64,000 nucleotides of DNA, from positions 248,001 to 312,000 of IMG/VR virus record IMGVR_UViG_3300029922_000001; one strand, written 5' to 3'. The position numbers were made by a program, and so were the translations under genes. This document shows positions 1 through 64,000 of the stretch, piece by piece. The notes under the pieces were generated by a model. It saw only the letters and a list, made by a program, of their open reading frames with translations. It made no database searches and was not told the DNA's origin. Position 1 is the first letter of the stretch. Every line of letters starts with the position of its first letter.

Positions 1-215
1 TCTGTTTCTATAAACGGCATATGTATTTCTGATCTACAATCCCCTTCTTCGCCACAAAACACAAACGTCGTGAATAAATTAGGACCTCCTGGGAATTGAC
101 GATTTGGATTGATATCTATTGTGTCAATATAAAAACATTGTTTAGCGCCTTCTCTATCCGTATTTTCCGCACCAACTACTCTATATGTTTTTGTTTTAAC
201 TTCACGATCAATCAT
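1..215 (-). CDS. hypothetical protein, partial (runs off window start)
   Basis: Manual translation MIDREVKTKTYRVVG... is open to position 1 and co-oriented with its neighbours. Confidence 0.5.
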   Translation of the reverse strand, partial: MIDREVKTKTYRVVGAENTDREGAKQCFYIDTIDINPNRQFPGGPNLFTTFVFCGEEGDCRSEIHMPFIET

Positions 216-220
216 TTTAT

Positions 221-496
221 TCATCCTTCAACCTCAATAACTTTATTATATTGAATTTGTTCAGATAGCGTGTACTCTACAATTTCTACGGAATTTAAAT
301 ATTCTTTATTAGAAACATTTCTTTGAGGATCATAATAAGAAATGTTTCTAAACTGAGTTAAATGCGCTTTAATATGATTTAACTGTTTCCATATTTTACC
401 TTTTTTGTTAAATAACGGATCTAATCCACCTGTAGAAAATAATCCAGTTTCTTTATTTCTTAATTTATATACTTTCATTGTAAAACTCGAATACAT
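221..496 (-). CDS. hypothetical phage protein
   Basis: ORF track; in a co-oriented run; KVYKLRNKETGLFSTGG motif. Confidence 0.75.
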   Translation of the reverse strand: MYSSFTMKVYKLRNKETGLFSTGGLDPLFNKKGKIWKQLNHIKAHLTQFRNISYYDPQRNVSNKEYLNSVEIVEYTLSEQIQYNKVIEVEG

Positions 497-513
497 TATT
501 AGTATATAATGTA

Positions 514-801
514 TTATTTAATTAATGATTTAGCAGAAACTTCAACTAATTCCACTAAAGATTTTTCACTCAAATATCCACTATTAAATAATTTAACAGA
601 TTGAGCAAGAAATTCAGATTCTTCCAATACCATTTTTTCTGTTAATGGCACAGAATTTCGTAATTTTTCAGCAAGTAAAATTATGGTTTTTCGCAATTCT
701 ACATCTAAATGTTTTCCGTTTTCTAATTTAAATTTAAGTAAATTTAAAGTTTCATTCAATTCGTAATTAATTTCTTCTAGGGTTTCAACAGTGTGTTTCA
801 T
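514..801 (-). CDS. hypothetical protein
   Basis: ORF track; co-oriented run. Confidence 0.7.
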   Translation of the reverse strand: MKHTVETLEEINYELNETLNLLKFKLENGKHLDVELRKTIILLAEKLRNSVPLTEKMVLEESEFLAQSVKLFNSGYLSEKSLVELVEVSAKSLIK

Positions 802-940
802 ATCAAATAATAATTTAATAATTTATATATTCTATACCTTCGGTTTGTTAATGAGTTTTGTCTGCAAATCATATTATATTTAAAATACTAGTAATTTTAC
901 TTGTTTATGGTATATAAATAAAATTATTCTTATCACAATC

Positions 941-1429
941 CTAAGTACTATCTTTAGTTGGATTAACACTAAATAATTCTTTTCTTATTTCCATCCACAA
1001 TTTTCCTAATTGATTTTGTCCATCTTTATTAGGTCCCCATCCCCAAAAATTATCACGCCAACTACACTCTACGATTGCATTATCACCACTAGCTTTAAGT
1101 TTTTTCATAACATACGGATGTTGATTTGCTTTTTCTTTTAAAATTTCTTTCATAATATCAAGTTTAACTTCATCCCAATCAACACGTCTTATATTTTTAT
1201 TTTCCTCAGCCCATTTGAAACAAGCATGTGCTGAAGGCATTTTTCTAATCATATTTTTGATTTTTGGATCGTCAAATTTCTCAGAATGATAAGCGTGTTC
1301 TGATGTTGGATAAATCTTACCCTTCCAATATAGTTGAAATGCAGAAAAATTAGAGAAAATATAATAATCACGTTCATAACAATCAAGGATTGGTAAGTCG
1401 TAATTCGCTAAATCGTGATATTCAATCAT
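941..1429 (-). CDS. NADAR (YbiA-like) family hydrolase
   Basis: FSNFSA...YPTSEHAYHSEKF...LKASGDNAIVECSWRDNFWGWGPNKDGQNQLGKLWMEIR; start moved to the ATG 6 nt after TATAAT. Confidence 0.9.
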   Translation of the reverse strand: MIEYHDLANYDLPILDCYERDYYIFSNFSAFQLYWKGKIYPTSEHAYHSEKFDDPKIKNMIRKMPSAHACFKWAEENKNIRRVDWDEVKLDIMKEILKEKANQHPYVMKKLKASGDNAIVECSWRDNFWGWGPNKDGQNQLGKLWMEIRKELFSVNPTKDST

Positions 1430-1436
1430 GCTATTA

Positions 1437-1697
1437 TTATAAGTAATCTTCATGATATTCTACTACTGGAGTGTTTGATTTAGCTTTAGACTCTTCTTCA
1501 GCTAACATGCCCTTTTGATAAGCCTCATTAAGCAATCTTAAATGTCTAGCTTCATGATCAGTAATCTCTCCATCCATTTGTGAAATTGAATTTATATCTT
1601 GTTCAACATACATCATCTTAGGAGATTCGTTAACGTCCTGAAATAATTTAAGATCGTGTGTTTTGGTTGTATTTTCGTTTATGATATTTGGTTTCAT
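1437..1697 (-). CDS. hypothetical protein
   Basis: ORF track; CATAAT-AAAGC-ATG leaderless start. Confidence 0.7.
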   Translation of the reverse strand: MKPNIINENTTKTHDLKLFQDVNESPKMMYVEQDINSISQMDGEITDHEARHLRLLNEAYQKGMLAEEESKAKSNTPVVEYHEDYL

Positions 1698-1753
1698 GCT
1701 TTATTATGAGCAATAATCACGTAAGAATACCTGTTTTTGGGACTTTTAGAAAT

Positions 1754-2014
1754 TTAATGATGTAAATAAATAATCCTGATAATGCCAAAAACAGCAAAAG
1801 TAGCGACAATTATATTGATGATTGCAGATTGATAAATTTTCTTATGATAAGTTAGAATGAATGCGCCAGTAGCACCCATTAAAACAATAATGTAATAAAT
1901 TACTTGATTGGAATTAATGACATTAAAACTAGATAATGCATAAGAAAGTATTACAAAAAATACACCTATCCAACCAATAAATTCAATGATTTTGTTTTTC
2001 AACTTTGACTTCAT
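1754..2014 (-). CDS. small three-helix membrane protein
   Basis: Three hydrophobic segments; GAGGTATACT-6nt-ATG start. Confidence 0.75.
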   Translation of the reverse strand: MKSKLKNKIIEFIGWIGVFFVILSYALSSFNVINSNQVIYYIIVLMGATGAFILTYHKKIYQSAIINIIVATFAVFGIIRIIYLHH

Positions 2015-2035
2015 TGAATTAGTATACCTCACTCG

Positions 2036-2058
2036 TGGAGGGCTATGTGAGAATCAAA
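2036..2058 (-). pseudogene. 3' remnant of a tRNA gene
   Basis: TTTGATT-CTCAC-ATAGCCC-T-CCA followed by the array trailer CGAG; no recognisable 5' half. Confidence 0.55.
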
Positions 2059-2108
2059 GGAATTTATATTCTTATTTAGAACTTCAATGTATGGAACCTT
2101 TCATATTA

Positions 2109-2207
2109 TTAAATACACCAGATCATCTTAGGAGATTCGTGAACGTCCTGAAATAATTTAAGATCGTGTGTTTTGGCTGGATTTTCGTTTATGACATTTG
2201 TCTTCAT
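2109..2207 (-). pseudogene. 32-aa truncated copy of the 1437-1697 gene start
   Basis: MKTNVINENPAKTHDLKLFQDVHESPKMIWCI* versus MKPNIINENTTKTHDLKLFQDVNESPKMM. Confidence 0.6.
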
Positions 2208-2234
2208 GCTTTATTATGAGTAAAAATACCAGTT

Positions 2235-2585
2235 TTATACGCAGGTTTTAAGTTTGTTATTAAGGCGTTTAAACAATAAATAAACATCATTCTTGTCAGA
2301 ATCGCTAATTTCCATACCCCAATAACAATTATATCCTGCTCTATGAGAACAGCCGCAGAATAAAATCTTTTGGTCGCGTTTAACGCATACATCAAAACTA
2401 CCCTCCCTGGTATTATAACCGTAATTTAAAGTTAACCCCATTTTAGAAACATCTTCAAAATCAACATTATGTGAATTAAGATCGCTTATTGTCTTAACAA
2501 AATTATGCAACATTACATTTTCGGGATTATAATTTTCCTCAAAATATGGGCTTGTTGTTTCTTGGAAATCTTCAAAAGTTCTCAT
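2235..2585 (-). CDS. hypothetical protein
   Basis: ORF track. Confidence 0.7.
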   Translation of the reverse strand: MRTFEDFQETTSPYFEENYNPENVMLHNFVKTISDLNSHNVDFEDVSKMGLTLNYGYNTREGSFDVCVKRDQKILFCGCSHRAGYNCYWGMEISDSDKNDVYLLFKRLNNKLKTCV

Positions 2586-2598
2586 AATTTATTATAAA

Positions 2599-3261
2599 TC
2601 AATCTTTTAGTTCCCAGCCCAATTTTATTAATTTCTTGCATAAATCTTTCCAGTGGGCTGCACCGTAATGGATATACATATTGCCTTCTTGCTCTTTAAT
2701 GTGTTTAATTAAAATATCATTTCTTTCGTAAAGAACCATTTTGTATGTTATTATAAATAAAATTGTATCAATCAATTCCATTAAAAAACATTTCATAAAA
2801 TCAGGTAGCATTTTAAATAATTTTTTAATATTTTTGTAGTTTGCAAATAATAACCAGTAAATAATTTTATGTTTTACAATTATAGCTATGCTTTTTTCTG
2901 CATGTTCCTGAAAACTCATATCCGCTAAAATATATTTATTGTCTTTGAAACGTTGAATTGTGTTGCCTTCTCCAAAGTCTAGATATTCAAAAGTTTGGTT
3001 TTGGAATTTAAGTTTGTTGGAAAACCTGCGTGAGTTACTGATGTTTTTAAATCTATCGTAAATGCAAAAAATTCTTTCATCTAAAGTTTTGTATCTTAAA
3101 TTACCATCACCATAATATAGACCCTCAAATAGAAAAATGTAATTTTGATTGGTGTAAAACTCTATATCTTTTTGTATTTTTTGATATTTTTCTTTAGTGT
3201 CAAAATGCGTCATGCCTTGAAAAACTATAGTTTGATTATTTTTGTGAAGAATTTTTTTCAT
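2599..3261 (-). CDS. hypothetical protein, possibly TraB/GumN-like
   Basis: GMTH, LFEG, ERND and YGAAH motifs resemble the TraB family (weak). Confidence 0.5.
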   Translation of the reverse strand: MKKILHKNNQTIVFQGMTHFDTKEKYQKIQKDIEFYTNQNYIFLFEGLYYGDGNLRYKTLDERIFCIYDRFKNISNSRRFSNKLKFQNQTFEYLDFGEGNTIQRFKDNKYILADMSFQEHAEKSIAIIVKHKIIYWLLFANYKNIKKLFKMLPDFMKCFLMELIDTILFIITYKMVLYERNDILIKHIKEQEGNMYIHYGAAHWKDLCKKLIKLGWELKD

Positions 3262-3424
3262 TGCGAATTGGGATTTCTATGGTGAATTTTGCGCCTGAGT
3301 TTATTAATTCAGTATTTGAGACGATTAATTTTAAAATATGATCAAATTCTTCTTTATTAATATCTTTATTTATTAATAAAAAACCAGCTTTCATCGCCAT
3401 ATCATATGCTTTGTTGTTGTTCAT
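3236..3424 (-). CDS. hypothetical protein
   Basis: Start moved out of the overlapping tRNA to MNNNKAYDM. Confidence 0.6.
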   Translation of the reverse strand: MNNNKAYDMAMKAGFLLINKDINKEEFDHILKLIVSNTELINSGAKFTIEIPIRNEKNSSQK

Positions 3425-3434
3425 AAGTACTCGG

Positions 3435-3524
3435 AGGGGCATACTAGAATCAAACTAGTTCATAACGCATTTGCTAGATCATTAACCTAGCAGTGCGTCG
3501 CGATTCTCATTTCGCCAATGCCCC
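3435..3524 (-). tRNA. tRNA-Cys(GCA)-like gene with a 17-nt hairpin insertion in the anticodon loop
   Basis: GGGGCAT/ATGCCCC acceptor, U73, stem ACGCA/TGCGT around the 24-nt loop CTGCTAGGTTAATGATCTAGCAAA. Confidence 0.8.
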
Positions 3525-3534
3525 AAACTCTCGG

Positions 3535-3610
3535 AGCGCGGAGGGAGAATCGAACTCAACCGAATAATGGTTTTGCAGACCATTCCAATTAACCACTCTG
3601 GTACCCGCGC
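3535..3610 (-). tRNA. tRNA-Cys(GCA)
   Basis: GCGCGGG acceptor, ATGGT-CTGCAAA-ACCAT arm, TTCGATT loop; T-stem has mismatches. Confidence 0.85.
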
Positions 3611-3632
3611 ATATTTATCTCGCTGAGGTTCT

Positions 3633-4313
3633 TTATACCTCATATTGCTTCATTAATTCTGGATCACTTTGAGCCGCTATCCATTTATCATATTCTTCAA
3701 TTTGCTCTTTAATTTGTTCAGCACTATCTGCTGTTTTAGATTGGCAACTTTTAATGTCGTTTAATTTACTAAATAATGATTCCACAAGAGGATGTTTTGG
3801 TAAATAACATATTCCCTTAGAAGCATAATAATCAATTAATTCTTTTTGTTTAAGTTTTGATTCTAATTTATTTTCTTCTGAACATGAACACTTTGGATGA
3901 AATGCGTTATACATTCTCATATCTTCAATTCTATTTTCTTCAGTGTAAGCACTACAATTAAACAAAATTTCATCATCTTTATCATCCAACTCTAACAGAT
4001 TAATTAATTCTTTAATTTTATAAGTTGGTCGATTTTGCTTGTACCAATCCGATTTTTCGTTCTCTTGATTATTTATTAATAAATTCTGTTTTAATGATGG
4101 TATTAATTTTTCAAAAACCTCATGTAGTGTACTTCCTTTAATTTGCACTCTACCAGCAGGTTGAAAATTTAAATTAAATTTAATATTGCCTTTTTTGGAC
4201 ATTGTTAAAGTCATATGATTCGTTCCACCCATGTTACTTAATCCATCTGGACAATTTTGTAAAAACTCTTTTAATATTTTTAATGTTTTATCTATATTCA
4301 TTTCCTTTACCAA
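3633..4313 (-). CDS. hypothetical protein
   Basis: ORF track; lies between tRNA blocks. Confidence 0.75.
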   Translation of the reverse strand: MVKEMNIDKTLKILKEFLQNCPDGLSNMGGTNHMTLTMSKKGNIKFNLNFQPAGRVQIKGSTLHEVFEKLIPSLKQNLLINNQENEKSDWYKQNRPTYKIKELINLLELDDKDDEILFNCSAYTEENRIEDMRMYNAFHPKCSCSEENKLESKLKQKELIDYYASKGICYLPKHPLVESLFSKLNDIKSCQSKTADSAEQIKEQIEEYDKWIAAQSDPELMKQYEV

Positions 4314-4648
4314 GATATTGTTAACTGATAACTTTCATAACTTTCATATCCTTCGTATTCACGATCCTTTACAAGAACAACACCATATTCTTCGTCTTCA
4401 AAAAACTTTTTAACATTACAGGCAATTTGATAATTATATAATGTCTCCGTATGACATTCATACTCACCCCTTTTGGCATGTTTTTCAATTAATTTTTTAC
4501 ATTCATCAATGGTAGTTATTTCTAACTGTTGAAGTCGTAGTTTTTCAGATTGAGCGAATTGTCTTTCTTCTTCTTCAAGAGCAAGTCTTCTTGCTTCAAT
4601 TTGTTCTTTAGCTTCTTGAGTTAATCTTCTTGCTTCTTGGATGTTCAT
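4307..4648 (-). CDS. hypothetical coiled-coil protein
   Basis: ORF track; AGGTATAAT-7nt-ATG. Confidence 0.75.
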   Translation of the reverse strand: MNIQEARRLTQEAKEQIEARRLALEEEERQFAQSEKLRLQQLEITTIDECKKLIEKHAKRGEYECHTETLYNYQIACNVKKFFEDEEYGVVLVKDREYEGYESYESYQLTISW

Positions 4649-4656
4649 TGTAACTA

Positions 4657-4803
4657 TTATACCTTACGACGAATTCGTATGAGAGTATTATCTACTTCTT
4701 TTCTTGTGATACCTAAAAAAGCAGCAATTGCACGATAAGATTTATTTAAACCATAAGCAATATAAACCTTGGTTTCATTTTGAGTTAATTCTAAATTATT
4801 CAT
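4657..4803 (-). CDS. 48-aa stand-alone sigma-70 region 4-like HTH protein (not in ORF track)
   Basis: MNNLELTQNETKVYIAYGLNKSYRAIAAFLGITRKEVDNTLIRIRRKV; TGCTATAAT-7nt-ATG; resembles the SigH C-terminus. Confidence 0.7.
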   Translation of the reverse strand: MNNLELTQNETKVYIAYGLNKSYRAIAAFLGITRKEVDNTLIRIRRKV

Positions 4804-4828
4804 AAGTGTATTATAGCATATTTTCTCG

Positions 4829-4917
4829 CGGGAGCTTAGAGATTCGAACTCTAAAGGCGCTTTTTACACGCCTAGCTGTTTTCAAGACAGTTTACCGTCA
4901 CCAATGGCAGAACTCCC
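4829..4917 (-). tRNA. tRNA-Ser(TGA)
   Basis: Cloverleaf with CT-TGA-AA loop, long V-arm, G73. Confidence 0.9.
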
Positions 4918-4926
4918 GTATTATTT

Positions 4927-5013
4927 CGCGGTAAGTAAAATATTCGAATTCGATTCAAAGAATATGAAGACAAACTTTGTTTAATTATTGATTCTATTTT
5001 AGGTAGACTTAAC
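4927..5013 (-). pseudogene. possible decayed tRNA
   Basis: tRNA-sized spacer with GTTAAGT/ACTTACC ends, TTCGAAT and a G-CGAAA trailer; internal arms do not fold. Confidence 0.35.
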
Positions 5014-5025
5014 AATTAAACATCT

Positions 5026-5113
5026 CGAAGACACCAGAATCGAACTGGACTCGCTTTTTACACGAGCGAACAACTTTCCAGGTTGCCGTCATCACCATCA
5101 GACATTATCTTCC
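5026..5113 (-). tRNA. tRNA-Ser(GGA), 3' acceptor end imperfect
   Basis: GCAAC-CTGGAAA-GTTGT arm, long V-arm; the 3' end runs directly into CGAGA. Confidence 0.75.
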
Positions 5114-5125
5114 ATATTATCTCGG

Positions 5126-5198
5126 AGCGCCAAATTGGAATCGAACCAATTTCCTATTGCTTACCAAGCAATCGTTCACCCACATGAACTTTAAGCGC
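5126..5198 (-). tRNA. tRNA-Thr(GGT)
   Basis: ATTGC-TTGGTAA-GCAAT arm; complete cloverleaf. Confidence 0.9.
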
Positions 5199-5208
5199 AT
5201 ATATCTCG

Positions 5209-5282
5209 TGGAGGCTCAATAGAGAATCAAACTCTACTCTGCGGTTTACAAAACCGCTGCATCGTCACAATGCTTTAAAGCC
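5209..5282 (-). tRNA. tRNA-Thr(TGT), CCA encoded
   Basis: GCGGT-TTTGTAA-ACCGC arm; complete cloverleaf. Confidence 0.9.
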
Positions 5283-5295
5283 ATATTATCTCGTA

Positions 5296-5394
5296 AGCCT
5301 AGTATCTGATTCGAACAGATGATGTTTGTATTCTTACTTGTTCTATTTTTTAACACAACAAGGTAAGTGCAATCGACCGCTATGCAAACTAGGC
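5296..5394 (-). tRNA. tRNA-Thr(TGT)-like gene with an 18-nt insertion in the anticodon loop
   Basis: GCCTAGT/ACTAGGC acceptor, U73, CTTAC/GTAAG stem around the 25-nt loop CTTGT[TGTGTTAAAAAATAGAAC]AA. Confidence 0.7.
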
Positions 5395-5405
5395 ATTTTA
5401 TCTCG

Positions 5406-5494
5406 TGGAGGAAGGCAGCGGGATCGAACCGCAGACGTATTTCAGTCCGTATAGTTTAGCAAACTATCCTAATCGCCGTTTTAGATTACCTTCC
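5406..5494 (-). tRNA. tRNA-Ser(GCT), CCA encoded
   Basis: ATAGT-TTGCTAA-ACTAT arm, long V-arm. Confidence 0.9.
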
Positions 5495-5502
5495 ATTATC
5501 TC

Positions 5503-5586
5503 GGCTAACGGGGAGATTCAAACTCCCGAAGGTTTTCACCGATGCATTACGAGTGCATTCCAATTGATCAACTATGGGACGTTAGC
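5503..5586 (-). tRNA. tRNA-Thr(CGT) with an atypical long variable arm
   Basis: GCTAACG/CGTTAGC acceptor, ATGCA-CTCGTAA-TGCAT arm, V-arm GGT-GAAA-ACC. Confidence 0.8.
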
Positions 5587-5910
5587 ATTTAACATTTCTA
5601 CATATCTAACTAAAACCTGACCGTGACACCTTTCTTGTTCGCCCCAACCAGTTTTAGGTCTACAAAAGCATACCAATTTTTTATTATGTAAGGATTTTAC
5701 CTTATCTTTGAATATTAAATCAGTTTCTAATCTATTTTTTAGATATTTTTCATATTCTGGTAAAGTAGAACTAGGAACTTGACCTGGAGATAATACTATT
5801 GGATTGCCAAAATATCCACTCTGTCCTTTCCCTGCTCTACCTATGTAGACATATTCAGAATCTTGTTCCCAACCCTTGTTGAGATGATATAAATTTACTA
5901 CTTCAGTCAT
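5572..5910 (-). CDS. DUF4326-type protein
   Basis: VYIGR...FGNP...LHNKKLVCFCRP...CHGQVL. Confidence 0.8.
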   Translation of the reverse strand: MTEVVNLYHLNKGWEQDSEYVYIGRAGKGQSGYFGNPIVLSPGQVPSSTLPEYEKYLKNRLETDLIFKDKVKSLHNKKLVCFCRPKTGWGEQERCHGQVLVRYVEMLNANVP

Positions 5911-6463
5911 TGACTTCCTCTATATATGCTGGTGGCACATATTCTGTTAACCATACACCATTTTCAGAACGATAAAAAACAAATCTATTCAAATCCATTT
6001 GCTTTGAATCCACCTTCAATAGTGCATACTTTCCTCTTCTAGAACCAACATTAATTGCTGTTTCTATGTTTTCAGAAAGATGAACCGCATGACGATACAT
6101 CTTCTTAATTCCTTCCTCTAAAATCATTGGTACAGCATCATATGTTGTACCATGATAAAGAATGGCAGGAGGATTCAATGGAACTAACTGAAGATCAACT
6201 TCACAAGAATGACCTTGATTGGCTCTAATTCTTGCTCCTGATTCATCATAAGAATATCTTTGCTTATTATTTTCCGTCACTAACTGATCTAAATCAGCCT
6301 TTGTGATGTTAATATTAAACTTTTTCAAACCGTCTAATAGTTGTGTTACGAATACATAACCTCCAAGATCAAGCTTTTCAACTCCAATCTTTTGTGGCTC
6401 ATGTCGCAATATTAACGAAATAAACTTTCCTATTCTTTTAAATTCACGTTCATCCTTAATCAT
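5903..6463 (-). CDS. kptA: RNA 2'-phosphotransferase (Tpt1/KptA)
   Basis: ISLILRHEP, NNKQRY, RIRANQGHS, LYHGT, RHAVHLS, SENGVWLTEYVPP. Confidence 0.95.
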   Translation of the reverse strand: MIKDEREFKRIGKFISLILRHEPQKIGVEKLDLGGYVFVTQLLDGLKKFNINITKADLDQLVTENNKQRYSYDESGARIRANQGHSCEVDLQLVPLNPPAILYHGTTYDAVPMILEEGIKKMYRHAVHLSENIETAINVGSRRGKYALLKVDSKQMDLNRFVFYRSENGVWLTEYVPPAYIEEVND

Positions 6464-6485
6464 GTTCTTTTCCCTAACAATGCCC

Positions 6486-7016
6486 TTACTTTTTAGGTAA
6501 GAGCATTACTGTCATTTGTTTCCCTTGTAAGAGAATTTCCCTATCTACAGTTACAATATCATTTAGTTTTTCCAAACAATATTCCAACTTTTGCTTTCCA
6601 ATATGAGGGTGAGCGAGTTCTTTTGTTTTGAACTTGCAAACCAACTGCACTTTGTCATGCTTCCCAATAAATTCAACCGCTTTACGAATTGACGTATCCA
6701 AGTCATGTACAGCCGTATTAGGGCTAATACAAAGTGTTTTAAGTTCTTGAGGCTTTTTACGGTTGTCTTTTGCACGTTTTGCCTCTTCATACTTATATTT
6801 GCCATAGCTTACGATTTTGCAGATAGGTGGTTGTACCTTATCAGATACGCACAACAAATCTAAACCAGCATCATATGCTATTTGGATTGCATCCTTCGTG
6901 GGCATTACACCAATATTTTTGTTATTAGCGTCAATGACCGTTACTTCGGTAAATTGCTTAATGAGTCTTTCATTAAGGGGTGGGAATTCTCTGCGATTAC
7001 TTTTTTTCATCATCAT
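6486..7016 (-). CDS. infC: translation initiation factor IF-3
   Basis: LNERL...AGLDLLCVS...PPICKIVSYGKYKYEE...HDL...DKVQL...GKQMTVMLLP. Confidence 0.93.
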   Translation of the reverse strand: MMMKKSNRREFPPLNERLIKQFTEVTVIDANNKNIGVMPTKDAIQIAYDAGLDLLCVSDKVQPPICKIVSYGKYKYEEAKRAKDNRKKPQELKTLCISPNTAVHDLDTSIRKAVEFIGKHDKVQLVCKFKTKELAHPHIGKQKLEYCLEKLNDIVTVDREILLQGKQMTVMLLPKK

Positions 7017-7105
7017 AATAGATTGACCTATTATACCAGGGTATTCTTCTTCATTACAATCTTTCTCTATTCAATTTTCAATGTGCTTGAGTTTTAATTC
7101 TCGGT

Positions 7106-7150
7106 AAATAAAAAACAGGAAGTCCGACTTAGGTCTGTCGGACTTCCTGT
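7106..7150 (-). terminator. intrinsic terminator of the Thr/Ser/Cys leader (attenuator 3:4)
   Basis: 14-bp perfect stem ACAGGAAGTCCGAC/GTCGGACTTCCTGT followed by TTTTTATTT. Confidence 0.9.
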
Positions 7151-7173
7151 TGAATCTTTCTATTTGGTTTTCT

Positions 7174-7263
7174 TTATGCTTGCCCGACAACAGCATTTCT
7201 ACAGCTTCCACAACTTGTGGAACTGGTAGTACTTGATGTTGATGTTGACGTGACTAATTTCAT
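7174..7263 (-). CDS. 29-aa Thr/Ser/Cys-rich leader peptide (putative attenuator; not in ORF track)
   Basis: MKLVTSTSTSSTTSSTSCGSCRNAVVGQA*; GGTATAAT promoter upstream; terminator 23 nt after the stop. Confidence 0.85.
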   Translation of the reverse strand: MKLVTSTSTSSTTSSTSCGSCRNAVVGQA

Positions 7264-7303
7264 TTTAACCTGCTACGTTTATTATACCCAATGTTTTGAT
7301 TGT

Positions 7304-7837
7304 TTACCATGTTTTTTTGCTTTTACCATCAAAACCTGTTTCTTTTAAGATTCTATCCCAAATTTCTTCTTTTGGAGTGTTCCCTAAATATGGATCTTTT
7401 GCCCAATTCAAGTTGGTAATTTCTAGTATAACAGGAAATGGTGGAGTATAGGCTTCAGCTTCTTCTAAAGAAGAAAATTCCATTTCCATACTAAGCAAAT
7501 AATGTCTATGGATCATATATTCATTAATTTCTTCACCGCTAGATAAAAAAGTTCTTCGTTTTTCAACTCTTTTCATTTTTGGTATTAAATTGTAATTATA
7601 AAACCAATTAAAAAGAAAAATTGGGATTTTAATATTGTATTCTTTTCTGACCAAAGGATCTGAGGTTTTTAATTTAAAAGTTAATTCGCATTTATTTGAA
7701 ACTGAATATGTTTTACGAATGCGACAACTTTTAAAAAATGGAAAATATCCTTGTGAAATGTATACGTTGTGTGTTTGAGTATCCCAAGGAATATCATTTT
7801 GATTTACTATAAACTTGCGTTCAATTTCATTAGCCAT
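7304..7837 (-). CDS. CYTH / triphosphate tunnel metalloenzyme
   Basis: EIERKFIV, ISQGY, RIRK, ELTFK, RKEYNIKI, EMEF. Confidence 0.85.
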   Translation of the reverse strand: MANEIERKFIVNQNDIPWDTQTHNVYISQGYFPFFKSCRIRKTYSVSNKCELTFKLKTSDPLVRKEYNIKIPIFLFNWFYNYNLIPKMKRVEKRRTFLSSGEEINEYMIHRHYLLSMEMEFSSLEEAEAYTPPFPVILEITNLNWAKDPYLGNTPKEEIWDRILKETGFDGKSKKTW

Positions 7838-7850
7838 GCTTTAGTATACT

Positions 7851-8397
7851 TCATTTACCAGGACCCCACTCAAGACCAGGGAATTTATTTAAATTTTCCT
7901 CAATTTCTTTCCAGGGTGTGATTGATAGATATGGCTCTTTCGCCCAAGGCACATGTGTAATCTCTGTAACGTACTTGAAATCAGGAATATAAGCTTGTGC
8001 ATCTTCCAGAGAATCAAATTCCATTTCTACGATTACATAATACTGACCAGGATATTCATTAATTTGTTCTCCTGTTGGAATAATGTGTCGTGTTTTTTTA
8101 GTTTTAGTCATCCAAGGTGTAAGATACCAAAGCGGGAAAAAGACAAATTTAGGGATTTTAAAGTTATATTCCTTCCTGTCCTAAATTGGTCTGTTTATTC
8201 TTGTTTTTCTTGAATGTCAATTCGTATGTGCGGTCTTCATCTGAATATAATTCTTCATAGGTAATGATAGACTCACGAATTCTGAGATTTTTAATTAAAG
8301 GGAAATATCCTTGGGAAATGTCATGCCATTCTATAACATTTTCCCAAGGAATTTGGGTTGGTCGCACTATAAACTTGCGTTCAATTTCATTAGCCAT
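7851..8397 (-). pseudogene. second CYTH paralog, split by a +1 frameshift near 8180
   Basis: The N-half MANEIERKFIV (from 8397) and the C-half RKEYNFKIP...VEMEF are in different frames; 32 identical nt shared with the first copy's start. Confidence 0.75.
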
Positions 8398-8404
8398 ATG
8401 GCTA

Positions 8405-9382
8405 TTATACTTGAGCAAGTTCGGCTTGTAGCTCTTTAATGCGCTTTTGGAGTTCAAGTTTCTTTTTAAGTGTCGCTTCTTCTCTAAGCAAAGCTTGGAA
8501 TTCAGCATCAACTTCTTCCACTGCAACAGTCTCTAAAGCAACATGCTTCTTTATGGCTTTAGCTGCTTTAGGCATTTCTGTAGCCAAGATTGGTACATAT
8601 CCTCTTAGTATAAGAGTAAGACTTGTTGCATGATCTTCAATATCAATCCATTCTTTTTGACCAAAGGTTTGATTGGATCTGCTACCTTCAACAGTGCAAA
8701 CATCTTGTTCTCTTGATTCATTTAAAGATTTTGGCATAGCATTCGCAAATGAGTCTAAAGAATCCATTGACATGCTTGAAGCGGAATATGTTGGAGAACC
8801 AAAGCTTAATGAATTCAGTGAATTTACTGAATCTGAGCATAATCCTCTTACATTGCTTTTCATGGAAGATTGACCAATTAAAGCATTATTACTACCACAC
8901 CAGACTTCATCATGTCGTCTAGGGTAATGCTTGTAAGGGTATGAATAATCACGATACCAAGGATATGAATAATCATGATAATGATGATGATCTACTACGA
9001 TTGGAATGTAGACTGGTTGTGGTTTTTCTTTTTCTAACCAGAAGAAGGCTTCAACAACACCTTTGGAGCGGTCTTCATTAGAACCATTTTTTCCAAAATC
9101 AATAGCGTCATTACTGTCTAAAGCAGCTAATTTAAAGCATTTGTTGGTTTCATAGAAGCGTTCAAGATCAATTGCGCTGTTAGCGTTAATAATATATCCA
9201 TCACCGGATACATTTTCCCCGTCAATATGAATTTTGACCAAGGCTCTACGATTGTTTTTGTTTCTGAGGCGTAAACTATATTCTGATCCGAATGGAACTA
9301 GTACAGAATGATCGTTTCTCTCTGGGAGAAAGTCGTTTTGATTTTTGAGCTTGATAGCAAGCACGAAGTTTTTGTTATACAT
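8405..9382 (-). CDS. conserved hypothetical large-phage protein with C-terminal coiled coil
   Basis: MYNKNFVLAIK...PFGSEYSLRLRNKN...IHIDGENV; start corrected using the TATAAT box. Confidence 0.75.
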   Translation of the reverse strand: MYNKNFVLAIKLKNQNDFLPERNDHSVLVPFGSEYSLRLRNKNNRRALVKIHIDGENVSGDGYIINANSAIDLERFYETNKCFKLAALDSNDAIDFGKNGSNEDRSKGVVEAFFWLEKEKPQPVYIPIVVDHHHYHDYSYPWYRDYSYPYKHYPRRHDEVWCGSNNALIGQSSMKSNVRGLCSDSVNSLNSLSFGSPTYSASSMSMDSLDSFANAMPKSLNESREQDVCTVEGSRSNQTFGQKEWIDIEDHATSLTLILRGYVPILATEMPKAAKAIKKHVALETVAVEEVDAEFQALLREEATLKKKLELQKRIKELQAELAQV

Positions 9383-9592
9383 ATTTTTAACCATTATAAT
9401 CCTAACTCTTGTCCTCATGAGAGCGTGATTCGGCACCTTAATGGCGAGTGCCAAGGACAATTCTATTATACACCCGTTTTGAGGTTTTTTACCTTCGGAT
9501 TAAAAAACAGTCCAAACACAATAAAATTAATTATAATAAATTACCTTGTGAATAGGCTTGACAGTCTGAGGAATAGGAGGTATTATAACAAC

Positions 9593-10891
9593 ATGAGTAG
9601 CATTCTCGCTAGTAAGAAATACATTTATACGGATATCCAGGCGAATAACAATAAGTTCTGGAATATTGACCGCTATGACGATCATACAGTAATTACACGT
9701 TGGGGACGTGTTGGCGACAAAGAACAAAGCAAATCTTTCCCACATGGATCTGAAACTTCCGCAATTGCTTTTTTTAATCAAAAGTGTAGTGAAAAATCCA
9801 AGAAGGGTTATACCGAACAACGAACCATTGAATCCAATACTACCGTAAAGCAAACAACCGTTGCTTCATCCAATCTTGAAAGTATTGCTAAAAGACAGAT
9901 TCAAACTAATTCACCTGAACTAGATGCTTTGATTTCAAGGCTTACCAAAGCTAACATTCATAGCATTGTCGCAAACAGTAATATTAGCTATAACGATACA
10001 ACTGGTTTGTTTTCAACGCCATTAGGAATTATTGATGAAGATGCGATTTTGGAAGCTAGAGAACTTCTAGTGTCCATTAATTCTATTGTTCTCAATAGAG
10101 ACTTTGGAAATAAGGATTTTGCTGGAATCACCAATAAGTATTTTAGAATCGTTCCTACAGTTATCGGTAGATATCGTCAAGAACCTCAAGACCTATTCCC
10201 TAATAAGGAAACCGTTGTAAAGCAAAATGATCTTTTGGACTCACTTGAAGTCAGCTTGCAAACTGCTAAGGCAACCCCTGTAACTGCTACAACATCTGTT
10301 GAACCTGAAAAGAACATCTTTAATGTTAAGCTTCATGTGGTTGATGATCTTCCTGTTATTCAACGAATTACAGCCAAATATCAATCAACAATGAATCGTG
10401 GTCATCAGTGTTCCCATCTTGGTGTTAAGCGTGTTTATGAATTAGAAATTGGTGCTATGAAGACTGCTTTCGAAAATAAGGGTAAGCAAATTGGTGGTAT
10501 TCAAGAGTTGTGGCACGGTTCAAGAGTTGCCAATATTCTTTCTATTCTCTATAAGGGAATGATTATCCCACCTTCTAATTCTAGTTTTGTGGCTGGTCGT
10601 TTGTTTGGAGACGGTTTGTATTTTGCCAACCAAAGCACAAAGTCTCTTAATTATTCTTATGGATATTGGGATGCTAAAGGCAAGGACGAAAATTGCTTTA
10701 TGTTCCTTTGTGATGTAGCTATGGGCAAGCACTATACTCCTAAGTATTTACAATCCAATATTCCTGCTGGATATGATAGTTTCTGGGCTAAGGCTGGTAT
10801 TTCTGGCGTACAGAATGATGAAATCATCGTTCCACGTCTTTATCAAGCCAATCCTAGATATTTGATCGAATTCTCACCAGGTGGTAGATAA
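9593..10891 (+). CDS. WGR-domain PARP-like ADP-ribosyltransferase
   Basis: NNNKFW...RWGRVG (WGR); STPLG...TNKYFRIVP (regulatory domain); LWHGS, GDGLYFA and NDEIIV (H-Y-E triad); TTGACA-17-TATTAT promoter sets the start at 9593. Confidence 0.93.
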   Translation: MSSILASKKYIYTDIQANNNKFWNIDRYDDHTVITRWGRVGDKEQSKSFPHGSETSAIAFFNQKCSEKSKKGYTEQRTIESNTTVKQTTVASSNLESIAKRQIQTNSPELDALISRLTKANIHSIVANSNISYNDTTGLFSTPLGIIDEDAILEARELLVSINSIVLNRDFGNKDFAGITNKYFRIVPTVIGRYRQEPQDLFPNKETVVKQNDLLDSLEVSLQTAKATPVTATTSVEPEKNIFNVKLHVVDDLPVIQRITAKYQSTMNRGHQCSHLGVKRVYELEIGAMKTAFENKGKQIGGIQELWHGSRVANILSILYKGMIIPPSNSSFVAGRLFGDGLYFANQSTKSLNYSYGYWDAKGKDENCFMFLCDVAMGKHYTPKYLQSNIPAGYDSFWAKAGISGVQNDEIIVPRLYQANPRYLIEFSPGGR

Positions 10892-10925
10892 GATCAAGCC
10901 TGTTCTTGAGGTATAATAAATCATT

Positions 10926-11354
10926 ATGGTACTTCAAGAACAGGCTGAAACCCGCGCAATGCGGAAACGAGCTAGAAAACTCAAAGAACGCAAACCAAAG
11001 AAAACACCTTGGGAATTGCGTCGTGAGCGTTATGAACGTGAAAATCCACCCGCCCCACGAGTTTGGTGGCATGTCATTCGTGTTTCTGACTATTTTTATG
11101 AAGCCAACGAACATCGTAGTGCTTGTCGTAATGTTACTTTTTCAATTGGTGGATGTTATGAATCTAAAAATCAAGCCGCAAAAGCTAGAAACCAAGAAAC
11201 AAATTCACATGAACATGATGAAGATCATAATAGGTTTTGTGTGCGGAAAAGATACGCTGGAGAATCTGTGTTTCAACTTAAACAACGTATGGAAATGGAA
11301 CTTTATGGAAAAGTTATCTCCAAATATGAATATTTAGAAAGACAGAATCACTAA
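10926..11354 (+). CDS. hypothetical protein
   Basis: ORF track; GAGGTATAAT upstream. Confidence 0.7.
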   Translation: MVLQEQAETRAMRKRARKLKERKPKKTPWELRRERYERENPPAPRVWWHVIRVSDYFYEANEHRSACRNVTFSIGGCYESKNQAAKARNQETNSHEHDEDHNRFCVRKRYAGESVFQLKQRMEMELYGKVISKYEYLERQNH

Positions 11355-11362
11355 AATAAAGT

Positions 11363-11836
11363 ATGGAAGAACAAATTGAACAAAGACCTGATCTTGAACA
11401 CGCATTAAGTAATTTAATCAATAGCTATAGTCAAGAAAATCTTAGTAATACACCAGATTTTATTTTAGCTCAGTACCTTTTAGATGCTCTTAATGCCTTT
11501 AATAAGGCGACTAATAGCCGTAATAAGTGGTACGGTCACGATAAAACTGAGTGGTCAAGTGATCGAATCAACACCATAGAAGAAGTTTTACCCTTACAAG
11601 AAGAAATAGCTTTTTATGAAGAAAATCTAGAGGAATGGTTGGAACATTATTATGGATTAATTGTATTGGTTAAAGGACGTAAATTAATTAATATTTTCAA
11701 GAACCATGACGAAGCACTTATGAGTGCAGCTAAACAATTCGGTAGAGGTCCTTACTTAATTCGTCAAGTTCTTAAAGAACAGCCTGTTGTAAGTATACCT
11801 ACTGTGTTTCTAGGGTCAAATGTTATTAAAAGTTAG
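11363..11836 (+). CDS. hypothetical two-domain protein
   Basis: LINSYSQENLSNTPDFILAQYL N-terminal motif. Confidence 0.75.
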   Translation: MEEQIEQRPDLEHALSNLINSYSQENLSNTPDFILAQYLLDALNAFNKATNSRNKWYGHDKTEWSSDRINTIEEVLPLQEEIAFYEENLEEWLEHYYGLIVLVKGRKLINIFKNHDEALMSAAKQFGRGPYLIRQVLKEQPVVSIPTVFLGSNVIKS

Positions 11837-11843
11837 AACAAAA

Positions 11844-12065
11844 ATGTTAGGGTTTCCTCCGTATAATTCAACGTATAATTCAACGTATTGGATACGTAAA
11901 GATCATTGGGACACCAAAAGCTATGATCAAATAGTTTTGTGTAATAAAGCTGGAAAAGCATATCATTATGCGGAAAATGGGAATATTACAGTCAGACCTA
12001 AAGGCAGGAATGGAAGTGATATTATTTCCATTCCTCGTGATAAGGTCATATTCGTTGAGGTATAA
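11844..12065 (+). CDS. hypothetical protein
   Basis: ORF track, start uncertain. Confidence 0.5.
   Translation: MLGFPPYNSTYNSTYWIRKDHWDTKSYDQIVLCNKAGKAYHYAENGNITVRPKGRNGSDIISIPRDKVIFVEV
11860..11888 (+). repeat. 12-bp tandem repeat CGTATAATTCAA (about 2.4 copies) containing a -10 box
   Basis: Read directly from the sequence. Confidence 0.85.
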
Positions 12066-12072
12066 TCAAGAT

Positions 12073-12291
12073 ATGAAAATGCAAGACTTGATTGATAAAA
12101 TGATTAGAGAGTATTCTGAAGAAGATAGAAAGCGATTAGAAGTCGTAATTTGCGATTATGATGAAACCGCTTCTTATGGAGACGGATATACAAATTATCC
12201 TGTGCAATATATCACTTTGGAAAAGGGTGATTACGAAGAAGTGGATGGTCCTGGTTACGTAAAAGATACTGAATATGTGGTGATATCATGA
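12073..12291 (+). CDS. hypothetical protein
   Basis: GAGGTATAAT-6nt-ATG; MKMQDLIDKM. Confidence 0.7.
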   Translation: MKMQDLIDKMIREYSEEDRKRLEVVICDYDETASYGDGYTNYPVQYITLEKGDYEEVDGPGYVKDTEYVVIS

Positions 12292-12396
12292 TGGTAAAAT
12301 AATTGTATGTTACTAAGAGTAACATACAAGCACTACAGCAAAAATCTATAATAATATTAAATATAGAAATTTAAAATTATATACACGAGTATAAAT

Positions 12397-12909
12397 ATGA
12401 AAAATTTTATTATAGACGTAGAAGCTAATGGACCCTGCCCCGGTCTTTATAGTATGGTGAGTTTTGGGGCTGTTTTAGTAGACGGTAAAAATCAAGTAAC
12501 ATTCAAAGGTGAAGTTAGACCAATTACTGAATTATACGATCAAGGTGCTTATGATGCTATTGGTGTAACCTATGCAGAACACTTAACGTATGATGATCCT
12601 GAAAAGGTTATGCTTGCTTTTAATAAGTGGGTTAATAATACCACAGGAAATGATAGGGCTACTTTATGGAGCGATAATAACCAATTTGATGGACAATATA
12701 TGAATTATTATTTCCATAGATATGTGGGAAGTAATCCATTTGGATTTTCTTCAAGACGTATTGGTGATTTGTATTCTGGATATGTTAAAGATATTAGTAC
12801 AGCCACTAAATGGAAGAATTTAAGAGATACAAAACACAATCATGAGGCTTTAACAGACGCTATAGGCAATGCCGAAGCCTTATGGAAAATAATGCAATGG
12901 ATGAAATAA
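12397..12909 (+). CDS. DEDDh 3'-5' exonuclease (Rv2179c-like)
   Basis: IIDVEANGP...SDNNQFD...HNHEALTDA. Confidence 0.88.
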   Translation: MKNFIIDVEANGPCPGLYSMVSFGAVLVDGKNQVTFKGEVRPITELYDQGAYDAIGVTYAEHLTYDDPEKVMLAFNKWVNNTTGNDRATLWSDNNQFDGQYMNYYFHRYVGSNPFGFSSRRIGDLYSGYVKDISTATKWKNLRDTKHNHEALTDAIGNAEALWKIMQWMK

Positions 12910-13052
12910 ACAATTCCCTAATTTATAGGGATAATGCCCTATTATCCTTACAAAAGATGCTGACAGTATGTGCATAGTTTTGTGATCTTGCGCTTTATTT
13001 GTATTTTTTAAATAAAGCAGGAAAAAATACCTGCATATCGTCAAAATACATT

Positions 13053-13745
13053 ATGGGGCTAAGTAAAGTATTCATAAACTTATTCATTGTTCTATTATGT
13101 TGCCAGGTGTTTGCACAAACTCCAAACAACAAACAGATAATCAATGATACTAAAGACGCTATTGTTTTAATCTCTGTAAAACACAGAGAAAATGGAGAAT
13201 TTTTTCCCGCTGGTACTGGGTGGCTTTATAAAGATGGCAATCATATAGCTACAGCGGCACATGTCGTAAGTGAAACTAAAGATCATAAACTTGTCGTAAG
13301 TTATGCTGTTAAAGTTACTTTTACAGATGGTGAAGAAGAAAGTGCTGAGACTATATTATCAAAATTTACAGATGTTGCAGTTCTAACTATTAAAGCTAAA
13401 AAAGAAAGGAACCCCTTAGTTTTAGCTAATAAAAATCCAGAGTTATGTGATTTTCTTATTGGTTCAGGTTATGCTTTAGGAAAATCAACAATTACTGTAT
13501 TTGTTGGTATTGTTTCAGGCGAATCAGAAAATTTTGGATATGATGGATTTCCTTATTTGGTAGACGCAATGCAAACAAATGCTATCATCTGCCCAGGTCA
13601 TTCAGGCAGTGCTGCGCTAAATAATAAAGGTGAAGTCATTGGTCTAATTGTGGCAAACTCTTATCAGTGTCCTTCTAGAAATTATTTTATACCTAAAGAT
13701 ATTGTAGAGAAAGAATTAAAGCTATTATTGTCTGACGAGACTTGA
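13053..13745 (+). CDS. secreted trypsin-like (S1) serine protease
   Basis: Signal peptide; triad in TAAHVV, TDVAVL and GHSGS. Confidence 0.9.
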   Translation: MGLSKVFINLFIVLLCCQVFAQTPNNKQIINDTKDAIVLISVKHRENGEFFPAGTGWLYKDGNHIATAAHVVSETKDHKLVVSYAVKVTFTDGEEESAETILSKFTDVAVLTIKAKKERNPLVLANKNPELCDFLIGSGYALGKSTITVFVGIVSGESENFGYDGFPYLVDAMQTNAIICPGHSGSAALNNKGEVIGLIVANSYQCPSRNYFIPKDIVEKELKLLLSDET

Positions 13746-13776
13746 CTTTTATATAGTCCATGTCAGTATAATACGT

Positions 13777-14013
13777 TTGATGAAAAATGATGCATTGAAA
13801 AAGTTGTTCAGTGGTGTTATGCTTATAGCATACGCTCTGTTTATGGCACTCTACACTCCTGTTAGTCAAACAGCTAATTCTTTGGCTCAAGCACATAATG
13901 CTTTACCTACCACAGATACAACTTTAGTATTTTTGCATAGCTGGGGATTGGTAGCAGTTCTCATTGTGTTGTTTGTGATTTGGCTCCCAAATATCCTAAA
14001 AGGTACAAAATAA
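13777..14013 (+). CDS. two-helix membrane protein
   Basis: Two hydrophobic segments; abuts the SPFH gene. Confidence 0.75.
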   Translation: MMKNDALKKLFSGVMLIAYALFMALYTPVSQTANSLAQAHNALPTTDTTLVFLHSWGLVAVLIVLFVIWLPNILKGTK

Positions 14014-15012
14014 ATGAAAATTAAAAAAATTATTTCGTTAATGTTTCTCGCTGTTGTAGCTATGTATGCTACTGGTTGCAAGCCTTATATGCAACCTAAA
14101 TTCGAAGACGTTGGTCCTTCCGAAACAGCTTTCGTTATCCCTCTTGAGGGTGATGCGACTACTCAAACTAAGATGCAATCTGAAGATATGTTGCGACAAC
14201 ATATGGTTTCAGCAAAGCGTATTCAAGTTTCACAACGTGAAGTTTCCGTTGGACGTGGTTGGTGGGCTGTGCAATATCTTCCAACTGTGCGTGTTATCAA
14301 GGTTGACCGTGCTACTGTTACTCGTGAATGGACAGAAGATGACAAGTCTGGAACATCAGAACGAAATCAGGCTATTGGTGCGAACACCAAGAATGGTCAA
14401 GGTTTTATTGCCAGAATGAACATTGCGGCTCAAATTCAAGAAGATGACGCTCCTAAGTTCCTCTATTACTACGCTTCTCGTAAGCTAGAACAGGTTATGG
14501 ATGCTGAAATCTATAGTCGTATCAGTGCTAGATTCGTAAATGAATCAGAACAGTACACTACTGATGAATTGATGTCCTCAAAGGGCAAGATCATGGACAA
14601 GGTTAGTGCCGATGTACTACCTTACTTCAAAGAGCGTGGTGTAACTATTACAGTATTGGGTCTAAAGGGTGAACTCAAGTTCACAACTCCAGAAGTCCAA
14701 GCCACAATGGATAAGAGTTTTATTACCGCTAAAGAAGCGTTGAATCAAGATTCCATTAACTCCAAGAAAGAGAAGGAAGCAAAAGCTATGGCTTTGTACG
14801 GTAAGACCTTGCTAAGTCCAGAAGGTCAGGCTGCTACCAATCTTCAACTCAAGCAAAAAGAGCTAGAGAACCAAACAGCACTTATTGCGGCATACACAGA
14901 ATATGTTAAGACTTGGAACGGTGTCGGTCCAGTTGTTACAAGTTCTGGAAGCAGTATGTTGAACTTCCCATCTGAACTCCTAGAATCTTCTAAGCCAAAA
15001 GCTAAGAAGTAA
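14014..15012 (+). CDS. SPFH/band 7 domain lipoprotein-like protein
   Basis: Lipobox-like ATGC; LEQVMDAEIYSR...LPYFKERGVTITVLG; C-terminal YVKTWNG. Confidence 0.75.
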   Translation: MKIKKIISLMFLAVVAMYATGCKPYMQPKFEDVGPSETAFVIPLEGDATTQTKMQSEDMLRQHMVSAKRIQVSQREVSVGRGWWAVQYLPTVRVIKVDRATVTREWTEDDKSGTSERNQAIGANTKNGQGFIARMNIAAQIQEDDAPKFLYYYASRKLEQVMDAEIYSRISARFVNESEQYTTDELMSSKGKIMDKVSADVLPYFKERGVTITVLGLKGELKFTTPEVQATMDKSFITAKEALNQDSINSKKEKEAKAMALYGKTLLSPEGQAATNLQLKQKELENQTALIAAYTEYVKTWNGVGPVVTSSGSSMLNFPSELLESSKPKAKK

Positions 15013-15039
15013 TAACTATCATCCCGAAAGGGATTCGCG

Positions 15040-15321
15040 ATGAATTATATATCCACTTTTATTTTTGTTATAGTAATGTTGGCATTATATGGGTTTTTCT
15101 GGTGTGTGATTAATTATCAATTATTATGGTTTTGGTATTTGAGAGCAACCGCTAAATCATATCGTAAAGTTGGTGGATCTATTATTGACCATTCCACACC
15201 GGACAGCATAACCCTTAGAAATCACGAAGGTTTAACCACATATTCTTGGCAAGAAGTTTTTTCTAAATTTCCTGAAGAAAAAGAAAATTTAGTTGTTCAA
15301 CATGAGCTAAATTATTTATAA
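15040..15321 (+). CDS. hypothetical membrane protein
   Basis: N-terminal TM segment. Confidence 0.65.
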   Translation: MNYISTFIFVIVMLALYGFFWCVINYQLLWFWYLRATAKSYRKVGGSIIDHSTPDSITLRNHEGLTTYSWQEVFSKFPEEKENLVVQHELNYL

Positions 15322-15384
15322 TAGTTTAAGAGATAATAGCCGTAATGGTTGACAATGCTCTGTAAATGAGGTAATATGTGTAAC

Positions 15385-16041
15385 ATGAATCCAACTCAAC
15401 AAAACTTAATGGAATTGATTCTTCAATCCAAACTCGCAAACAACGAACTCTTCACCGCTTTTGACATTACTTTGGCTATTAGAGCTAGTGGTGTTCCAGT
15501 TTTTCACAATGAAGTTCGTGAAGCTATTCATGATGCTTATCTAAATGGTGGTATGGGCAATCTTTATATTAAGACCTACCATAAGCTAGGCAATGGAGAA
15601 TCAGCGTTTGTTTTCCATCCTCACACTATCGGCGTTTATAACTACCAGATTCAACCTGTAACAGTTAATCAGCCTACTAACAAGAATTCACAACCAGCTA
15701 ACGTTGTTCCAGCTAAGATTACACCAACTTTGGTTAAGACTAAGCGTAATAGCGATCCTTCTAGCTTGACACCTGATGCATGGCAACGAATTCGTATTCC
15801 TGCTCAGCTTACAAGACAAATTGGTTTGAAGCCTTACGATTATGCTGACATCAGTTTTGATTCTAAGACCGGCACCATTCAAGTTGGTAAGGTTGGTTCA
15901 AATCCTAGCGCACTTCAATCTAATACAGTTGACCAATATGGCAACATCAGAATTGGTTTGAAACAGCACAATATTAACGCAACTCAATTTAAGACCATTC
16001 CGCTTCCTAGTAAGGGTCTTTTGCAAATCATTGCTGATTAA
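15385..16041 (+). CDS. hypothetical protein with AbrB-like C-terminal segment
   Basis: QRIRIPAQLTRQIGLKPYD resembles a swapped-hairpin DNA-binding motif. Confidence 0.6.
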   Translation: MNPTQQNLMELILQSKLANNELFTAFDITLAIRASGVPVFHNEVREAIHDAYLNGGMGNLYIKTYHKLGNGESAFVFHPHTIGVYNYQIQPVTVNQPTNKNSQPANVVPAKITPTLVKTKRNSDPSSLTPDAWQRIRIPAQLTRQIGLKPYDYADISFDSKTGTIQVGKVGSNPSALQSNTVDQYGNIRIGLKQHNINATQFKTIPLPSKGLLQIIAD

Positions 16042-16051
16042 TTTCAGACAT

Positions 16052-16086
16052 AATTTAGCCCAATCTTTTTAGGATTGGGCTAAATT
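16052..16086. terminator. bidirectional terminator hairpin between convergent genes
   Basis: AATTTAGCCCAATC / GATTGGGCTAAATT inverted repeat. Confidence 0.85.
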
Positions 16087-16088
16087 GT

Positions 16089-16781
16089 TTATTTCTTGTC
16101 AGATAAGTCTTTAGCTTCTTCTTCTGCATAAAGTAGACGATCTTCATCCTTGAAGAATGATGCATCTGACATACAAGCTGCTCCAGCTAAAGCCATACGA
16201 GAGGTTGCTTGTCCAACAGTGCTATACATAGCTCTTGTTGCACCCTTCCTATAATTAAATGAATTAGCTTGTGTTCCACCTAGCTGTTGAGCAACACCCC
16301 AAGCGTTCATGTCTGCACCCAGATAAGTGAATGTCCATTGTCCAGTAGCTTCTAATTCTGAAATCAAAGTTTTAAGCTTAGTAGTATCTTTATATTCTTT
16401 AGAAGAATTTTCATGACCATCAGTGTTAACCACTACAACAGATTTATATTCGCCTGATAGTTCATTCTTAGCTCTATAAACCGTAATACCAATACCATCC
16501 CATAATGCAGTCATGCCATTTGGAGCGTACGTATTGGTTGTTAATGGTTCTACTTCACTAAGAGGCTTATTTGCATAAACTGTAGTTACTTGATTACTGA
16601 ATTTAACGAGAGTGACATAATAAACTACATCAACGTCTTTCTTGAGGGTGTCGATATACTCATTGATACCTTCAATGAGTTCAAGTCTGACGTTTTCCAT
16701 TGAACTGGATTCGTCAAGGATCAAATATACATAAACTGGAATATTTGATGGAATCTGGGCTGTTACATTTGCTTCTACCAT
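16089..16781 (-). CDS. von Willebrand factor A domain protein
   Basis: MIDAS motif ILDESSSM; GMTALWDGI; TDGHENSSKEY. Confidence 0.92.
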   Translation of the reverse strand: MVEANVTAQIPSNIPVYVYLILDESSSMENVRLELIEGINEYIDTLKKDVDVVYYVTLVKFSNQVTTVYANKPLSEVEPLTTNTYAPNGMTALWDGIGITVYRAKNELSGEYKSVVVVNTDGHENSSKEYKDTTKLKTLISELEATGQWTFTYLGADMNAWGVAQQLGGTQANSFNYRKGATRAMYSTVGQATSRMALAGAACMSDASFFKDEDRLLYAEEEAKDLSDKK

Positions 16782-16841
16782 GCTTTATTATAAGGAAATA
16801 TTGATGGCTTTTACATGAATCAGTTATGGTATACTAACTCC

Positions 16842-18290
16842 ATGTTTGACACAGATCGTTTAATTCATTTAGAAAAGCTACAAGAAGCTGGTTTAAATCC
16901 ATTTGATAATTATGGATTTAAGATGACTTCACCAATTGGGTTATATCTTGATACTTTTAATGTATTGATTAATGCTGTTTGTTTTGATAATACACATAGT
17001 TTATGTGGTCGCATTATTTCTATGCGTATTATGGGTAATATGGCTTTTGTTGATATTTCCGATGGTTCTCACAAGGTCCAGGCTGTTTTCCGTAAGAACC
17101 TAATGGATGCTGACACTTATAAGGCATTAAGATACCTAGATGAAGGTGATCATATTGGCGTGACTGGCAATCCATTTCTTACCCAAGCTGGTGAGAAGTC
17201 AATTCTTGTTACAGAAATTAAGGTTCTAAGTAAGTGTCTTATCCCTTTACCAATTGGTAAGAGGAAGGATGGGGAAGTCTTTGATGCAGTTGTAGATCCA
17301 GATATTAGGCTTAGGCATCGTCATATTGACCTTGTAGCCAATCCAGATAATAGGGCGATGTTAATTGCACGTTCAAAGATGGTAAGCTGTATTAGGCGAT
17401 TTTTAGATCAAGAAGATTTTCTTGAAGTTGAAACACCTTTACTAACTGAGGTTGCTGGTGGAGCAAGTGCTAAGACATTTGATACTCATTATAATGCTTA
17501 TGATTTAGATATGCATCTTCGTATTTCTTTGGAAATTCCTTTGAAGAAGTTGATTTGTGGTGATATTCCTGCCGTTTATGAAATTGGTAAGGTTTTCCGC
17601 AATGAAGGTGCTGACGCAACTCATAATCCAGAATTTACACTTTTGGAATGGTATCGTGCGTATTCAACACCAGAAGAGGAAATGCAAAGGGTTCAAGATT
17701 TAGTTTCATATTTGATGCAAAAGTGGGATGCTGATCCTGCATGGGATGTAATTACTGTGCGTGATGCTATTTTAACCTATGTGCCTGATGTTTCCTGGTA
17801 TGATCTTGATGTTATTGAGAAAATGAGAGAACATGCTCGTAGAAATGGAATCCATGTAACAGATCAAGATACTATGGGGAAGATTGAAGAAAAGCTAGTC
17901 GCTAAGTTCGTTGAGCCTAATCTGTTATATCCCACATTCTTAACAGAACATCATATCAGTAATTCACCTTTAGCTAGAACAGCACCAGGGAAGCCTGATC
18001 GTGCTTATAGATTTGAAGCATATATTAATGGTTATGAAATCGCTAATGGTTATTCTGAGTTAAACAATGCAGTTGAACAAAAGGAACGATTAGAGGATCA
18101 AGTAGCTCAAAGAAATGGTGGAGACGCTGAAGCACAACCTTATGATCAAGATTTTATTTATGCTCTTGCCTCCGGTTGCCCTGCCGTAACGGGCGTGGGA
18201 ATCGGTCTAGATAGATTGGCAATGGTATTATATGGAGCAACACAAATTAGGCAAGTAATATTTTTCCCAACAATGAAGCATAGGAGTTAA
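16842..18290 (+). CDS. lysS: lysyl-tRNA synthetase (class II)
   Basis: OB-fold GRII..R..G..AFVD; EVETPLL; motif 2 FRNEGADATHNPEF; motif 3 GVGIGLDRL. Confidence 0.97.
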   Translation: MFDTDRLIHLEKLQEAGLNPFDNYGFKMTSPIGLYLDTFNVLINAVCFDNTHSLCGRIISMRIMGNMAFVDISDGSHKVQAVFRKNLMDADTYKALRYLDEGDHIGVTGNPFLTQAGEKSILVTEIKVLSKCLIPLPIGKRKDGEVFDAVVDPDIRLRHRHIDLVANPDNRAMLIARSKMVSCIRRFLDQEDFLEVETPLLTEVAGGASAKTFDTHYNAYDLDMHLRISLEIPLKKLICGDIPAVYEIGKVFRNEGADATHNPEFTLLEWYRAYSTPEEEMQRVQDLVSYLMQKWDADPAWDVITVRDAILTYVPDVSWYDLDVIEKMREHARRNGIHVTDQDTMGKIEEKLVAKFVEPNLLYPTFLTEHHISNSPLARTAPGKPDRAYRFEAYINGYEIANGYSELNNAVEQKERLEDQVAQRNGGDAEAQPYDQDFIYALASGCPAVTGVGIGLDRLAMVLYGATQIRQVIFFPTMKHRS

Positions 18291-18291
18291 A

Positions 18292-18864
18292 ATGGTAAGT
18301 CACGATTATTTAAAAGCATCAATTAAAGGTTATCTTGTTAAGGCACAAGATTACACTTGGACTTTACAGGGATTTGGAATGTTAAGACTTCATCTAACAG
18401 ATGAATTCCGACTCAATGTTTGGGATTCTAACTTTAGAGTCCCAAATGTAACACTTACTCATACCCATCCTTGGGATTTTGAAAGTGTGATTATTGCAGG
18501 TATGGTTGATAATGTCATTATGGAAGAAACTGATGAAGAAGAAATGTCTTGTCCTTATCTTCGCGCCTCTATTAAACCAGGAATTGGTGGAGGTATTGAT
18601 GTAAATACAATTAAACCTGTAAATTTACGTGATGCAAGTATTAAGAGGTATACTGAAGGACAGGTTTATAGCCAAACAGCAAATATGATTCATGTTAGTA
18701 ATCCTTTGGATGGCTCTATTACATTTAATCGTCGTCATCGTGTTGGCGAAGATAAAGCACTTGTATATTGGGCTAGTAAAGAATTTATTACAGCAGAACC
18801 AAGAATTGCTACGTCAGAAGAAGTTTCTACTATAACAAAACGATCACTTAATTTGTGGTTTTAA
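18292..18864 (+). CDS. cupin-like hypothetical protein
   Basis: LRLNVW...HTHPWDFESVIIAG. Confidence 0.6.
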   Translation: MVSHDYLKASIKGYLVKAQDYTWTLQGFGMLRLHLTDEFRLNVWDSNFRVPNVTLTHTHPWDFESVIIAGMVDNVIMEETDEEEMSCPYLRASIKPGIGGGIDVNTIKPVNLRDASIKRYTEGQVYSQTANMIHVSNPLDGSITFNRRHRVGEDKALVYWASKEFITAEPRIATSEEVSTITKRSLNLWF

Positions 18865-18892
18865 TCAAGAATGATTGTGGTATACTGAAATC

Positions 18893-20011
18893 ATGGGTTG
18901 TTTTAATGTAGCTTGTAATTTATCAAGCGTATCAATGTATTCGGATGAAGCTTTGTGGATTCCACTGATCTGTAGTGACGCATCAGGCAAATTGCCAATG
19001 GGAGATAATCTTTATATTTACTCTTCCTGTCAATTTACCCCTGTAGCATGTCCAGTATTTGGAAATGTAGATTCTTATGGGCGACTAGAAAATATCGTCA
19101 GAAACGCCAACGTAGAAGCAATTGAGAAGCTTTTTGGTGCCTCTATTGAAGATATCATAGATGAACCAGGTAATTTTTCTGTACCAGGTTTGCCTAACTC
19201 TAAACTCTCTGGCACTTTTGTCAATAAAGAAGCTTTTGAATTAACCAAAAAAACACTTTATGGAGATTATCAAGATAATCTCGCATGTATTACTTCTTAT
19301 GATATGAAGGATGACATTCTCAATATTTGTAATTTCTTTTTCGTTAAAGAAGACAAAACCAAAGGTAGATATAATCGCCTATATACTTGTGAACGATATC
19401 CAGGCGTGGAATGGTGGAGCGATGGGACTTGGGGTAGGTTGTATGTAAACGACACATGTCACGAAAGTATTTTTAATCCTATTCAATTTTTCAATAAATT
19501 GGAAAAAGTTACTGGTATTCTAACGGATGAAAATGTTATTAACATTCTGGAAAACACTTGGAGTGCTAAATTCAAAATTGACTCTATTGTGAATCGACTT
19601 AAAGTAGATGAAAAAGAAGATGAACAATTTGATCATCTAGACATTCCAGAACTTGCGGAAATCAAAGCATTGCTTAAAAAGCCTTCAATGAGTTCTATTA
19701 ATATGGATTTGTTTTCTTTCTCTCAATTTGAAAGTTCCAGATGGGAAATTAGAGAAGTCTTTGAGAAAATGTATAGTCATAATCTTGAACTTTACGCTGA
19801 AGATATAGCAAATCTTGAACATCTTAGTATGGCAATGTTCCTATCTAACAGATTTTGGAGTCCTCAAGCCAATGGTTGCCAACACGGTAGTAAGCGACAA
19901 GAAATAGCACTAGCTGAGTTTGTTATTCAAAGAGCTAGTAGAATGCTGAAAGAATACAATGATGAAAATGCTGCGTTTTATGCTCAACTTGAAGCAGAAG
20001 GTGAAAAATAA
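18893..20011 (+). CDS. hypothetical phage protein
   Basis: MGCFNVACNLS...YDSYGRLENI...NGCQHG. Confidence 0.8.
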   Translation: MGCFNVACNLSSVSMYSDEALWIPLICSDASGKLPMGDNLYIYSSCQFTPVACPVFGNVDSYGRLENIVRNANVEAIEKLFGASIEDIIDEPGNFSVPGLPNSKLSGTFVNKEAFELTKKTLYGDYQDNLACITSYDMKDDILNICNFFFVKEDKTKGRYNRLYTCERYPGVEWWSDGTWGRLYVNDTCHESIFNPIQFFNKLEKVTGILTDENVINILENTWSAKFKIDSIVNRLKVDEKEDEQFDHLDIPELAEIKALLKKPSMSSINMDLFSFSQFESSRWEIREVFEKMYSHNLELYAEDIANLEHLSMAMFLSNRFWSPQANGCQHGSKRQEIALAEFVIQRASRMLKEYNDENAAFYAQLEAEGEK

Positions 20012-20598
20012 TGTTTTGGAATAAAAAGAAGACTGAACAAGAAGTTCAACAAGAAGTTGAAGCTAAGCGTGATATTTCTGAAATTGACGGATGGACAGCA
20101 AGTGATATTCAAGATTTCATATTATGCGGTAAAAGTTTTTTTCCTGTGCATAATTTAGCGCACGACATTATCCATAGTGAGGGAAATAACAAACCAGTTG
20201 ACGAATGGGCGAAAGTAGCAAGTTTAATTTTGAATTTTTTTCAAGAATATGCTCAATGGATGCATCTTATACGTAGAAGCGGTCAAGATCATAGATTAGC
20301 CTATAGATGTTTAAATTCATTGCACCACAATTGGCAAATTATTATTGAAGAGGCTGTTAAGTATGAAACAGATCATGATGTTGATCTTGTGCGACAAGTA
20401 TTGAAATTTAATCGTGATTTGTTGTTCTACATTAATTTATGTGAGAAGTATCAAGAATATCTAAATGAACACTACAAAGATAATCCTAGAGATTCTTACA
20501 TGTTAAAACCCTTAGATAAGCGAATTGAACTTTCGGCACCTAAATATCAAAACAAAGAAATAAGAAATTATGCACCAGAGGAAAACAATGGAAACTAA
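20011..20598 (+). CDS. hypothetical protein
   Basis: ORF track; stop/start overlap. Confidence 0.75.
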   Translation: MFWNKKKTEQEVQQEVEAKRDISEIDGWTASDIQDFILCGKSFFPVHNLAHDIIHSEGNNKPVDEWAKVASLILNFFQEYAQWMHLIRRSGQDHRLAYRCLNSLHHNWQIIIEEAVKYETDHDVDLVRQVLKFNRDLLFYINLCEKYQEYLNEHYKDNPRDSYMLKPLDKRIELSAPKYQNKEIRNYAPEENNGN

Positions 20599-20797
20599 AA
20601 CAGCAATAGAAATGTCAATATAAGAAATTAATATATTCTTAGCCACTAAAGTATTTGGTTGGACTAACGTTAAAAAGAAACGCCCTTAATTTATGTAAGG
20701 CTTCTGTTAGAACCTTGATTCTGTTTTCTTTTTTAGCAATATCGTCTGCTACTTTTTGTTTAAATATGATATTATCTAAGCAATTATTCATAGCCTA

Positions 20798-21694
20798 TTA
20801 TAAGAGAACTACTCTGTCCTCAATAATACTCTTTACAAAACCACCAACGTATGTGGTGAACTCTGGATTCCAATGCTTAGGCATAAATTGAGGATTCATA
20901 CACTCCACAAAGTGATTTCGCCAAAGCTTAATCATTCCTTCTGGTGTGTATTTAGCTACAATTAAGTTCCAAGTATTCTGTTCCTTATATCGCTTCTTTA
21001 ATACATACTTGCTTAGGTTTTGGTTCTTCTTTTTAATGCTTTCTTTTAGTTCTGGAGACATGCTCTTTCGAATTTCTTCTCTAGCATCATATTCTTCCTT
21101 AGCATATTTGTAAACCAAATCAAGATCCAATGGCGCACCAATCTGCTTTTCAAGCTTATTCCATAGTGCTACCCATTCATAGCTATTCATTGAAGTTTCT
21201 GAATAAACTAAATGGAAACACTGTTTCTTAAATGTGCCTCTCATAACCAAACTAGTATGTTCAACTTCACTCTTTAGCTTTGCCTTCAAAGGATTAGCAA
21301 ACTTTTGTTCATATAGTTCATGACATTCACGACAAGTTAACACTAAATCGTGTGCTTCAGCAAACTTCTTATACTTTACAGGAAAGAAATTACGTACACA
21401 TTTAGGAATAACGTGATGCCTGTCTAAATTATCTGGTCTACCGCAAACAACACACATAGTTTGTCTAGGTGTTTTGTAGATTGGGTGAGTCAAATTTAAA
21501 ATTTCGTCACTTGGTTTCTTATTGAGTTGTAATACGCAAGGTTGCTGCGATACGATTTGTCCTTTTTCGTATCTCAATAAGAGATTAGCAATACTTCTAC
21601 CTGTGTAAAAGACTACTTCATTATTTGGGTCAACGACCTTCACATTTTGATAAAATGGATTTTCGTCTGACCACCGATTTCCTTTTGAAGCCAT
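20798..21694 (-). CDS. HNH-type protein resembling the C-terminal domain of EXD2
   Basis: YQNVKVVDPNNEVVFYT; CVVCG...RHHVIPKCVRNFFP...HDLVLTCRECH. Confidence 0.7.
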   Translation of the reverse strand: MASKGNRWSDENPFYQNVKVVDPNNEVVFYTGRSIANLLLRYEKGQIVSQQPCVLQLNKKPSDEILNLTHPIYKTPRQTMCVVCGRPDNLDRHHVIPKCVRNFFPVKYKKFAEAHDLVLTCRECHELYEQKFANPLKAKLKSEVEHTSLVMRGTFKKQCFHLVYSETSMNSYEWVALWNKLEKQIGAPLDLDLVYKYAKEEYDAREEIRKSMSPELKESIKKKNQNLSKYVLKKRYKEQNTWNLIVAKYTPEGMIKLWRNHFVECMNPQFMPKHWNPEFTTYVGGFVKSIIEDRVVLL

Positions 21695-21715
21695 ATAAGC
21701 TATTGTAGCATATTT

Positions 21716-22162
21716 CTATGGTGATTTCGCCCAATAGTTTTTATAATGTTTAACTTCAGCATCTAAATCAAAAGGTAATCCTTTAACATGGTTGAAGTAA
21801 GCTTTAGATATAATGCCAGTCATATCATCCGCATGAAGTACTCCTAAATTTTTAAACCACTTAGCTAATACGGAGTCATGCCACAATCCCCAGGTATTGC
21901 GCATATAAGTACCATAGCCATGATGTGGCATCATTTCATAAGTGGATTTAGCATCATTTTTGATGAAATCTATATATTCAGGAGTTGCCACTGAATCAAA
22001 ATAAGCGATAACTTCATCTAGATTATTTGGGATATTGGTTGCACTAATAGCGGGTAAGATTTTTACAACCTTAACTAGCCTATTAAAATATTCATTATTA
22101 TCGAAAGCGTCTTGAATTGATTTGTCTGTGACTTTTTCCATGCGTACTTCATCATTGTTCAT
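21716..22162 (-). CDS. DUF6794-like protein
   Basis: HHGYGTYMRNTWGLW...GVLHADDMTGII. Confidence 0.6.
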   Translation of the reverse strand: MNNDEVRMEKVTDKSIQDAFDNNEYFNRLVKVVKILPAISATNIPNNLDEVIAYFDSVATPEYIDFIKNDAKSTYEMMPHHGYGTYMRNTWGLWHDSVLAKWFKNLGVLHADDMTGIISKAYFNHVKGLPFDLDAEVKHYKNYWAKSP

Positions 22163-22680
22163 AGTTTATTATACTTAATCAGATTCTCTTCTTGTGTGAT
22201 TTTATCCCAAGGTGCTTTAGATTGAAGAACTTTTTCAACAGTTGGATCATAATCCCAACGTTTAATCATATTTTGAATACTTTTAAGAGGTACACTATGT
22301 TGATTTCTTTTAGCTAATTCTTGTGCATCGAATTTCCAAGGTGTTTCAGGTTCATGAAAACTAACTTTATAATCATATTTTTGAGCAAGTTTTACGTACT
22401 CTCGAAATTCATAAAAAGAACAATTTGTATTGTCACAAATAATAGGAGTAATACCTTGTTGCATTGCCACTTCAGTTCTTCTTTCATTTTCTTTATGATT
22501 TTCAGTTAGTTTATTAACATCAAATTTATATTCACCATTAACCATAAATAGATCATCAGTAGAATGAATAACTCCACCTTTTCCTAATTGCTTAGAAAGA
22601 AAACTTTTGCCAGAACCGGGAAGTCCGCGAATTATTCTTAACTCTTTTTCTTGTTGTGCTTTTCTATACCAAGTAGACAT
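22159..22680 (-). CDS. AAA_33 / N4BP2-like polynucleotide kinase
   Basis: RGLPGSGKS, STDD, ICDNTN, LAKRNQHSVP. Confidence 0.88.
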   Translation of the reverse strand: MSTWYRKAQQEKELRIIRGLPGSGKSFLSKQLGKGGVIHSTDDLFMVNGEYKFDVNKLTENHKENERRTEVAMQQGITPIICDNTNCSFYEFREYVKLAQKYDYKVSFHEPETPWKFDAQELAKRNQHSVPLKSIQNMIKRWDYDPTVEKVLQSKAPWDKITQEENLIKYNKL

Positions 22681-22687
22681 AATTCGA

Positions 22688-23395
22688 TTATACCATTTTT
22701 CTATCAATAATTTCTCTAGTAATATATCCAGTAAACTTCTGCCAAGATTTCCGCGTCATTTGTTTTCTTACTCTTTTATATAAAGAATGTTTCTTAATTG
22801 CTTTAGTTATTGCTTTACCATTGAGCTTAATAGAGTCAACATCAATGCACGACATAAAGCTTTTTGCTAAAGCTTGAACTTCTAGGGGATTGTTAAAATA
22901 CGCATACTCTCCCATGTCATAGATGTTGATATATGTTTTGTCTTTACGTTTTTCTGTATACTCATTTTGAAAATTAGTAATATACAAATCATAATCAGCA
23001 TGAAAATCTGGCACACATCCTGCTTGTAAACAGTGAACCAACTCATGTCCCAATCTATCAACATAATCTGCGAGACAATGACATTCACATATATCAAGAT
23101 ATATGTAATAGTACATATATCTTTCACCAAAACCGCTGGAATCATCATCTAAAAGAAATATTCTAATAGGATATTTAAACATTTTTAGTGAGTTTAACCA
23201 ATTTTCTATTTCTAATAGTTTTCTTCTAAATTTATTACCATTAATGGAACTTTCTAATATACCAATACTTTCCTCAATACAAGGATGACGTTGTTTAACT
23301 GTTTTTGTTTTTATTTCACTTAATTTCCAATTAACTTCAATTAATCGTTTAGCTAATTCAACTTCAATTCCATGTGTATCGGGGATTTTAGGCAT
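22688..23395 (-). CDS. HExxH metallopeptidase-like protein
   Basis: GHELVHCLQ...YFNNPLEVQA; paralogous to 60393-61091. Confidence 0.6.
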   Translation of the reverse strand: MPKIPDTHGIEVELAKRLIEVNWKLSEIKTKTVKQRHPCIEESIGILESSINGNKFRRKLLEIENWLNSLKMFKYPIRIFLLDDDSSGFGERYMYYYIYLDICECHCLADYVDRLGHELVHCLQAGCVPDFHADYDLYITNFQNEYTEKRKDKTYINIYDMGEYAYFNNPLEVQALAKSFMSCIDVDSIKLNGKAITKAIKKHSLYKRVRKQMTRKSWQKFTGYITREIIDRKMV

Positions 23396-23445
23396 AAACT
23401 CTTAAACTCTCTAACTCGTAAGCACCTTGTGGTGCTTTATTATAC

Positions 23446-23730
23446 TTATCGGTAAATATGAATGTGAGCAAAGGTTGGTTTATTGGTTAATGCTACTTCG
23501 TATTTCAAAACACAAGAATCTTCACCATCTTTCATGTGTTTGGCAGATATAATTTCTTTATCAATACCATCTTTTCCAGCAAGACGAATACCTGTTTGTT
23601 TAAGAGCGGCAGATTTGATAGCGTGTTGGAAAAATATATCAGCGTGTTGTGAATATCCTTCACGATCTAATCTAGCACTCATTTCTAAAATTAAATCTTG
23701 ATTCATATAACCAATATACGCAATCCACAA
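23446..23730 (-). CDS. hypothetical protein
   Basis: ORF track. Confidence 0.6.
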   Translation of the reverse strand: MWIAYIGYMNQDLILEMSARLDREGYSQHADIFFQHAIKSAALKQTGIRLAGKDGIDKEIISAKHMKDGEDSCVLKYEVALTNKPTFAHIHIYR

Positions 23731-23918
23731 TTAAAAACCTTTACAATAAAATATGGTTTCTAAGCGTAAAATACTCAAAGTAATAAATAGAGAAATTAGA
23801 ATAGTCAACTCTAATATACAAAGATGTAGTTCAAAAAGTAGCTATTTGAGACTTATGACACGTAAAATTCTCTTAATTAATTATCAACACAAATTACAAT
23901 AATTCTTATAATACAATT

Positions 23919-24311
23919 ATGGAAAATACAAATAAAATCCCTAAAGAAATTAAGATCGTAAAAGTTGGTAGTGACGATTATCCTGCATCTGAAGCAGATT
24001 TAGAAGCAGTTCAAGAAGAATTAGCCGCATTAGCTAACGATCCCACATTGCCTAAAACTAATAAATATAAAACTCAAACCATTAAACCTTCCGGTAAAGG
24101 TGAAAAACAAATTTTATTTGTTAAACTTGGTAATAGACATCGTTATGCCAGTGAGTCAGACCTGGATTCAGTAAGGGAAGAAATACTTAAATCATTAAAA
24201 GATTTAAAAAATGATAATCTACTCACCTGGGTCGTACCTCATGATTTTAACATCAAAATTCTCAATGTTGATTCACAAGATGATATTGAAGTAAAAGTTG
24301 AACGCGGATAA
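23919..24311 (+). CDS. protein made of two copies of a portal-clip-like motif
   Basis: IVKVGSDDYPASEADLEAVQEE and FVKLGNRHRYASESDLDSVREE internal repeat. Confidence 0.65.
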   Translation: MENTNKIPKEIKIVKVGSDDYPASEADLEAVQEELAALANDPTLPKTNKYKTQTIKPSGKGEKQILFVKLGNRHRYASESDLDSVREEILKSLKDLKNDNLLTWVVPHDFNIKILNVDSQDDIEVKVERG

Positions 24312-24662
24312 TTACCAAATAAGAGTTGCATAAGTTATGTCATCTTCAGTCCAATAATGGACTTCGTAGCCCATAATAGCCATTTCTGCGGCAAATAAAC
24401 TACCATCATCATGAGTTGCGTAAGTTGGTTGACTGATTGTTATTTTCCGTTTACCAGCTTGTGCTGCTCCACTAATTCGCTTAAAAACCGATGCAAAACG
24501 TTGTTCGATTTGTTCCTGACGTTGTTTCTTTTCTATTACAGGAATTGCTGTCACTTTTGGCATTAATCCTCTAGCTTCTTTGGCTTTCATATCATTATTG
24601 TACTTATAATAGAGATATGAAGCCATTATGGACAGATAGAGATCGTAGCCCAAGTGAACCAA
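24312..24662 (-). CDS. hypothetical protein
   Basis: ORF track. Confidence 0.6.
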   Translation of the reverse strand: MVHLGYDLYLSIMASYLYYKYNNDMKAKEARGLMPKVTAIPVIEKKQRQEQIEQRFASVFKRISGAAQAGKRKITISQPTYATHDDGSLFAAEMAIMGYEVHYWTEDDITYATLIW

Positions 24663-24967
24663 ATTTCACAGATTATACCTATGTGTATTTTCAAGGTCAT
24701 AAAATTGGAGAAATTAAAGATTGCATAAGTTATTCTTTAACTCCATATTTAAATGAAGCTGAAATTGATGACATTGATCATATTTGCACTTTTACTATTA
24801 TAAATCAATATAAAGAATATGATCAAAAGTGTATAGAAATTGTAGATGAATGCGGAAGATATTACAACATGCATAATGAAATAATACAACTTGGATTAAA
24901 GGCTAAAATTCAACAGTTAGGTGAATTGTATGCAAATGAAACTAAAAAGATGGCTACTGTTGTATAA
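24617..24967 (+). CDS. hypothetical protein
   Basis: ORF track. Confidence 0.6.
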   Translation: MKPLWTDRDRSPSEPNFTDYTYVYFQGHKIGEIKDCISYSLTPYLNEAEIDDIDHICTFTIINQYKEYDQKCIEIVDECGRYYNMHNEIIQLGLKAKIQQLGELYANETKKMATVV

Positions 24968-24975
24968 ACAGTAGC

Positions 24976-25149
24976 ATGGATATTTTAGATAGATACAGTA
25001 AAGATACTATAGATTATGTGCTATTAACTGACGTATGCAAATCCGCAATACTCGACACCATTTTTCAGATGGTAGATAGAGGGGCACCAGATGAAGAGAT
25101 TCTTGATGATATCAGGCAATTAAGAGAAAGATATCTAAGTATTCGTTAA
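24976..25149 (+). CDS. 57-aa hypothetical protein (not in ORF track)
   Basis: Manual translation MDILDRYSKDTIDYVLL...RYLSIR*. Confidence 0.5.
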   Translation: MDILDRYSKDTIDYVLLTDVCKSAILDTIFQMVDRGAPDEEILDDIRQLRERYLSIR

Positions 25150-25275
25150 ATTATGTAACAAATTAGGATTGCGGAATCCTAGTTAATATGGAACAAAATC
25201 TATTAACCATTCATATCAATCGTCTTCAAAAACTTATTCAAATGAACGCACCTGATTTTATCATAGAACAAGAGG

Positions 25276-25950
25276 TTAAATTATTACTCTCACTTTGGGT
25301 TTAACCCAAAGTGACTCAATAGTAAAATAAACAACAATACCTAAAGCTGGATTAATTTCATATTCATGCTCTCCATCTTCATTTATAACAGGTTGATCAT
25401 TATCATCATATAAATAAATATGCCCACGAACATCATCGGCAGGTAAACATTTAATTTTACTAACTTGTAAATCACCATAAACTTGTATATTTTTACATAC
25501 GGCTTCACGGTGAGCATCCTCAAACATGTTTAAGCCATCATCAAATAGTAATTCTTGGCGATTGTAACCAGCCTGATTAAGTGTTTGATAAATATAAACA
25601 TCTAATTGTCTAGATAAGCTTCTAATGGCTTTATTTGCACTAGACTCACTAAATAAAGCACCCATTCTTTCATCCCAAGGCAAATCACACTTTGGATCAC
25701 GCATTCTTACTGCTAATGAACATGCTATTTCAATAGGTTTAATACTGTCTAAGTCTATTGTTTTAATTTGTTGTGGTATATGAAAGCGACTATTAGATAA
25801 TGCCACAACGTCCATATTAATATATGAAGAATCTATGACTGTTAAAATACTTTTCCAAGTGTTGGTAATACCATCAAATTTTTCTTGAATAACTAATTCC
25901 TGTTGTTTAGTTGCTTCAATCCTATCATTTACATTTTTAAAGTAATTCAT
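25276..25950 (-). CDS. truncated, divergent capsid-protein-like paralog
   Basis: SLSRQLDVYIYQTLNQA aligns with RQIDT...INAA of the 41080 and 42459 proteins; LPADD...LGIVVY. Confidence 0.5.
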   Translation of the reverse strand: MNYFKNVNDRIEATKQQELVIQEKFDGITNTWKSILTVIDSSYINMDVVALSNSRFHIPQQIKTIDLDSIKPIEIACSLAVRMRDPKCDLPWDERMGALFSESSANKAIRSLSRQLDVYIYQTLNQAGYNRQELLFDDGLNMFEDAHREAVCKNIQVYGDLQVSKIKCLPADDVRGHIYLYDDNDQPVINEDGEHEYEINPALGIVVYFTIESLWVKPKVRVII

Positions 25951-26813
25951 ATATTATTATAAGTCATTTTATAATCATAATCATAAGCCTTAAACCACTT
26001 CCTGATAGCATTATCACTAACTCCATATTTCTTACCAATCTTAACCATTGATAAAGTTTTGTAATCTTCAATTAATTGTTCTAATGATGGTCTTTCTGCT
26101 TTTCGTGTATTTAATGCACGATCTTGTGAGTTTGGTAATACAATATTAAAGTATTTACATATTCTTATAATTTTACTTTCAGAACATTTAAATTGTTTGC
26201 CAATTAATTTTAATCCATTTTTATTAATCAATTGTTGGAGTTCTTCTTTGGTTAAATTATTATCATCTACCCAAATTTTATAATCTTTTTTTTGTCTTTC
26301 TTTAACCTCTTTTATTGATAAATGTTTTGCCCATAATTTGTTTTTAGATCCAAAATTATCAGTTTGACTATGACAGTTAGGACATAAAAATCTTAAATTA
26401 TCTTGTGTATTATGAGTGTAGTTTCCATCAACATGATCAACGTGTAATGTTATTTTCTTTCCTAACCAATCTTTATTGACAAAACATTCACTACCTTCAC
26501 ACTCATAAGGTCTTCCAGTTTCAATAAGAGCCCTAGTTAATAATTTAGATGATACTCTGTTATTTCCAAATTTTATATTTACTAAAATATCTTCGGCAGT
26601 TTTACGATTTACACTTTTCTTGCCTCTCATCCAGTTTTCACTATTGAAATGGTCTGTATTAATATTAAAATAATTAACTCTACGTTTAATGTGTGTTTGG
26701 CTACCACCAGCTTGTACAATATTTAGATTTCTTAAAACCCCTGCATAGGAAAAACTTTTATTTACCGCTTCTTCTAATATGTCTTTTGTGTATTTTTCTT
26801 TATATTTTCTCAT
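25947..26813 (-). CDS. HNH homing endonuclease with HTH tail
   Basis: LHVDHVDGNYTHN...LRFLCPNCHSQT; IGKKYGVSDNAIRKW. Confidence 0.92.
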   Translation of the reverse strand: MRKYKEKYTKDILEEAVNKSFSYAGVLRNLNIVQAGGSQTHIKRRVNYFNINTDHFNSENWMRGKKSVNRKTAEDILVNIKFGNNRVSSKLLTRALIETGRPYECEGSECFVNKDWLGKKITLHVDHVDGNYTHNTQDNLRFLCPNCHSQTDNFGSKNKLWAKHLSIKEVKERQKKDYKIWVDDNNLTKEELQQLINKNGLKLIGKQFKCSESKIIRICKYFNIVLPNSQDRALNTRKAERPSLEQLIEDYKTLSMVKIGKKYGVSDNAIRKWFKAYDYDYKMTYNNI

Positions 26814-26892
26814 ACTATTAATATACTGGAAGATACACTAAATTACCTTTAATTAAAGGTATAGGTTCAAATTTATAATAAAATTTATCTCG

Positions 26893-26973
26893 TACTAGGA
26901 AAGGGACTCGAACCCTCAAGGATCATTCGTTCTTAACGAAGTGGGTCTGCCATTTCCCATTATCCACCCTAGC
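26893..26973 (-). tRNA. tRNA-Leu(AAG)-like gene with a non-canonical core
   Basis: Extra GGATAA between acceptor and D-arm, complementary to ATCC in the short variable region; loop TT-AAG-AA; A73. Confidence 0.7.
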
Positions 26974-26986
26974 ATATTAATCTCGG

Positions 26987-27068
26987 TACTAGAGAAGGGA
27001 TTCGAACCCTCAAGGATTTTTGTTTCTAAAACAAAACGGTCTACCGATTCCACGTTATCCACCCTAGC
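26987..27068 (-). tRNA. tRNA-Leu(TAG)-like gene with the same non-canonical core
   Basis: GCTAGGGTGGATAA...ATCCTTGAGGGTTCGA shared with its neighbour; loop TT-TAG-AA; A73. Confidence 0.7.
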
Positions 27069-27078
27069 ATTTATCTCG

Positions 27079-27162
27079 TCCCGGCGAGTGGACTCGAACC
27101 ACCACGCCCTTTCAGGCAACAGATTTTGAGTCTGCCGCATCTACCAATTACACCACACCGGG
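27079..27162 (-). tRNA. tRNA-Leu(CAA)
   Basis: Canonical type II cloverleaf, CT-CAA-AA. Confidence 0.92.
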
Positions 27163-27181
27163 ATATTTCTCGTATAAGAAA

Positions 27182-27361
27182 TTAATTCTTATTTTGTGAA
27201 TCAAGTTGTCTTACTCTACTAAATAAAGCATCTCTCATTTCTTTGTTTTCACTTACTTCTTTAGCGTATGCACCCATCATATTTCTAAACATTTTTTGAC
27301 CTTCTTCAGTATTCATTGCTGATTCAATTATTTTCATTTTTTCAGGACTTGTTATAATCAT
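27182..27361 (-). CDS. 59-aa hypothetical protein inside the Leu array (not in ORF track)
   Basis: GGAG SD; MIITSPEKMKIIESAMNTEEGQKMFRN...DSQNKN*. Confidence 0.7.
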   Translation of the reverse strand: MIITSPEKMKIIESAMNTEEGQKMFRNMMGAYAKEVSENKEMRDALFSRVRQLDSQNKN

Positions 27362-27382
27362 ATTAATTCTCCAATATCTCGG

Positions 27383-27484
27383 TGAGCAAACAGGGACTTG
27401 AACCCTGATGACATTTTACTGTCGATGGGTTAGCAAAATTCTGATCTTGCTAAGCCCATTGCGTCTACATTTCGCCATTCGCCC
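27383..27484 (-). tRNA. tRNA-Leu(TAG)-like gene with an 18-nt hairpin insertion in the anticodon loop
   Basis: ATGGG/CCCAT stem around CTTAG[CAAGATCAGAATTTTGCT]AA; long V-arm; A73. Confidence 0.8.
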
Positions 27485-27493
27485 ATATTCTCG

Positions 27494-27579
27494 TGCGGAG
27501 TAAAAGATTTGAACTTTCACCTGTTGATAAGACAGAATGGGACCTTAGCCCATCGCGGCTACCATTACGCCAACCCCGC
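27494..27579 (-). tRNA. tRNA-Leu(AAG)
   Basis: ATGGG-CTAAGGT-CCCAT arm, long V-arm, A73. Confidence 0.85.
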
Positions 27580-27588
27580 ATATTCTCG

Positions 27589-27670
27589 TCCGGGCGAGAG
27601 GGTTTGAACCTCCATGTCTTGCGACGGCAGGTTTTAAACCTGCTGCGGCTACCAATTTCGCCACACCCGG
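27589..27670 (-). tRNA. tRNA-Leu(TAA)
   Basis: GCAGG-TTTAAAA-CCTGC arm, long V-arm. Confidence 0.92.
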
Positions 27671-27697
27671 ATATGTAACAACAATACTTAAAACAAC

Positions 27698-27736
27698 AAA
27701 AAAAAGCCTGATTAGGATCAGATCCCAACCAGGCTT
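27698..27736 (-). terminator. intrinsic terminator of the Leu leader (attenuator 3:4)
   Basis: AAGCCTGGTTGGGAT/ATCCTAATCAGGCTT stem plus T-tract, 27 nt before tRNA-Leu(TAA). Confidence 0.9.
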
Positions 27737-27757
27737 AACAAGTAAAATACAGTACTC

Positions 27758-27832
27758 TTATGCAGCTAGTTGGGTTCCTCCTAATAGTAGGAGGCTTGTT
27801 AAACCTTGTAGTTGCAAAGAATTCTTGTTCAC
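27758..27832 (-). CDS. 24-aa Leu-rich leader peptide (putative attenuator; not in ORF track)
   Basis: GTG start 6 nt after TGCTATAAT; MNKNSLQLQGLTSLLLLGGTQLAA*; 8 Leu codons. Confidence 0.88.
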   Translation of the reverse strand: MNKNSLQLQGLTSLLLLGGTQLAA

Positions 27833-27928
27833 GTATATATTATAGCATGATCCGAATGAAATTAACCATAATTTCTATAAATTATTTGAAAGAAGGAATT
27901 ATTCATATAGACATTGTAGATATTTAGT

Positions 27929-29275
27929 GTGAAACAAATTATTACAGCTAAATTAAAATTAGAAACAAATAAAGAACAATTTAAAGAATTAACTAATCTT
28001 AGTTTAGCTTATTGTGGCGCTTTGAATTTTGGCTCTAATAAAGCCTTTGAATTAGACAAAACTACTAATGCTAACTTATTGCACAAAAGTATATATCGAG
28101 AATGTCGTGATAAATTTGGATTACCATCACAATTAGCTTGTAGCGTTTCTAGATATGTTACTGCTTCTTATAAAACATTGTGGACAATTACCAATAAAAA
28201 TATTAAAGCAAGAAAAAACAAAGAAACTAAGAGAGTTTATAAAGGACTGAATAAAGCTCCAAAATATATATCAAGAACGACTATGTTTCAATATGGTAGA
28301 GATTTTACATTCAAGAAGGATCAACAAATTAGTATTATTACTCTTAATGGAAGAATTCTTCTAGATTATAAAGGATGGAATAAACATCTTAATTTAATTA
28401 AAGATGAAAATACCAAAATTGGTGGAGCTAAACTTTATTATGATAAAGCTAAGAAAACTTTCTATCTCTTAGTTAGTTTAGAAATAGAAACACAAGAAGA
28501 AAAACAAATTAACACAATAGGTATTGATTTGGGTCAAAGATATTTGGCTGTGGTAACTGATACACAAGATAATACATTGTTTATTCCTGGTAAGGAATGT
28601 ATTAATCAAGTTGGAAAATATCAACGAGTTCGTAGTAGTCTTCAAAAAAAGATTAAAACGAATAAGAAAAATGGTAAAGGCACTCGTTCTATAACTAGAA
28701 AATTAATCCAAGTTAAAGGACAAGAGAGACGGTATAGATTATCATTAAATCATCAAACAGCAAGTTCGATATTACAAAGATTTCCTAATTCAAATATAGG
28801 ATTAGAAAATCTTAAAGATATTAGAACAAGAACAGAAAGACATAGCAGTAAAAAAGATAGCAAAAAAAGAAAAGAAGCTAATCGTAATAAAGCTTCTTGG
28901 TCTTTTAATGAGTTACAACAATTAATAGAATATAAAGCTAATTTATATGGTAGTAAAATATTTAAAGTAGATGCCCATTATACATCTCAAATGTGTACTA
29001 AATGTGGTTATACTTCTAAAGAAAACAGACCTAAAAGTGGCTTGAATTTTATTTGTTGTAATTGTAATTTTAAATTACATGCTGATTTGATTGGAGCTAG
29101 AAATATAGCTATGAGAACATTGTTATCTAGACAAGATTTAGATAATAAGGGGCATTTATCAATTGTCCCAGTAAGCGGCAAAGCCGCTTTAGATACCTCG
29201 AACAGTGAAGTTAAAGCGGAATCCTTGAAAAAGTATTCTGAATTGAGATGGAGTTCGGAGGCAAACTTAACTTAA
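27929..29275 (+). CDS. tnpB: TnpB RNA-guided endonuclease (IS200/IS605 family)
   Basis: RuvC motifs GIDLG, GLENLK and HADLIGARNI; zinc finger YTSQMCTKCG...CCNC. Confidence 0.93.
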   Translation: MKQIITAKLKLETNKEQFKELTNLSLAYCGALNFGSNKAFELDKTTNANLLHKSIYRECRDKFGLPSQLACSVSRYVTASYKTLWTITNKNIKARKNKETKRVYKGLNKAPKYISRTTMFQYGRDFTFKKDQQISIITLNGRILLDYKGWNKHLNLIKDENTKIGGAKLYYDKAKKTFYLLVSLEIETQEEKQINTIGIDLGQRYLAVVTDTQDNTLFIPGKECINQVGKYQRVRSSLQKKIKTNKKNGKGTRSITRKLIQVKGQERRYRLSLNHQTASSILQRFPNSNIGLENLKDIRTRTERHSSKKDSKKRKEANRNKASWSFNELQQLIEYKANLYGSKIFKVDAHYTSQMCTKCGYTSKENRPKSGLNFICCNCNFKLHADLIGARNIAMRTLLSRQDLDNKGHLSIVPVSGKAALDTSNSEVKAESLKKYSELRWSSEANLT

Positions 29276-29341
29276 TTGCTAAGCATTTTGATAACGATCT
29301 TATTATACTCTTGTTTCTTCCTTTTTGCTATCTTTTCTAGA

Positions 29342-29602
29342 TTATTTTTGACTTATTTTATAATTCATATATTCTATAACTGGATCATCTAATAACTCCA
29401 TAATAACATTAAATTTTGTATTTATACCACCTGAAGCCTCAGCGAGTAGACCTTCAAATTGTGGATCAAATTGAAATAATTTACAAGGAGTCATAAGGTT
29501 CGATTTATTTTTTAATATAAATCTCACTTGCTCTTGTATCGTGTAGCCAATAATTATATTCATATATCCATTAGCTAAAATTTGTTTAGACTTTATAAGC
29601 AT
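29342..29602 (-). CDS. hypothetical protein
   Basis: ORF track. Confidence 0.6.
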   Translation of the reverse strand: MLIKSKQILANGYMNIIIGYTIQEQVRFILKNKSNLMTPCKLFQFDPQFEGLLAEASGGINTKFNVIMELLDDPVIEYMNYKISQK

Positions 29603-29619
29603 ATTACTCTAATACTAGA

Positions 29620-29928
29620 CTAAAGCCTTGATGACCTAACCTTACCACTCTTTTCTGGATTATTTCTATCAACAACATAAAATCTTCTTTGACGAAATGT
29701 TTCCTTGTGATGTTGCTTTCTAGTAACTTTCTCTTCATCGGAAATATCTACATCTAGAAAAACCTGATTCCACATATCGTAAATAGTTTTCTTTTCGTAG
29801 TCATACCATATACCTGTTTCAATACTCCATAGTCCACTTGTTTTAAGTTTAATAGTGGGAATATTTATTGATGCTAAATTTTCTGAAGTAATAGAATTTA
29901 TTTTATCGTTTAGTTGTGTGCCATTCAT
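29620..29928 (-). CDS. hypothetical protein
   Basis: ORF track. Confidence 0.65.
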   Translation of the reverse strand: MNGTQLNDKINSITSENLASINIPTIKLKTSGLWSIETGIWYDYEKKTIYDMWNQVFLDVDISDEEKVTRKQHHKETFRQRRFYVVDRNNPEKSGKVRSSRL

Positions 29929-29934
29929 ACTTTA

Positions 29935-30492
29935 TTATACGTTTGGTTTTCTATTGACAACACCTACAACAGATTGATCTTTATTTGTATACCAATCACC
30001 ACTTTCTACCCCTGCTGGTTCATCTCTAAATAATGGATTATCGTAATCAGCCATTGGACTATAGTGATATTTAACTTGTTGACCATCATGAAGTTCAACA
30101 GAACCATTACCTAATGATTTTTGAATGCTAGGATGTTTTCTAACAAATATAGCTTGATTATATGGATTTTTAGCCCACGAAGGACCATCGCTAAAAAATG
30201 TTAATTCGGGACCATCACCATGTTCGTCTTGTACATTTTGCCAATGTTCTGTACTTTTAAGAAAATCACCAGCGGAAGGATAAATACCATATTTAAAATC
30301 AGTATTATCAGGTTTTCTAGCGTGAACTAATAATTTACCTTGTTCTAATCCGCGTTGTAATTCATCATGAGACTGGTATTTGTCATCATACTCGTCATCA
30401 TCAGGAAATAATTGTAAATCATGATGATGTTCAAAGGGGTTCCAACTGTCGTCAGTATCAAATATAGCTGTTTTAATACGTCTATACCACAT
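29935..30492 (-). CDS. hypothetical acidic protein with N-terminal MWYR..KTA motif
   Basis: ORF track. Confidence 0.75.
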   Translation of the reverse strand: MWYRRIKTAIFDTDDSWNPFEHHHDLQLFPDDDEYDDKYQSHDELQRGLEQGKLLVHARKPDNTDFKYGIYPSAGDFLKSTEHWQNVQDEHGDGPELTFFSDGPSWAKNPYNQAIFVRKHPSIQKSLGNGSVELHDGQQVKYHYSPMADYDNPLFRDEPAGVESGDWYTNKDQSVVGVVNRKPNV

Positions 30493-30500
30493 ATTGATAT

Positions 30501-30887
30501 TTACGTAATTGCTTTATCTTCAACCTCTAGCTTATCTTGAATTTGTTTGATTAGGTTTTCTGGCATATTCTGAAATGGAAATGTTAGTGTACGAATATGA
30601 GGGTATATTTCTAAAACCCATTCACACGTGTCATTTAGTGTTAAACGCATTCCATAACCATTCCCAGAAGTTGTTACATTAAAACAATTATTCCTAACAC
30701 AATCATGTAGTGTTGTCATTAAATCAATATATAAATTAGTAATCATTGATTGAGTATTAATGTTTGTATTATTACGTTGATTCAATAAAGGTTGACTTGC
30801 CTCTACGACAGAGGCAATATACATTTGAATTAAATCTCTATTTTTTAGTATAAAATTTTCTATTATTTCTTCTTCATATTCTTGCAT
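30501..30887 (-). CDS. hypothetical protein
   Basis: ORF track. Confidence 0.7.
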   Translation of the reverse strand: MQEYEEEIIENFILKNRDLIQMYIASVVEASQPLLNQRNNTNINTQSMITNLYIDLMTTLHDCVRNNCFNVTTSGNGYGMRLTLNDTCEWVLEIYPHIRTLTFPFQNMPENLIKQIQDKLEVEDKAIT

Positions 30888-32069
30888 TTATGCCGCCTTC
30901 TTTTCTGATATTTTATCAATAAATTTTCCATCACCCCTTAAATCCACAAAACGACAAGGGTTTTCATAAACTTTCCAAGTTGGCATATTTTCATTCACTT
31001 CTAATCGAAGTTTTTTAGGTTCTTCGGCTGGAATGATAATGATATCGTTTTTACTTGCCTTAACAGGTGGTTCCCACTTTGTTGCACCAATACAACCACA
31101 ATATTCAACATGATCACCAACTACAACCATGCCATGCACAGGTTCTAGAATAACAGTGCCATCTTCTTGTTCTAGCTTATTAGAACCAATAACACCAGCA
31201 AAGATTTTATAATCCGTATCTGTAGTTAAGTTTTTATAATTTACAGTGGCGATACCATGAGGGAAATTCTTACCCATCAAATCTTCATCTAACTCACAAA
31301 TGAACTTAGTAATCCAACCAGAAACATAGAAGTCACTACCAGAACCACACTTTTCACCAATGTACATATTAGACCAAAAATCTTGATCTTCTAAATTCAT
31401 CAGTAATTTATCACTTAAAAACATGAGTAGATTCCATGCCCATTCACCATTATCTTTTAGTTGAGGAAATTCTTCAGCAACGTCAAGCATCATATTAGCA
31501 ACGCTATACCAAGCTTTATATAACTTTTCCCAATCTTCTCTATCGCCCTTAACTGTAATAGAAGGAAAACCACAACAAAACATACGGTAATTATAATATT
31601 GACTAACACATTCAAGGGTTAAAGCACAACTAGCTAAATAGCTGAAACCGGTTGATGTAGTAAATTCAGGAGTAATCCTTGAAACATCAAAAGGTGACTT
31701 TTCTTTAACCCCTGCAATAAGAGAAGTTATAAATGCTCCAATAGGAAGCGGACCCATCACTATAATATCCTGTTTTTCTTGTGAGGTCGTGAAATACTTT
31801 CTAAACTCTTCTGGGTGTGCGACAACAATCTTTACAAATTCAGAAAATGCTAATTGCCAAAGTAAATCAGGAGTAATAACCAATCCACCATGATCGCCCC
31901 AACACTGTTCAAAATACCCACCAATGCCTTGAGAATAAAAATCTGCTATCGTGGTTGAATATAATTCTGTAGAGACTTTTTCAGGAATAAAACTTTTAAT
32001 AGTAGCTGGAGTTTCATAAGGTGAACCCCAAAACTTCTTTTTCGCATCTAATATGTACGTATTTGTCAT
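30888..32069 (-). CDS. DUF4419-like protein
   Basis: HGGLVITPDLLW, EFTTS, CCGFPSITVKGDREDWEKL, VSGWITKF. Confidence 0.8.
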   Translation of the reverse strand: MTNTYILDAKKKFWGSPYETPATIKSFIPEKVSTELYSTTIADFYSQGIGGYFEQCWGDHGGLVITPDLLWQLAFSEFVKIVVAHPEEFRKYFTTSQEKQDIIVMGPLPIGAFITSLIAGVKEKSPFDVSRITPEFTTSTGFSYLASCALTLECVSQYYNYRMFCCGFPSITVKGDREDWEKLYKAWYSVANMMLDVAEEFPQLKDNGEWAWNLLMFLSDKLLMNLEDQDFWSNMYIGEKCGSGSDFYVSGWITKFICELDEDLMGKNFPHGIATVNYKNLTTDTDYKIFAGVIGSNKLEQEDGTVILEPVHGMVVVGDHVEYCGCIGATKWEPPVKASKNDIIIIPAEEPKKLRLEVNENMPTWKVYENPCRFVDLRGDGKFIDKISEKKAA

Positions 32070-32075
32070 GCTTTA

Positions 32076-32327
32076 TTATACTCCAATAATTTCCGGTTGA
32101 GAATTGAACATTGCATCAACTTGCTCTTGGGTGATTCTTTTGCCCTTATAATAATACTCTGGAGTATCTAATCTGTACACTTTACCATTTTCATCCACTC
32201 CGACACCAATACAACAAATACCCTCTTCTTCATATATGTGAGGTAAATTTGATTTCCAATCTTCATTAGGATTAGAAAAATCACGAGGGGGAATTTTAAT
32301 TACATTCATGTTTTCATTATAGCTCAT
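32076..32327 (-). CDS. hypothetical protein
   Basis: ORF track; duplicated promoter/start unit. Confidence 0.65.
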   Translation of the reverse strand: MSYNENMNVIKIPPRDFSNPNEDWKSNLPHIYEEEGICCIGVGVDENGKVYRLDTPEYYYKGKRITQEQVDAMFNSQPEIIGV

Positions 32328-32341
32328 GTTTTCATTATAGC
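32307..32341 (-). repeat. 18-bp tandem duplication of a -10 box plus ATG unit (GCTATAATGAAAACATG)
   Basis: catgttttcattatagc appears twice in tandem. Confidence 0.9.
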
Positions 32342-32365
32342 GTTTAGCAGTATAATAAGAACATC

Positions 32366-33058
32366 ATGGGAAAACAAAGTCGCCTAAGAAAAGAAAGAAA
32401 AGAGCGTCAAGAGAAAATCGCAATTGAGCAACCACAGTCTAGCTATTTACTAGAACCAGAACGTGCTGATTTAAGAACCGACTTAGGTGAAATTGCTGAT
32501 TTTGCAGAGACAATGCAACTAGATCAACTCAATAAGAAATTAAAGAAAATGATTGATTGGTTTAGAGGACATTTTGATGGCATCTGCACTACTATTAATG
32601 AAAATATTGTAGATATTGAAAATATTGGTATTTACAATGTTGACACAAACGAAGTAGAACCTTTGAAAGCGGCAAACATTGCTAAAGGACTATTAACACT
32701 TCCACCTTCAAGATTTCCTGTTGCACTAAAAGAACCTATCACAGAATCATTTGTTTCAGAAGATATAGATGCTATTGTTGACGAAACCAAAAACAACAAG
32801 ATTCTAGATGAAATTACTATTGCTATTTTGAAGCTTGCTGAATGTAATAAAATTATGGCAGCAGCACAACAATTAGTTATGATGAATGATCTGCCATTAA
32901 ATTTGGTTCACGAAAAACTTGGCGACATCCGACTAGAGAAAGGTGACATGACTTATCCTTGCTATGAAATTACAGCAATTATGGCTGGTTTAATTGTTCT
33001 CGCTTCTGTTGGCAGTACCAGTTCATTTAATCCAAAGAATTTCCAATTTGTTCTATAA
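32366..33058 (+). CDS. hypothetical protein
   Basis: ORF track; MGKQSRLRKER start. Confidence 0.75.
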   Translation: MGKQSRLRKERKERQEKIAIEQPQSSYLLEPERADLRTDLGEIADFAETMQLDQLNKKLKKMIDWFRGHFDGICTTINENIVDIENIGIYNVDTNEVEPLKAANIAKGLLTLPPSRFPVALKEPITESFVSEDIDAIVDETKNNKILDEITIAILKLAECNKIMAAAQQLVMMNDLPLNLVHEKLGDIRLEKGDMTYPCYEITAIMAGLIVLASVGSTSSFNPKNFQFVL

Positions 33059-33086
33059 ACTTCATAACCTATTGTATAAATAGAAT

Positions 33087-33713
33087 ATGAAGTTTATCAA
33101 GAATTGGCTTGTAAAATTATTTAAACCTATTATTGATGAATTAGTACGTCAAAACATACAGTCCATTATTGACGATCTACATATTTATGTAGATCACGCG
33201 AAAAACGACATCAAAAGTACATTAACTCATGATTTAAATGATTTTTCAGAACAAATAAGTGCAACAGAAAAACTAATACAACAAAAATCTAATACTATAG
33301 ATAGTAAGTTAAGTGATTATGATTCAAAAATCAAACTTATAGATACCCATGTTATAGATTTTACTAATAGGTTTTCAAACACCACAGAACAAATTAAAGA
33401 AACACACAATCAAGCCATAGATAAAATTAATACAGAGCTAGGTTTGGCAATTCAAAAATCTTCAAGTAAAAACACTACAGATATGCTCAATGAGATTGAC
33501 AGTTTACGTGAATCTCTTAAAATGACTTATCGTGCTGTTGATGATGAACTTAACCGTGTTCATTTTAGAATCAAAGGTGTGGAAGTAATCACAGAAGCTG
33601 AACTAAAAGATATAGAAACAAAAACCAAGAACGAAGTAATTGGTCTTCTTGAATATATTGATAATAACTGTGTTTTGAGAGAAGGTGATTATATAAATAA
33701 TCTAGAACATTAA
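33087..33713 (+). CDS. hypothetical coiled-coil protein
   Basis: ORF track. Confidence 0.7.
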   Translation: MKFIKNWLVKLFKPIIDELVRQNIQSIIDDLHIYVDHAKNDIKSTLTHDLNDFSEQISATEKLIQQKSNTIDSKLSDYDSKIKLIDTHVIDFTNRFSNTTEQIKETHNQAIDKINTELGLAIQKSSSKNTTDMLNEIDSLRESLKMTYRAVDDELNRVHFRIKGVEVITEAELKDIETKTKNEVIGLLEYIDNNCVLREGDYINNLEH

Positions 33714-33716
33714 ATT

Positions 33717-34529
33717 ATGAATATAAAAGTTAGTGGAATATATAGAATTATAAACAAAATAAACAATAAATCATATGTAGGAAGTTCTACAGATATACAA
33801 GATAGATGGTGGAAACATAGAAAAATGTTAAAAAATAATAATCATTCTAATCCTCATTTACAGGCATCATATAATAAATATTCAAGTGTTGTTTTTGATT
33901 TTGAAATATTGCAATCTATGCCAGGGGCAACCACTAAAGAACTCCAAGAAAAAGAATTATCATGGATGTTATTTTTAAATGTACATAATAATAAAAATGG
34001 GTATAACATTAACGGAGTTGAAGGTTATAAAATAGGTTTTAAGCACACTGAAGAAACTAAAAAGAAAATAAGTGAATCTGTAAAAAACAGAACATACACA
34101 GAAGAACAATTGGAAAATTTAAGAAACAATTTAAGTAAAATAATTAACAATCCAGAAACGAAAAGGAAAATTTCAGAATCTAAAAAAGGAAAATTATTAA
34201 CAAAAGAACATAAAAGGAAAATTTCAGAATCTAAAAAAGGAAAATTATTAACAGAAGAACATAAAAGAAAAGTTGGTGATGGTAATCGCGGTAAAATAAT
34301 AAGCGAAGACACAAGAGAAAAACAAAAAATATCTATTTTAAACAATAAGGAATTTATGAACAAATTAATTAAAAAATGGATAATAATAAATCCTGATGGG
34401 GAAGAATATAAAATAGAAAATTTATCTCAATTTTGTAGAGATAATCAATTAAGAGATGGATGTATGTCTTTAGTTGCGCAAGGTAAAAGAAAATCACATA
34501 AAGGATGGAGTTGTTATGAAATTAAATAA
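33717..34529 (+). CDS. GIY-YIG homing endonuclease with NUMOD3 repeats
   Basis: [19 protein letters not shown]...RWWKH; [11 protein letters not shown] repeats. Confidence 0.93.
34161..34262 (+). repeat. 51-bp tandem duplication ([17 protein letters not shown] twice)
   Basis: Read directly from the sequence. Confidence 0.9.
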
Positions 34530-35064
34530 TATTAACATTTTTTATACTGCGATCAAATTCACATTAAGTTTTGAGGGGTCATATAGTTTAAATAAAGATG
34601 ATCCAGGTGGGGCTACAAACTATGGAATTATTCAATCTGAATATAATATCTATAGAAAATCTAAAAAACTACCAGAACAATCTGTTAAGTTAATTACAAT
34701 AGTTGAAGTTAAAGATATCTATAAAAACAGTTATTGGTTGTCTGCCAAATGTGATAAATATCAAACAAAATTAGCTATTGTAATGTTTGATACCGCTGTT
34801 AATTTTGGGACCGGTAGAGCCGCAAAATGGCTTCAAAAATCACTAGATGTTGCACAAGATGGTGCTATTGATCCAGCTACTTTAGCAAAATTAGCAAAAA
34901 CAGATCAAGGATTATTAGCCAATAGAATTTGTGAGTATAGAATTGCATTCAGATATGCAAGAGTAGCATCTGCGCCTAGTCAAAAAGTCTTTTTAAATGG
35001 TTGGCTTAATAGAGACAATGCACTTAAAAAACTAATTGGTGGGACTATCACTTTGGTTAGTTAA
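34516..35064 (+). CDS. glycoside hydrolase 108 family endolysin-like protein
   Basis: [36 protein letters not shown]. Confidence 0.9.
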
Positions 35065-35180
35065 TTCTAATAAAAACATATCTATTTCTCTAGCAAAAGA
35101 AGTAAATAAAATCTTTTTATTAGCTGGAGTTTCATTATTAATATACGCCATTAATGAAGCTGCTAATATAGAAGCCTCTT

Positions 35181-36421
35181 GTCAATTACCCACAGCTAAA
35201 GCAGTGGGCTTGTTACAACCGCGCTTTGCGCGGGAACAATAGGGATATTGACTAATCCCCTACATTGAATATTTAAGGAAGCATTATAATCAGCATTAGC
35301 AGCGAAGCTGCAAGATAAACATTTAAATTCACTCTGATTCTTCCTATTTTTCTTATTACAATATCCACAATGAGAACACGTCTGGGACGTGTATGCTGGA
35401 TTAACAAGAAAAACAGGAACACCTTGTTCCTTGGCTTTATATTCAATAAACGATCTAAGTTGAGCGAAGCTCCAACTTAATCTTTCATTACGATTAGCTT
35501 TTCTGACCGTTACTCTTTTATTGATTCCTTTTAACTCTTCTAGAGCTATACCAAATTGAGTGCCTTTAGCTTTATTAACTATTTCTTTGGAAATACAATG
35601 ATTAACATCTTTTCTAAATCTTGATTCTTTATTTCCAATAGTTTTAATTCTTTTCTTTGCAGAGCGTGTCCCACGCTTCTGTAATCTCGTTCTGTGATCA
35701 TGATATTTCTTTCTCTTATTTTCTATTTTATCAGAACTATAGATAGTATTATCAGAAGTAGTAGCAATATTTTTAACACCTAAATCGACTCCAATAATTC
35801 CTTTAGTATTATATTTTTCTTCAGTTGGAGTTGGAATATCAAGAGTACATAATAAGTAAAATTTATTATTTTGAAGTACTAGATCAACTTGACCTTTTCT
35901 AAATTTAAATAATTCATTATTCCATATTTGGATTGGAATATTCATTCTTCCTTCAATAGTCCAAATATTAACTATTTTATTATTTTTAAAAGTAATAACT
36001 CTGTCGTCATAGACGACAGCAGAAGTTTTCTTAAATGAATTAGGATATTTTCTATGTTTACTTATTTTATAAGAACAAGATACAACGTCAATAGCTCTAA
36101 TGGTTAATTGAGAAGAAAATTCTTTATATTTTTCTCTTGAAGGATGATAAACAATTTTTTGCAATTGATTTTTATGAAATTGCCCAACTTTAAAAGCTTC
36201 TTCAGAAAATTCATTACAAATTTGATTAAAGACATTCATCGTGCCCAAGAGGGCACGATATTGATTATCATCTGTATTTAGCTTAATCTTCAATATTTTC
36301 TTCACTATTAGTGTTATACATATTAATTAATGATATTCCTTCTTTTTGGTAAATATTTATTGAAAATATTTGGTTCGATTCCTCCCACGGCTGAAGACCG
36401 TGGGCTTCCTCTCACATTATC
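35181..36421 (-). mobile_element. IS200/IS605-family tnpB-only element (IS1341-like)
   Basis: Left-end hairpin GAAGCCCACGG-TCTTCAG-CCGTGGGAGG; right end CAAGCCCACTGCTTTAGCTGTGGGTAATTGAC; inserted after TTCAC. Confidence 0.85.
35196..36305 (-). CDS. tnpB: TnpB RNA-guided endonuclease
   Basis: GVDLGVKNIA, ALEEL, YTSQTCSHCG, CLSC...NADYNASLNI. Confidence 0.95.
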   Translation of the reverse strand: MKKILKIKLNTDDNQYRALLGTMNVFNQICNEFSEEAFKVGQFHKNQLQKIVYHPSREKYKEFSSQLTIRAIDVVSCSYKISKHRKYPNSFKKTSAVVYDDRVITFKNNKIVNIWTIEGRMNIPIQIWNNELFKFRKGQVDLVLQNNKFYLLCTLDIPTPTEEKYNTKGIIGVDLGVKNIATTSDNTIYSSDKIENKRKKYHDHRTRLQKRGTRSAKKRIKTIGNKESRFRKDVNHCISKEIVNKAKGTQFGIALEELKGINKRVTVRKANRNERLSWSFAQLRSFIEYKAKEQGVPVFLVNPAYTSQTCSHCGYCNKKNRKNQSEFKCLSCSFAANADYNASLNIQCRGLVNIPIVPAQSAVVTSPLL

Positions 36422-36472
36422 GTGAAGGTACTTCAATAGAGTTAGTTTTATTCCAGTAACAAGGATACCTAA

Positions 36473-37093
36473 TCATTTTTTCTGTCCATATCTATCAAAA
36501 ACCTCAAGAGTATCTTCATAGTTCTTACGATCTACTTCTTCTTGTTTGTAAGTTAATACCATTTTAACAATCTGATCTACTGTGTCTTCGCCTTCCATTT
36601 TTACAGAATGATAGGTAATGCTATTTCTATCTAATACGTTTTTGATATCAGCATCTGCTTCTAGTGCCTTAGTTAAATCTTGATAACGACCTGATTCATC
36701 ATAAGCTACCAAATCTAAGTTTCTTTCGATTAACACGTTGAAGTTATTAAACTCATTGAAAATTTCCACAATGTATGGTTCAAACAAAGAAGTACAACCA
36801 AACCCTTTATAGATAGTTCCCATTAAGATAGAAGTATCAGTGACGGCAATATCGACTTTACCAATAACTGGAATCATTTGACGCATATATTGTTTCACAG
36901 TAACGTATAACTGATTTTTTATTTTATTATCTTCAGTCCAATATAAGTCTTTTGCGTATTCTGGAATATACTCAACATTAACCCCTTTTACCTTTAATTT
37001 ATAAAATACACCAGCAGCAACTGTTGATTTACCAATTCCAGGTCCGCCAAAAATGTTTATTATGATTGTATCTTTAATGTTGTGTGGCATCAT
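36473..37093 (-). CDS. P-loop NTPase (AAA_28/NadR-like)
   Basis: IINIFGGPGIGKST, EYIPEYAKD, YDESGRYQ. Confidence 0.85.
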   Translation of the reverse strand: MMPHNIKDTIIINIFGGPGIGKSTVAAGVFYKLKVKGVNVEYIPEYAKDLYWTEDNKIKNQLYVTVKQYMRQMIPVIGKVDIAVTDTSILMGTIYKGFGCTSLFEPYIVEIFNEFNNFNVLIERNLDLVAYDESGRYQDLTKALEADADIKNVLDRNSITYHSVKMEGEDTVDQIVKMVLTYKQEEVDRKNYEDTLEVFDRYGQKK

Positions 37094-37318
37094 GATAACT
37101 TATTATACGTTCACGATTTCTTTCGTTTCAGTCTGATATCATTCTCTTTTTTGGCATACATAATAAGGCATATAATAAATTAAGCTAGATATAAATATAA
37201 GAGGAATTTATTTTTTGAAATTTTCAAAAAACCTGTAATTTCATTAAGTAATGAAGTATATTAATATTTTGGGTTATAACGATTAAACAAACTATTTACG
37301 CTTAGGTGTATAATAGTA

Positions 37319-37756
37319 GTGATGGTAGTACAAGACTTTTTTGAGATAATTGAAGATTTGTGTAGTAAATCTTTATCCTTTGTTATAGGAAATTCACATA
37401 ATAAGAGCTATAAAGCGATTTTAATGATCAATGATTTTGGAGAAGTGATTTATATAGCGGGTAAAGGGTTACTGCCAGTCACTAGAGAACACATAATTAA
37501 ACGTATAGATGATATCACCGAAACAATTTCCAGTATTATTATTACATCAGTTTTATCAGATGGTAGTAAAGAAATTTATGGTTTTTATCTAGAACGATGC
37601 GTTGACGGCTTTGTTTATAAAACAATCAATGCTTCCCATCTTTTTGCAATGTACAATACAAATATGGATAAGTCAATGGATTTACCTAAGATGAATGTGG
37701 TATATTGTGATATCAACGGAGATAGATACGCACCATTTGAACTAATAAGGAAATAA
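37319..37756 (+). CDS. hypothetical protein
   Basis: ORF track. Confidence 0.6.
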   Translation: MMVVQDFFEIIEDLCSKSLSFVIGNSHNKSYKAILMINDFGEVIYIAGKGLLPVTREHIIKRIDDITETISSIIITSVLSDGSKEIYGFYLERCVDGFVYKTINASHLFAMYNTNMDKSMDLPKMNVVYCDINGDRYAPFELIRK

Positions 37757-37757
37757 C

Positions 37758-38207
37758 TTGAGAATACTATTTTTAGATGACATGCCTGAACGCTATGACT
37801 ACTTCATGGGTTTGTTGAACCGTCCAGATATTGAAGTTGATTGGGCTAAAAATGCTGATGAATTTTATCCGATGCTTGAAAATCCAAGATATGACATTTT
37901 CTTTTTGGATCATGATTTAAGTGCAGAACATTACACTAAATTAAACACCCTAGATCAAGCAGATCATACAAAAATAGAATGTAAAGAAGAAACTGGATAT
38001 GATATTACTAAACGATTAATCCACTTACAAAAAGACAAACATCCTGATTATATTGTTGTTCATACACTGAATTCTCAAGGTGGTAAAAATATGATGTCTT
38101 GTTTAAGAGAAATGGATTCAACTCTTATTCGCGCATATTTCGCATTTCCTGATTTTCAGAATGTGGTTTATCAACTCGCCCACCAAAAAATTAGTAAAAC
38201 TAATTAG
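37758..38207 (+). CDS. cyclic-phosphate-processing receiver-domain protein
   Basis: ILFLDD, FFLDHDL, TGYDI, VVHTLNSQGGKNM. Confidence 0.8.
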   Translation: MRILFLDDMPERYDYFMGLLNRPDIEVDWAKNADEFYPMLENPRYDIFFLDHDLSAEHYTKLNTLDQADHTKIECKEETGYDITKRLIHLQKDKHPDYIVVHTLNSQGGKNMMSCLREMDSTLIRAYFAFPDFQNVVYQLAHQKISKTN

Positions 38208-38401
38208 CCTACATGAAATTCGGTGATACATTTATGTTCATCAATGTGGATTTGAAGTCGATCATTTCTGTACTGTTCAGCATATAGAAAGCCAGGTTTT
38301 CTAATTTCTGTTAGTAATCCACAATTCTTTTTGATTTCATCAATGACATCATCAAGTTTTTTGCCTATAAAATGTTCGTAACGAGTAGTCATGGTAATCA
38401 T
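38204..38401 (-). CDS. peptidase inhibitor I78-like small protein
   Basis: FIGKKL...IRKPG...QYRNDRLQIHIDEH..ITEFHVG. Confidence 0.65.
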   Translation of the reverse strand: MITMTTRYEHFIGKKLDDVIDEIKKNCGLLTEIRKPGFLYAEQYRNDRLQIHIDEHKCITEFHVG

Positions 38402-38619
38402 ATAACCTCTGTGTTTTCTAAATCTTCTGGAACCTCTTCAATGGTATCTTGGTTTTCATTTTCCAATTCTTTCTTAATCATAGCAACAATTGATTTAGTT
38501 TGTTGATTAAACATATAGTGACCTACTACATAGTCAGGAAAATATCCAAAATAACTAAAATATCTATTTTGGACTTCCTTACTTTCTGTAGACTTCTTTT
38601 TAATTTGATAATCTAGCAT
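38398..38619 (-). CDS. hypothetical protein
   Basis: Start corrected to MLDYQIK after TATAAT. Confidence 0.6.
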   Translation of the reverse strand: MLDYQIKKKSTESKEVQNRYFSYFGYFPDYVVGHYMFNQQTKSIVAMIKKELENENQDTIEEVPEDLENTEVI

Positions 38620-38626
38620 ACGTATA

Positions 38627-39283
38627 TTATACCGCAGGTTGCCAGAATGAAACAAGAGATTTAGCTTGATCAACATCAACATCTAATCCAACAACTGTTT
38701 CTGATTGACCTTGTAGAACGTCCCAATCAGTATATGTTTTAGAATCTTCCCAACCAGGAGATTGAGCCATCCAGCCATAATGAGCCAAACCTTTACTCTT
38801 TAATACTCTACACACTTCACCAGAACCATAAACACCAACTAGGTAACCAGCAGCTTTAATAATTGGGTGAGCAATAGTGAAATATTCTGCTACAGCACCT
38901 TCAGCGGGAAGGTCAACATCAATAGCTAAATAAATAGCGATTTTAGGGTTATTAACGTCACCAGGAACACCTAGTGCTTTTAAAACAGCTACAGATTGTT
39001 CTGCGTGTGATTTAGCATTTGAAGCAGTAAATGTACTTGCTGTATTACCCTCTTCCCAAACAAATCCACAAGAGATTTTCATGGTGTGTAATCCTGCGAT
39101 TTCATTACTTTCAACTCTTTTATTCTTGAAATTAGCTGAATCTGGTGAAATGTAACGAATAACAAAATTGTATTTATCTGCATCAATTGTATGAGCTTTA
39201 TTGTATACAGAATAAGGAGTGTCAAAACCCTTATACATAACACTTGATTCTGAAAGAAATTCTTCTGATTGTTTGCTTAACAT
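38627..39283 (-). CDS. DUF1906 (GH25-like) peptidoglycan hydrolase
   Basis: GFDTP, FVIRYI, IYLAIDVD, VGVYGSG, GWMAQS, LDVDVD. Confidence 0.85.
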   Translation of the reverse strand: MLSKQSEEFLSESSVMYKGFDTPYSVYNKAHTIDADKYNFVIRYISPDSANFKNKRVESNEIAGLHTMKISCGFVWEEGNTASTFTASNAKSHAEQSVAVLKALGVPGDVNNPKIAIYLAIDVDLPAEGAVAEYFTIAHPIIKAAGYLVGVYGSGEVCRVLKSKGLAHYGWMAQSPGWEDSKTYTDWDVLQGQSETVVGLDVDVDQAKSLVSFWQPAV

Positions 39284-39369
39284 AGTATTGTTATTTTAAA
39301 TTTGCAATTATTAATATCCTTTTTTATTTATTATCCATTTTTGATGATCGTTTGATGTATACTAGAATT

Positions 39370-39843
39370 ATGGAAAATGAAGATAATGATCTTGCTGCAA
39401 TTCTAGATGAAATTGATGCAATTCCTTCTGAAAAAGAACTTAATCAGAGAGTTGAGGAAATCCTCAAGGAAGCTGGTGGTGTTAGAAAAATTAAAGATAA
39501 AACACTATATACATTTGATGAAGCGGTAGCTGAGTGTGAACGTATGAATGCATATTCTAAAGAGTTTTGGCTTGAAAATAAATATAATGTTTGGGATTGT
39601 GAACATTATATGAATATTCGTGCAGCTAATCCAAAAGCCCCATCAGATGGATATGCAATTCATTGGGGTTTAGATTATGCTTATAGACAAGCTGAAACCG
39701 GTAAAGTTCACGTTTCCGCGTCAAACGTCTTGGCTGGTGATGGTAGGGCATATAATAAAGACGGTTCACTATATGAAATCCCAGAAGATATTTTAAGTAG
39801 AAAAGAATTTAGCGTTGATGAATTAGATTATATTTTCTGGTAA
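39370..39843 (+). CDS. hypothetical protein
   Basis: TGTATACT-6nt-ATG. Confidence 0.7.
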   Translation: MENEDNDLAAILDEIDAIPSEKELNQRVEEILKEAGGVRKIKDKTLYTFDEAVAECERMNAYSKEFWLENKYNVWDCEHYMNIRAANPKAPSDGYAIHWGLDYAYRQAETGKVHVSASNVLAGDGRAYNKDGSLYEIPEDILSRKEFSVDELDYIFW

Positions 39844-39882
39844 ATATAGCATTATCATACGTTTGCTTGGTATAATCAATGT

Positions 39883-40761
39883 ATGATGAAATCAAAATCT
39901 CAAGAGGTGTGGATGCTACGCGGCGTCCCCGGCAGTGGAAAAAGCACTTGGGCAAAGGAATTTATTAAAAATAATCCTGGTTATGTTCGCACTAATAACG
40001 ATGAAATTAGACTTGAAATGTTTAATCGCGTTTTTGATAAGAATGATACTAAGGCTGTTGATGCTGAGCGAAACAGAGTTATTAAGGAAACCCTTGATAA
40101 TGGTCTTAGTATTGTTATTGATAACACTAATTTGTCACCTAAGCGTGAAGACGAATACAAGACGTTGGCGAAGAAGTATGGTGCTGAATTTAAGATTCAG
40201 TGTTTTATGCATGTACCTTTACGTGATTGTTTGGCAAACAACTATAAGCGACCTAATCCGGTTGGTGAGAAGATTATCAAGGATATGTACAGACAGTTTG
40301 TAGAGCCTTTGTTGAAGCCAACTCCTGTTGAATATGTAGAGGGTTTAGAGGACGTGTACGTGTGCGATATGGATCAAACATTATCTTTAATGAAAGGAAT
40401 TCGTGGACCTTTCGAATGGCATAAGGTTAATTTAGATTTACCAAATATTCCGGTAGTTAAATTAATTCAAAAACTTGCTAAGACAAATAAAATCATTATT
40501 ATGTCTGGTAGGGATGGTTGTTGCCGTGATTTAACTATTGAATGGCTTAATCAACATGAAGTTCCGTTTTTTGAATTGCATATGAGGGCGATGAATGACT
40601 CTAGAAAGGATAGTACTGTGAAGGAAGAACTTTATAAATCAAAATTACAATATCGTTTTAATATTCTAGGTTGGTTCGACGACCGCGAAGCGGTTTGTGA
40701 ACTAGTTTATTCATTAGGATTACCACTGTTCCGTGTGGGGGACCCTCATAGTTCGTTTTGA
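39883..40761 (+). CDS. pseT: polynucleotide 5'-kinase / 3'-phosphatase (T4 PseT-like)
   Basis: GVPGSGKST kinase; HAD motif CDMDQTL; MSGRD; DSTVKEE; FDDREAV. Confidence 0.93.
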   Translation: MMKSKSQEVWMLRGVPGSGKSTWAKEFIKNNPGYVRTNNDEIRLEMFNRVFDKNDTKAVDAERNRVIKETLDNGLSIVIDNTNLSPKREDEYKTLAKKYGAEFKIQCFMHVPLRDCLANNYKRPNPVGEKIIKDMYRQFVEPLLKPTPVEYVEGLEDVYVCDMDQTLSLMKGIRGPFEWHKVNLDLPNIPVVKLIQKLAKTNKIIIMSGRDGCCRDLTIEWLNQHEVPFFELHMRAMNDSRKDSTVKEELYKSKLQYRFNILGWFDDREAVCELVYSLGLPLFRVGDPHSSF

Positions 40762-40805
40762 TTAAAGGTTTAAATATAGCTTATTTATAACATAAAAATG
40801 AAGTC

Positions 40806-41087
40806 ATGTTTAAATTCCTTAGAAATATATTTAGCAAAGAAGCTGAAGCTTCATGGGTACACTGTGGTACCTATTTAGACACCAATCATTATTACGCAGC
40901 AGATGATTGCTATTGTGTGAACTGTTTACCTGATAGCCCAGCTTACTCTCTGGTTAAGGTGTTTAAAAAACACACTAGAGATAATAAATGGCAGATGAAG
41001 GAAACTATATTCGCATTATCTCTCGAAGAGTATCAAGGATATTCAAAGAAAATCCCTAACACTCTGATGCCACCACCTATTAGTTGA
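40806..41087 (+). CDS. hypothetical protein
   Basis: ORF track. Confidence 0.6.
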   Translation: MFKFLRNIFSKEAEASWVHCGTYLDTNHYYAADDCYCVNCLPDSPAYSLVKVFKKHTRDNKWQMKETIFALSLEEYQGYSKKIPNTLMPPPIS

Positions 41088-42300
41088 GTGGTAATGGTGT
41101 TTCTTGTTTGTAAATGCTTTGGTCAGCGCATGAGCCAAGTGATTTATTTTTATCTCTTTCTTGTCTAAGGGTAATATTAATTGCGTCATTTCGTTGTTTT
41201 TGTCTTTTTAGTTCATGTTCTATTTTTTCTTTTTCTATCAATAATTTTTGATAATCTTTTTTAAGTGTTTTGAGATTTAAGCATTTATTTTCTGTATGAA
41301 CTAATATCTTAACTATGCCATAATCATTCATAATGCCAACTCCCATGTCAGCCAATACAGTCCAAGATGCTTCAATTTCATTAATATTTATATTTTTTTC
41401 AGAATTAAAAATTGGATAAAAACCTGTTTCATTGGCGTAAGCCAGTGTGTCTATTAACTCTATAGGTCTTTTACCTTCGATATATTTATTTTCATATACT
41501 TTAATATCCTGTAATACATTAATTACTCCAATATATTCTTTTTTACTTAGTATATAAACAGCATTTTTAGGACATATAGTACAAACTAAAATTGGAATAT
41601 TTTTATAATAAGCCCAAATAGGTGCTACTCCAACTTCGTGATTTTCAACATCGTAATTAGTTTTAATAAGTTCTTCGTGATCCCAACTTTCAACATGGCT
41701 CCACAAACAAGGGGACATTAAAATTGCTCCACGAGGTAGTCCATGTTGATCAATTAATGACAAAGCGAAATTTATGTTTTCTGGCTCCAATTTATCAATT
41801 ACAGTTATTGAATGGTCAGCTTCTACTGCTGCATTAACAACATTTAATACTAATGTATCTATTTGTCTCATTAAAGCATCTTTTGATCTTTCTAAAATAT
41901 GTTTATGAGCAAGCTCTTTACTTTTAAAATGTTTATATAGCTCTCTGGATTCTTTTTTTGTTAATAATGGATAACTAGCCATAGTAACAGTGGGTATGGA
42001 TAAAGCCTCTGGTTTTATATTGACAACTGGCACTGTTCCGCACGGATCACCACCAATTATATAAGCTTTAGAAGCTATGTCTCTCATATGATAAATACGA
42101 ATATAATTATCTCTAAGATTATCATAGTATTCTTTAAGTTCTTCGTTTGTAAGTGTAAGATGAACATTATTATGTTTATGTTGATCTTGTTTTATTTTAT
42201 GATGTTCTTTAATTTCCGCTTCTGTGAAATCATCACGTTGTAAAATATGAAATGCCACCGGATTATAGGGTGCGCTAACAGGTATAGTACGTATATTCAT
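41080..42300 (-). CDS. divergent HK97-fold capsid-like paralog with C-terminal coiled coil
   Basis: Clear paralog of 42459-43556 (PVAFHILQRDD, RQIDT, PRGAI, CPKNAVYILSKKEYIG); fold assignment is inferred. Confidence 0.6.
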   Translation of the reverse strand: MNIRTIPVSAPYNPVAFHILQRDDFTEAEIKEHHKIKQDQHKHNNVHLTLTNEELKEYYDNLRDNYIRIYHMRDIASKAYIIGGDPCGTVPVVNIKPEALSIPTVTMASYPLLTKKESRELYKHFKSKELAHKHILERSKDALMRQIDTLVLNVVNAAVEADHSITVIDKLEPENINFALSLIDQHGLPRGAILMSPCLWSHVESWDHEELIKTNYDVENHEVGVAPIWAYYKNIPILVCTICPKNAVYILSKKEYIGVINVLQDIKVYENKYIEGKRPIELIDTLAYANETGFYPIFNSEKNININEIEASWTVLADMGVGIMNDYGIVKILVHTENKCLNLKTLKKDYQKLLIEKEKIEHELKRQKQRNDAINITLRQERDKNKSLGSCADQSIYKQETPLPLN

Positions 42301-42405
42301 TTGTATAACTCCTTGACTATTTACAAAATAATAACATACTAGCTATTTCCATGCAATCTTAGCTACTGGATGTTTCACTGTTTTATTGCGATGGGCTATT
42401 AAGAT

Positions 42406-42452
42406 AAAATATGTAATGTCAATGTATTTATACACTGACATTACATATTTTA
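42406..42452. terminator. AT-rich inverted repeat between the two capsid-like paralogs
   Basis: AAAATATGTAATGTCA...TGACATTACATATTTT. Confidence 0.6.
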
Positions 42453-42458
42453 TTATTC

Positions 42459-43556
42459 CTACTCTATTTCATCGTCAAATATTTTAGTTTCAAGTTTTTG
42501 TATTGTACGCTTTAAATTTCTAATCTCATGTTTTAGTTCCCAATTTTCTTCTTCTAATTGTTTAAGATCAGATTCTTCCTTAGTGGAATAGTTAACTAAA
42601 ATTCTAGCAATAGTCCAGTCATTCATAACATGAACACCAACTCTGGCTGATACAATCCAAGATTTTTCTAAAGTGTCAGCTAATTCCTGAGTGCATTCAA
42701 GTTGATAACCATTAGATGATTTAGACAATTTTGTGTTATGCCATCGTAATGGGTTTATATCACTTTCATTAGTTCGTACTGTGGATATAAATTCAACTGG
42801 AGCAACTTCAATATCTTGTTCAACTGGAATTGTACCAATATACTCTTTTTTGCTTAATATATAAATGGCGTTTTTAGGGCACATATTTGATACATAAATA
42901 GGAACATTTTTATAATGTCCCCAAATGGGTGGTGTATCAATATTTGGATCTTCAATATCGTAATTAGTGTAAGTTAGAGGAACAATTTCTTCGTCGGTGC
43001 CAACTCCCCAATCTTCAATATCACGCCATCTAGCACTGTGCATTACAATTGCTCCACGAGGTTGTTCGTGAGAGTCTAGTAAATATAAAGCTAAGTTAAG
43101 ATTGCATGGTTGTAATGTTCCAACAACAGATATACAGTGTTCACCTGGAACTGCTGCATTAATTGTCATAAATAATTCAGTGTCTATTTGTCGTCTGACA
43201 CTATCTTTAAAACGTTCAATAATTTGTTTTTCTACATTCTCTAGACTTCCATAAGCTTTAACTAAATTTGGAACTTCTTTTTTTTGCAGAATAGGATTTG
43301 AGGCAATAGTGCGACACTGTACAAAAAGTTGTTCAGTTTCTATAGGTTGAGGTCGTAATTCATTATTTCCAATACTATTGGGAATATTGTTGAGAACATA
43401 GGATTTAGCAGAAATGTCTGTTGAATAAAAACAGTTTTGAGGGTTGGCGATTTCTTCAATGGTACGATCATCACGTTGAAGTAGATGAAAGGCTACTGGG
43501 TGATACCAGACAGCGTTACGAATAACACGTTGTTTCATAATAGATACCTTTGACAA
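42459..43556 (-). CDS. divergent HK97-fold capsid-like paralog with C-terminal coiled coil
   Basis: TIASNPIL, RQIDTELFMTINAA, WGHYKNVPIYVS, EQDIEVAP, SWIVSARVGVHVMNDWTIARI. Confidence 0.6.
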   Translation of the reverse strand: MSKVSIMKQRVIRNAVWYHPVAFHLLQRDDRTIEEIANPQNCFYSTDISAKSYVLNNIPNSIGNNELRPQPIETEQLFVQCRTIASNPILQKKEVPNLVKAYGSLENVEKQIIERFKDSVRRQIDTELFMTINAAVPGEHCISVVGTLQPCNLNLALYLLDSHEQPRGAIVMHSARWRDIEDWGVGTDEEIVPLTYTNYDIEDPNIDTPPIWGHYKNVPIYVSNMCPKNAIYILSKKEYIGTIPVEQDIEVAPVEFISTVRTNESDINPLRWHNTKLSKSSNGYQLECTQELADTLEKSWIVSARVGVHVMNDWTIARILVNYSTKEESDLKQLEEENWELKHEIRNLKRTIQKLETKIFDDEIE

Positions 43557-43662
43557 TTCACATAATCTGTCATACTAGTATTCCAGTGTAATCTTAACGA
43601 TTGATATATTCGCTTTTATATTACTAAAGGCTATTAAGGCATATTTTGCAATGTCAATATAT

Positions 43663-44022
43663 TTATACACCCAATTCTGCTTTGAGTTGTTCAAGCATCT
43701 TTTGCTTCTTTTCTAACTCTTTTTGCTGTCGCTTCTTTTCTGCTTCAGTTTTCTTGAGTTCTCTAGCAATTCGACTTCTTTCTTCATCATCTTTTTGCTT
43801 TTGAACGAAAACCTTGATAGATTTTATTTTTTCTTGTATGAATGGTTGTGATGTTACATCATCATAGAGCATATAGTCATAGTTGTGCTGTGCCCACTTT
43901 TTCAACCATTCATAATCTTCTTCACTAACTTCTTCCCAGTCGCTAAAATCATCTGAGGGACTCTTATGATCGCAATCATAACATCTTTCACCATAGACAC
44001 GAATTATCTTTACTTTTCTCAT
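43663..44022 (-). CDS. hypothetical protein
   Basis: DWEEVSEEDY motif with a coiled-coil tail. Confidence 0.75.
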   Translation of the reverse strand: MRKVKIIRVYGERCYDCDHKSPSDDFSDWEEVSEEDYEWLKKWAQHNYDYMLYDDVTSQPFIQEKIKSIKVFVQKQKDDEERSRIARELKKTEAEKKRQQKELEKKQKMLEQLKAELGV

Positions 44023-44588
44023 ACCTTATTATACGTATAAGGGTTTGTATATTGTATAGCAGTTGTCTTTCTTACTCCAGCATCAAAACGCTTTTGAGCT
44101 AATGCAATTGAAGCCGCTACTGTATCTGATAATGTGTTATAGATAGGAAGTTCGTCATATCCCTGATCCTCTGCATCAACCTTATTCATGATATCAGGAT
44201 AAGACATGCGATAGGCGTCATCAGGTCTACCGTAGACAACCTTCTCATGATTACGTCCCATCCAATATCCTAGCTCATAATTAGTGGTTAAACCAATTAG
44301 CTCTCTTGTTCTAGGAATCCAGAACAAGATGGCATCAGCATTAACAAGACCAGTAAACTCCCATCGTGGAATCCAGCCCTTGCCAAGATCACTCTCAGTA
44401 CGAACAGTAAATTCTGGAGATACGAGAATGCCCTCAAATCCTTGCTTAGTAAACTCTTCAACGCACTCAATGCGCCAAGAAGTCAAGTGCGGTTGATTTC
44501 CGCGAACGGTGTTTCCAGCGAGGAAAATTATAGGAACCTTCTCATTATAAAGATTGTCTAAAGAAGTCTCATATCTAAATAGTTTCAT
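44019..44588 (-). CDS. nucleoside 2-deoxyribosyltransferase-like protein
   Basis: IFLAG, WEFTGLVNADAILFWIPR, TTNYELG, VVYGRP. Confidence 0.85.
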   Translation of the reverse strand: MKLFRYETSLDNLYNEKVPIIFLAGNTVRGNQPHLTSWRIECVEEFTKQGFEGILVSPEFTVRTESDLGKGWIPRWEFTGLVNADAILFWIPRTRELIGLTTNYELGYWMGRNHEKVVYGRPDDAYRMSYPDIMNKVDAEDQGYDELPIYNTLSDTVAASIALAQKRFDAGVRKTTAIQYTNPYTYNKV

Positions 44589-44595
44589 ACTTCAA

Positions 44596-45186
44596 TTATA
44601 CCTCATATGGAGGTTCTGGAGTGCGAATAGTGTAATCATCATCGTGTTTACCGTTAAAATCTTCTTGGCGCATAAATTGTTTTACATATTCGGCATTAGC
44701 TTCAATCTTGTATTGTAGGGCGGCAGAAGTGGCTTGTATTGCTGTACATTTTGCTAATTTATAATCATCAAAATCAAGCATTTTTTCTTCAAGGATTTTC
44801 TCAACTTGAATATTTGCTAATTTAGTTGCCTTCTTAGTTGCAACATCTGCAAGGTCTTTCTGCTTTTTAATTTCAATATCAGCTAAACCTTGAACCCTGT
44901 TAATTTCAATGATAGCGGCATTAGCTTTTGCTTTATTGATTTTTTCTAGAAGGTCTAATTCTGTTTGTAGTGGCAACGCTAAACGGGTTCTTTCTAGTTC
45001 AATTTCTTGTCTTAATAGACTAACACTTTCTTTTTCTCTTTCGAGTCGTTCTTTTTCTTCTAGAATAATTTGACGATCTATAATCATATTTGCTTTATTG
45101 TGCAAATAGCTGTTAAAAATTCTTTGCTTACTTTGAATAAGATAAACAATGTATAGAAGGACGAGACATGCTAAAGTAAACCACAT
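44596..45186 (-). CDS. membrane-anchored coiled-coil protein
   Basis: N-terminal TM plus heptad repeats. Confidence 0.7.
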   Translation of the reverse strand: MWFTLACLVLLYIVYLIQSKQRIFNSYLHNKANMIIDRQIILEEKERLEREKESVSLLRQEIELERTRLALPLQTELDLLEKINKAKANAAIIEINRVQGLADIEIKKQKDLADVATKKATKLANIQVEKILEEKMLDFDDYKLAKCTAIQATSAALQYKIEANAEYVKQFMRQEDFNGKHDDDYTIRTPEPPYEV

Positions 45187-45212
45187 AACTCTATTATACT
45201 CTATAATAGACT

Positions 45213-45521
45213 ATGGAAAAAGTAATTCCCCAAAGAAAGGGTTCTTTAAAAGAGTTGGAACAATGTTTGAATCTATATAAAGAAAATCTGTATTACATTC
45301 AAAAGATTTTTGAATGCTATCTAGATATAACACATAATACCTATTGGCTGGATAGTAGCAGCATGGGTGTTCAACACGGTCTTGTAATAGCAAGAAATTC
45401 CTACCACCCAAGAGATAAATACTTTATGCCCATTAAATATATTTTGATGGAAGATCCTATTACATATATGAATGAGCATAAAGAACAAATTAAGAAAGAA
45501 TATGATGAAAAACGTTGGTAA
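45213..45521 (+). CDS. hypothetical protein
   Basis: ORF track. Confidence 0.6.
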   Translation: MEKVIPQRKGSLKELEQCLNLYKENLYYIQKIFECYLDITHNTYWLDSSSMGVQHGLVIARNSYHPRDKYFMPIKYILMEDPITYMNEHKEQIKKEYDEKRW

Positions 45522-45573
45522 GGGTTGACTAATTCTGTGAAGATGGTGGTATAATAGATACGTGATAACAAGT

Positions 45574-45927
45574 GGGCTCGTAAGGGAATCGACATGTTGC
45601 ATATATTGATGAACTTGAGTGAGAGATTACCCTTGGCTCTCTAAAAATGGGTAGAAAACATAAACGGCAAATCATATGCTTATGTAGGTTAATTCCTACC
45701 GCAAAAAATAAAGGTTAGTTGAGGACACTTTATTGAGCGTTGAAAAAATTCAACTACGCTATTAGGGTTGGTGGACCTTGGACCTGAAATAGTTAAATTA
45801 ATCAAGTATCCGGTTGCAGCGGTTTGATTTATACCAACATGCTTCCTATTAAATAAATCTACGCTCATAAAAAATAATTATTGGTATATCAGTAATGGAA
45901 ACGGCTTCGAGTGCCGTCGGGTCCACC
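45574..45927 (+). ncRNA. ssrA: tmRNA
   Basis: 5' GGGCTCG...ATCGAC; 3' ACGGC-TTCGAGT-GCCGT-CGGGTCC-A-CC with G3:U70; tag frame GGC AAA TCA TAT GCT TAT GTA GGT TAA at 45666-45692; TGGTATAAT promoter. Confidence 0.9.
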
Positions 45928-45934
45928 CGCGAAA

Positions 45935-45960
45935 CATCCACCTTAATTAAGGTGGATGTT
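45935..45960. terminator. hairpin after the tmRNA
   Basis: ACATCCACCTT-AATT-AAGGTGGATGT. Confidence 0.75.
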
Positions 45961-46012
45961 ATTCTTTATGGCTTGACAAAATTCTATTAATTGTTCTTGG
46001 TTAAAATTACAT

Positions 46013-47233
46013 TTAGCTAAATTTATCATAACACTCACAAATTGAATGTTGTTTTGCGTATATCCCTTCAGCGGTAATAACGTCCACATTTAATGTTTCA
46101 ATATCTTCATGTTCTAGTGTGTCTTGAATATGTGTACTCAAATTAATAGGCGGTACAGGTTGTGCCCCACCAATATGAAAATGATTTTCAATTAAACTAG
46201 CCACATGTTTTCTGCGTTCTTCCCTGGCTTTTAGAATAGCATTTACTAAATTCATTTGATTACTTTGCATAGCTTCAGCCAGTGCCTGTGAATTAATATC
46301 TTTAGGTATAATCACTCCTGATGCATACAGTAATTCAATATCAAAACTTACAAATGACTCTTGTGGTAATTGACTTATAATTCTTTGGTAGTACCTTTCA
46401 ACATCTTCTAGATGTATGATAATGTCTTTAATTTCATCATTAGTAAAACCATCTTTTTTGTAAAACAATAAATTGTTATTTTTTTTATTGAAAAACATTG
46501 ATATAATTGAAATTACATCAATTTCTCTTTTTAAAGATTCTGTTGCGCTAGGTCCATATGCTGGCTCATTGGTACAAATTGTATTAGGTGGTAAACCTTT
46601 TTTAAAACTAATTACGCATTCAGGGTTACTGGTGAAAATAATTTCATTTACACTTGATCCACCAGGCATTTTATCAAATATCATTTTAAAAGAAGTGCGG
46701 CTACTACCAATAAACAAATCTTTTATGCTGTAATAAACATTATATCTAGATGTTAATGTTTTATTAGCTTCAATAAAGTTTTCCATCCATGTTGGTTTTC
46801 TATCTTTTTTAAGAGGCACTAGTTCGTAGCTCAATGTGGTTTTAACAAGATTATCCCATGAATATTTATGTAAAGAACCGTTATATATTTTAGTAAAATC
46901 TAATGTGTTTTCAGATGCTTTAGCAATTCTACTAGTTGCATAACACTCAATGCCAGTCATGTCGTCACCTGGTATGTTGAAGATTAAAGTGTAATTGTTT
47001 CGTTGTGTAGCAATAATATACTGAAGGTGAACTTGTAAATTTTCAGTATCCTCAATTGAGCAACATTGGTTTTTGTTTTGTAATAGAACTTTGGATTGAA
47101 AATTACCTTTTCCTACTAATTCTTTAATCCATTCATCTTCTATGATTTTAATCCATTCATCTACAATGAATTGTGTGGTTTGTTTGTGATAGTGTATCGT
47201 CTGATCCACTGATTCAGTTTTTTCTTTATTCAT
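46013..47233 (-). CDS. hypothetical protein
   Basis: 406-aa ORF. Confidence 0.75.
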   Translation of the reverse strand: MNKEKTESVDQTIHYHKQTTQFIVDEWIKIIEDEWIKELVGKGNFQSKVLLQNKNQCCSIEDTENLQVHLQYIIATQRNNYTLIFNIPGDDMTGIECYATSRIAKASENTLDFTKIYNGSLHKYSWDNLVKTTLSYELVPLKKDRKPTWMENFIEANKTLTSRYNVYYSIKDLFIGSSRTSFKMIFDKMPGGSSVNEIIFTSNPECVISFKKGLPPNTICTNEPAYGPSATESLKREIDVISIISMFFNKKNNNLLFYKKDGFTNDEIKDIIIHLEDVERYYQRIISQLPQESFVSFDIELLYASGVIIPKDINSQALAEAMQSNQMNLVNAILKAREERRKHVASLIENHFHIGGAQPVPPINLSTHIQDTLEHEDIETLNVDVITAEGIYAKQHSICECYDKFS

Positions 47234-47291
47234 TTTTATCCTTATTGATAGTACATTCTTGTCCTACCAATAAGGATATTATACAAATTTA

Positions 47292-47618
47292 TTAAAGATA
47301 ATAGCTTAGAAATTTAATTGTGATATCGCAATTAAAAGTTTTTTTAATTTTATTAATTTCTTCAGGAAAAGCTTGTTCTAAATTTTTAATTGATATTTTA
47401 TTTAAATTTAATTCTAACACTTGTTCTTCACTATTTTCATGATCTTTTATGTAATAATCGCCGTTATAGTTAGGCAGTAAATATAAATGATTATTTTTAG
47501 GAGAAAACACCCATAATTTTTGAAGCAATACCGTTTCTGCAAATGCAGCAAGTTCTCCATAACTTGAATTAAATACTTGAATTACTGGTCCTAAATAAAC
47601 ATTTTTCTTCATAGACAT
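47292..47618 (-). CDS. hypothetical protein
   Basis: ORF track. Confidence 0.65.
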   Translation of the reverse strand: MSMKKNVYLGPVIQVFNSSYGELAAFAETVLLQKLWVFSPKNNHLYLLPNYNGDYYIKDHENSEEQVLELNLNKISIKNLEQAFPEEINKIKKTFNCDITIKFLSYYL

Positions 47619-47633
47619 AATTAGTATTATAAT

Positions 47634-48344
47634 TTATTTGAGTGCTTTACTGTTTTTGGGGACATCAATATAGGTTGTATATCCACCATTCTTAAAGTTT
47701 GCTGAACCACCATTACAATTGATGGTTCCCATATGTCTACTGTGCGCTTTACTCATTTTAACTAGAGGATACTTAATGGTGTATTTGTAACCGTTGATCC
47801 AGTATTTTTCTTGTTCTACTTTTTCAGGATCTGGGTTTTCTTTAGCCAATTCCTCTGCCAAATCCTCTTCTGCTCTTTTAAGAGAAGCCTTGGCTTGTTC
47901 AAGAGCTTCTTCAATTTTTCTACGATCTTTAGGAGTGAGATTTCCTTTGATAGCCAATCCTTTTGCACTACCAACTTTTTTAACCACTTCTACAAATTCT
48001 TCAGTAAAGTACTCATCCCAGCAACTACCAAAATGAATTCTGCCTGAAGGCTTAACTTCGTAAACATCCCAGTCGCCTTCAAAAGCTTCTTTCCAGATTG
48101 TGTAATGTGGCGCTTCTTGCCCAGTCATATAAATAACTTCCCCGCAGTGATAGAAGTTCTTTTTGTTATGAAAAGGATTGATTCTATCTCCAGGTTTGTA
48201 TTTAGTAGGCGAAGCGTGATAGAGTTTTTGGGAGTATTTATCCTTTTCTCTCTTTTCAGCACGTTTTTCCGCTTTGATCATAGTAAAAATTATACCACAT
48301 TGGAAGCTTGAAAAGTGTCGGACTTTGTAAATAACTTCCGACAT
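47634..48344 (-). CDS. possible Arr-like ADP-ribosyltransferase-fold protein
   Basis: LYHASP...PGDRINP...IYMT...VYEVKPSG resembles Arr motifs (weak). Confidence 0.4.
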   Translation of the reverse strand: MSEVIYKVRHFSSFQCGIIFTMIKAEKRAEKREKDKYSQKLYHASPTKYKPGDRINPFHNKKNFYHCGEVIYMTGQEAPHYTIWKEAFEGDWDVYEVKPSGRIHFGSCWDEYFTEEFVEVVKKVGSAKGLAIKGNLTPKDRRKIEEALEQAKASLKRAEEDLAEELAKENPDPEKVEQEKYWINGYKYTIKYPLVKMSKAHSRHMGTINCNGGSANFKNGGYTTYIDVPKNSKALK

Positions 48345-48370
48345 TTTTCAAGTTGTGGTATACTAAGTTA

Positions 48371-48634
48371 ATGGAACGCAGGAAGATAGAAAAATGCCCA
48401 AGTTGTGATTCACCAAATATTGATCCTGGTGAGTATTGGTTTAAATACCACACTGATAGATATTTACTGTGTCATTCTTGTGGAGAAACATATGATAACG
48501 CCACTAGTGCTGAGCTAGATAGAGATATTGAACTGCGTAAACAGCGTTATCGGGAAATTGACGCTGCCCAAGAAGAAAAAGATTATCAATTGTATTTGAA
48601 ACTAAAAACTAGATTTAAGGGTAGAGATGTTTGA
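48371..48634 (+). CDS. small zinc-ribbon protein
   Basis: CPSC...CHSC; GTGGTATACT-6nt-ATG. Confidence 0.7.
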   Translation: MERRKIEKCPSCDSPNIDPGEYWFKYHTDRYLLCHSCGETYDNATSAELDRDIELRKQRYREIDAAQEEKDYQLYLKLKTRFKGRDV

Positions 48635-48926
48635 AAATATTAAAAAATGGTGGAGTCTTGAAATAAACAAAATTACATGTCCTCATGAATATGAAATTGA
48701 TTATTTCTATAGTAACGGAGTTTGCAGAGAACCTTATTATTGGTGTCCTGATTGTAAAAGGGGTATAGAACCTGAAGGTATTGAGTTTGCTCCTGGTGAA
48801 TGGCGTAATCGCACTCCAGATGATGACATCATTATTGTTCATTGGAATCCAGATGCGCCCATTTCTAAAGAATGTCTCAAAATGAGAGAAGAATTTGAAG
48901 CAACACAATATAAATGCAAGATATAA
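48627..48926 (+). CDS. small Cys-containing protein
   Basis: CPH...WCPDC. Confidence 0.65.
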   Translation: MFENIKKWWSLEINKITCPHEYEIDYFYSNGVCREPYYWCPDCKRGIEPEGIEFAPGEWRNRTPDDDIIIVHWNPDAPISKECLKMREEFEATQYKCKI

Positions 48927-48932
48927 TGAACT

Positions 48933-49202
48933 ATGGAAAAAATTCGATCAGAATATAAGATAGGTAAATTTAGTGATTTTGACAACGTTGTATTTGATTT
49001 GCAACTTGTTGAAATCGAAGGACCAGAAGGTAGTTCAAATAATGTAGTTCAAATAATGCCAAGAATTGATGGCGCTTTTCTTCAGAGAACTATTTTGTTT
49101 ATGCCAAGTCCAGAAGGTCTTCGTCGCTTAGGCAATGCATTTCTTGATTTAGCAAATGATGTAACAAATCTTGAGTCAGAGCAACTAAATTCGCAAAGTT
49201 AG
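48933..49202 (+). CDS. hypothetical protein
   Basis: ORF track. Confidence 0.65.
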   Translation: MEKIRSEYKIGKFSDFDNVVFDLQLVEIEGPEGSSNNVVQIMPRIDGAFLQRTILFMPSPEGLRRLGNAFLDLANDVTNLESEQLNSQS

Positions 49203-49217
49203 GGGTATAATACGAAT

Positions 49218-49310
49218 ATGAGACTATAGGTAACATCAAAAATATCGGTTTCCAGAGTAAGGAGGGCATTTAACATGTTGTAGAACATTATTAAATCACG
49301 TCCTCCTTAA
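49218..49310 (+). promoter_or_regulatory. leader ORF with two in-frame amber codons and RBS-sequestering hairpins
   Basis: GGGGTATAAT-7nt-ATG; M R L TAG V T S K I S V S R V R R A F N M L TAG N I I K S R P P TAA; hairpin 49312-49367 covers the next RBS. Confidence 0.65.
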
Positions 49311-49368
49311 ATTGTTTATTTCATTCGCAATTCGTCATTCTCGTGTGAATTCAAAGGAAATAAACAAA

Positions 49369-49758
49369 ATGGAACTATTAAAACAATTAAATAAAACTCA
49401 AACAGAACAATTTTTCATCAACACTAATTATAAAACTATGGTCGTTAATTGGAAACAGGCTTGTAAAGATGGCGTAGAATTAACCGTAGCTGATAATTTA
49501 TTATATACTATCATGAGAGGCAAAAGTTTGTTCAAAGCTTTTCGCCCATTATCTTCAACTAAAGCTTTATTAAGAGGTTGTGGTGAATATCAATCATACA
49601 CCAATGCTTATTATATGATTGTATATGGCAAATATAATAAGCATATTTTTGGTGATGTTAATATTAAGTCAATTCAAGCTTGTGTACCATCTGGTGGAGA
49701 TATTGATGATCAAAATGCTTTATATTATATTATAGGATGGAATAATGCATCAAAATAA
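49369..49758 (+). CDS. hypothetical protein coupled to the Pth2-like gene
   Basis: AAAGGA SD; NLLYTIMRGKS..KAFRP motif; overlaps the next gene. Confidence 0.75.
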   Translation: MELLKQLNKTQTEQFFINTNYKTMVVNWKQACKDGVELTVADNLLYTIMRGKSLFKAFRPLSSTKALLRGCGEYQSYTNAYYMIVYGKYNKHIFGDVNIKSIQACVPSGGDIDDQNALYYIIGWNNASK

Positions 49759-50068
49759 ACCACCTTATATTTACATATTTGTCCGGCAAGATATTCCTCT
49801 TGCCGATCAAATAGTCCAAACAGGTCATTCCTGTCAAGAATCAGGTGCAAAATTTGGATGTCCTGAAAATTGTCATTTGGTCTTACTAAGCTGTAAGAAT
49901 GAGCACGATCTTTTGTAGGTAGCTCAAAGATTAGAAATGAATCAAATTAAATTTATTAATTTTTTTGAGCCTGACGATCAAATGGGTTACACAGCTATTT
50001 GTACTGAACCATTAATAGATCGTCGTAATCTCTTTAGAAAATACAAACTCTGGAAATATGAGGTATAA
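49745..50068 (+). CDS. Pth2-like peptidyl-tRNA hydrolase with an in-frame TAG at codon 58 (readthrough or pseudogene; not in ORF track)
   Basis: YIYIFVRQDIPLADQIVQTGH...LVLLSCKNEHDLL*VAQRL...FFEPD..GYTAICTEP...FRKYKLW. Confidence 0.75.
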
Positions 50069-50075
50069 TTCAAAC

Positions 50076-50402
50076 ATGAAAAGAGAGTATAACTGGGAAT
50101 TAAAGGATGCTAGTCGTGGATATTGGGATGTAATTGCCACCGAACGTGGAAAATCTAATCCCAATCCCGAAAATCATTATGATCCAGGTTTCTATGAAAC
50201 CTATTGGGATGTCACAATTAAGACGCAATCTTATCAACCTAAATATGCTATTAGCTTCCAAGCTAAAAGTGATTACGATGAACCGTTGCGTATTTATCAA
50301 ATAGCGCACTATGTTCATGAACATATCATGTTGTTTTATGATGCTTGTATTCTAGAAAGTCATTCACCAACAACAAGAGTGATTTATAAGGACGTAGAAT
50401 AA
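50076..50402 (+). CDS. hypothetical protein
   Basis: GAGGTATAAT-6nt-ATG. Confidence 0.7.
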   Translation: MKREYNWELKDASRGYWDVIATERGKSNPNPENHYDPGFYETYWDVTIKTQSYQPKYAISFQAKSDYDEPLRIYQIAHYVHEHIMLFYDACILESHSPTTRVIYKDVE

Positions 50403-50405
50403 GAT

Positions 50406-50858
50406 ATGTCTGAACGTGAATTTACTCTTTTTATTACTGGACTAATTACAATAGTTATCACAATTATTGTAATTATTGGCATCATTCAAAACACCCCCAA
50501 ACGAAAAGAGGAAGAGGCAAAAAGGAAAGCATTTTTGGATGAATTTCTAAATAGCGAATATGTAAATGATAATTTCCCTGCACCATTATATATTTATCAA
50601 GTGAATCAAAGTGGTAGTAATATGATTTATCAAGCTGGTCATTGGGAGTTTATGGCTGAAGGTTATAGATACAATAATCATATGAATGAATTTTATACAG
50701 ATGGTCAAATTGTGCATTCTTTTCCTTATAACCTTGTGATTAATAGGTGTGGTGGACCATATCGAAATATGAGAGACTTTTATTTTGATCCCAAAGTTCA
50801 TAGATTTGTGACTCAAGAAAAAATGCTTAGTATGTATCAGAATAGTAAACAGGTATAA
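50406..50858 (+). CDS. N-terminally anchored membrane protein
   Basis: TM plus EFL.S...PLYI...GGPY; paralog of the next gene. Confidence 0.75.
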   Translation: MSEREFTLFITGLITIVITIIVIIGIIQNTPKRKEEEAKRKAFLDEFLNSEYVNDNFPAPLYIYQVNQSGSNMIYQAGHWEFMAEGYRYNNHMNEFYTDGQIVHSFPYNLVINRCGGPYRNMRDFYFDPKVHRFVTQEKMLSMYQNSKQV

Positions 50859-50865
50859 TAAGACT

Positions 50866-51315
50866 ATGACGGATGCTCAATTTGGAATTGAATTATGGAT
50901 TTGCGGTATTATTTGTGCGTTAGTGGTTATATCTGGTGTTTGTTCATTCATAAAAGATATAAAAAATGCTGTTGCTACTCAAAGATTAAAAGCGGAATTT
51001 TTATCTAGTGATTTCTTGCATAGAGAACTATCAAAGCCTCTTTATATTTTTCGTGTTCTGAATTCACAACGAAAAGACGCAAGCTACACTTATCTTTTAG
51101 CAAATAGTTATGAGGAAAATATAGCTGGTGGAATTAATTTTATTTTTGATGAACCCAATGATGAATATAGTACTTTGAGTTTCCCAAAGGGTTCAATTAT
51201 CTGTGAAAAAGGTGGACCATATAAAACAGCATATGAAGCTTGCGAAGACAAAACTATTACATTTTTAACTAAAGATTTATTGCTAGAAGCCTATAAAAAA
51301 CAGTATAAACCATAA
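50866..51315 (+). CDS. N-terminally anchored membrane protein (tandem paralog)
   Basis: Shares EFLSS...PLYIF...GGPY with 50406-50858. Confidence 0.75.
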   Translation: MTDAQFGIELWICGIICALVVISGVCSFIKDIKNAVATQRLKAEFLSSDFLHRELSKPLYIFRVLNSQRKDASYTYLLANSYEENIAGGINFIFDEPNDEYSTLSFPKGSIICEKGGPYKTAYEACEDKTITFLTKDLLLEAYKKQYKP

Positions 51316-51316
51316 A

Positions 51317-51565
51317 ATGGACACCGAAAAATTACCTATAAAATGGAGTGCTGTAATAATGTCTTATTACAATGCTTCAATGCAATATTATCAAAAACGG
51401 AAAGAACCTTATAACACGCTACCAACTCCAGAGCATAATTTTATTTGGATTTGGTATAGCGAACTCAATCGTTTGGATGGTCATTGTGGATGGTTAGAAG
51501 TGAATTTACATGCTGAAAAATATGGTAGATATTTTCTACAAAAGAGATATAACAACGCTAAGTGA
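51317..51565 (+). CDS. hypothetical protein
   Basis: ORF track. Confidence 0.55.
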   Translation: MDTEKLPIKWSAVIMSYYNASMQYYQKRKEPYNTLPTPEHNFIWIWYSELNRLDGHCGWLEVNLHAEKYGRYFLQKRYNNAK

Positions 51566-51579
51566 GGTATACTTATCGT

Positions 51580-51954
51580 ATGAATTTTAAGAAATTTACC
51601 ATTTTCTATTTTGATAATTTGGATGACTCTTATCAGAGTGATGAATACCTTGAAGATTTCAACAATCTTGATGAAGAAGAATATAAAGAACAGCCTCAAT
51701 CCAAACGAATCGAATGGGTTTTGAATAAGATTGAAGAAGCACAAAAGCAAGATTTGATTACAATTATTACAACTAATGATTATTGGTTTATTCGCTTAAT
51801 TGAACTTAGTGTTGAACCCGATCAATTTTGCATTTACAATGCAGGTCAAAATTGTATTGTGGATTCATTTGTAGAATTAAAACCAAATCCAACATTAGAC
51901 ATTGGTGAATACATTTTTAGAAAATCGGTAGTTAGAGCATTAAAGGGTGGTTAA
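51580..51954 (+). CDS. hypothetical protein
   Basis: GAGGTATACT-6nt-ATG. Confidence 0.65.
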   Translation: MNFKKFTIFYFDNLDDSYQSDEYLEDFNNLDEEEYKEQPQSKRIEWVLNKIEEAQKQDLITIITTNDYWFIRLIELSVEPDQFCIYNAGQNCIVDSFVELKPNPTLDIGEYIFRKSVVRALKGG

Positions 51955-52213
51955 ATGAGTAAAAAGATTTTGTTAACTGCTCATGATGCGACGATCCTTT
52001 CACTCGTAGTCCGCTCGGCGGGCGTAAAGTTAGAACTTAGGGAACGGCTTCTCAGCCGGGGATCTGAGCAGATCCAACGGATCGGTCGTTACTATATTTC
52101 CAATCAAGAGCCTTTAACTGAGGCTGAAAAAAACCGGGCGGAAGAGCTGAAAAAAGTTCTGCTACGCTAAATTAAAGGGTGGTTAAATGAATAAAAAGAT
52201 TTTGTTAACTGCT
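51939..52213 (+). repeat. 43-bp direct repeat (51939-51981, 52171-52213; 1 mismatch) flanking a GC-richer insert
   Basis: ATTAAAGGGTGGTTAAATGARTAAAAAGATTTTGTTAACTGCT appears twice. Confidence 0.95.
51955..52170 (+). CDS. 71-aa chimeric ORF (duplicated gene start plus foreign sequence)
   Basis: MSKKILLTA matches MNKKILLTA of the next gene; the rest is unrelated. Confidence 0.6.
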   Translation: MSKKILLTAHDATILSLVVRSAGVKLELRERLLSRGSEQIQRIGRYYISNQEPLTEAEKNRAEELKKVLLR

Positions 52214-53317
52214 GGTCCAATTCCAGCAAGATTAGATTCGGTAAAATATATTACTAATCGTTTTAAGGGCGGTTTAGCAATGACTTTAGCCAAAGATTTA
52301 GTTCAATATGGACACGATGTTACCGTTGTAGCATGGAAGCATTCAGGAATTGCCTTTGACGGTTTGCATAGCCCAAGTAACTTCTTGTACGTTGATGATG
52401 TTTATGACTACTATAATAAGGTTTTGAATTTTAAAGCAGATGCTTACATTTTGGCAGCGGCTGTAGCTAATCTTGGACCATTAAATCCAATAGAAGGTAA
52501 ATTCCCTTCTCATAAATATAAAGAGGGCGATGTATTCTCTATTGATTTTACGATTATGCCTAGAGTTATTGATGCAATCAAATCGAAGTATCCAACATCT
52601 ACATTGATTGCCTATAAGCTATTTGATGGCACCGAAGAAGAATTAATTGAAGCCGCAAGACATACTCTTTACGATAGCAAAGCTAATGTGGTGTTTGCAA
52701 ACAGTCCTATTACAGCTAAAAATCAAAAGATTGTAGTTACGCCTGATGGTTCAACATTCAAGGTTGACTTTAAACAACATGTTGAGTTAATTCAAGAAAT
52801 GTTAAACCTAAAACATTATGGTACTAGAATCTTAGATGAATTTTGGTATACAACCAATCAAGATGATAAATACATTATTGATAATTATCCAAGAACCAAG
52901 ATTATGGATATGACATTTGGCACGTTTGCTATTCGCAATCGGGAAGATGATGGTTTTATTACAACAACTAGAGGAAAGAAAACTGGTGAACATGACACTG
53001 CTTATGTTCAAAAAGTAGATCATGATACATTAACTGTGTATGCCAGTCAAAAGGCAACATTAAATGCGCCACTTCTTGACATGGCTTTCAGATTGAATCC
53101 TAATATCAAGTATTTGATTCATGATCATAAATTTTATGCAGATGCAAATTATCAATATAATGATTACGCATTCCCAGGTACAACACAAGATAACCAGGTC
53201 GCTCATAAAGTAGATGCTGATCATTTTATGTGGATTTTGCCGCATCATGGGTATCTTGCTGGTTTTGAAGATTATAGGGATTGTGTTGATTTTATTGGTA
53301 ATGTTAGGAAAATATGA
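52187..53317 (+). CDS. CoaB-like (DFP C-terminal) ligase fused to a class II aldolase-like domain
   Basis: LLTAGP...DSVKYITNRFKGG...YILAAAVAN...LIAYKL...VVFAN; C-terminal FITTTRGK...ATLNAPLL...LIHDH. Confidence 0.7.
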   Translation: MNKKILLTAGPIPARLDSVKYITNRFKGGLAMTLAKDLVQYGHDVTVVAWKHSGIAFDGLHSPSNFLYVDDVYDYYNKVLNFKADAYILAAAVANLGPLNPIEGKFPSHKYKEGDVFSIDFTIMPRVIDAIKSKYPTSTLIAYKLFDGTEEELIEAARHTLYDSKANVVFANSPITAKNQKIVVTPDGSTFKVDFKQHVELIQEMLNLKHYGTRILDEFWYTTNQDDKYIIDNYPRTKIMDMTFGTFAIRNREDDGFITTTRGKKTGEHDTAYVQKVDHDTLTVYASQKATLNAPLLDMAFRLNPNIKYLIHDHKFYADANYQYNDYAFPGTTQDNQVAHKVDADHFMWILPHHGYLAGFEDYRDCVDFIGNVRKI

Positions 53318-53943
53318 TAAATATGTGGAGTAATTATCGTGATACTTTCCCAACACGTTACATTGAAGAAGGGTATTTTGACAAGTGGTTATCAGAAGAA
53401 ATTGAGGATTGGTATATTAACACTGCTTTAGATATTGGCGGTGGCACCGAAGGCACTCAGGTTCTAAATCAACCTAATTTAAAAGTTTCTTTGCTTGATC
53501 CATTTGTTGATAAAAAACCTGATTGGATGTATGATAAGGTTGATTGGGATACGACCAATAAATATGATTTAATTGTATGTCGTGGTAGTGTAAACTATCT
53601 TACTATTGAGCAATTAAAGAAAATTAAAACAATGTTAAATGTGGGTGGTGAATTCATCTTTAATACCTTTGTTAATCCTCCACCTGTCACATGGACAGAA
53701 AGACCATATAAAACTCTAGATGGTGTTAAAGGTACTGAAAGAAGTAAATTTAATCCTGATGATGACACCATACAACATGAGTTAATATCAGAAAATGGGG
53801 ATAAAACAGAACATATTATTTTGTATTATGCTCCAATATTATTTAAAGAAATTTTCCATACTATTCAATTATTGGAATATAGGAAAAATTCTATGATTGG
53901 ATGCTACATTAATGTCCCACCTAAGAAGACGCATGAGGTATAA
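53314..53943 (+). CDS. class I SAM-dependent methyltransferase
   Basis: ALDIGGGT, YDLIVCRGSVNY, LNVGGEFIFN. Confidence 0.85.
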   Translation: MINMWSNYRDTFPTRYIEEGYFDKWLSEEIEDWYINTALDIGGGTEGTQVLNQPNLKVSLLDPFVDKKPDWMYDKVDWDTTNKYDLIVCRGSVNYLTIEQLKKIKTMLNVGGEFIFNTFVNPPPVTWTERPYKTLDGVKGTERSKFNPDDDTIQHELISENGDKTEHIILYYAPILFKEIFHTIQLLEYRKNSMIGCYINVPPKKTHEV

Positions 53944-53951
53944 TAGACGCA

Positions 53952-54524
53952 ATGAGTAAAGTAAAGTTGGTACAAGGTAGTGTTTTGGAACAGGATTGTC
54001 AAGTCCTCGTGAATGCAGCAAATATACATATGCGCGGAGGTGGCGGTTTAGACGCAGTTTTTCATAAAACTGCTGGTCCTAATCTTTTAGTTGAACTTAA
54101 AAAAGCCGCGCCCTATAAGGTGAAGACTGGAGAGTGTATTGTTACTACCGCCTGTGATTTGCTAAGTGATGTTACTAAGTTGATTCTTCACGTAGCTGGT
54201 CCAGTTTATGACAGTAAGGTAACTGACGACATTGAGTTGCTTTCCGCTTATTACAACGTCTTTCGATGCGCTTATCAAATGAACGTGACATCCATCGCTG
54301 TTCCTGGTATCTCTGTTGGCATCTTTGGATTCCCTATTGAAAGAGCGTCTAAGCTTGCAGTAATGGGAATGCTTTTGGCGGCACAAAACTTTGCAGATAA
54401 ATGTACATTGCTTGACGAAATTCGCTTTGTTATGTTTAAAGATGAAGAATATGATGCATTTTATGCTGCTTTGGAATCTGTTCAAGGTGAAGAACTCTAT
54501 GGCTTAGAAGTGGAGCTAGATTAA
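53952..54524 (+). CDS. macrodomain ADP-ribosylhydrolase
   Basis: LVNAAN..MRGGGGLD, LHVAGP, SIAVPGISVGIFGFP. Confidence 0.95.
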   Translation: MSKVKLVQGSVLEQDCQVLVNAANIHMRGGGGLDAVFHKTAGPNLLVELKKAAPYKVKTGECIVTTACDLLSDVTKLILHVAGPVYDSKVTDDIELLSAYYNVFRCAYQMNVTSIAVPGISVGIFGFPIERASKLAVMGMLLAAQNFADKCTLLDEIRFVMFKDEEYDAFYAALESVQGEELYGLEVELD

Positions 54525-54931
54525 TGAATTTAATAGATCGTCGTGTTAATGATGAAAACACTCATTGGATTGCTTATGTAGTTGAGGATAATGGGTGTGA
54601 TTACACCTTGGCTTGTGGACATATTGCTTATGCTCTCAAATCGGTGACGCAAGAAGAAGCGTGGGAAGAAATTTATTCCATTCTTTATCATGACCATAAT
54701 GATGAAAATGATGAAGGGGAAGGTTTGGATGAATCAAGGGAACGGAAGCTTTCTCATGTTATTCTTTTAGAGGTAACGAAGATTAAGCGCGTCCTAGAGG
54801 AAATGCGTGATATCCATAAAGAAAAGCAAGAAGCTATTCGTAAGGGTAAAGCTATTTTAGATGAAATCAATAAGCAACAAAATGAAATTGCTGAATTAGC
54901 TAGATTAAAAGCTAAGTATGAAGGAAAATAA
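54524..54931 (+). CDS. hypothetical protein
   Basis: DNGCDYTLACG motif. Confidence 0.7.
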   Translation: MNLIDRRVNDENTHWIAYVVEDNGCDYTLACGHIAYALKSVTQEEAWEEIYSILYHDHNDENDEGEGLDESRERKLSHVILLEVTKIKRVLEEMRDIHKEKQEAIRKGKAILDEINKQQNEIAELARLKAKYEGK

Positions 54932-55383
54932 TGATTATTCCAAGTGATGATGGTATCACACATATCAATGTGTATTCAAAGGGTAAAACTGAACTAGGAA
55001 GGTTTCTTAGTAATTTTTACCCTGTTTACATTGAAACGGAAGATGGTTGTTTTGAATCAATAGAAGGATATTGGTATTGGCTTGGAACAGATCATCCTGA
55101 TAGAGATAAATTACGTTTAATGTCAGGCTACGAAGCAAAAAGCGTTGGTAAAAATTTCCGTGTTACAGATCGTCTTTACATGGATAGTGAAGAATTTAAA
55201 CGTAAAATACGCGATGCAATGACTTGGAAAATGAATAATAATCCAGAAATGCTTCGTATGCTTCAACAAAACATTTTACCTCTACAACATTATTATGTTT
55301 TTTATGGTAAAGTCATAACACCTAAAGATAATTTATGGGTATTGGAACATATTAGGGATTTAGCTTATGGGGATTTATTTTAA
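54931..55383 (+). CDS. T4 gp30.3-like protein (NADAR superfamily)
   Basis: DDGITHINVYSKGKTELGRFLSNF...FESIEGYWYWL. Confidence 0.8.
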   Translation: MIIPSDDGITHINVYSKGKTELGRFLSNFYPVYIETEDGCFESIEGYWYWLGTDHPDRDKLRLMSGYEAKSVGKNFRVTDRLYMDSEEFKRKIRDAMTWKMNNNPEMLRMLQQNILPLQHYYVFYGKVITPKDNLWVLEHIRDLAYGDLF

Positions 55384-55441
55384 GACACTTAAAATTTAAA
55401 TAATCAAAGGAACTAGACTCAATTTTCATAATTAAACACTT

Positions 55442-55915
55442 ATGAAAATAATAAAATACCCAGCAAGTAAATTAGTGAACTTCATTAGTGTCCACAATGA
55501 AAAAATAGCAGTTTGGGCTGTTCGTTGTTTTGGGTCAATGTGGATGTTCTGGTTATTTTTTGTGTATGGTCTTTTGCCTTCAGTGCCAGCCATTGCTCCA
55601 TATCGTGATACATTTTTGTACTACTCTAATTTTGTACAGCTTATTGCATTACCACTTCTTCTTGTTGGAACTCTATTAACTGGAAGATGGTCCGAAGTTC
55701 GCGCTCAGCAAGATCATGAAATGATTGTTCAAGAACTTAATTTAATGAATGAACTTATTATAGATGTTGCTGAAGTTATTACAAACGTTGCTGAAGTTAC
55801 AAAAGAAGAACATGATTTAGGAGTTCAAAATTCCATGCTTAATGAAAAGTTAGACAAACAACAAAAAACATTAGATGAACTTATGGAAAAATTAAGATAT
55901 AACTTCCCTGGTTAA
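55442..55915 (+). CDS. DUF1003-like membrane protein
   Basis: KIA...FGSMW.F...SNFVQLIALPLLLVG...EVRAQQDHE. Confidence 0.7.
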   Translation: MKIIKYPASKLVNFISVHNEKIAVWAVRCFGSMWMFWLFFVYGLLPSVPAIAPYRDTFLYYSNFVQLIALPLLLVGTLLTGRWSEVRAQQDHEMIVQELNLMNELIIDVAEVITNVAEVTKEEHDLGVQNSMLNEKLDKQQKTLDELMEKLRYNFPG

Positions 55916-55958
55916 CCTGTATAACCTTTATAGGCTATAATAGCCAAAGAGGTTAAAA

Positions 55959-56339
55959 ATGACGATAGATAATGTAAAAGTGAGTGCGGCTGTTGAGGCA
56001 ATTAGTGGATTGTCAGCTAGTGAATTAAAGACACTAAAAGATGATTTGTATGCAAGGTTTAACATCAAAGAATATGAAGCTATGCCTGTATTTACACCTG
56101 TAACAAAGGTTGAAGAGGTTGAAGAACAGACAGAGTTTGATGTAATTCTAACTAGTGCTGGTGATTCTAAGTTGAATGTCATTAAGGTAGTTCGTGAACT
56201 TACTAGCTTGGGTCTTAAAGAATCCAAAGATTTAGTTGATAACGTGCCTAGAGCTATTAAGGAAGCGGTGTCCATTGAAACAGCAAATAAGATTAAAGAA
56301 TCAATTGTTGCAGTTGGTGGAGTCGTTCTTATTAAGTAA
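55959..56339 (+). CDS. rplL: ribosomal protein bL12 (L7/L12), full length
   Basis: [38 protein letters not shown]. Confidence 0.97.
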
Positions 56340-56540
56340 ATGTTTAGTGAGAACGAAGTCGTTTTAACCCTTATTAGCGGTAAGCTAGTTGATGCTTTAA
56401 TTGTTGAAAAGAAGCATACCTATGTAGAGATGTTCGGTCAGGTAGTTTTAGATAAAAATTTCTATAAACTCCAGACCGATGTCTATAATTTCTTAATTAT
56501 GCGCAAGGAAGAAGAAATTATTAAAAAACCAAAGGAATAA
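56340..56540 (+). CDS. hypothetical protein
   Basis: ORF track; abuts rplL. Confidence 0.55.
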   Translation: MFSENEVVLTLISGKLVDALIVEKKHTYVEMFGQVVLDKNFYKLQTDVYNFLIMRKEEEIIKKPKE

Positions 56541-56565
56541 TTTTGTTTTTAATTAAACGAAATAT

Positions 56566-57387
56566 ATGGGGCTACTAAGAACTCTCTGTATATTAACAAC
56601 GATGTTATATGCGCAATTGGCATATTCTGATTATCTCTTTTTGAATACGCCAGAAAGCGTTAGAAAACCTGGTTATCATGTGTTCTCTACTCTGGAAAAA
56701 GATAAGTCTACACGTATTTTCTTTCACTATTGCAATAAAACACACGCGGGTATGTATTTTATTGCAATAGTTGATATGTATGATGCCAAATTTGGTTATG
56801 CAGTTGATTATGATCCTGGTGTAGCTGGAGCTAAAGCTGTTAATGGTTTTAACAACAGTATACAAACCGCACTTAAAGACATTAAGATATATTTACCTAA
56901 AGGTGATACTTTGTCTGGTATTATTGAAGGCAAGTCTAGGAAGACAGATTGGGTTAATTATTTCAATTATATAGATCCTAAAGTTGTTGGTTATGGTTTA
57001 AACATTACTAGTGTTAATGGATTTGCAATTAATGATCCTATAGTTACTCATGTTTTCAATATGGACACTAAAAAGGTTTATTTCGAATTTGGTAATGAAA
57101 AAATGAATTTATTCAACGGTTCTTATGGAATCACACATAGATTTGATATCCATAATGTGAGTGATAAATCTAAAAAATATATTATAAAATTATCTCCAAG
57201 AGGCGGTAATTTGATTTTTGCATATAAAACCGTATCACAAAATGTCTTAACGCCTATTCTTTTAGCTAGACGCTGGTATGATCTAGAAACAATCACATTA
57301 AAACCTGGTGAAAATTGGTGGCTAGAAGATATCATTACAGGTGGTTTCAATTATCCTGTAGCTATTGCTGTGGTTCCTGTGCTATGA
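56566..57387 (+). CDS. secreted hypothetical protein
   Basis: Signal peptide; NTPES, FFHYCN, GSYGI, SPRGG. Confidence 0.7.
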   Translation: MGLLRTLCILTTMLYAQLAYSDYLFLNTPESVRKPGYHVFSTLEKDKSTRIFFHYCNKTHAGMYFIAIVDMYDAKFGYAVDYDPGVAGAKAVNGFNNSIQTALKDIKIYLPKGDTLSGIIEGKSRKTDWVNYFNYIDPKVVGYGLNITSVNGFAINDPIVTHVFNMDTKKVYFEFGNEKMNLFNGSYGITHRFDIHNVSDKSKKYIIKLSPRGGNLIFAYKTVSQNVLTPILLARRWYDLETITLKPGENWWLEDIITGGFNYPVAIAVVPVL

Positions 57388-57424
57388 GAAGGATTGTTGT
57401 GTTTAAACTTATAATTTTATAATC

Positions 57425-57940
57425 ATGAATGAAAAATTAGCTTTAAAATGTTTGTTGTATGCCGCTAACGAGTTAGATGGTCCCCAATTTAAAAAAGAAG
57501 TTGACGCTATTACTAATATTATGCAGAGAGTTGCGGCACGACCAACTCAACAAAAATTACAACAGACAAATAATGCTAAATACGGTCCAAGATTACAACA
57601 AGCAGTTAAGGATTTTTGGCGTAAATATAAAACGCATTACCCAGCAGAAGCAGACGCTTTACAAAATGAATGTTTTATGGTGTTGCCAGTTGCATTACTT
57701 GATGTAGGAAGACAAGCTCTAAAAGATTCTGGTGCGGATTTTAAATTCTCAGCGACAGATAAGGGTTATGAAAACTTTTTAGATCAATATTTTATTGATT
57801 ATTTTAAGTTTTTTTTGAAACAGGCTGGTTTTTATAAAAATGAAAGCCAAGAAGAAGATTTTGACACTTGGCATCAAAATAATATAAACAAAACAAAAGA
57901 CATTGTGCCTGGTAATTTAGATTATTCTATAGACAAGTGA
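57425..57940 (+). CDS. hypothetical protein
   Basis: ORF track. Confidence 0.7.
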   Translation: MNEKLALKCLLYAANELDGPQFKKEVDAITNIMQRVAARPTQQKLQQTNNAKYGPRLQQAVKDFWRKYKTHYPAEADALQNECFMVLPVALLDVGRQALKDSGADFKFSATDKGYENFLDQYFIDYFKFFLKQAGFYKNESQEEDFDTWHQNNINKTKDIVPGNLDYSIDK

Positions 57941-57966
57941 TCTAATATATATGCTATAATTAATTC

Positions 57967-58284
57967 ATGAGAAATCCTTGGAGGCAAGCCATTGATGAAG
58001 TCAGATCATTATCTGACGAAGAAGCTTTACAAAGGGCTTCAGTTAATGGTAGAATCCGTGGAGTAATCAACAGTGCAGAACAAGCACGTAGTATCTTAAT
58101 TAAGATGTATGGTCATGACAACATCAACTATCAGAAGAAGTTGATTAATGGTGAAGTCGAACAAATACATTATAAAATTGATCAACCTATGTTGTTTTCA
58201 TCAGAAGAATTAAAAGAACCAGATTTGACTTTTGAAGAAAAGATTCAACGATGGAATTTGAATACTCAACAAGCAATAAGGTGA
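57967..58284 (+). CDS. hypothetical protein
   Basis: TGCTATAAT-6nt-ATG. Confidence 0.7.
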   Translation: MRNPWRQAIDEVRSLSDEEALQRASVNGRIRGVINSAEQARSILIKMYGHDNINYQKKLINGEVEQIHYKIDQPMLFSSEELKEPDLTFEEKIQRWNLNTQQAIR

Positions 58285-58285
58285 T

Positions 58286-59314
58286 ATGATGAAACTAGAT
58301 AGACAAGCCTTTAATGAAGCGGTAAGGAAGCGTGACAAAGATCAATGTGTCATGTGTAAATCACCAGCAAGCGAAGTTCATCACATTATCGAACGCAAAC
58401 TTTTTGTGGATGGTGGCTATGTTATGGATAATGGTGCCACATTATGTGGTGACTGCCATCTGAAAGCTGAACAAACAATTATCAGTGCGAAACAAATTAG
58501 ACTGGCTGCTGGTATTACGAATGTGGTGCTTCCTGAAGGTGTTGGTGACGATACAGATTTTGATAAATGGCTCAATCCAGTATTAACAAACAATAGAAGA
58601 TTAAAAGGTCCACTGTTTGAGACTGAACAAGTTCAAAAGGTTTTAAAGGATGCAAATCTATTGGATCTTTTTGATGATTATCTCAAATATCCAAAAACAC
58701 CGCATTTGTGGTATTCTAATACTTCTAGTGATGATAAATATATTGAATCAATGAGAATTATTGAAAATGAAGAAATTGTAGTTACTGAAAAAATGGACGG
58801 AGAATCACTAACTTGGTATTCAGATGGCTATTATCATGCACGTAGTTTAAGCGGTCGGGGAGGGGAAGATAGAAGCCTTGCCGCTGCGATAGCGAATCAA
58901 ACACAGTACGATTTACCCAAAGGTTGGCGTGTTTGCGCTGAAAACGTTGTGCGACAACATTCTATTGTTTATAAAAATTTAAACAGCTTTATATATGTTT
59001 ATTCTATTTGGGATGAAAATAATAATGCTCTTTCTTGGAAAGAAACAGAAGAATGGTGTGAACTATTAGGTCTAACTACTGTTCCTGTTTTATATAAAGG
59101 TAAATATAATAAAGAATTCATTCATTCATTATACTCTCCAGTAAAAGAAAATGGAGATGAAATGGAAGGTTATGTTATTCGCGTGGCTAGATCATTTCAT
59201 TTTAGTGAGTTTAGTCAGTGTATCGTAAAATGGGTTAGAAAAAATCATGTTAATAAAGACAGTAAACACTGGAGATATTCGGCAATTAAGAATAATTCAT
59301 TAAGTTTTATTTAA
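58286..59314 (+). CDS. HNH-domain / ATP-dependent RNA ligase fusion
   Basis: CVMC..ASEVHHI...NGATLCGDCH; KYPKTPHL, motif I TEKMDG, AEN, EGYV, KWVRKNHV. Confidence 0.88.
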   Translation: MMKLDRQAFNEAVRKRDKDQCVMCKSPASEVHHIIERKLFVDGGYVMDNGATLCGDCHLKAEQTIISAKQIRLAAGITNVVLPEGVGDDTDFDKWLNPVLTNNRRLKGPLFETEQVQKVLKDANLLDLFDDYLKYPKTPHLWYSNTSSDDKYIESMRIIENEEIVVTEKMDGESLTWYSDGYYHARSLSGRGGEDRSLAAAIANQTQYDLPKGWRVCAENVVRQHSIVYKNLNSFIYVYSIWDENNNALSWKETEEWCELLGLTTVPVLYKGKYNKEFIHSLYSPVKENGDEMEGYVIRVARSFHFSEFSQCIVKWVRKNHVNKDSKHWRYSAIKNNSLSFI

Positions 59315-59425
59315 TAATTTCCAATCTTTTTCCCAGATGGTTATCAATTTATAACCCATATTTTTAATTTTTTGTTCTCTTGATAATGTTCTTTTATAAA
59401 CATCTTCAAATGTACCTTTTAACAT
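59300..59425 (-). pseudogene. C-terminal remnant of a Vsr/DUF559-like endonuclease
   Basis: MLKGTFEDVYKRTLSREQKIKNMGYKLITIWEKDWK; an upstream in-frame stop cuts off the N-terminus. Confidence 0.5.
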
Positions 59426-59528
59426 CGGATGTTTTTATGAATTATTGTCAATCACAAAACACCGATAATGATCCTAATGATAAGCTTAAAATTCTTGCGT
59501 GGTGGACTTTTTAAGGTATACTATAGTT

Positions 59529-60050
59529 ATGACTCAGAACGATAAACTCAGTAAAGAAATTGAACAAATAGAACTTGAACTCAAAACCAAAAAAGATCAA
59601 CTAGAAACAATGAAGTTGCAGCTTCAATATGCCCCCTGGAGTTTATTGGTTGATTTTCTGATTTCAAATGGATTTATACACGAAGAACAATGGGATGTAT
59701 ATTCTAAAAATTTTTCAGATCCTATTCAGTATTGTGTAGGTATTGATACAGAAGAAATGGCAGTAAGAGGTTTCTTTTACAACCTAGAAGAAGATGAAGA
59801 CTTCTCTAATTCAAATGTGTATTCCGTTGAAGAACAACAGGAATTCATTGACTATCTTTGCAAACTCCAAGTGCCAGCTTCTTATGTGGTTCACATTAAT
59901 TGCGATATTCTATTTTACGCAATTAATGATAATACAGACGACATATTGCATGATATTAATGATAAACTGAAATATGGAGACGATAATCTTAGCAACACTA
60001 TTTCAAAATCAATTACTCTTGAAAAAATGCCTCAATGTTGTATAATTTAA
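59529..60050 (+). CDS. hypothetical protein
   Basis: AGGTATACT-6nt-ATG. Confidence 0.7.
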   Translation: MTQNDKLSKEIEQIELELKTKKDQLETMKLQLQYAPWSLLVDFLISNGFIHEEQWDVYSKNFSDPIQYCVGIDTEEMAVRGFFYNLEEDEDFSNSNVYSVEEQQEFIDYLCKLQVPASYVVHINCDILFYAINDNTDDILHDINDKLKYGDDNLSNTISKSITLEKMPQCCII

Positions 60051-60052
60051 GC

Positions 60053-60409
60053 ATGATGACGCAAGAAGATATTGATAATATTCCCGATAAAAAGTTAGGG
60101 CAATATACTAAGTATGCCCTAACTCAATGGCTTAAAGATCACGATTTAAGCAAAACAGATCCTGGTACCGCTACTCATTTTTATGCAGGATTAATCTGGT
60201 TTGGCTGGCTTATGAAAGATGCCGGTTCTACTGAGTTTATTGCTAATGTTAAGGGTCTAACGTATAAAGATGTAAAACAGGGTGATTTTGAAGTTATTAT
60301 AAGAAAAGCAGATTATGAGCCTATTGAAATTACTTTATGGGGTAAAATAGTTTCCCCATTCAGGCAGCTTCTCGGTAAGAAGCCAAGACAATTTAAGTTT
60401 TGGTATTAA
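60053..60409 (+). CDS. hypothetical protein
   Basis: TGTATAAT-6nt-ATG. Confidence 0.7.
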   Translation: MMTQEDIDNIPDKKLGQYTKYALTQWLKDHDLSKTDPGTATHFYAGLIWFGWLMKDAGSTEFIANVKGLTYKDVKQGDFEVIIRKADYEPIEITLWGKIVSPFRQLLGKKPRQFKFWY

Positions 60410-61091
60410 TTACACTTTCTGTAAAGTGTTTAAAAAGTGCTTTTTTAATTTTAATTTTATTTTCAGGATATAAATATTTATCTATTGCTTGCCAATGGTT
60501 ATTTATAGAAAGAGCTTTATTTAAATCTTGATATGAAACAATTTTTACATTAGGCGGAAAATCATTAATTATATTTACAAGTTGAGCCTGTCTTTCTTGT
60601 GGATCGTTGTAATATATTGCATCATGATAATTAGATTGATTATTTTTATTCATTGATTTAAGAGCCTTATTTATGTTTTGGACTTTTGGTAATCTATCTA
60701 TGTGATTATATTGATCTTGCATCGCATGAGATAATTCATGCGCCAAATCGGTTTTAAATAAATTGTAATTACTATTTTTTAGTATATCCATTGCCATATA
60801 AATTGTATTTGTTTCTTGATCATATTCTCCACCAACTGTGCCATTAGATATAGAGAATAATAATATTATATTTGGTGGATTTTTAAACACATTACTTTGT
60901 GTTATTATTTTATTTATTTCTGGTGTCATTATTTCAATTAATGTTTTTAATGGTTTATCATTATCGTACCAATATTCTTGTAAAACTGCTTTTAAAATAT
61001 CACTACGATAATTACTTTCCATGTAATTTACAATTGAAACTGATAAGGAATTTACATTTTTTATTAGATTTTGAGCATGTCTATACCACAT
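60393..61091 (-). CDS. HExxH metallopeptidase-like protein
   Basis: GGEYD, LAHELSHAMQ, YYNDPQERQA. Confidence 0.65.
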   Translation of the reverse strand: MWYRHAQNLIKNVNSLSVSIVNYMESNYRSDILKAVLQEYWYDNDKPLKTLIEIMTPEINKIITQSNVFKNPPNIILLFSISNGTVGGEYDQETNTIYMAMDILKNSNYNLFKTDLAHELSHAMQDQYNHIDRLPKVQNINKALKSMNKNNQSNYHDAIYYNDPQERQAQLVNIINDFPPNVKIVSYQDLNKALSINNHWQAIDKYLYPENKIKIKKALFKHFTESVINTKT

Positions 61092-61096
61092 TATAG

Positions 61097-62350
61097 TTAA
61101 TATTCAGAATCTCTAAACCCAGTCCTGCGTCTTGAATTCTTACCTTTCATTTCTTTAGTGATTGAATCAACATCTTTCATCGTTTGGTTAATCATAATGT
61201 CTAATGCGTATTTGAAACATTCAACCATATCAGGTATTTCATAGTGCTTATAAGATGCCACTGTGAATATTTCTTTTAGAGAAGCATAAGACACGTTCTT
61301 TTCTGAAAGCTTATTGATTAATACTATAATTTTCTCTGCATCTTCAAAGTCAACATTAATTTTGTAAAGATAATACTTGAAATACTTTTCAATATCGTCT
61401 TGTGTTGGTAATCCAAAAATAAATTTTCTATCGAACCTACTAGGTCGATAAAGTAAAGCTTCGTCTATATCTTCAGGATGGTTTGTGGTACCAATAAAAT
61501 AAGTATTATTGATTTCTTGTTGACCGTCTAACATGTTTAAAAAATCAGACAAGTTTGCCTCTTGTAATAAAACGTCTAAATCCTCAAAAACAACAACGCA
61601 ATGTGGTGGGTTTTTGAATGTATCAAAAATATCTGGTAGTTCAGAAGGTCCGAGTCTTCCAGTTATATATCTAAATTGATACTTACCAGTTGATGCTAAG
61701 CCTTTAAGAATGCTAGATTTACCACAACCCGGCGATCCTATCAATAGACTGCCTCTCTTGTGTGGAATTCCTAGTTTCTCTGCAACTTCTTTACCATTTG
61801 TAAAAAAGTTATCAATGTCTTCTAAGAATGCATCTTTAATTTCGGCAGGTAATAAAACCTCATTCAAATCCACAAAGGGAATATTATGTGGTGCCCATGA
61901 TCCTTGTTCATATTTTAAGTGCAAATTGGTTTCATTTAAAACCTGTGCTTTGCTGAAGTAGTTGTAAATGTATTTAAGATCGTCTCTACTTTGGCAGAAT
62001 ACATATGCGCCCCCAGCAGTTTCTAAATTAATAGATACAAAATAATAGACTCTGTTATCAAATGACATTTTAAATACACCTTCATGAAAGAAATCGTACA
62101 TTCCAAAAATTGTAAATTCAGGGTGTAATACTTCAATTTTCTCTGAAAGTAAAGATGTTAACAAATCAACTTTACCATAACCTATAGAAAGGCAAAGGTT
62201 GTGTTCTGGTGGGATTATATTGCCATGTGCAATTAACTCTCTAAGAGCCAATCCATGTTTCGTGTTTAATCCAATCAATCCGATGTCGTTTGTTTCAATT
62301 TTGATGTCATTTGGAAAGTCATCAACATGGTTATAGCTTCGGTAGAACAT
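61097..62350 (-). CDS. AAA+ ATPase (BCS1-like)
   Basis: HKRGSLLIGSPGCGKS, VVFEDLD, FLNMLDG, GTTNHPEDIDEALLYRPSRFD. Confidence 0.92.
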   Translation of the reverse strand: MFYRSYNHVDDFPNDIKIETNDIGLIGLNTKHGLALRELIAHGNIIPPEHNLCLSIGYGKVDLLTSLLSEKIEVLHPEFTIFGMYDFFHEGVFKMSFDNRVYYFVSINLETAGGAYVFCQSRDDLKYIYNYFSKAQVLNETNLHLKYEQGSWAPHNIPFVDLNEVLLPAEIKDAFLEDIDNFFTNGKEVAEKLGIPHKRGSLLIGSPGCGKSSILKGLASTGKYQFRYITGRLGPSELPDIFDTFKNPPHCVVVFEDLDVLLQEANLSDFLNMLDGQQEINNTYFIGTTNHPEDIDEALLYRPSRFDRKFIFGLPTQDDIEKYFKYYLYKINVDFEDAEKIIVLINKLSEKNVSYASLKEIFTVASYKHYEIPDMVECFKYALDIMINQTMKDVDSITKEMKGKNSRRRTGFRDSEY

Positions 62351-62395
62351 AATTTTATTATACATTTCGTGAACTCAATGTGGTATGCTGTTTTT

Positions 62396-62740
62396 ATGAT
62401 CTTAACTGATATCGAAATTTATAGTTGTTGTATTTTTGGACAAAATTATACATTTATTGAACACTCCAAAAAGAATATTAAATTATGGAAACAACTTCTC
62501 GTTGCTTTATCTGAAAGAAATATTCGTTTTGAAATTAATTCATCTGAAGGTAATGATAAATACAATGATGACTGTTATTGTTTTCTTAATGATTATAAAA
62601 CTACAATTTATGTGTTAGATAATTACAGTATTTGCTATCCTTTGATGGATGGAGAATCATGTGATTGGGAAATCGGATCATTTAAGAAATTAATGAATTT
62701 TATTGATAATTTTAAAGATCATCCAGCTAGAAAGATTTGA
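62396..62740 (+). CDS. hypothetical protein
   Basis: TGTGGTATGCT upstream. Confidence 0.6.
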   Translation: MILTDIEIYSCCIFGQNYTFIEHSKKNIKLWKQLLVALSERNIRFEINSSEGNDKYNDDCYCFLNDYKTTIYVLDNYSICYPLMDGESCDWEIGSFKKLMNFIDNFKDHPARKI

Positions 62741-62762
62741 TCTAAGGTATACTGTTTTCATT

Positions 62763-63899
62763 ATGAAACGAATCGGAGAATTTCCACAAAAAGAAGAAGT
62801 GCTTAAGCTATTGAGGACGACTGAAAAATCGCTTGTTTGTAAACTTGGTGTCGATCCTACAGCAACTGAGGTTACTTTGGGGTGGGCTGTCGTTTTACGC
62901 GAACTAAAGCGTTTACAAGTGTGTGGTCACAGTATCACATTAATTATTGGCGATTTTACGGCTGGCATTGGTGATCCTACAGGTAAGAGCAAAACTCGTG
63001 TACCATTGACACACCAACAAATTAATGATAATGTCAATGCGTTATTACCACAGATTTTTACTATTTTAGATCCTACAAAGACTTCTGTTAAGTTTAATTC
63101 TGATTGGTTGGCTTGTAAGTCATTTGCTGAAATGATGCGTATTATGGCAAATATTACTGTTCAACAAGCTTTGAATCGTAATGACTTCCAGAATCGTTTA
63201 GAAGACAATGCACCCGTAGGATTACATGAAATTATGTACCCTGTTTGTCAGGCTTTGGATTCGGTACATATTTGGGCAGATATTGAAATTGGTGGAGAAG
63301 ATCAATTATTTAATGTTATGATGGGTAGAGATTTAATGAAGCAAATGGGTATGAAACCTCAGTTGCCGTTACTTTTCCCATTGCTTTTAGGTGTTGACGG
63401 TACGCATAAAATGAGCCAAAGTCTTGGTAATTTTATTAGTATTCGTGATACTCCTGAAGATATGTTTGGTAAAACGATGTCGATTCCAGATAGTGCTATG
63501 CCTAACTGGTTCCATTTGCTTACTGATATTTCTTTTGAGTCTGCACAGAAGGAAAATCCTAGAGATACTAAATTAATTTTGGCTGAAGAGATTGTACGTC
63601 AATTCCACGGATTTGAAGCAGCAACTTTGGCAAAAATTAATTTCATCAATAGGTTTACTCATAAGATTGTAATGCCTACTGAAATTCTGGGTTTTTCTAG
63701 AGAGGATGCAAATGAATCTTGGATGACAATTCTTGAAGAAGCTTTACCAGGAGAAAGCAAGAATAACCTTAAAAGATTGGTTCAACATAAGGGAGTGAGG
63801 TTGAACGGTACACCAATTGAGAGTGTGAAGGATTTCCCAGAGGAAGGGATTTTGACAATTGGGAAACTAAGAGCGTGGAAAGTAGAGAGTTACGATTAA
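62763..63899 (+). CDS. tyrS: tyrosyl-tRNA synthetase (HIGH motif appears as TLGW, KMSKS as KMSQS)
   Basis: KLGVDPTA, IIGDFTAGIGDPTGKSKTR, HEIMYPVCQALDS, EIGGEDQLFN, KMSQSLGN, S4-like tail. Confidence 0.95.
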   Translation: MKRIGEFPQKEEVLKLLRTTEKSLVCKLGVDPTATEVTLGWAVVLRELKRLQVCGHSITLIIGDFTAGIGDPTGKSKTRVPLTHQQINDNVNALLPQIFTILDPTKTSVKFNSDWLACKSFAEMMRIMANITVQQALNRNDFQNRLEDNAPVGLHEIMYPVCQALDSVHIWADIEIGGEDQLFNVMMGRDLMKQMGMKPQLPLLFPLLLGVDGTHKMSQSLGNFISIRDTPEDMFGKTMSIPDSAMPNWFHLLTDISFESAQKENPRDTKLILAEEIVRQFHGFEAATLAKINFINRFTHKIVMPTEILGFSREDANESWMTILEEALPGESKNNLKRLVQHKGVRLNGTPIESVKDFPEEGILTIGKLRAWKVESYD

Positions 63900-63907
63900 C
63901 TCTCTAC

Positions 63908-64000
63908 TTAGCTTCGAATTGAAAGAATGCGTCGTAACTTTCACAATAACCAGGCTTATCATAGGTTACTTTCCAGCCGACTTTATTAAATGCAGGTTCA
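63908..64000 (-). CDS. C-terminus of a hypothetical protein (partial)
   Basis: Open frame ...VGWKVTYDKPGYCESYDAFFQFEAK* entering from the window edge. Confidence 0.4.

What the first reader, a model, noticed from the sequence alone, without database searches (positions are those of the whole stretch)
3435..50068. System view: phage senses translation state through a panel of codon-specific leader ORFs
Three independent sub-32-codon leaders occur in 64 kb, each compositionally matched to what lies downstream: Leu to tRNA-Leu, Thr/Ser/Cys to tRNA-Thr/Ser/Cys, and amber to a TAG-interrupted Pth2-like gene. tRNA genes are sorted by isotype rather than mixed, as demand-driven control would predict. 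Inference: the phage supplies each tRNA family only when the host pool fails, possibly as a counter to anticodon-nuclease defences. This predicts matching leaders ahead of the phage's other tRNA arrays outside this window.
Basis: inference. Interest (0 to 1): 0.9.

Follow-up and report, generated by a model that had tools for sequence, protein, structure and literature searches.

The report
Leader-peptide attenuators controlling phage tRNA arrays
A 441-kb phage puts a tiny gene rich in certain amino acids, then a transcription stop signal, in front of each block of tRNA genes for those amino acids, so it probably makes a tRNA family only when ribosomes stall for lack of it.

Summary
Two of the three claimed leaders are real.

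- **Thr/Ser/Cys:** a promoter, a 29-codon ORF (7174-7263, minus; TSTSTSSTTSSTSCGSC) and a 15-bp terminator precede IF3-Tpt1-DUF4326 and the Thr/Ser/Cys tRNAs.
- **Leu:** a 24-codon ORF (27758-27832, minus; LLLL) and a terminator sit 34 nt ahead of an all-Leu array.
- **Same contig, outside the window:** a YPYHPYPYHP leader precedes a His/Tyr/Pro array. A Lys-rich leader precedes a Lys array.
- **Conservation:** the Thr/Ser/Cys and His/Tyr/Pro leaders recur in relatives. Changes inside the runs are synonymous or stay within the class, and the terminator stem shows compensatory changes.
- **Independent lineage:** in GenBank LR756511.1, a Ser/Leu/Tyr leader precedes the only isotype-sorted array. 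Its mixed arrays have none.
- **Pairing test:** true leader-array pairing ranks 1 of 120 permutations.

Nascent-RNA folding suggests that stalling favours an antiterminator. This step is inferred and is weak for some leaders.

The "amber leader" (49218-49310) cannot be told from chance. The TAG-interrupted gene is real and distantly PTH2-like. TAG is not generally recoded.

No such regulation of tRNA genes turned up in the literature searches.

The parts
7281..7286 (-). -10 box (TATAAT within TGGGTATAAT) of the Thr/Ser/Cys leader transcript
   Evidence: Read directly. TGGGTATAAT is invariant in the window, L254 and L257.
7174..7263 (-). Thr/Ser/Cys leader ORF, 29 codons, MKLVTSTSTSSTTSSTSCGSCRNAVVGQA. 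Its 16 regulatory codons cover all 7 anticodons of the array.
   Evidence: Ranked first of 2052 short ORFs. Binomial P 1.8e-6. Orthologous leaders occur in L254 and L257.
7182..7190 (-). Proposed antiterminator segment TTGTCGGGC, complementary to GTCCGACAG in the 5' arm and loop of the terminator
   Evidence: Constrained nascent-RNA folds. ddG -8.1 kcal/mol, 4.3% of shuffles as good. The TGTTGTCGG core is nearly invariant in three genomes (one mismatch in L254). Inferred.
7104..7151 (-). Intrinsic terminator (attenuator): 15-bp stem, 8-nt loop, T-run. It starts 22 nt after the leader stop codon.
   Evidence: Two compensatory base-pair changes among three genomes.
7030..7059 (-). Second promoter-like site (TTGTAA-18-TGgTATAAT) between the attenuator and the IF3 gene
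   Evidence: A GGTATAAT at the same place is read in L254 and L257.
6486..7016 (-). Translation initiation factor IF3 homologue, first gene after the attenuator
   Evidence: Pfam IF3_N 1.3e-23 and IF3_C 3.1e-19.
5903..6463 (-). RNA 2'-phosphotransferase Tpt1/KptA
   Evidence: Pfam PTS_2-RNA 1.6e-44.
5572..5910 (-). DUF4326 protein. Its 3' end overlaps the first tRNA.
   Evidence: Pfam 2.8e-14.
3433..5586 (-). Thr/Ser/Cys tRNA array. Order: Thr-cgt, Ser-gct, Thr-tgt (18-nt insert), Thr-tgt, Thr-ggt, Ser-gga, Ser-tga, three small ORFs, Cys-gca, Cys-gca (17-nt insert).
27839..27847 (-). Extended -10 promoter element TGcTATAAT of the Leu leader. The GTG start lies 6 nt downstream, so the transcript is probably leaderless.
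   Evidence: Read directly. Inferred function.
27758..27832 (-). Leu leader ORF, 24 codons, (M)NKNSLQLQGLTSLLLLGGTQLAA. Its Leu codons TTG, CTA, TTA and CTC cover anticodons caa, tag, taa and aag of the array.
   Evidence: 8 of 23 residues Leu, P 3.5e-3.
27764..27774 (-). Proposed antiterminator segment (CCCAAC...), pairing with GTTGGG of the terminator 5' arm
   Evidence: ddG -17.8 kcal/mol, 0 of 300 shuffles as good. Inferred.
27696..27736 (-). Intrinsic terminator (attenuator): 15-bp stem plus T8. It starts 21 nt after the leader stop and ends 34 nt before the first tRNA.
26892..27670 (-). Leu tRNA array. Order: Leu-taa, Leu-aag, Leu-tag (18-nt insert), a 59-aa ORF, Leu-caa, then two non-canonical Leu-like tRNAs (anticodon loops read as tag and aag).
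   Evidence: The reading of the last two is my own.
27929..29275 (+). TnpB (IS605 OrfB / Cas12f-like), divergent from the Leu leader. Not part of the system, but the source of a rival reading.
   Evidence: Pfam. The leader region is not repeated elsewhere in the window.
49218..49310 (+). ATG TTG TAG ... TAA with an AAGGAGG/CCTCCTT hairpin. Judged not distinguishable from chance.
49745..50068 (+). Gene of a small family distantly related to PTH2, interrupted by one in-frame TAG (49916-49918) at a variable alignment column
   Evidence: The pieces were searched apart.

Best explanation
These are ribosome-mediated (leader-peptide) transcription attenuators. What they regulate is the phage's own tRNA genes, not amino-acid biosynthesis genes.

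**Anatomy.** Each isotype-sorted tRNA array is preceded by four elements in order:
- a sigma-70-type promoter;
- a short ORF;
- a run of codons in that ORF that samples the anticodons of the array downstream;
- a strong intrinsic terminator starting 19-28 nt after the stop codon in seven of the eight leaders measured (80 nt in the Lys leader).

**Proposed working (inferred).**
- When the cell can decode those codons, the ribosome runs to the stop codon. There it covers an RNA segment that would otherwise pair with the 5' arm of the terminator. The terminator forms and the array is not transcribed.
- When the matching charged tRNAs are scarce, the ribosome stalls in the codon run. Scarcity could come from poor host supply of AT-rich codons, host tRNA decay during infection, or cleavage by a defence nuclease. 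The antiterminator then forms in the nascent RNA and RNA polymerase reads into the tRNA genes. In the Thr/Ser/Cys unit it also reads into IF3, Tpt1 and DUF4326.
- The new tRNAs relieve the stall. Each tRNA family is therefore under its own negative feedback.

**Shown:** the anatomy, the codon-to-anticodon match, conservation, and co-occurrence with isotype sorting.

**Inferred:** translation of the ORFs, the antiterminator, and the direction of the response.
For: **1. Four of four retrievable arrays of this contig have a matching leader plus terminator.**
- Thr/Ser/Cys.
- Leu.
- His/Tyr/Pro: MKAINTNMNSEMNEVNANVNTTSAYPYHPYPYHPKWRNTLV before His, Tyr, Pro, Tyr, Pro tRNAs (L121).
- Lys: MKTMDLKLKRKR before Lys, Sup, Lys, Lys tRNAs (L139).

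**2. Statistics.**
- The Thr/Ser/Cys and His/Tyr/Pro leaders each rank first of 2052 short ORFs, with 10 of 10 residues in the best window.
- True pairing ranks 1 of 120 permutations.

**3. Codon-level match, read.**
- Every distinct sense anticodon of the four arrays has a cognate codon in its leader. The amber suppressor (cta) in the Lys array is the exception.
- In LR756511.1, 9 of 10 anticodons are covered.

**4. No promoter room.** In the Leu, His/Tyr/Pro and Lys units the terminator lies about 20-35 nt before the first tRNA or tRNA-like gene. Expression therefore needs read-through.

**5. Conservation.**
- L254 is about 70% identical in DNA. All five substitutions inside its Thr/Ser/Cys run are synonymous or Ser-to-Thr, while the flanking residues differ.
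- L257 is a distant relative that keeps the composition with a different sequence.
- The terminator has two compensatory pairs.
- PYHPYPYH is kept in L259 and L258, and L258 has a different but perfect terminator.

**6. Nascent-RNA folds.**
- In all four leaders a ribosome stalled on regulatory codons lets an upstream segment pair with the terminator 5' arm.
- A ribosome at the stop codon abolishes that pairing.
- The pairing is stronger than in shuffles for Leu (0/300), Lys (0.013), L257 (0.023) and the window Thr/Ser/Cys leader (0.043).

**7. Independent lineage.**
- LR756511.1 carries an AAGGA Shine-Dalgarno motif, a GTG start, the peptide MHTFSASLRLSSYSLSSLLYSNVRRGT and a 17-bp terminator.
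- These precede Ser x4, Leu, Tyr x2, Leu x4.
- None of its other 28 tRNA clusters (mixed arrays or singletons) has such a unit.
Against: - With the full leader transcribed, the minimum-energy fold keeps the terminator in every ribosome state. The antiterminators (-2 to -18 kcal/mol) are weaker than the terminators (-21 to -27 for the Thr/Ser/Cys, Leu and His/Tyr/Pro units). The switch would have to be kinetic.
- Shuffle support is not significant for the His/Tyr/Pro leaders (0.15-0.19) or for L254 (0.47).
- The Leu and Lys leaders lack a Shine-Dalgarno motif, and the Leu leader starts with GTG. Their composition is not exceptional by itself. No relatives could be found for them.
- A second promoter follows the Thr/Ser/Cys attenuator, so that array is not solely dependent on read-through.
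- The whole 441-kb genome could not be scanned. Arrays without the CGAGA spacer would have been missed.
- In LR756511.1 most tRNAs have no leader.
- There is no expression data, and the host is unknown.
Confidence: 0.75

Rival explanations
1. The units are real translated sensors, but the logic or the level of control differs. Efficient leader translation might promote read-through (positive feedback or licensing). Alternatively, stalling might act through Rho, RNA decay or processing rather than through an RNA antiterminator.
For: - Full-length folds never lose the terminator.
- Antiterminator support is weak for the His/Tyr/Pro leaders and L254.
- A conserved CGAGAWAAAT trailer after each tRNA points to dedicated RNA processing.
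Against: - In seven of the eight leaders measured the stop codon lies 19-28 nt before the terminator arm (80 nt in the Lys leader). A terminating ribosome cannot reach the hairpin but can cover the proposed antiterminator.
- This is the geometry of classical attenuators.
- The Leu and Lys antiterminators are far better than shuffles.
Confidence: 0.12
2. The short ORFs are not regulators. They might be small peptides with their own function, for example Ser/Thr/Cys-rich modified-peptide precursors. Or they might be chance ORFs in promoter-terminator units that merely insulate neighbouring genes. For Leu, the region might be the left end of the adjacent TnpB insertion element.
For: - The Thr/Ser/Cys-rich peptide superficially resembles cores of modified peptides.
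- TnpB lies 97 nt from the Leu leader.
- The Leu and Lys compositions alone are unremarkable.
Against: - Five independent leader-array pairs match isotypes, ranking 1 of 120, and match at codon level.
- There are no peptide-modification genes nearby.
- Substitutions preserve the codon class rather than the sequence.
- The arrays have no other promoter.
- The Leu leader region is not repeated near the second TnpB or anywhere else in the window.
Confidence: 0.05
3. The amber ORF at 49218-49310 is a genuine suppression sensor. Read-through of its two TAGs by the phage suppressor tRNA opens the hairpin and licenses the downstream gene pair, including the TAG-interrupted PTH2-like gene.
For: - The ORF is intergenic, has TATAAT 6 nt upstream as the Leu leader does, and ends inside a -20 kcal/mol hairpin.
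- The phage encodes a tRNA with anticodon CTA.
- The downstream gene has an in-frame TAG at a tolerant position.
Against: - There are 79 comparable ORFs in the window, and three share the TATAAT plus hairpin features.
- No consensus promoter or terminator is called.
- The T-run is interrupted.
- TAG is an ordinary stop for 12 of 95 long ORFs, and there is no other convincing in-frame TAG gene.
- A distant relative has the same gene pair uninterrupted. A homing-endonuclease gene abuts it, so no such ORF precedes it.
- The suppressor's own array has a Lys leader without TAG.
Confidence: 0.07

Closest known systems
Leader-peptide transcription attenuators of amino-acid biosynthesis operons (trpL, hisL, leuL, thrL, ilvL, pheL of enterobacteria). 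Described from my own knowledge, with a general description in PMC1183508.
   Same: - A short ORF in the 5' leader carries a run of regulatory codons, followed by an intrinsic terminator.
- The terminator's formation is proposed to depend on where the ribosome sits.
- leuL also has four consecutive Leu codons, and thrL is Thr-rich.
   Different: - The regulated genes are tRNA genes (plus IF3 and Tpt1), not biosynthetic enzymes.
- One leader mixes two or three amino acids and samples each anticodon of the array.
- The setting is a huge phage.
- There is no match to Rfam leader families or any other cis-regulatory family.
- The terminators are stronger than the predicted antiterminators.
Leader peptides ahead of aminoacyl-tRNA synthetase genes (pheM-pheST, from my own knowledge; His leader ahead of hisS paralogues in bacilli, PMC2965389)
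   Same: A cognate-codon leader controls a component of the decoding machinery for that same amino acid.
   Different: The target there is a protein enzyme with a single amino-acid specificity. Here the target is the tRNA genes themselves. The two aaRS genes in the window have no such leader.
T-box riboswitches
   Same: They sense the state of one tRNA species and switch a terminator or antiterminator ahead of genes tied to that tRNA.
   Different: T-boxes bind the tRNA directly and need no ORF. No T-box match was found, and the leaders here are only about 100-190 nt.
Polycysteine leaderless short ORFs acting as Cys-responsive attenuators in mycobacteria (bioRxiv 10.1101/834739)
   Same: Very short ORFs that start at or near the transcript 5' end, with runs of one codon type, acting as attenuators. 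This is a precedent for the Shine-Dalgarno-less Leu and Lys leaders.
   Different: Those control cysteine-related operons of a bacterium, not tRNA genes.
Ordinary phage tRNA clusters, for example Xanthomonas phage XacN1
   Same: Many tRNA genes are clustered in a large phage genome.
   Different: - XacN1 tRNAs are of mixed isotype and interspersed with ORFs.
- The mixed clusters of LR756511.1 have no leader-terminator unit.
- The leader goes with isotype sorting.

Membership tests
Ribosome-mediated (leader-peptide) transcription attenuator | Short ORF in the 5' leader with a run of codons cognate to what is regulated | tested here: met
   Each leader matches the isotypes, and the anticodons, of its array.
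Ribosome-mediated (leader-peptide) transcription attenuator | Intrinsic terminator between the leader ORF and the regulated genes | tested here: met
   Stems of 15-17 bp plus T-run in the Thr/Ser/Cys, Leu, His/Tyr/Pro and LR756511.1 units. The Lys unit has a weaker 10-bp hairpin plus T-run. Compensatory changes.
Ribosome-mediated (leader-peptide) transcription attenuator | Mutually exclusive antiterminator whose formation depends on ribosome position | tested here: inconclusive
   Present in nascent-RNA folds of all four leaders. Better than shuffles for four of eight leaders. Absent from full-length minimum-energy folds.
Ribosome-mediated (leader-peptide) transcription attenuator | Leader ORF has translation start signals | tested here: inconclusive
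   - ATG or GTG with an AGG/AAGGA motif 7-9 nt upstream in the Thr/Ser/Cys, His/Tyr/Pro and LR756511.1 leaders.
- The Leu (GTG) and Lys (ATG) leaders lie 6-9 nt after the -10 box with no Shine-Dalgarno motif. They are presumably leaderless.
Ribosome-mediated (leader-peptide) transcription attenuator | Read-through responds to supply of the cognate charged tRNA | not testable with these tools
   Needs reporter or in-vitro assays.
Rfam leader families (Thr_leader, His_leader, Leu_leader and similar) | Match to the family covariance model | tested here: not met
   No such hit at E <= 1 in the window or E <= 0.1 in L121 and L139.
T-box riboswitch | Match to the T-box model (specifier loop plus T-box sequence) | tested here: not met
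   No hit.
PTH2 peptidyl-tRNA hydrolase (for the TAG-interrupted gene) | Match to Pfam PF01981 above the gathering score | tested here: inconclusive
   - The pieces give no hit even at E <= 1 and no BLASTP similarity to the phage's true PTH2.
- Of seven full-length homologues, one passes (26.4 bits against 23) and three score below the cut-off.
Stop-codon-recoded phage (TAG read as sense) | TAG avoided as a stop and frequent in frame within genes | tested here: not met
   TAG ends 12 of 95 long ORFs. TAG-joined ORF pairs (10) are fewer than TAA-joined (27) or TGA-joined (17) controls. A suppressor tRNA(CTA) does exist.
IS200/IS605 element end (for the Leu leader region) | Sequence repeated at the ends of other copies of the element | tested here: inconclusive
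   No repeat of 27680-27928 in the window. The second TnpB is only 31% identical, so this is uninformative.

The most novel reading that the evidence does not exclude
Huge phages carry a panel of codon-family-specific stalling sensors. The panel detects loss of particular host tRNAs, including cleavage by anticodon-nuclease defences. It answers by transcribing replacement tRNAs together with repair and rescue functions. Some replacement tRNAs have an anticodon loop masked by a short insert. The repair and rescue functions are Tpt1, RNA ligase, PTH2, IF3 and tmRNA. Isotype sorting of tRNA arrays would be the genomic footprint of this control.
Probability: 0.25. Interest if true: 0.92.

Novelty: new variant of a known kind. 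Interest (0 to 1): 0.85.

Why it matters
Leader-peptide attenuation is a textbook mechanism, but its known targets are amino-acid biosynthesis genes and a few synthetase genes.

Here the same logic appears to be wired to tRNA genes. A virus would then measure, codon family by codon family, whether the infected cell can still decode, and would top up only what is missing.

If true, this would:
- give a reason why some phage tRNA arrays are sorted by isotype;
- offer a simple sequence signature for finding regulated arrays in metagenomes;
- supply natural codon-specific stalling reporters;
- make testable the long-standing question of why large phages carry so many tRNAs (codon-usage matching, compensation for host tRNA decay, or counter-defence).

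The design occurs in at least two unrelated huge-phage lineages, one of them a public GenBank genome.

Five literature searches, and a term search for "leader", "attenuat" and "terminator" in the paper that described the GenBank genome, found no description of it.

Tried and rejected
**Searches for relatives**
- The GenBank phage collection has no close relative by megablast. The distant search matched only single tRNAs. The IF3 protein search gave at most 38% identity.
- tRNA-spacer patterns in IMG/VR returned only the four arrays of the source contig plus chance hits. L016 looked like a same-size relative but is unrelated.
- Relatives of the Leu region could not be found. The 224-aa neighbour and the DUF4419 protein found only the source contig.

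**Structure modelling**
- Full-length constrained minimum-energy folding as a test of antitermination always keeps the terminator. I replaced it with a nascent-RNA model.
- Column-wise pair counts for the His/Tyr/Pro terminator fail because the L258 hairpin is out of register.

**Rival readings tested**
- The IS-end explanation for the Leu leader found no repeat.
- General TAG recoding is rejected.
- The PTH2 identity of the interrupted gene could not be shown by Pfam on the pieces or by BLASTP against the true PTH2. The PDB sequence search gave nothing meaningful.
- A Thr/Ser/Cys-rich short ORF just outside the window (L053 744 and 833) looks like antisense chance, by inspection of the sequence.

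**Other candidate leaders**
- No other terminator-linked cognate-rich ORF exists in the window. The two aaRS genes have none.

Full report
**Where the window comes from.** The window is positions 248001-312000 of IMGVR_UViG_3300029922_000001, the same sequence as scaffold Ga0302280_1000004. The contig is 441,498 bp and about 33% G+C. It is rich in translation genes:
- IF3, Tpt1/KptA and DUF4326;
- a class II aaRS, a TyrRS-like aaRS, an RNA ligase fused to HNH, and a PARP-like protein;
- a tmRNA at 62.9 bits;
- two TnpB genes.

All tRNA genes of the window are on the minus strand, so "upstream" means higher coordinates.

**The observation: Leu.** The Leu unit reads, in order:
- an extended -10 box TGcTATAAT (27847-27839);
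- six bases later, GTG and a 24-codon ORF (27832-27758) encoding NKNSLQLQGLTSLLLLGGTQLAA;
- 21 nt after its stop, a 15-bp hairpin plus T8 (27736-27696);
- 34 nt later, the first of six Leu or Leu-like tRNAs (taa, aag, tag with an insert, caa, and two odd ones).

**The observation: Thr/Ser/Cys.** This leader is not next to the tRNAs but 1.6 kb upstream. It reads:
- TGGGTATAAT, an AGG motif and ATG at 7263;
- the peptide MKLVTSTSTSSTTSSTSCGSCRNAVVGQA;
- a 15-bp terminator at 7151-7114;
- a second promoter-like site;
- IF3, Tpt1 and DUF4326;
- Thr-cgt, Ser-gct, Thr-tgt, Thr-tgt, Thr-ggt, Ser-gga, Ser-tga, three small ORFs, and Cys-gca twice.

The leader's codons are ACG, ACA, ACT, ACC, TCA, TCC, AGT, AGC and TGT. 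They can be read by every one of the seven distinct anticodons of the array, and by nothing else that is needed (for the codons; for the anticodons).

A pattern built on the conserved trailer that follows each tRNA (CGAGA[T/A]A..AT) retrieved two further arrays of the same contig.

L121 (contig 5.3-12.2 kb) reads:
- TTGACA-17-TATAAT, AAGG and ATG;
- MKAINTNMNSEMNEVNANVNTTSAYPYHPYPYHPKWRNTLV;
- a 16-bp terminator;
- His-like tRNA genes, then His-gtg, Tyr-gta, Pro-agg, Tyr-gta, Pro-tgg, and a Tyr-like (with insert) and a Pro-like gene.

L139 (contig 170 kb) reads:
- TTGACA-17-TATAAT and ATG;
- MKTMDLKLKRKR;
- alternative hairpins and a terminator;
- Lys-ttt, a CTA-anticodon suppressor, Lys-ctt twice, an unassigned stretch of about 340 nt, and one more tRNA with an insert.

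So all four arrays I could reach have a leader of matching composition.

**Is it more than chance?**
- Among 2052 short ORFs (8-45 codons) in 79.4 kb of this phage, the Thr/Ser/Cys and His/Tyr/Pro leaders are each the single best for their amino-acid set (10 of 10 in the best window).
- The Leu and Lys leaders are only nominally enriched (P 3.5e-3 and 5e-3). Their case rests on position and architecture.
- With five independent leader-array pairs, the true pairing is the best of 120 permutations (score 15.7 against 12.0 for the next).
- My terminator scan finds seven strong terminators in the whole window. Two of them are these attenuators, and no other has a cognate-rich ORF.

**Conservation of the Thr/Ser/Cys leader.**

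| Locus | Relation to the window | Leader peptide | What follows |
|---|---|---|---|
| L254 (ENA/JGI scaffold) | about 70% DNA identity, same gene order | MRQLTSTSTSSTTSSTTCGSCKVVVDGRTR | Terminator, IF3-Tpt1-DUF4326, Ser and Thr tRNAs |
| L257 (distant) | neighbouring protein 43% identical | MLFNVTTTTSGSSTTTGSSCGTRHVVGQAIP | Terminator and IF3 |

- The five substitutions inside the L254 run are ACG>ACA, TCA>TCG, AGT>AGC, AGT>ACT and TGT>TGC. Four are synonymous and one is Ser-to-Thr. The flanking residues differ.
- The terminator stem shows two compensatory pairs (C-G to A-T, and A-T to G-C).
- The segment TGTTGTCGG that I propose as antiterminator is nearly invariant, with one mismatch in L254.

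**Conservation of the His/Tyr/Pro leader.**
- L259 (295-kb ENA scaffold) has MKTINTNMNSEMNEVNVNVYPYHPYPYHPKWRNTLV before His, His, Pro, one uncertain call (ARAGORN: Ser-gct), Pro, Pro, Tyr, Tyr, Pro.
- L258 (distant, 47% G+C locally) has ...AMPYHPYPYHLRWRDALG. A different, perfect 17-bp terminator follows, then His and Pro tRNAs.
- In all three genomes a true PTH2 gene sits just upstream.

**An independent lineage.** GenBank LR756511.1 is a 595-kb huge phage of 42% G+C with no sequence relation to this one. I scanned it piece by piece and found 65 tRNAs in 29 clusters.
- Only one cluster is sorted by isotype: Ser x4, Leu, Tyr x2, Leu x4.
- Only that one is preceded by a strong terminator (17 bp plus T-run) with a short ORF ending 23 nt before it.
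- From its AAGGA Shine-Dalgarno motif and GTG, the ORF reads MHTFSASLRLSSYSLSSLLYSNVRRGT. It uses all six Ser codons, four Leu codons (TTA, TTG, CTA, CTT) and TAT. That covers 9 of the array's 10 anticodons.
- The mixed clusters and singletons have nothing of the kind.
- Xanthomonas phage XacN1 is a further example of mixed, ORF-interspersed tRNAs.

It also shows that the control is not universal for phage tRNAs.

**Mechanism.**
- Full-length folds keep the terminator whatever part is masked by a ribosome.
- I then folded only the RNA made before the 3' arm exists. In all four leaders a ribosome held on the regulatory codons leaves an upstream segment free to pair with the terminator's 5' arm. 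A ribosome at the stop codon covers that segment.
- The pairing is stronger than in 300 shuffles for Leu (0), Lys (0.013), L257 (0.023) and the window Thr/Ser/Cys leader (0.043). It is not stronger for His/Tyr/Pro (0.15-0.19) or L254 (0.47).
- The stop-to-terminator distance is 19-28 nt in seven of eight leaders.

I therefore favour classical attenuation logic, working kinetically: hungry codons lead to antitermination, then tRNA synthesis, then relief. The anatomy, the codon match and the conservation are shown. Translation, the antiterminator and the sign of the response are inferred.

**The amber leg.**
ATG TTG TAG ... TAA (49218-49310), ending in an AAGGAGG...CCTCCTT hairpin.
- Such ORFs are common. 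There are 92 in 79 kb and 79 in the window. Four have TATAAT upstream, and three of those have an equally stable hairpin.
- No promoter or terminator is called there.
- TAG is a normal stop in this window.
- The interrupted gene is real. Its N-terminal piece has about 140 uninterrupted homologues. The TAG falls at a variable column (A, E, V, K or G). The family is only marginally PTH2-like.
- A distant phage carries the same two-gene module uninterrupted, directly after a homing-endonuclease gene, so no such ORF precedes it.
- The phage does have a suppressor tRNA, so read-through is possible. A recent nonsense mutation is an equally good reading.

**Comparison with what is known.**
- The units work like leader-peptide attenuators and meet the anatomical criteria. 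They match no Rfam leader or T-box model.
- What differs is the target: tRNA genes. The multi-isotype "codon panel" design also differs.
- Full-text searches found leader peptides for biosynthetic operons, for hisS (PMC2965389), and leaderless poly-Cys ORFs in mycobacteria (10.1101/834739). They found nothing on tRNA arrays.
- The paper that published LR756511.1 contains none of the words "leader", "attenuat" or "terminator".

**Limits.**
- The genome was not scanned in full.
- No relatives were found for the Leu and Lys units.
- The host is unknown.
- There are no expression data.

Noticed in passing
window 3433-3524, 5296-5394, 27381-27484; L121 about 2673-2784; L139 2302-2399: - One tRNA per array carries a 17-24-nt insert in the anticodon loop. 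The 3' part of the insert is complementary to the 5' part of the loop.
- If a staggered cut with a 2-nt 3' overhang is assumed in that helix, the spliced anticodons read Cys-GCA, Thr-TGT, Leu-TAG, Tyr-GTA and Lys-TTT. Each matches its array and the tRNA's class.
- ARAGORN places the inserts differently and calls Val, Arg and Gln.
- A Tpt1 gene lies in the same operon and an RNA ligase is in the window. This hints at phage-encoded tRNA splicing or masking of the anticodon.
   Followed up: partly
window 3420-5600 and 26890-27680; L121; L139; L254; L259: Nearly every tRNA is followed, after the discriminator base or a partial CCA, by a conserved trailer CGAGA(T/A)A(A/T)AT(G). The trailer is shared by close relatives (L254, L259) but not by L258 or LR756511.1. 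It may be a processing signal.
   Followed up: partly
L139 1717-1789: A tRNA with anticodon CTA (amber suppressor) sits among the Lys tRNAs. It is only 66-70% identical to them, so its amino-acid identity is unknown. TAG is not generally recoded in the window.
   Followed up: partly
window 45574-45928 (+): A phage-encoded tmRNA (Rfam 62.9 bits, E 3.6e-22; ARAGORN tag GKSYAYVG). The default gathering-threshold run missed it.
   Followed up: partly
L121 1289-1750; L258 1616-2101; L259 5001-5402: A true PTH2 peptidyl-tRNA hydrolase gene lies immediately upstream of the His/Tyr/Pro leader in all three genomes. In L259 an ADP-ribosylglycohydrolase gene precedes it. This may be linked to peptidyl-tRNA drop-off from stalled leader translation.
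   Followed up: no
window 26892-26973 and 26985-27068 (-): Two paralogous tRNA-like genes end the Leu array. They have good acceptor and T arms, a long D region and a short variable region. I read their anticodon loops as AAG and TAG (Leu), whereas ARAGORN calls Ser-act and Lys-ttt at low score.
   Followed up: partly
window 27929-29275 (+) and 35196-36305 (-); L258 4689-5627: TnpB (OrfB_IS605 plus Cas12f-like TNB) genes occur repeatedly next to tRNA arrays in this phage group. A weak HEARO RNA hit (28 bits) overlaps the 3' end of the second copy at 35181-35287.
   Followed up: no
L139 1960-2300: A stretch of about 340 nt, G+C-richer and without an ORF, lies between the Lys tRNAs and the last tRNA of the array. 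It has no Rfam match at E <= 0.1. It may be an unknown structured RNA or intron.
   Followed up: no
window 9308-10891 (+), 16815-18290 (+), 58286-59314 (+), 62703-63899 (+): A PARP-like protein with WGR and regulatory domains, a class II aaRS (D/K/N type), an HNH-RNA ligase fusion and a TyrRS-like aaRS. None has a leader-terminator unit.
   Followed up: partly
window 1612-1717 and 2122-2227; 7806-7837 and 8366-8397: A 106-bp direct repeat at 92% identity and an exact 32-bp repeat showed up in a self-BLAST.
   Followed up: no
window 4657-4803 (-): A 48-aa ORF between the Ser and Cys tRNAs has a weak sigma-70 region-4-like helix-turn-helix (E 1e-4, below the Pfam cut-off). It has its own TGcTATAAT box.
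   Followed up: no

What the first reader, a model, noticed from the sequence alone, without database searches (positions are those of the whole stretch)
3435..27484. Three tRNA genes carry 17-18 nt hairpin insertions that sequester the anticodon
Cys-like (3435-3524), Thr-like (5296-5394) and Leu-like (27383-27484) genes have intact bodies but 24-25 nt anticodon loops. In each, the insert pairs back onto the anticodon (GCTAG/CTAGC, TTGTT/AACAA, TTAGCAAGAT/ATTTTGCTAA). Removing 17-18 nt restores CTGCAAA, CTTGTAA and CTTAGAA. The inserts are far too short for group I introns, and I see no clear bulge-helix-bulge. Each has an insert-free gene with the same anticodon nearby. Inference: they are enzyme-spliced mini-introns, latent cleavage-activated tRNAs, or decoys for anticodon nucleases. 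The Cys junction is ambiguous, since an alternative cut gives GCT.
Basis: partly seen in the sequence, partly recalled or inferred. Interest (0 to 1): 0.75.

Follow-up and report, generated by a model that had tools for sequence, protein, structure and literature searches.

The report
Hairpin mini-inserts in phage tRNA genes
A 441-kb peat phage has seven otherwise intact tRNA genes (three in this window) interrupted at the anticodon by short hairpins that hide it; a close relative lacks three of them precisely, so they behave like tiny introns that no known bacterial or phage machinery removes.

Summary
The three genes are minus-strand tRNA genes with 17-18-nt inserts that pair with their own anticodon. 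Four more lie elsewhere in the same genome: Lys UUU, Gly GCC, Gly UCC and Tyr GUA. Deleting each insert in silico gives a gene that ARAGORN calls as a normal tRNA, and the anticodon then fits the acceptor identity elements.

The helices are far more stable than with shuffled inserts (p 0.0007-0.004 each) and are stronger on the tRNA strand. A close relative (ENA contig L217) has insert-free orthologues of the Thr and Cys genes and an insert-free Gly GCC gene at the syntenic site. It also has its own insert-bearing Gly UCC. More distant relatives have none among 82 tRNAs.

Stems stay paired through compensatory changes. All seven genes carry the CGAG[A/T] 3' motif found after every tRNA in this genome.

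The inserts are not group I introns and have no bulge-helix-bulge. Five of seven lie at 36/37, not 37/38. I found no endonuclease gene and no transcript data.

Best reading (0.45): RNA-level mini-introns. The cut geometry fits RNase III, and the ends would suit the phage's Rnl1/Rnl2-type ligases. Rivals: unspliced masked tRNA mimics, or insertional inactivation. The Tpt1 link is weak.

The parts
3435..3524 (-). CysI: tRNA-Cys(GCA)-type gene (U73) with a 17-nt insert at 3473-3489. The anticodon arm 3465-3498 forms a 14-bp hairpin.
   Evidence: insert-free orthologue L217:3297-3372
5296..5394 (-). ThrI: tRNA-Thr(UGU)-type gene with an 18-nt insert at 5340-5357, between nt 36 and 37. It has a long (9-nt) variable loop.
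   Evidence: insert-free orthologue L217:1261-1342, where the alignment gap equals the insert; five compensated stem pairs
27383..27484 (-). LeuI: class II tRNA-Leu(UAG)-type gene (A73) with an 18-nt insert at 27432-27449, between nt 36 and 37. A 10-bp extension helix with a CAGA loop stacks on the anticodon stem.
3533..3610 (-). Insert-free tRNA-Cys(GCA), 8 nt upstream of CysI. It is not a recent duplicate of CysI.
4828..5586 (-). Array of seven tRNA genes: Thr CGU, Ser GCU, ThrI, Thr UGU, Thr GGU, Ser GGA, Ser UGA. Each is followed by the CGAG[A/T] trailer motif.
26894..27670 (-). Leu array: Leu UAA, Leu AAG, LeuI, Leu CAA, plus two sub-threshold tRNA-like genes (26988-27068 with loop UUUAGAA; 26894-26973 with an AAG loop).
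5903..6463 (-). Tpt1/KptA RNA 2'-phosphotransferase, in the same predicted transcription unit as the tRNA array.
   Evidence: PF01885, 1.6e-44
5572..5910 (-). DUF4326 protein between Tpt1 and the first tRNA.
   Evidence: context in PMC7824862
6486..7059 (-). Phage IF3 gene (6486-7016), preceded by a promoter-like site at 7059-7030. This is the start of the predicted IF3 / Tpt1 / DUF4326 / tRNA operon. A terminator lies at 7151-7114.
4307..4648 (-). 113-aa ORF inside the tRNA operon, 92% conserved in relative R. It has a weak fold likeness to R3H/Jag/HP0268 nucleic-acid-binding domains. This is a lead only.
   Evidence: the AF2 single-sequence model was poor
39883..40761 (+). T4-type polynucleotide kinase-phosphatase (Pnkp).
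58286..59314 (+). HNH endonuclease fused to an Rnl2-family RNA ligase. It is a candidate cut-and-seal enzyme; this is inference only.
   Evidence: fusion class noted in PMC7824862
53952..54524 (+). Macro domain protein, part of the ADP-ribose toolkit with Tpt1, NADAR (941-1453) and the PARP-like gene (9593-10891).

Best explanation
The inserts are short structured intervening sequences (mini-introns) in otherwise functional phage tRNA genes.

In the precursor, the insert folds back so that the anticodon arm becomes one 13-20-bp helix with the anticodon paired. Such an RNA cannot decode, and it offers no single-stranded anticodon loop to nucleases. To work as a tRNA, the insert must be cut out and the loop resealed.

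In six of eight cases (this genome plus relative R), the two cuts needed for a canonical 7-nt loop lie on opposite strands of the helix, staggered to leave a 2-nt 3' overhang. That is the geometry of RNase III-type enzymes, which leave 5'-phosphate and 3'-OH ends. Those ends are exactly what the phage's T4 Rnl1-like and Rnl2/Rnl5-like ligases join.

Shown: the structures, their significance, the restoration of canonical tRNAs, the presence/absence polymorphism, and the repair-enzyme genes.

Inferred: that excision happens at all, which nuclease does it (host RNase III or the phage HNH-ligase fusion), and the benefit (a masked, nuclease-proof or phage-dependent tRNA reserve).
For: (1) There are seven such genes in one genome, and their inserts are unrelated in sequence and length (14-31 nt). 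Each nevertheless extends the anticodon stem: insert-shuffle p is 0.0007-0.004 each.

(2) In five of six inserts at 36/37, the last two insert nucleotides pair with anticodon positions 35 and 36 and covary with the anticodon (GC/UA, AU/GC, UA/UA, CG/CG, CG/CG). Joint chance is about 2e-5.

(3) The helices are stronger on the tRNA strand: summed energy -122 versus -86 kcal/mol, and 14 versus 4 G-U pairs.

(4) Deleting the inserts gives seven genes that ARAGORN calls as normal tRNAs. Loops are C/U-U-NNN-A-A/G in six of seven (the Tyr gene gives UUGUAGU), and anticodons match the discriminator and acceptor identity elements.

(5) Close relative R (L217, syntenic, 75-100% nt identity) has insert-free orthologues of ThrI and CysI. 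The Thr alignment gap equals the 18-nt insert exactly. R also has its own insert-bearing Gly UCC with the same geometry and a shared insert core, TGGGAT..TACCTA.

(6) ThrI differs from its insert-free orthologue by five fully compensated stem pairs and no broken pair. The outgroup G004 supports the R-like state at acceptor pair 5 and anticodon-stem pair 28-42.

(7) All seven genes carry the same CGAG[A/T] 3' trailer as the other 23 tRNA genes: 30 of 30, against 0.12 expected. They also sit inside tRNA arrays behind a promoter-like site.

(8) Both Gly tRNA genes of this phage carry inserts, so the phage has a Gly tRNA only if the inserts are removed.

(9) The phage encodes Pnkp, an Rnl1-like ligase, Rnl2-like and Rnl5-like ligases and an HNH-Rnl2 fusion.
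Against: There is no transcript evidence. The only RNA run covers 5558-5862 and none of the insert-bearing genes, and shows no joints.

The phage has no recognisable endonuclease for the job: no EndA, RNase III, RtcB or 2H phosphoesterase.

The insert site is not uniform. It is 36/37 in five genes, inside the anticodon in Cys, and 31/32 or 32/33 in Tyr. Tyr cannot give a 7-nt loop with the RNase III stagger.

The 2-nt stagger follows arithmetically from full pairing plus one bulged base, so it is not independent evidence.

The helices (13-20 bp) are short for a typical bacterial RNase III substrate.

Intact isoacceptor genes sit beside the Cys, Thr and Lys genes, and intact Tyr genes lie elsewhere in the genome, so dead copies would be tolerated.

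Insert-bearing genes are on the more diverged side compared with R (71-81%, against 64-100% for intact pairs).

The genome also holds degenerate tRNA-like genes and a truncated tRNA remnant, so tRNA gene decay does occur here.
Confidence: 0.45

Rival explanations
1. Insertional inactivation. The hairpins are selfish or mutational insertions that kill the tRNA. They are tolerated because the phage (and its host) have other genes for the same codons. The genes are young pseudogenes whose bodies have not yet decayed.
For: There is presence/absence between close relatives, and family-level relatives have no inserts (0 of 47 and 0 of 35 tRNAs). Intact same-anticodon genes lie nearby for Cys, Thr and Lys, and elsewhere in the genome for Tyr. 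The genome holds sub-threshold tRNA-like genes and a truncated Gly tRNA remnant. Insert-bearing genes are somewhat more diverged from R than most intact ones. No splicing enzyme was identified.
Against: Eight independent inserts of unrelated sequence all form anticodon-pairing helices with G-U pairs valid only on the RNA sense strand. No simple mutational process makes that. All stems are intact, and five compensated pair changes occurred in ThrI. The Gly UCC insert core is conserved between two phages although the tRNA bodies differ by 40%. All carry the tRNA 3' trailer motif. Both Gly genes of the phage would be dead.
Confidence: 0.3
2. The RNAs are made and kept unspliced: tRNA-shaped RNAs with a masked anticodon that act outside decoding. 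They might be sponges or regulators for synthetases, CCA-adding or modification enzymes or tRNA-targeting toxins, or aminoacyl carriers for anticodon-blind synthetases such as LeuRS.
For: The helices are selected and strand-specific. Acceptor, D and T arms and the discriminators are preserved. The Gly UCC insert core is more conserved than the tRNA body. A G-G mismatch recurs at the sixth pair of the extension in three inserts, which could be a recognition feature. The Tyr gene cannot yield a canonical loop by the common geometry.
Against: Six of seven genes keep U33 with a C or U at 32, an anticodon that fits the body, and A37 with A or G at 38 on either side of the insert; the Tyr gene keeps U33 and a fitting anticodon but has G37 and U38. 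This is unnecessary if the loop is never restored. Close relatives manage with insert-free orthologues. A paired anticodon is a poor decoy for loop-specific anticodon nucleases. CysRS and ThrR S-type synthetases read the anticodon, so CysI and ThrI would probably not be charged unspliced (established knowledge of E. coli identity rules; not tested here).
Confidence: 0.2
3. Assembly or sequencing artefact, or chance hits of an intron-permissive tRNA finder.
For: ARAGORN -i does give occasional doubtful calls elsewhere: 2 in 680 kb of unrelated loci.
Against: Identical sequence occurs in independent assemblies and runs. There were no hairpin-type calls among 82 tRNAs of related phages. The shuffle tests argue against chance, as do the orthologues in relative R.
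Confidence: 0.01

Closest known systems
'Enigmatic' tRNA introns of Lak megaphages (Devoto et al. 2019, PMC6784885). tRNA introns are also reported in alternatively coded jumbo phages (PMC13037316).
   Same: Both are intervening sequences in the anticodon loop of huge-phage tRNA genes. Both are present or absent among close relatives. Neither is classifiable as group I, and the mechanism is unknown for both. By my reading of their Table S6, and given the authors' remark of a one-nucleotide offset, the Lak introns also fit position 36/37 rather than 37/38. This reading is inference.
   Different: Lak introns are 79-114 nt, share terminal motifs and contain a tRNA-like element. Here the inserts are 14-31 nt, unrelated to each other, and are little more than a hairpin that pairs with the anticodon. 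This genome shows no sign of TAG recoding.
Archaeal and eukaryal protein-spliced tRNA introns (EndA/Sen endonuclease, bulge-helix-bulge motif, RtcB or Trl1 + Tpt1 ligation)
   Same: The size range is the same (11-60 nt in eukaryotes). The intron pairs with the anticodon. Cutting and ligation would have to be done by proteins. Tpt1, Pnkp and RNA ligases are encoded.
   Different: There is no bulge-helix-bulge: the helix is continuous with at most one bulged base. The site is 36/37, not 37/38. The phage has no EndA homologue. tmRNA and IF3 genes point to a bacterial host. The ligases are T4 Rnl1/Rnl2/Rnl5 types, not Trl1 or RtcB.
Intervening sequences (IVS) of bacterial 23S rRNA, excised by RNase III (review PMC8708148)
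   Same: Both are extra stem-loops grafted onto a loop of a stable RNA. Both are sporadic among close relatives. IVS are removed by a double-strand-specific cut, and the cut geometry needed here is of the RNase III type.
   Different: IVS are 100-200 nt, occur in rRNA, and the fragments are not religated. A tRNA cut in its anticodon loop would need ligation to decode. RNase III action here is untested.
Group I self-splicing introns in bacterial and phage tRNA anticodon loops
   Same: The location is in the anticodon loop, in some cases directly 3' of the anticodon (from my own knowledge of the Azoarcus tRNA-Ile and similar introns; not tested here).
   Different: The inserts are ten times too short to hold a ribozyme core. 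There is no Rfam intron match in the window.
T4-type tRNA anticodon-loop repair (PrrC nuclease versus Pnkp + Rnl1)
   Same: The same enzyme set is encoded (Pnkp, Rnl1-like). The reaction proposed for the last step is the sealing of a broken anticodon loop.
   Different: In T4 the break is damage inflicted by a host nuclease on a normal tRNA. Here a programmed insert would have to be removed first.

Membership tests
Archaeal/eukaryal protein-spliced tRNA introns | Bulge-helix-bulge (two 3-nt bulges separated by 4 bp) or the canonical 37/38 position | tested here: not met
   Folds show a continuous helix with at most one bulged base. Alignments with insert-free genes put the insert at 36/37. Placing it at 37/38 would give a pyrimidine at 37.
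Archaeal/eukaryal protein-spliced tRNA introns | EndA/Sen-type splicing endonuclease available | tested here: not met
   PF01974 has no match in the 441-kb genome at E<=1. The host genome is unknown.
Archaeal/eukaryal protein-spliced tRNA introns | Ligation by RtcB, or by a Trl1-type ligase followed by Tpt1 | tested here: inconclusive
   Tpt1 is present. There is no RtcB. The ligases best match T4 Rnl1, T4 Rnl2 and NgrRnl, not Trl1.
Archaeal/eukaryal protein-spliced tRNA introns | Intron pairs with the anticodon in the precursor | tested here: met
Group I introns in tRNA genes | Ribozyme core (P3-P9; at least about 200 nt) | tested here: not met
   The inserts are 14-31 nt. There is no Rfam intron family match in the window.
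Lak-type huge-phage tRNA introns | Insert in the anticodon loop of a huge-phage tRNA gene, present or absent among close relatives | tested here: met
   The genome is 441 kb. Relative R lacks the Thr, Cys and Gly GCC inserts.
Lak-type huge-phage tRNA introns | 79-114 nt with an internal tRNA-like element and shared termini | tested here: not met
   The inserts are 14-31 nt, with no shared termini and no T-arm-like element (compared with Table S6).
RNase III-excised intervening sequences | Extra stem-loop on a stable RNA, sporadic among relatives | tested here: met
RNase III-excised intervening sequences | Cleavage by RNase III, leaving a 2-nt 3' overhang | not testable with these tools
   The cuts required for a canonical loop have that stagger in six of eight genes (my reading). 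The phage has no RNase III gene. Host enzyme action is untested.
tRNA pseudogenes | Broken stems or loss of the tRNA fold | tested here: not met
   All stems are paired. Normal ARAGORN calls follow insert removal. ThrI shows five compensated changes and no broken pair.
Bona fide expressed tRNA | Transcript detected, processed and aminoacylated | not testable with these tools
   The only RNA run found has no coverage of the tRNA genes.

The most novel reading that the evidence does not exclude
A protein-dependent tRNA splicing pathway exists in a bacterial virus. Hairpin mini-introns at position 36/37 would be excised by a double-strand-specific nuclease (host RNase III or the phage HNH-ligase fusion). 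The anticodon loop would then be resealed by phage Rnl1/Rnl2-type ligases. This would give 'RNA repair' enzymes of huge phages a housekeeping substrate, and would give the phage tRNAs that stay masked from anticodon nucleases until the phage matures them.
Probability: 0.3. Interest if true: 0.9.

Novelty: new variant of a known kind. Interest (0 to 1): 0.78.

Why it matters
Bacteria and their viruses are thought to have only self-splicing (group I) tRNA introns. Protein-catalysed tRNA splicing is regarded as an archaeal and eukaryal trait. The 'enigmatic' tRNA introns of huge phages have had no mechanistic lead since 2019.

These minimal inserts reduce the problem to a 14-31-nt hairpin. The cut sites are defined by comparison with insert-free orthologues, and candidate ligases are encoded in the same genome. 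That makes the question directly testable in vitro.

If the inserts are spliced, phage Pnkp and RNA ligase sets would have a programmed substrate, not only damage repair. Masked anticodons would also be a new way to shield tRNAs from host anticodon nucleases.

If the inserts are not spliced, the result is still of interest. It would show a recurrent, structure-selected way of silencing or re-purposing tRNA genes.

Tried and rejected
Relatives. Searches with Tpt1, the 226-aa ORF and the DUF4419 ORF in IMG/VR found nothing. IF3 in IMG/VR and in JGI metagenomes gave only 34-43% relatives or identical copies. The D-arm DNA pattern scan gave mostly unrelated hits. The ORF beside the Leu array has no homologue other than itself, so the Leu gene has no comparative data.

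Transcripts. Only one RNA run holds any of this stretch, and it covers 5558-5862 only.

Endonuclease. There is no EndA, RNase III, RtcB or 2H in the phage. ORFs inside the tRNA operon have no Pfam or PHROG hits. The atlas match of the 226-aa ORF to RNase III is at chance level (TM about 0.3), and I see no RNase III signature in the sequence. AF2 of the 113-aa ORF was too poor to search with (pLDDT 56). Complex prediction of the HNH-ligase with the Leu precursor was not folded by the tool, so it is no evidence either way.

Ideas rejected:
- A bulge-helix-bulge in an alternative fold: there is none.
- The apical loops as alternative anticodons: they are only 3-5 nt.
- A single mobile element: the inserts share no sequence.
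- Palindromic footprints of transposon excision, or template switching: the palindrome centre lies inside the insert and half of it is new sequence.
- TAG recoding as context: reading TAG as sense gives no gain in long ORFs.

The Tpt1 link was weakened by contig L010, where Tpt1 lies near a NADAR gene with no tRNA genes nearby.

Full report
**What the window is.** It is bases 248001-312000 of a 441,498-bp IMG/VR virus record (CheckV 100%, about 33% G+C) from peat metagenomes. It encodes bacterial-type translation parts: IF3, a class II aminoacyl-tRNA synthetase and a tmRNA. The host is therefore a bacterium. The same sequence was assembled independently in two JGI samples, in a 521-kb ENA contig and in Logan contigs of several runs, with no differences across 20 kb.

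**Check of the observation.**
- The three genes are on the minus strand. ARAGORN with introns allowed finds each as a complete tRNA body with a 17-18-nt insert in the anticodon loop. Default mode misses them.
- RNAfold gives cloverleaves whose anticodon arm is a single 14-15-bp hairpin with the anticodon paired. The quoted pairings are correct.
- Shuffling only the insert gives p<=0.001-0.003 for each arm.
- Deleting nt 3473-3489, 5340-5357 and 27432-27449 gives genes that ARAGORN default calls Cys GCA, Thr UGU and Leu UAG.
- These anticodons fit the identity elements I read in the sequences: U73 for Cys; G1-C72 and C2-G71 for Thr; A73 and a long variable arm for Leu.
- The statement that each has an insert-free twin nearby holds for Cys and Thr. 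For Leu, only a sub-threshold tRNA-like gene (26988-27068, 20.5 bits) has a UAG loop.

**It is a system, not three accidents.** Four more genes of the same kind lie elsewhere in the genome:

| Gene | Genome position | Insert |
|---|---|---|
| Lys UUU (ARAGORN misreads it as Gln) | 172713-172810 | 24 nt |
| Gly GCC | 245888-245993 | 31 nt |
| Gly UCC | 247521-247620 | 22 nt |
| Tyr GUA | 389592-389681 | 14 nt |

- The seven inserts share no sequence, yet each extends the anticodon stem.
- In five of six inserts at 36/37 (counting the one in relative R), the last two insert bases pair with anticodon positions 35 and 36 and change with the anticodon. Joint chance is about 2e-5.
- The arms are more stable on the tRNA strand than on the complement in seven of eight cases: summed energy -122 versus -86 kcal/mol, and 14 versus 4 G-U pairs. 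This points to selection on the RNA.
- All 30 tRNA or tRNA-like genes of the genome, the seven included, are followed within a few bases by CGAG[A/T]. The chance expectation is 0.12.
- The Thr array lies behind a promoter-like site in a unit IF3 / Tpt1 / DUF4326 / tRNAs.

**Relatives.**
- Family-level relatives have 82 tRNA genes in the regions examined and no hairpin insert. These are G001 and G003 (IF3 36-40% identical) and G004 (378 kb, 131 shared ORFs at about 38% identity).
- G004 has an intact Thr UGU with the same D-arm and the same unusual long variable loop as ThrI.
- A close relative, R, was found through the 113-aa ORF inside the tRNA operon. It is contig L217 (ENA, 41.8 kb), syntenic and 75-100% identical in DNA.
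- In R, the orthologue of ThrI lacks exactly the 18 nt between CUUGU and AA. The orthologue of CysI has the loop CUGCAAA. An insert-free Gly GCC sits at the place of the insert-bearing one.
- R also has its own insert-bearing Gly UCC (loop CUUCC, then 18 nt, then AA) with the same geometry. Its insert shares the core TGGGAT..TACCTA with the Gly UCC insert of this genome, although the two tRNA bodies are only 60% identical.
- ThrI differs from its insert-free orthologue by five stem pairs changed on both sides and none broken. G004 supports the R-like state at two of these pairs (acceptor pair 5 and anticodon-stem pair 28-42), so those changes happened on the ThrI lineage while pairing was kept.

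**What it is not.**
- Not a group I intron: the inserts are far too short and there is no Rfam match.
- Not a bulge-helix-bulge intron: the helix is continuous with at most one bulged base. The site is 36/37 in five genes, inside the anticodon in Cys, and 31/32 or 32/33 in Tyr.
- The phage has no EndA, RNase III, RtcB or 2H enzyme.
- Not the Lak type of phage tRNA intron. Those are 79-114 nt and contain a tRNA-like element. They are the closest reported thing, and by my reading they lie at the same site.

**Mechanism proposed.**
- In Leu, Thr, Lys and R's Gly UCC, the helix begins U33-A38, U34-A37 with C32 bulged. In Gly GCC it begins U32-A38, U33-A37 with G34 bulged. In Cys it begins U33-A36.
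- The cuts that restore a 7-nt loop then lie two pairs apart on opposite strands and leave a 2-nt 3' overhang. In Cys, the shifted insertion site preserves this geometry.
- This is RNase III-type geometry. Such enzymes leave 5'-phosphate and 3'-OH ends, which ATP-dependent RNA ligases join directly.
- The phage encodes a T4 Rnl1-like ligase (the T4 enzyme seals broken anticodon loops), Rnl2-like and Rnl5-like nick-sealing ligases, an HNH-Rnl2 fusion and Pnkp.
- Bacterial 23S rRNA intervening sequences are a precedent for RNase III excision of grafted hairpins that are sporadic among relatives.
- This step is inference. The stagger follows from full pairing plus one bulge. Tyr does not fit, the own Gly UCC gene is ambiguous because of a TTCC repeat, and nothing was tested biochemically.

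**Tpt1.** Its position at the head of the tRNA operon is suggestive, but three things weaken the link.
- The ligases present do not create 2'-phosphate junctions.
- An unrelated phage contig (L010) has Tpt1 in a PTH2 / Tpt1 / 115-aa ORF / 243-aa ORF / NADAR block, with no tRNA genes within 10 kb.
- This phage also has Macro, NADAR and PARP-like genes, which is an NAD/ADP-ribose toolkit of the kind described for jumbo phages.

**Weighing the explanations.** That the hairpins are real, RNA-level, selected structures in tRNA genes is well supported (about 0.8).

| Explanation | Weight |
|---|---|
| Inserts are removed to give working tRNAs | 0.45 |
| Insertional inactivation tolerated by redundancy | 0.30 |
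| Unspliced masked tRNA mimics | 0.20 |

The evidence is indirect for all three. It includes canonical loops restored in six of seven genes (the Tyr gene gives UUGUAGU, with G37 and U38), compensated stems, one conserved insert, both Gly genes interrupted, and the shared processing motif. There is no transcript evidence either way.

Noticed in passing
window 3425-5600 and 26880-27680; whole genome: Every tRNA or tRNA-like gene of this genome (30 of 30; 0.12 expected by chance) is followed within a few bases of the acceptor end by CGAG[A/T] and an A/T-rich spacer of about 8 nt. Only 353 such motifs exist on both strands of the genome. Relative R has the motif; G004 does not. It is probably a 3'-processing signal.
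   Followed up: partly
window 26894-26973 and 26988-27068 (minus strand): Two tRNA-like genes that ARAGORN does not call and Rfam scores below threshold (19-20 bits). They have acceptor and T arms, the CGAG motif and Leu-type anticodon loops (AAG, UAG). They may be decaying or unorthodox tRNAs.
   Followed up: partly
window 45574-45927 (+): A phage-encoded tmRNA with tag peptide GKSYAYVG.
   Followed up: no
genome 172128-172200 and 353602-353673 (outside the window): There are two tRNA genes with anticodon CUA (amber suppressors). The genome shows no sign of TAG recoding: reading TAG as sense gives no more long ORFs, and TAG ends 7% of long ORFs.
   Followed up: partly
window 941-1453, 5572-6463, 9593-10891, 53952-54524: A dense NAD/ADP-ribose toolkit: NADAR, DUF4326, Tpt1, a WGR-PARP-like protein and a Macro domain protein. 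Tpt1 and NADAR also occur in one gene block (with two uncharacterised ORFs between them) in an unrelated phage contig (L010).
   Followed up: partly
window 27929-29275 (+) and 35196-36305 (-): Two TnpB/Cas12f-like (OrfB_IS605) genes. One lies directly beside the Leu tRNA array. HNH endonuclease genes lie at 25947-26813 and 20798-21694.
   Followed up: no
window 5340-5357; genome 172713-172810 and 245888-245993: In the Thr, Lys and Gly GCC inserts, the sixth pair of the extension helix (second insert base against the fourth from the end) is a G-G mismatch. This is a possible recognition feature.
   Followed up: no
genome about 247265-247292 (about 700 nt before the window); L217:6764-6838: Where relative R has an intact Gly UCC gene, this genome keeps only its 3' third. 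It is a truncated tRNA remnant.
   Followed up: partly
L005 (ENA contig, 521,591 bp): The same phage is assembled as a 521.6-kb contig in ENA, against 441.5 kb in IMG/VR. The record may be incomplete, or the longer contig may carry a repeat of the ends.
   Followed up: no
L111:3937-4052, L114:733-848, L177:5450-5588: Other IMG/VR contigs hold 116-139-nt tRNA-like genes with the same D-arm (GGCGAAATGTAGACGC) as LeuI and CysI and a long unexplained central segment.
   Followed up: no
L217:5870-5975: Relative R has a further odd tRNA-like gene (ARAGORN calls it 'Phe aaa' with a 24-nt intron). It lacks the CGAG motif and is unclear.
   Followed up: no
window 4307-4648 (-): A 113-aa ORF in the middle of the tRNA operon, 92% conserved in R. 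In the ESM Atlas it has a confident model with weak likeness to R3H/Jag/HP0268 nucleic-acid-binding folds (TM 0.46-0.58). AF2 without an alignment could not reproduce it.
   Followed up: partly

What the first reader, a model, noticed from the sequence alone, without database searches (positions are those of the whole stretch)
5903..59314. Complete heal-seal-clean RNA repair/splicing kit including Tpt1 beside the tRNA array
The window encodes a T4-like kinase/phosphatase (39883), a second polynucleotide kinase (22159), an ATP-dependent RNA ligase (58286), a cyclic-phosphate-processing receiver domain (37758), two CYTH copies, and Tpt1/KptA (5903) inside the Thr/Ser operon. Established: kinase, ligase and Tpt1 form the fungal/plant tRNA splicing route, and Pnkp plus Rnl repairs PrrC-cut tRNA in T4. 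Inference: together these could process the insert-bearing tRNAs or repair host-cut tRNAs. No splicing endonuclease was identified.
Basis: partly seen in the sequence, partly recalled or inferred. Interest (0 to 1): 0.65.

Follow-up and report, generated by a model that had tools for sequence, protein, structure and literature searches.

The report
Jumbo-phage RNA repair genes, odd tRNAs
A 441-kb peat phage carries a known type of RNA-end repair and ADP-ribose clean-up gene set (Tpt1, T4-like Pnkp, RNA ligases, cREC, Macro, NADAR); this is ordinary for jumbo phages, but several of its tRNA genes carry short hairpin inserts in the anticodon loop that nothing in the genome can yet be shown to remove.

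Summary
Five of the seven named genes are real and sit at the stated coordinates. They are Tpt1/KptA, a full-length T4-type Pnkp, a second Pnkp-like kinase, a cREC domain protein and an HNH-fused RNA ligase. The two CYTH copies were not found anywhere in the genome.

The window lies in a 441,498-bp jumbo phage from peat, whose host is bacterial. I also found Macro, NADAR, DUF4326 and WGR-PARP genes in the window. Four more RNA ligase genes lie outside it, including a T4 Rnl1 type.

This repertoire has already been catalogued for jumbo phages (Iyer et al. 2021, 2022), so the kit is a new member of a known kind. It is most likely a defence against host tRNA-cutting nucleases.

Tpt1 does share a transcription unit with the Thr/Ser tRNA array. 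That adjacency is not conserved: the closest relative has no tRNA nearby, and only 5 of 80 viral KptA loci have a tRNA within 2 kb, against 17 of 80 for the ligase family.

The insert-bearing tRNAs are real. Five or six genes have the anticodon arm extended by a tight hairpin (z about -5). They have no BHB motif, and the genome has no EndA, RtcB, 2H or RNase III gene. Whether the inserts are spliced could not be tested.

The parts
5903..6463 (-). Tpt1/KptA RNA 2'-phosphotransferase (186 aa)
   Evidence: PF01885 at 1.6e-44. PDB 7kw8 at 2.5e-44 with R20, H21, R69 and R124 aligned to the catalytic tetrad. These residues are invariant in a 28-sequence alignment.
5572..5910 (-). DUF4326 protein (112 aa). 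It overlaps the Tpt1 stop, and its own stop is overlapped by the first tRNA.
   Evidence: PF14216 at 2.8e-14. PMC9503650 proposes this family as a rhodanese-phosphatase clade that acts on ribose-linked phosphates of ADP-ribose.
3433..5586 (-). Cys/Ser/Thr tRNA array downstream of Tpt1. It has seven ordinary tRNAs and two with inserts: 3433-3524 is Cys-GCA with a 17-nt insert, and 5296-5394 is probably Thr-UGU with an 18-nt insert.
   Evidence: ARAGORN with and without introns. The arms fold with z = -4.8 and -5.0, with 0 of 200 shuffles as stable. The DNA is identical in other peat runs.
27078..27670 (-). Leu tRNA array. It includes 27381-27484, a type II tRNA with A73 and an 18-nt hairpin insert, probably Leu-UAG.
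   Evidence: ARAGORN. Rfam tRNA at 38.6 bits across 102 nt. The arm folds with z = -5.0.
941..1453 (-). NADAR domain protein
   Evidence: PF08719 at 9.3e-28. NADAR lies within about 9.5 kb of KptA (within 4.5 kb in five) in 6 of 80 other viral loci, and also in the close relative L017.
9308..10891 (+). WGR + PARP catalytic domain protein, divergent from the Tpt1 unit
   Evidence: PF00644 at 2.2e-24. WGR appears in the Pfam tally and in precomputed domains.
22159..22707 (-). Stand-alone Pnkp-like P-loop kinase with no phosphatase domain
   Evidence: AAA_33 at 4.5e-14. phrog_505 'polynucleotide kinase' at 4.4e-11. 33% identical to the Pnkp kinase domain. The GLPGSGKS and DNTN motifs are present. 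No PDB hit.
37758..38207 (+). cREC (cyclic-phosphate-processing receiver) domain protein, 1.7 kb upstream of Pnkp
   Evidence: PF20274 at 4.7e-15. The acidic residues LDD (aa 6-8) and LDHD (aa 50-53) are present. The activity is only predicted in the literature.
39883..40761 (+). T4-type bifunctional polynucleotide kinase/phosphatase (Pnkp)
   Evidence: AAA_33 plus HAD_PNKP. Full-length alignment to T4 Pnkp 1ltq at 4.6e-30. Motifs confirmed.
53952..54524 (+). Macro domain protein, upstream in the same + strand block as the ligase
   Evidence: PF01661 at 4.4e-27. The block is syntenic in relative L023.
58286..59314 (+). HNH endonuclease domain (aa about 20-60) fused to an ATP-dependent RNA ligase nucleotidyltransferase domain (aa 162-317)
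   Evidence: PF01844 plus PF09414. Full-length match to phrog_24030 at 9.5e-115. Motif I EKMDGES is at aa 168, EGYVIR at 294 and KWVRK at 315. The HNH Cys/His/Asn residues and the ligase Lys are invariant in a 25-sequence alignment.

Best explanation
The window holds part of a dispersed RNA-end repair and NAD/ADP-ribose clean-up repertoire of a jumbo phage that infects a bacterium. It is not one operon.

The most likely role is to restore tRNAs, host or phage-encoded, that host anticodon nucleases or other metal-independent RNases have cut. Two routes are plausible.

**Route 1, T4-like.** Pnkp converts 2',3'-cyclic-phosphate and 5'-OH ends to 3'-OH and 5'-phosphate. One of the five ATP-dependent ligases then seals the break. 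These are the HNH-fused ligase in the window, and an Rnl1 type, an OB-fold (Rnl5-like) type, an Rnl2-like type and a short paralogue elsewhere in the genome.

**Route 2, NAD-dependent.** cREC is predicted, but not shown, to open the cyclic phosphate to a 2'-phosphate. The phosphatase-less second kinase phosphorylates the 5' end, and a ligase seals. Tpt1/KptA then transfers the leftover 2'-phosphate to NAD+. [quoted passage not shown]

**Shown here:** homology, intact catalytic motifs and recurrent gene neighbourhoods. **Inferred:** every enzymatic step and the substrates.
For: - Domain hits and catalytic residues are intact for Tpt1, Pnkp, the second kinase, cREC and the HNH ligase.
- Five ligase genes are present.
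- Macro, NADAR and PARP are in the window.
- The host is bacterial. The phage encodes IF3, bL12 and a GH108 peptidoglycan hydrolase, and ARAGORN calls a tmRNA.
- Recurrent linkage in independent viral contigs. The HNH ligase and KptA overlap by 8 nt in L097. A stand-alone AAA_33 kinase lies about 0.9 kb upstream of KptA in L119, two small ORFs away. A ligase domain lies 4 to 8 kb from KptA in L047 and L119. NADAR is near KptA in 6 of 80 loci.
- Macro, the ligase and NADAR are syntenic in an 81%-identical relative.
- The ligase family sits within 2 kb of tRNA genes in 17 of 80 viral loci.
- The literature describes the same repertoire and proposes the same roles: PMC7824862 and PMC9503650.
Against: - The genes are spread over 58 kb on both strands, with unrelated genes between them. 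Co-regulation is not shown.
- cREC activity has never been demonstrated for any member.
- No 2H phosphodiesterase is present, so route 2 rests on a prediction.
- From my own knowledge of T4 Pnkp, a T4-type Pnkp makes Tpt1 unnecessary for route 1.
- Tpt1 family enzymes also ADP-ribosylate 5'-phosphate ends (PMC6182162), so Tpt1 may have another role.
- No host nuclease is known, because the host is unknown.
- The RNA run holds contigs only over parts of Tpt1 and IF3, and these could derive from DNA.
Confidence: 0.6

Rival explanations
1. The kit, or part of it, is a tRNA splicing pathway. The hairpin inserts in five or six phage tRNA genes are cut out, and the halves are rejoined by a phage ligase.

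In the version I find most coherent, a double-strand-specific nuclease makes two cuts with a 2-nt 3' stagger in the extended anticodon helix. This could be host RNase III or the HNH domain of the ligase. The cuts leave 3'-OH and 5'-phosphate ends that a ligase seals directly.
For: - Five tRNA genes share one architecture: a 5-bp anticodon stem, one unpaired nucleotide, then a 5 to 10-bp helix that buries the anticodon. In four the unpaired base is at position 32; in the Gly candidate positions 32 and 33 pair and G34 is the unpaired base. The three arms in the window fold with z = -4.8 to -5.0.
- In all five, removing the insert with a 2-nt 3'-staggered cut gives a canonical 7-nt loop with U33 and A37. 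The resulting anticodon matches independent clues: Cys-GCA beside a Cys tRNA with U73; Thr-UGU in the Thr/Ser array with U73; Leu-UAG with a long variable arm and A73 in the Leu array; Lys-UUU in the Lys array with A73; Gly-GCC with U73 and G1-C2-G3.
- The genome holds five ligase genes.
- The HNH ligase family is enriched beside tRNA arrays, and its nuclease and ligase residues are both conserved.
Against: - No spliced RNA was seen; no RNA contig covers the array.
- No EndA, RNase III, RtcB or 2H gene is present.
- The stagger argument has free parameters. It partly follows from U33-A38 and N34-A37 pairing. The sixth case does not fit it.
- Cultured phages with the HNH ligase have normal tRNAs: RsoM2USA 0 of 46 tRNAs with an insert, ME3 0 of 5, CcrSC one dubious call in 28.
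- In 160 other viral loci only 1 or 2 of 31 intron calls are tidy hairpin extensions.
- Two of the insert-bearing genes duplicate an intact isoacceptor nearby, so they could be dispensable.
Confidence: 0.12
2. Tpt1 belongs mainly to an NAD+/ADP-ribose conflict module rather than to RNA repair. The module would comprise NADAR, DUF4326, KptA and WGR-PARP around 941-10891, plus Macro and cREC. It would write, erase or detoxify ADP-ribose marks or signals on nucleic-acid ends, or counter host NAD-based immunity. Its position beside tRNAs would be incidental.
For: - Four ADP-ribose-related genes lie within 10 kb of each other around Tpt1.
- In phage G, KptA sits inside an NAD salvage cluster.
- In SCTP-2 the ligase neighbours an NMN adenylyltransferase/ADP-ribose pyrophosphatase-like gene.
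- NADAR is the most frequent recurrent KptA neighbour.
- Tpt1 enzymes cap 5'-phosphate ends with ADP-ribose (PMC6182162, PMC12678800).
- KptA occurs in phages with no tRNA genes.
Against: - KptA is directly coupled to an RNA ligase in L097, and lies about 0.9 kb from a polynucleotide-kinase-like gene in L119.
- The two readings are not exclusive, because the ADP-ribose enzymes can simply process the Tpt1 by-product.
Confidence: 0.2
3. The hairpin-insert tRNA genes are not precursors of working tRNAs. They could be decoys or nuclease-resistant tRNA mimics that hide the anticodon from host anticodon nucleases. They could also be decaying gene copies hit by small palindromic insertions.
For: - The anticodon is fully base-paired in every case.
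- Cys-GCA and Thr-UGU have intact twins in the same array.
- No removal machinery was found.
Against: - The rest of each cloverleaf is intact, and acceptor ends and discriminators fit real isotypes.
- The inserts differ in sequence but share one architecture, which suggests selection rather than decay.
- Leu-UAG, Lys-UUU and Gly-GCC have no intact twin called in the genome, apart from the Lys-UUU gene at genome 172047.
Confidence: 0.08

Closest known systems
Jumbo-phage RNA repair and NAD+/ADP-ribose systems, as catalogued by Iyer, Anantharaman, Krishnan, Burroughs and Aravind (Viruses 2021, PMC7824862; Viruses 2022, PMC9503650)
   Same: The same domain families in the same kind of genome: Rnl2-family ligases including N-terminal HNH fusions, several ligase paralogues per phage, PNK-HAD, cREC, KptA, Macro, NADAR and DUF4326, with many phage tRNAs.
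   Different: Nothing essential. This phage adds Tpt1 in one transcription unit with a tRNA array, and five ligase genes in one genome.
Phage T4 Pnkp plus Rnl1 repair of PrrC-cut tRNA-Lys
   Same: A full-length Pnkp homologue with kinase and DxDxT phosphatase motifs. An Rnl1-type ligase exists in the genome.
   Different: The Rnl1 gene lies about 92 kb beyond the window. The window's own ligase is an HNH-fused PF09414 enzyme. Tpt1, cREC and a second kinase have no T4 counterpart.
Fungal/plant tRNA splicing by Sen endonuclease, Trl1 (2H phosphodiesterase, kinase, ligase) and Tpt1
   Same: Kinase, ATP-dependent ligase and Tpt1 activities are all encoded. A phosphatase-less kinase exists that could preserve a 2'-phosphate.
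   Different: There is no endonuclease and no 2H domain. The ligase is not of the Trl1 type, and whether it requires a 2'-phosphate is unknown. The inserts are not at a uniform 37/38 site and lack the bulged splice sites.
'Enigmatic introns' in Lak megaphage tRNAs (Devoto et al. 2019, PMC6784885)
   Same: A huge phage of a bacterium has tRNA genes interrupted in the anticodon loop, with no known removal mechanism. It also has an RNA ligase related to the window's ligase domain.
   Different: The Lak inserts are long (93 nt in tRNA-Tyr), and one looks tRNA-like. Here they are 17 to 31 nt perfect hairpins. No Prevotella (Lak) phage is among the ten named genera that hold a KptA hit; two genera were not named. 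This genome shows no sign of TAG recoding.
Archaeal bulge-helix-bulge tRNA introns cut by EndA and joined by RtcB
   Same: Short protein-dependent inserts in or near the anticodon loop whose sequence pairs with the anticodon.
   Different: No BHB motif, no EndA and no RtcB. The host is bacterial.

Membership tests
Tpt1/KptA RNA 2'-phosphotransferase | Match to PF01885 above the curated cut-off | tested here: met
   152.5 bits against a cut-off of 26.
Tpt1/KptA RNA 2'-phosphotransferase | Catalytic Arg-His-Arg-Arg tetrad | tested here: met
   R20, H21, R69 and R124 align to R16, H17, R64 and R119 of 7kw8. The residue roles come from my knowledge of the Tpt1 literature. All four are invariant in 28 homologues.
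Tpt1/KptA RNA 2'-phosphotransferase | NAD+-dependent removal of an internal RNA 2'-phosphate | not testable with these tools
   Needs an enzyme assay.
T4-type Pnkp | N-terminal P-loop kinase plus C-terminal HAD phosphatase with DxDxT, collinear with T4 Pnkp | tested here: met
   AAA_33 plus HAD_PNKP. 1ltq aligned over aa 10-286. GVPGSGKST is at aa 14 and DMDQT at aa 162.
ATP-dependent RNA ligase (PF09414, Rnl2/Rnl5-like nucleotidyltransferase) | Nucleotidyltransferase motifs I (KxDG), IV and V | tested here: met
   EKMDGES at aa 168, EGYVIR at aa 294 and KWVRK at aa 315. K, D, G and E of motif I are invariant in 25 homologues.
HNH-fused RNA ligase family (phrog_24030) | Full-length match, including the CxxC...HH...N...CxxCH HNH module | tested here: met
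   9.5e-115 over aa 3-339. The HNH residues are invariant.
cREC | Match to PF20274 and retained receiver-type acidic residues | tested here: met
   56.5 bits against a cut-off of 27. LDD and LDHD are present.
cREC | Cyclic phosphodiesterase activity | not testable with these tools
   Only predicted in the literature for the whole family.
CYTH | Match to PF01928 or any CYTH signal | tested here: not met
   No match at E<=1 in the whole genome. None in the Pfam tallies of window ORFs.
Fungal/plant heal-seal-clean tRNA splicing pathway | tRNA splicing endonuclease | tested here: not met
   PF01974 gives no match at E<=10.
Fungal/plant heal-seal-clean tRNA splicing pathway | 2H cyclic phosphodiesterase that yields a 2'-phosphate | tested here: not met
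   PF13563 gives no match at E<=1. Only this one 2H model was searched.
Fungal/plant heal-seal-clean tRNA splicing pathway | Ligase that needs and leaves a junction 2'-phosphate | not testable with these tools
   The ligase is not of the Trl1 type by Pfam. Its specificity needs an assay.
Archaeal/eukaryal protein-spliced tRNA intron | Bulge-helix-bulge or bulged splice sites at 37/38 | tested here: not met
   The arms fold as continuous helices with a single 1-nt bulge.
Group I intron in tRNA | Catalytic core of roughly 200 nt or more | tested here: not met
   The inserts are 17 to 31 nt. No intron family was hit in Rfam.
Conserved kptA-tRNA array linkage | kptA lies beside tRNA genes in other phages | tested here: not met
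   A tRNA lies within 2 kb in 5 of 80 viral loci, against 17 of 80 for the ligase. There is none in the closest relative or in the three cultured phages inspected.

The most novel reading that the evidence does not exclude
The short hairpin inserts are genuine introns removed by a route new for tRNA. Two staggered cuts are made in a double-stranded extension of the anticodon stem, by host RNase III or by the HNH domain of the phage ligase. One of the phage's five RNA ligases then seals the ends directly. This would be a protein-dependent tRNA splicing pathway in a bacterial virus with no EndA-type endonuclease. It could keep phage tRNAs hidden from host anticodon nucleases until they are matured.
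Probability: 0.12. Interest if true: 0.85.

Novelty: new member of a known kind. Interest (0 to 1): 0.45.

Why it matters
The repair kit itself adds one more example to a published catalogue, so it matters little.

Two points are worth keeping. First, across 160 viral loci the HNH-fused ligase, not Tpt1, is the gene that tends to lie beside phage tRNA arrays. Tpt1 recurs next to that ligase, a phosphatase-less kinase and NADAR. This gives concrete enzyme pairs for testing whether an NAD-dependent 'yeast-like' repair route exists in phages.

Second, a bacterial virus with five or six tRNA genes whose anticodons are buried in tight hairpin inserts, and with no known way to remove them, turns the old 'enigmatic phage tRNA intron' puzzle into a small, testable system.

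Tried and rejected
**Searched for in the whole genome and not found**
- CYTH, EndA, RNase III, RtcB and 2H PF13563.

**TAG recoding**
- Two tRNA-CUA genes exist. However, reading TAG as sense raises ORF coverage no more than the TGA control does (0.916 against 0.921, from 0.876). Table 11 was therefore kept throughout.

**Direct test of splicing**
- One metatranscriptome run holds only three contigs, over Tpt1 and IF3, and none over the tRNAs. Three DNA runs show the inserts unchanged.

**Search for relatives that carry the arrays**
- No viral contig matched by the Tpt1 peptide search.
- No exact match to a Leu tRNA 3' half.
- The metagenome scan with an array-embedded ORF returned only the same phage.
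- The related ENA contigs are not held for whole-record searches.

**Other dead ends**
- The two unannotated ORFs beside cREC and Pnkp (37319-37756 and 39352-39843) gave no Pfam, PHROG or Atlas lead.
- The ligase and the second kinase have no PDB relative by phmmer.
It was redone from genome coordinates.
- The insert-free (joined) tRNA models were not sent to Rfam or any other search. Only the 7-nt mature loops were enumerated, from referenced coordinates. ARAGORN's own intron mode stands in for that step.
- The Lak-type long introns and the SCTP-2 tRNA-Asn insert (45 nt, with a T-arm-like hairpin) were compared and judged a different kind of insert.

Full report
**Where the window lies**

The window is bases 248,001-312,000 of a 441,498-bp IMG/VR virus record. 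GC content is about 32%. The same phage also occurs as a 521,591-bp ENA contig. All runs that hold it are peat metagenomes, plus one lake run.

The host is bacterial. The phage encodes IF3, ribosomal protein bL12 and a GH108 peptidoglycan hydrolase, and ARAGORN calls a tmRNA. Table 11 reads the genome well. Making TAG a sense codon helps no more than the TGA control, despite two tRNA-CUA genes.

**The observation**

Five of the seven named genes are confirmed at exactly the stated coordinates.

| Gene | Coordinates | Main evidence |
|---|---|---|
| Tpt1/KptA | 5903-6463(-) | PF01885 1.6e-44; 7kw8 2.5e-44; R20-H21-R69-R124 in place and invariant among 28 homologues |
| Pnkp | 39883-40761(+) | Collinear with T4 Pnkp 1ltq, 4.6e-30; P-loop and DMDQT present |
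| Second kinase | 22159-22707(-) | Phosphatase-less paralogue of the Pnkp kinase domain, 33% identity, 9e-10 |
| cREC | 37758-38207(+) | PF20274 4.7e-15; receiver acidic residues kept |
| RNA ligase | 58286-59314(+) | PF09414 1.8e-27 |

The ligase also carries an N-terminal HNH domain. The whole protein matches phrog_24030 end to end at 9.5e-115. Both the HNH residues and the ligase lysine are invariant in 25 homologues.

The 'two CYTH copies' could not be found by any route.

- The window also encodes a Macro domain protein (53952-54524), NADAR (941-1453), DUF4326 (5572-5910, overlapping the Tpt1 stop) and a WGR-PARP protein (9308-10891).
- The genome has three further PF09414 ligases. One has an OB fold, one is Rnl2-like with KLHGTN, and one is short.
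- The genome also has a T4 Rnl1-type ligase at 402,770-403,822 (2c5u, 7.4e-19).
- It has no RtcB, no 2H phosphodiesterase (one model searched), no EndA and no RNase III.

**Tpt1 and the tRNA array**

A 15-bp terminator at 7114-7151 and a promoter-like site at 7059-7030(-) precede IF3, Tpt1 and DUF4326. The first tRNA of the array begins inside the last codons of DUF4326. No minus-strand terminator-like site was found downstream of these within the scanned stretch (2000-9600), which includes the array. So 'inside the Thr/Ser operon' is fair as a physical description.

The adjacency is not conserved, as four comparisons show.
- The closest KptA in a phage-like contig (64% identity, L017) is flanked by PTH2 and NADAR. 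It has no tRNA within 10 kb.
- In phage G, KptA sits in an NAD salvage cluster. In phiCD211 and Erwinia phage Y3 it has no RNA context.
- Y3 has no detectable tRNA at all.
- Of 80 IMG/VR loci anchored on KptA, 5 have a tRNA within 2 kb and 11 have an array of five or more tRNAs within 10 kb. For 80 loci anchored on the HNH ligase family the figures are 17 and 23 (Fisher p = 0.010 and 0.033).

These loci were not de-replicated, so the figures are indicative only.

**Is it a functional kit?**

The genes are scattered over 58 kb on both strands. What supports a functional connection is recurrence elsewhere.
- In L097 the HNH ligase and KptA overlap by 8 nt.
- In L119 a stand-alone AAA_33 kinase lies about 0.9 kb upstream of KptA, two small ORFs away, and a ligase domain lies 8 kb away.
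- NADAR accompanies KptA in 6 of 80 loci and in L017.
- Macro, the ligase and NADAR are syntenic in an 81%-identical relative.

All of this matches what Iyer and colleagues described for jumbo phages. They list several Rnl2-family ligases including HNH fusions, PNK-HAD, cREC, KptA, Macro, NADAR and DUF4326. The finding is therefore a new member of a known kind.

**Most likely mechanism**

Two parallel repair routes for RNase-cut tRNA are plausible.
- A T4-like route uses Pnkp plus a ligase.
- An NAD-dependent route uses cREC, the phosphatase-less kinase, a ligase and then Tpt1. The ADP-ribose enzymes would dispose of the by-product.

Only homology, motifs and neighbourhoods are shown. Every catalytic step is inferred. 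From what is known of T4 Pnkp (my own knowledge), a T4-type Pnkp leaves a 2'-OH, so Tpt1 is not needed in the first route. Tpt1 may also, or instead, act on ADP-ribose chemistry.

**The insert-bearing tRNAs**

ARAGORN's intron mode finds three in the window.

| Window coordinates | ARAGORN call | Insert |
|---|---|---|
| 3433-3524 | Cys | 17 nt |
| 5296-5394 | 'Val' | 18 nt |
| 27381-27484 | 'Arg' | 18 nt |

The third is also an Rfam tRNA hit at 38.6 bits. More lie elsewhere in the genome.

In five of them the anticodon stem runs on into a further 5 to 10-bp helix that buries the anticodon, interrupted by one unpaired base (position 32 in four; G34 in the Gly candidate). The sixth is ambiguous. 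The three arms in the window fold with z = -4.8 to -5.0, and 0 of 200 shuffles fold as well. The DNA is identical in independent peat runs.

They are not BHB introns and are far too short for group I introns. Aligning isotype clues (discriminator base, variable arm, neighbours) with the possible junctions suggests Cys-GCA, Thr-UGU, Leu-UAG, Lys-UUU and Gly-GCC. In each case the junction corresponds to a pair of cuts with a 2-nt 3' stagger in the helix. That is the geometry of RNase III-type cleavage, from my own knowledge, and it would leave ends a ligase can join without Pnkp or Tpt1.

This is an idea, not a result. The argument has free parameters and no RNA evidence exists. Cultured phages with the same ligase family have normal tRNAs. 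Tidy hairpin inserts are rare in 160 other viral loci. Lak megaphage 'introns' are of a different, longer kind.

I did not submit insert-free joined tRNA models to any search tool. That step is left out.

**Verdict**

The repair reading is supported but already known. The 'complete' and 'splicing' claims are not supported. The hairpin-insert tRNAs are the one feature that remains unexplained and is worth an experiment.

Noticed in passing
window 6486-7016(-), 55959-56339(+), 16815-18290(+), 62703-63899(+), 45574-45927(+): The phage encodes translation parts: IF3, ribosomal protein bL12, a class II Asp/Lys/Asn-type aminoacyl-tRNA synthetase and a class I Trp/Tyr-type synthetase. ARAGORN also calls a tmRNA with tag GKSYAYVG, but Rfam did not report it at gathering score.
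   Followed up: partly
genome 172128-172200 and 353602-353673 (outside the window): Two tRNA genes have the amber-reading anticodon CUA. ORF coverage gives no sign that TAG is reassigned: TAG-sense gives 0.916 against 0.921 for the TGA-sense control.
   Followed up: partly
window 27929-29275(+) and 35196-36305(-): Two TnpB-like genes (OrfB_IS605 plus Cas12f1-like TNB). The first lies directly beside the Leu tRNA array.
   Followed up: no
window 9308-10891(+): A WGR plus PARP catalytic domain protein in a phage, divergent from the IF3-Tpt1-DUF4326-tRNA unit. None of 14 control prokaryote genomes has a PARP hit.
   Followed up: no
L097 8962-10546 (IMG/VR contig of 31.5 kb): The HNH-fused RNA ligase and KptA form an overlapping gene pair (8-nt overlap) in an unrelated viral contig. 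This is the tightest ligase-Tpt1 linkage I saw.
   Followed up: partly
160 IMG/VR loci, L042-L201: The HNH-fused ligase family lies within 2 kb of a tRNA gene in 17 of 80 viral loci, against 5 of 80 for KptA (p = 0.010). The loci were not de-replicated.
   Followed up: partly
L014 (ENA contig k141_1408874, 521,591 bp): The same phage is assembled elsewhere as a contig 80 kb longer than the IMG/VR record, which CheckV rates as 100% complete. The record may therefore be incomplete, or the longer contig may carry a repeat.
   Followed up: no
window 25947-26813(-), 33717-34529(+), 20798-21694(-): Free-standing homing-type endonucleases: an HNH (phrog_10822, 1.4e-51) just downstream of the Leu array, a GIY-YIG plus NUMOD3, and a weak HNH next to the second kinase operon.
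   Followed up: no
window 26900-26967 and 26995-27053 (-): Two weak tRNA-like Rfam hits (22.7 and 20.5 bits, below gathering score) lie just downstream of the Leu array. They may be degraded or unusual tRNAs.
   Followed up: no
window 6116-6475, RNA run X15: One metatranscriptome contig joins 6394-6475 to 6116-6223 ('goes back 360') inside Tpt1. It is a single low-depth contig and is most likely an assembly artefact.
   Followed up: no
L029 3730-3851 (Salicola phage SCTP-2, record 298729-298847): A cultured 440-kb phage with the closest cultured HNH ligase has a tRNA-Asn with a 45-nt insert that contains a T-arm-like hairpin. The tRNA is supported by a 119-nt Rfam hit.
   Followed up: partly
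window 12397-12909(+): An Rv2179c-like 3'-5' exoribonuclease domain protein, by precomputed Pfam on the same gene in L013. It could act on tRNA 3' ends.
   Followed up: no
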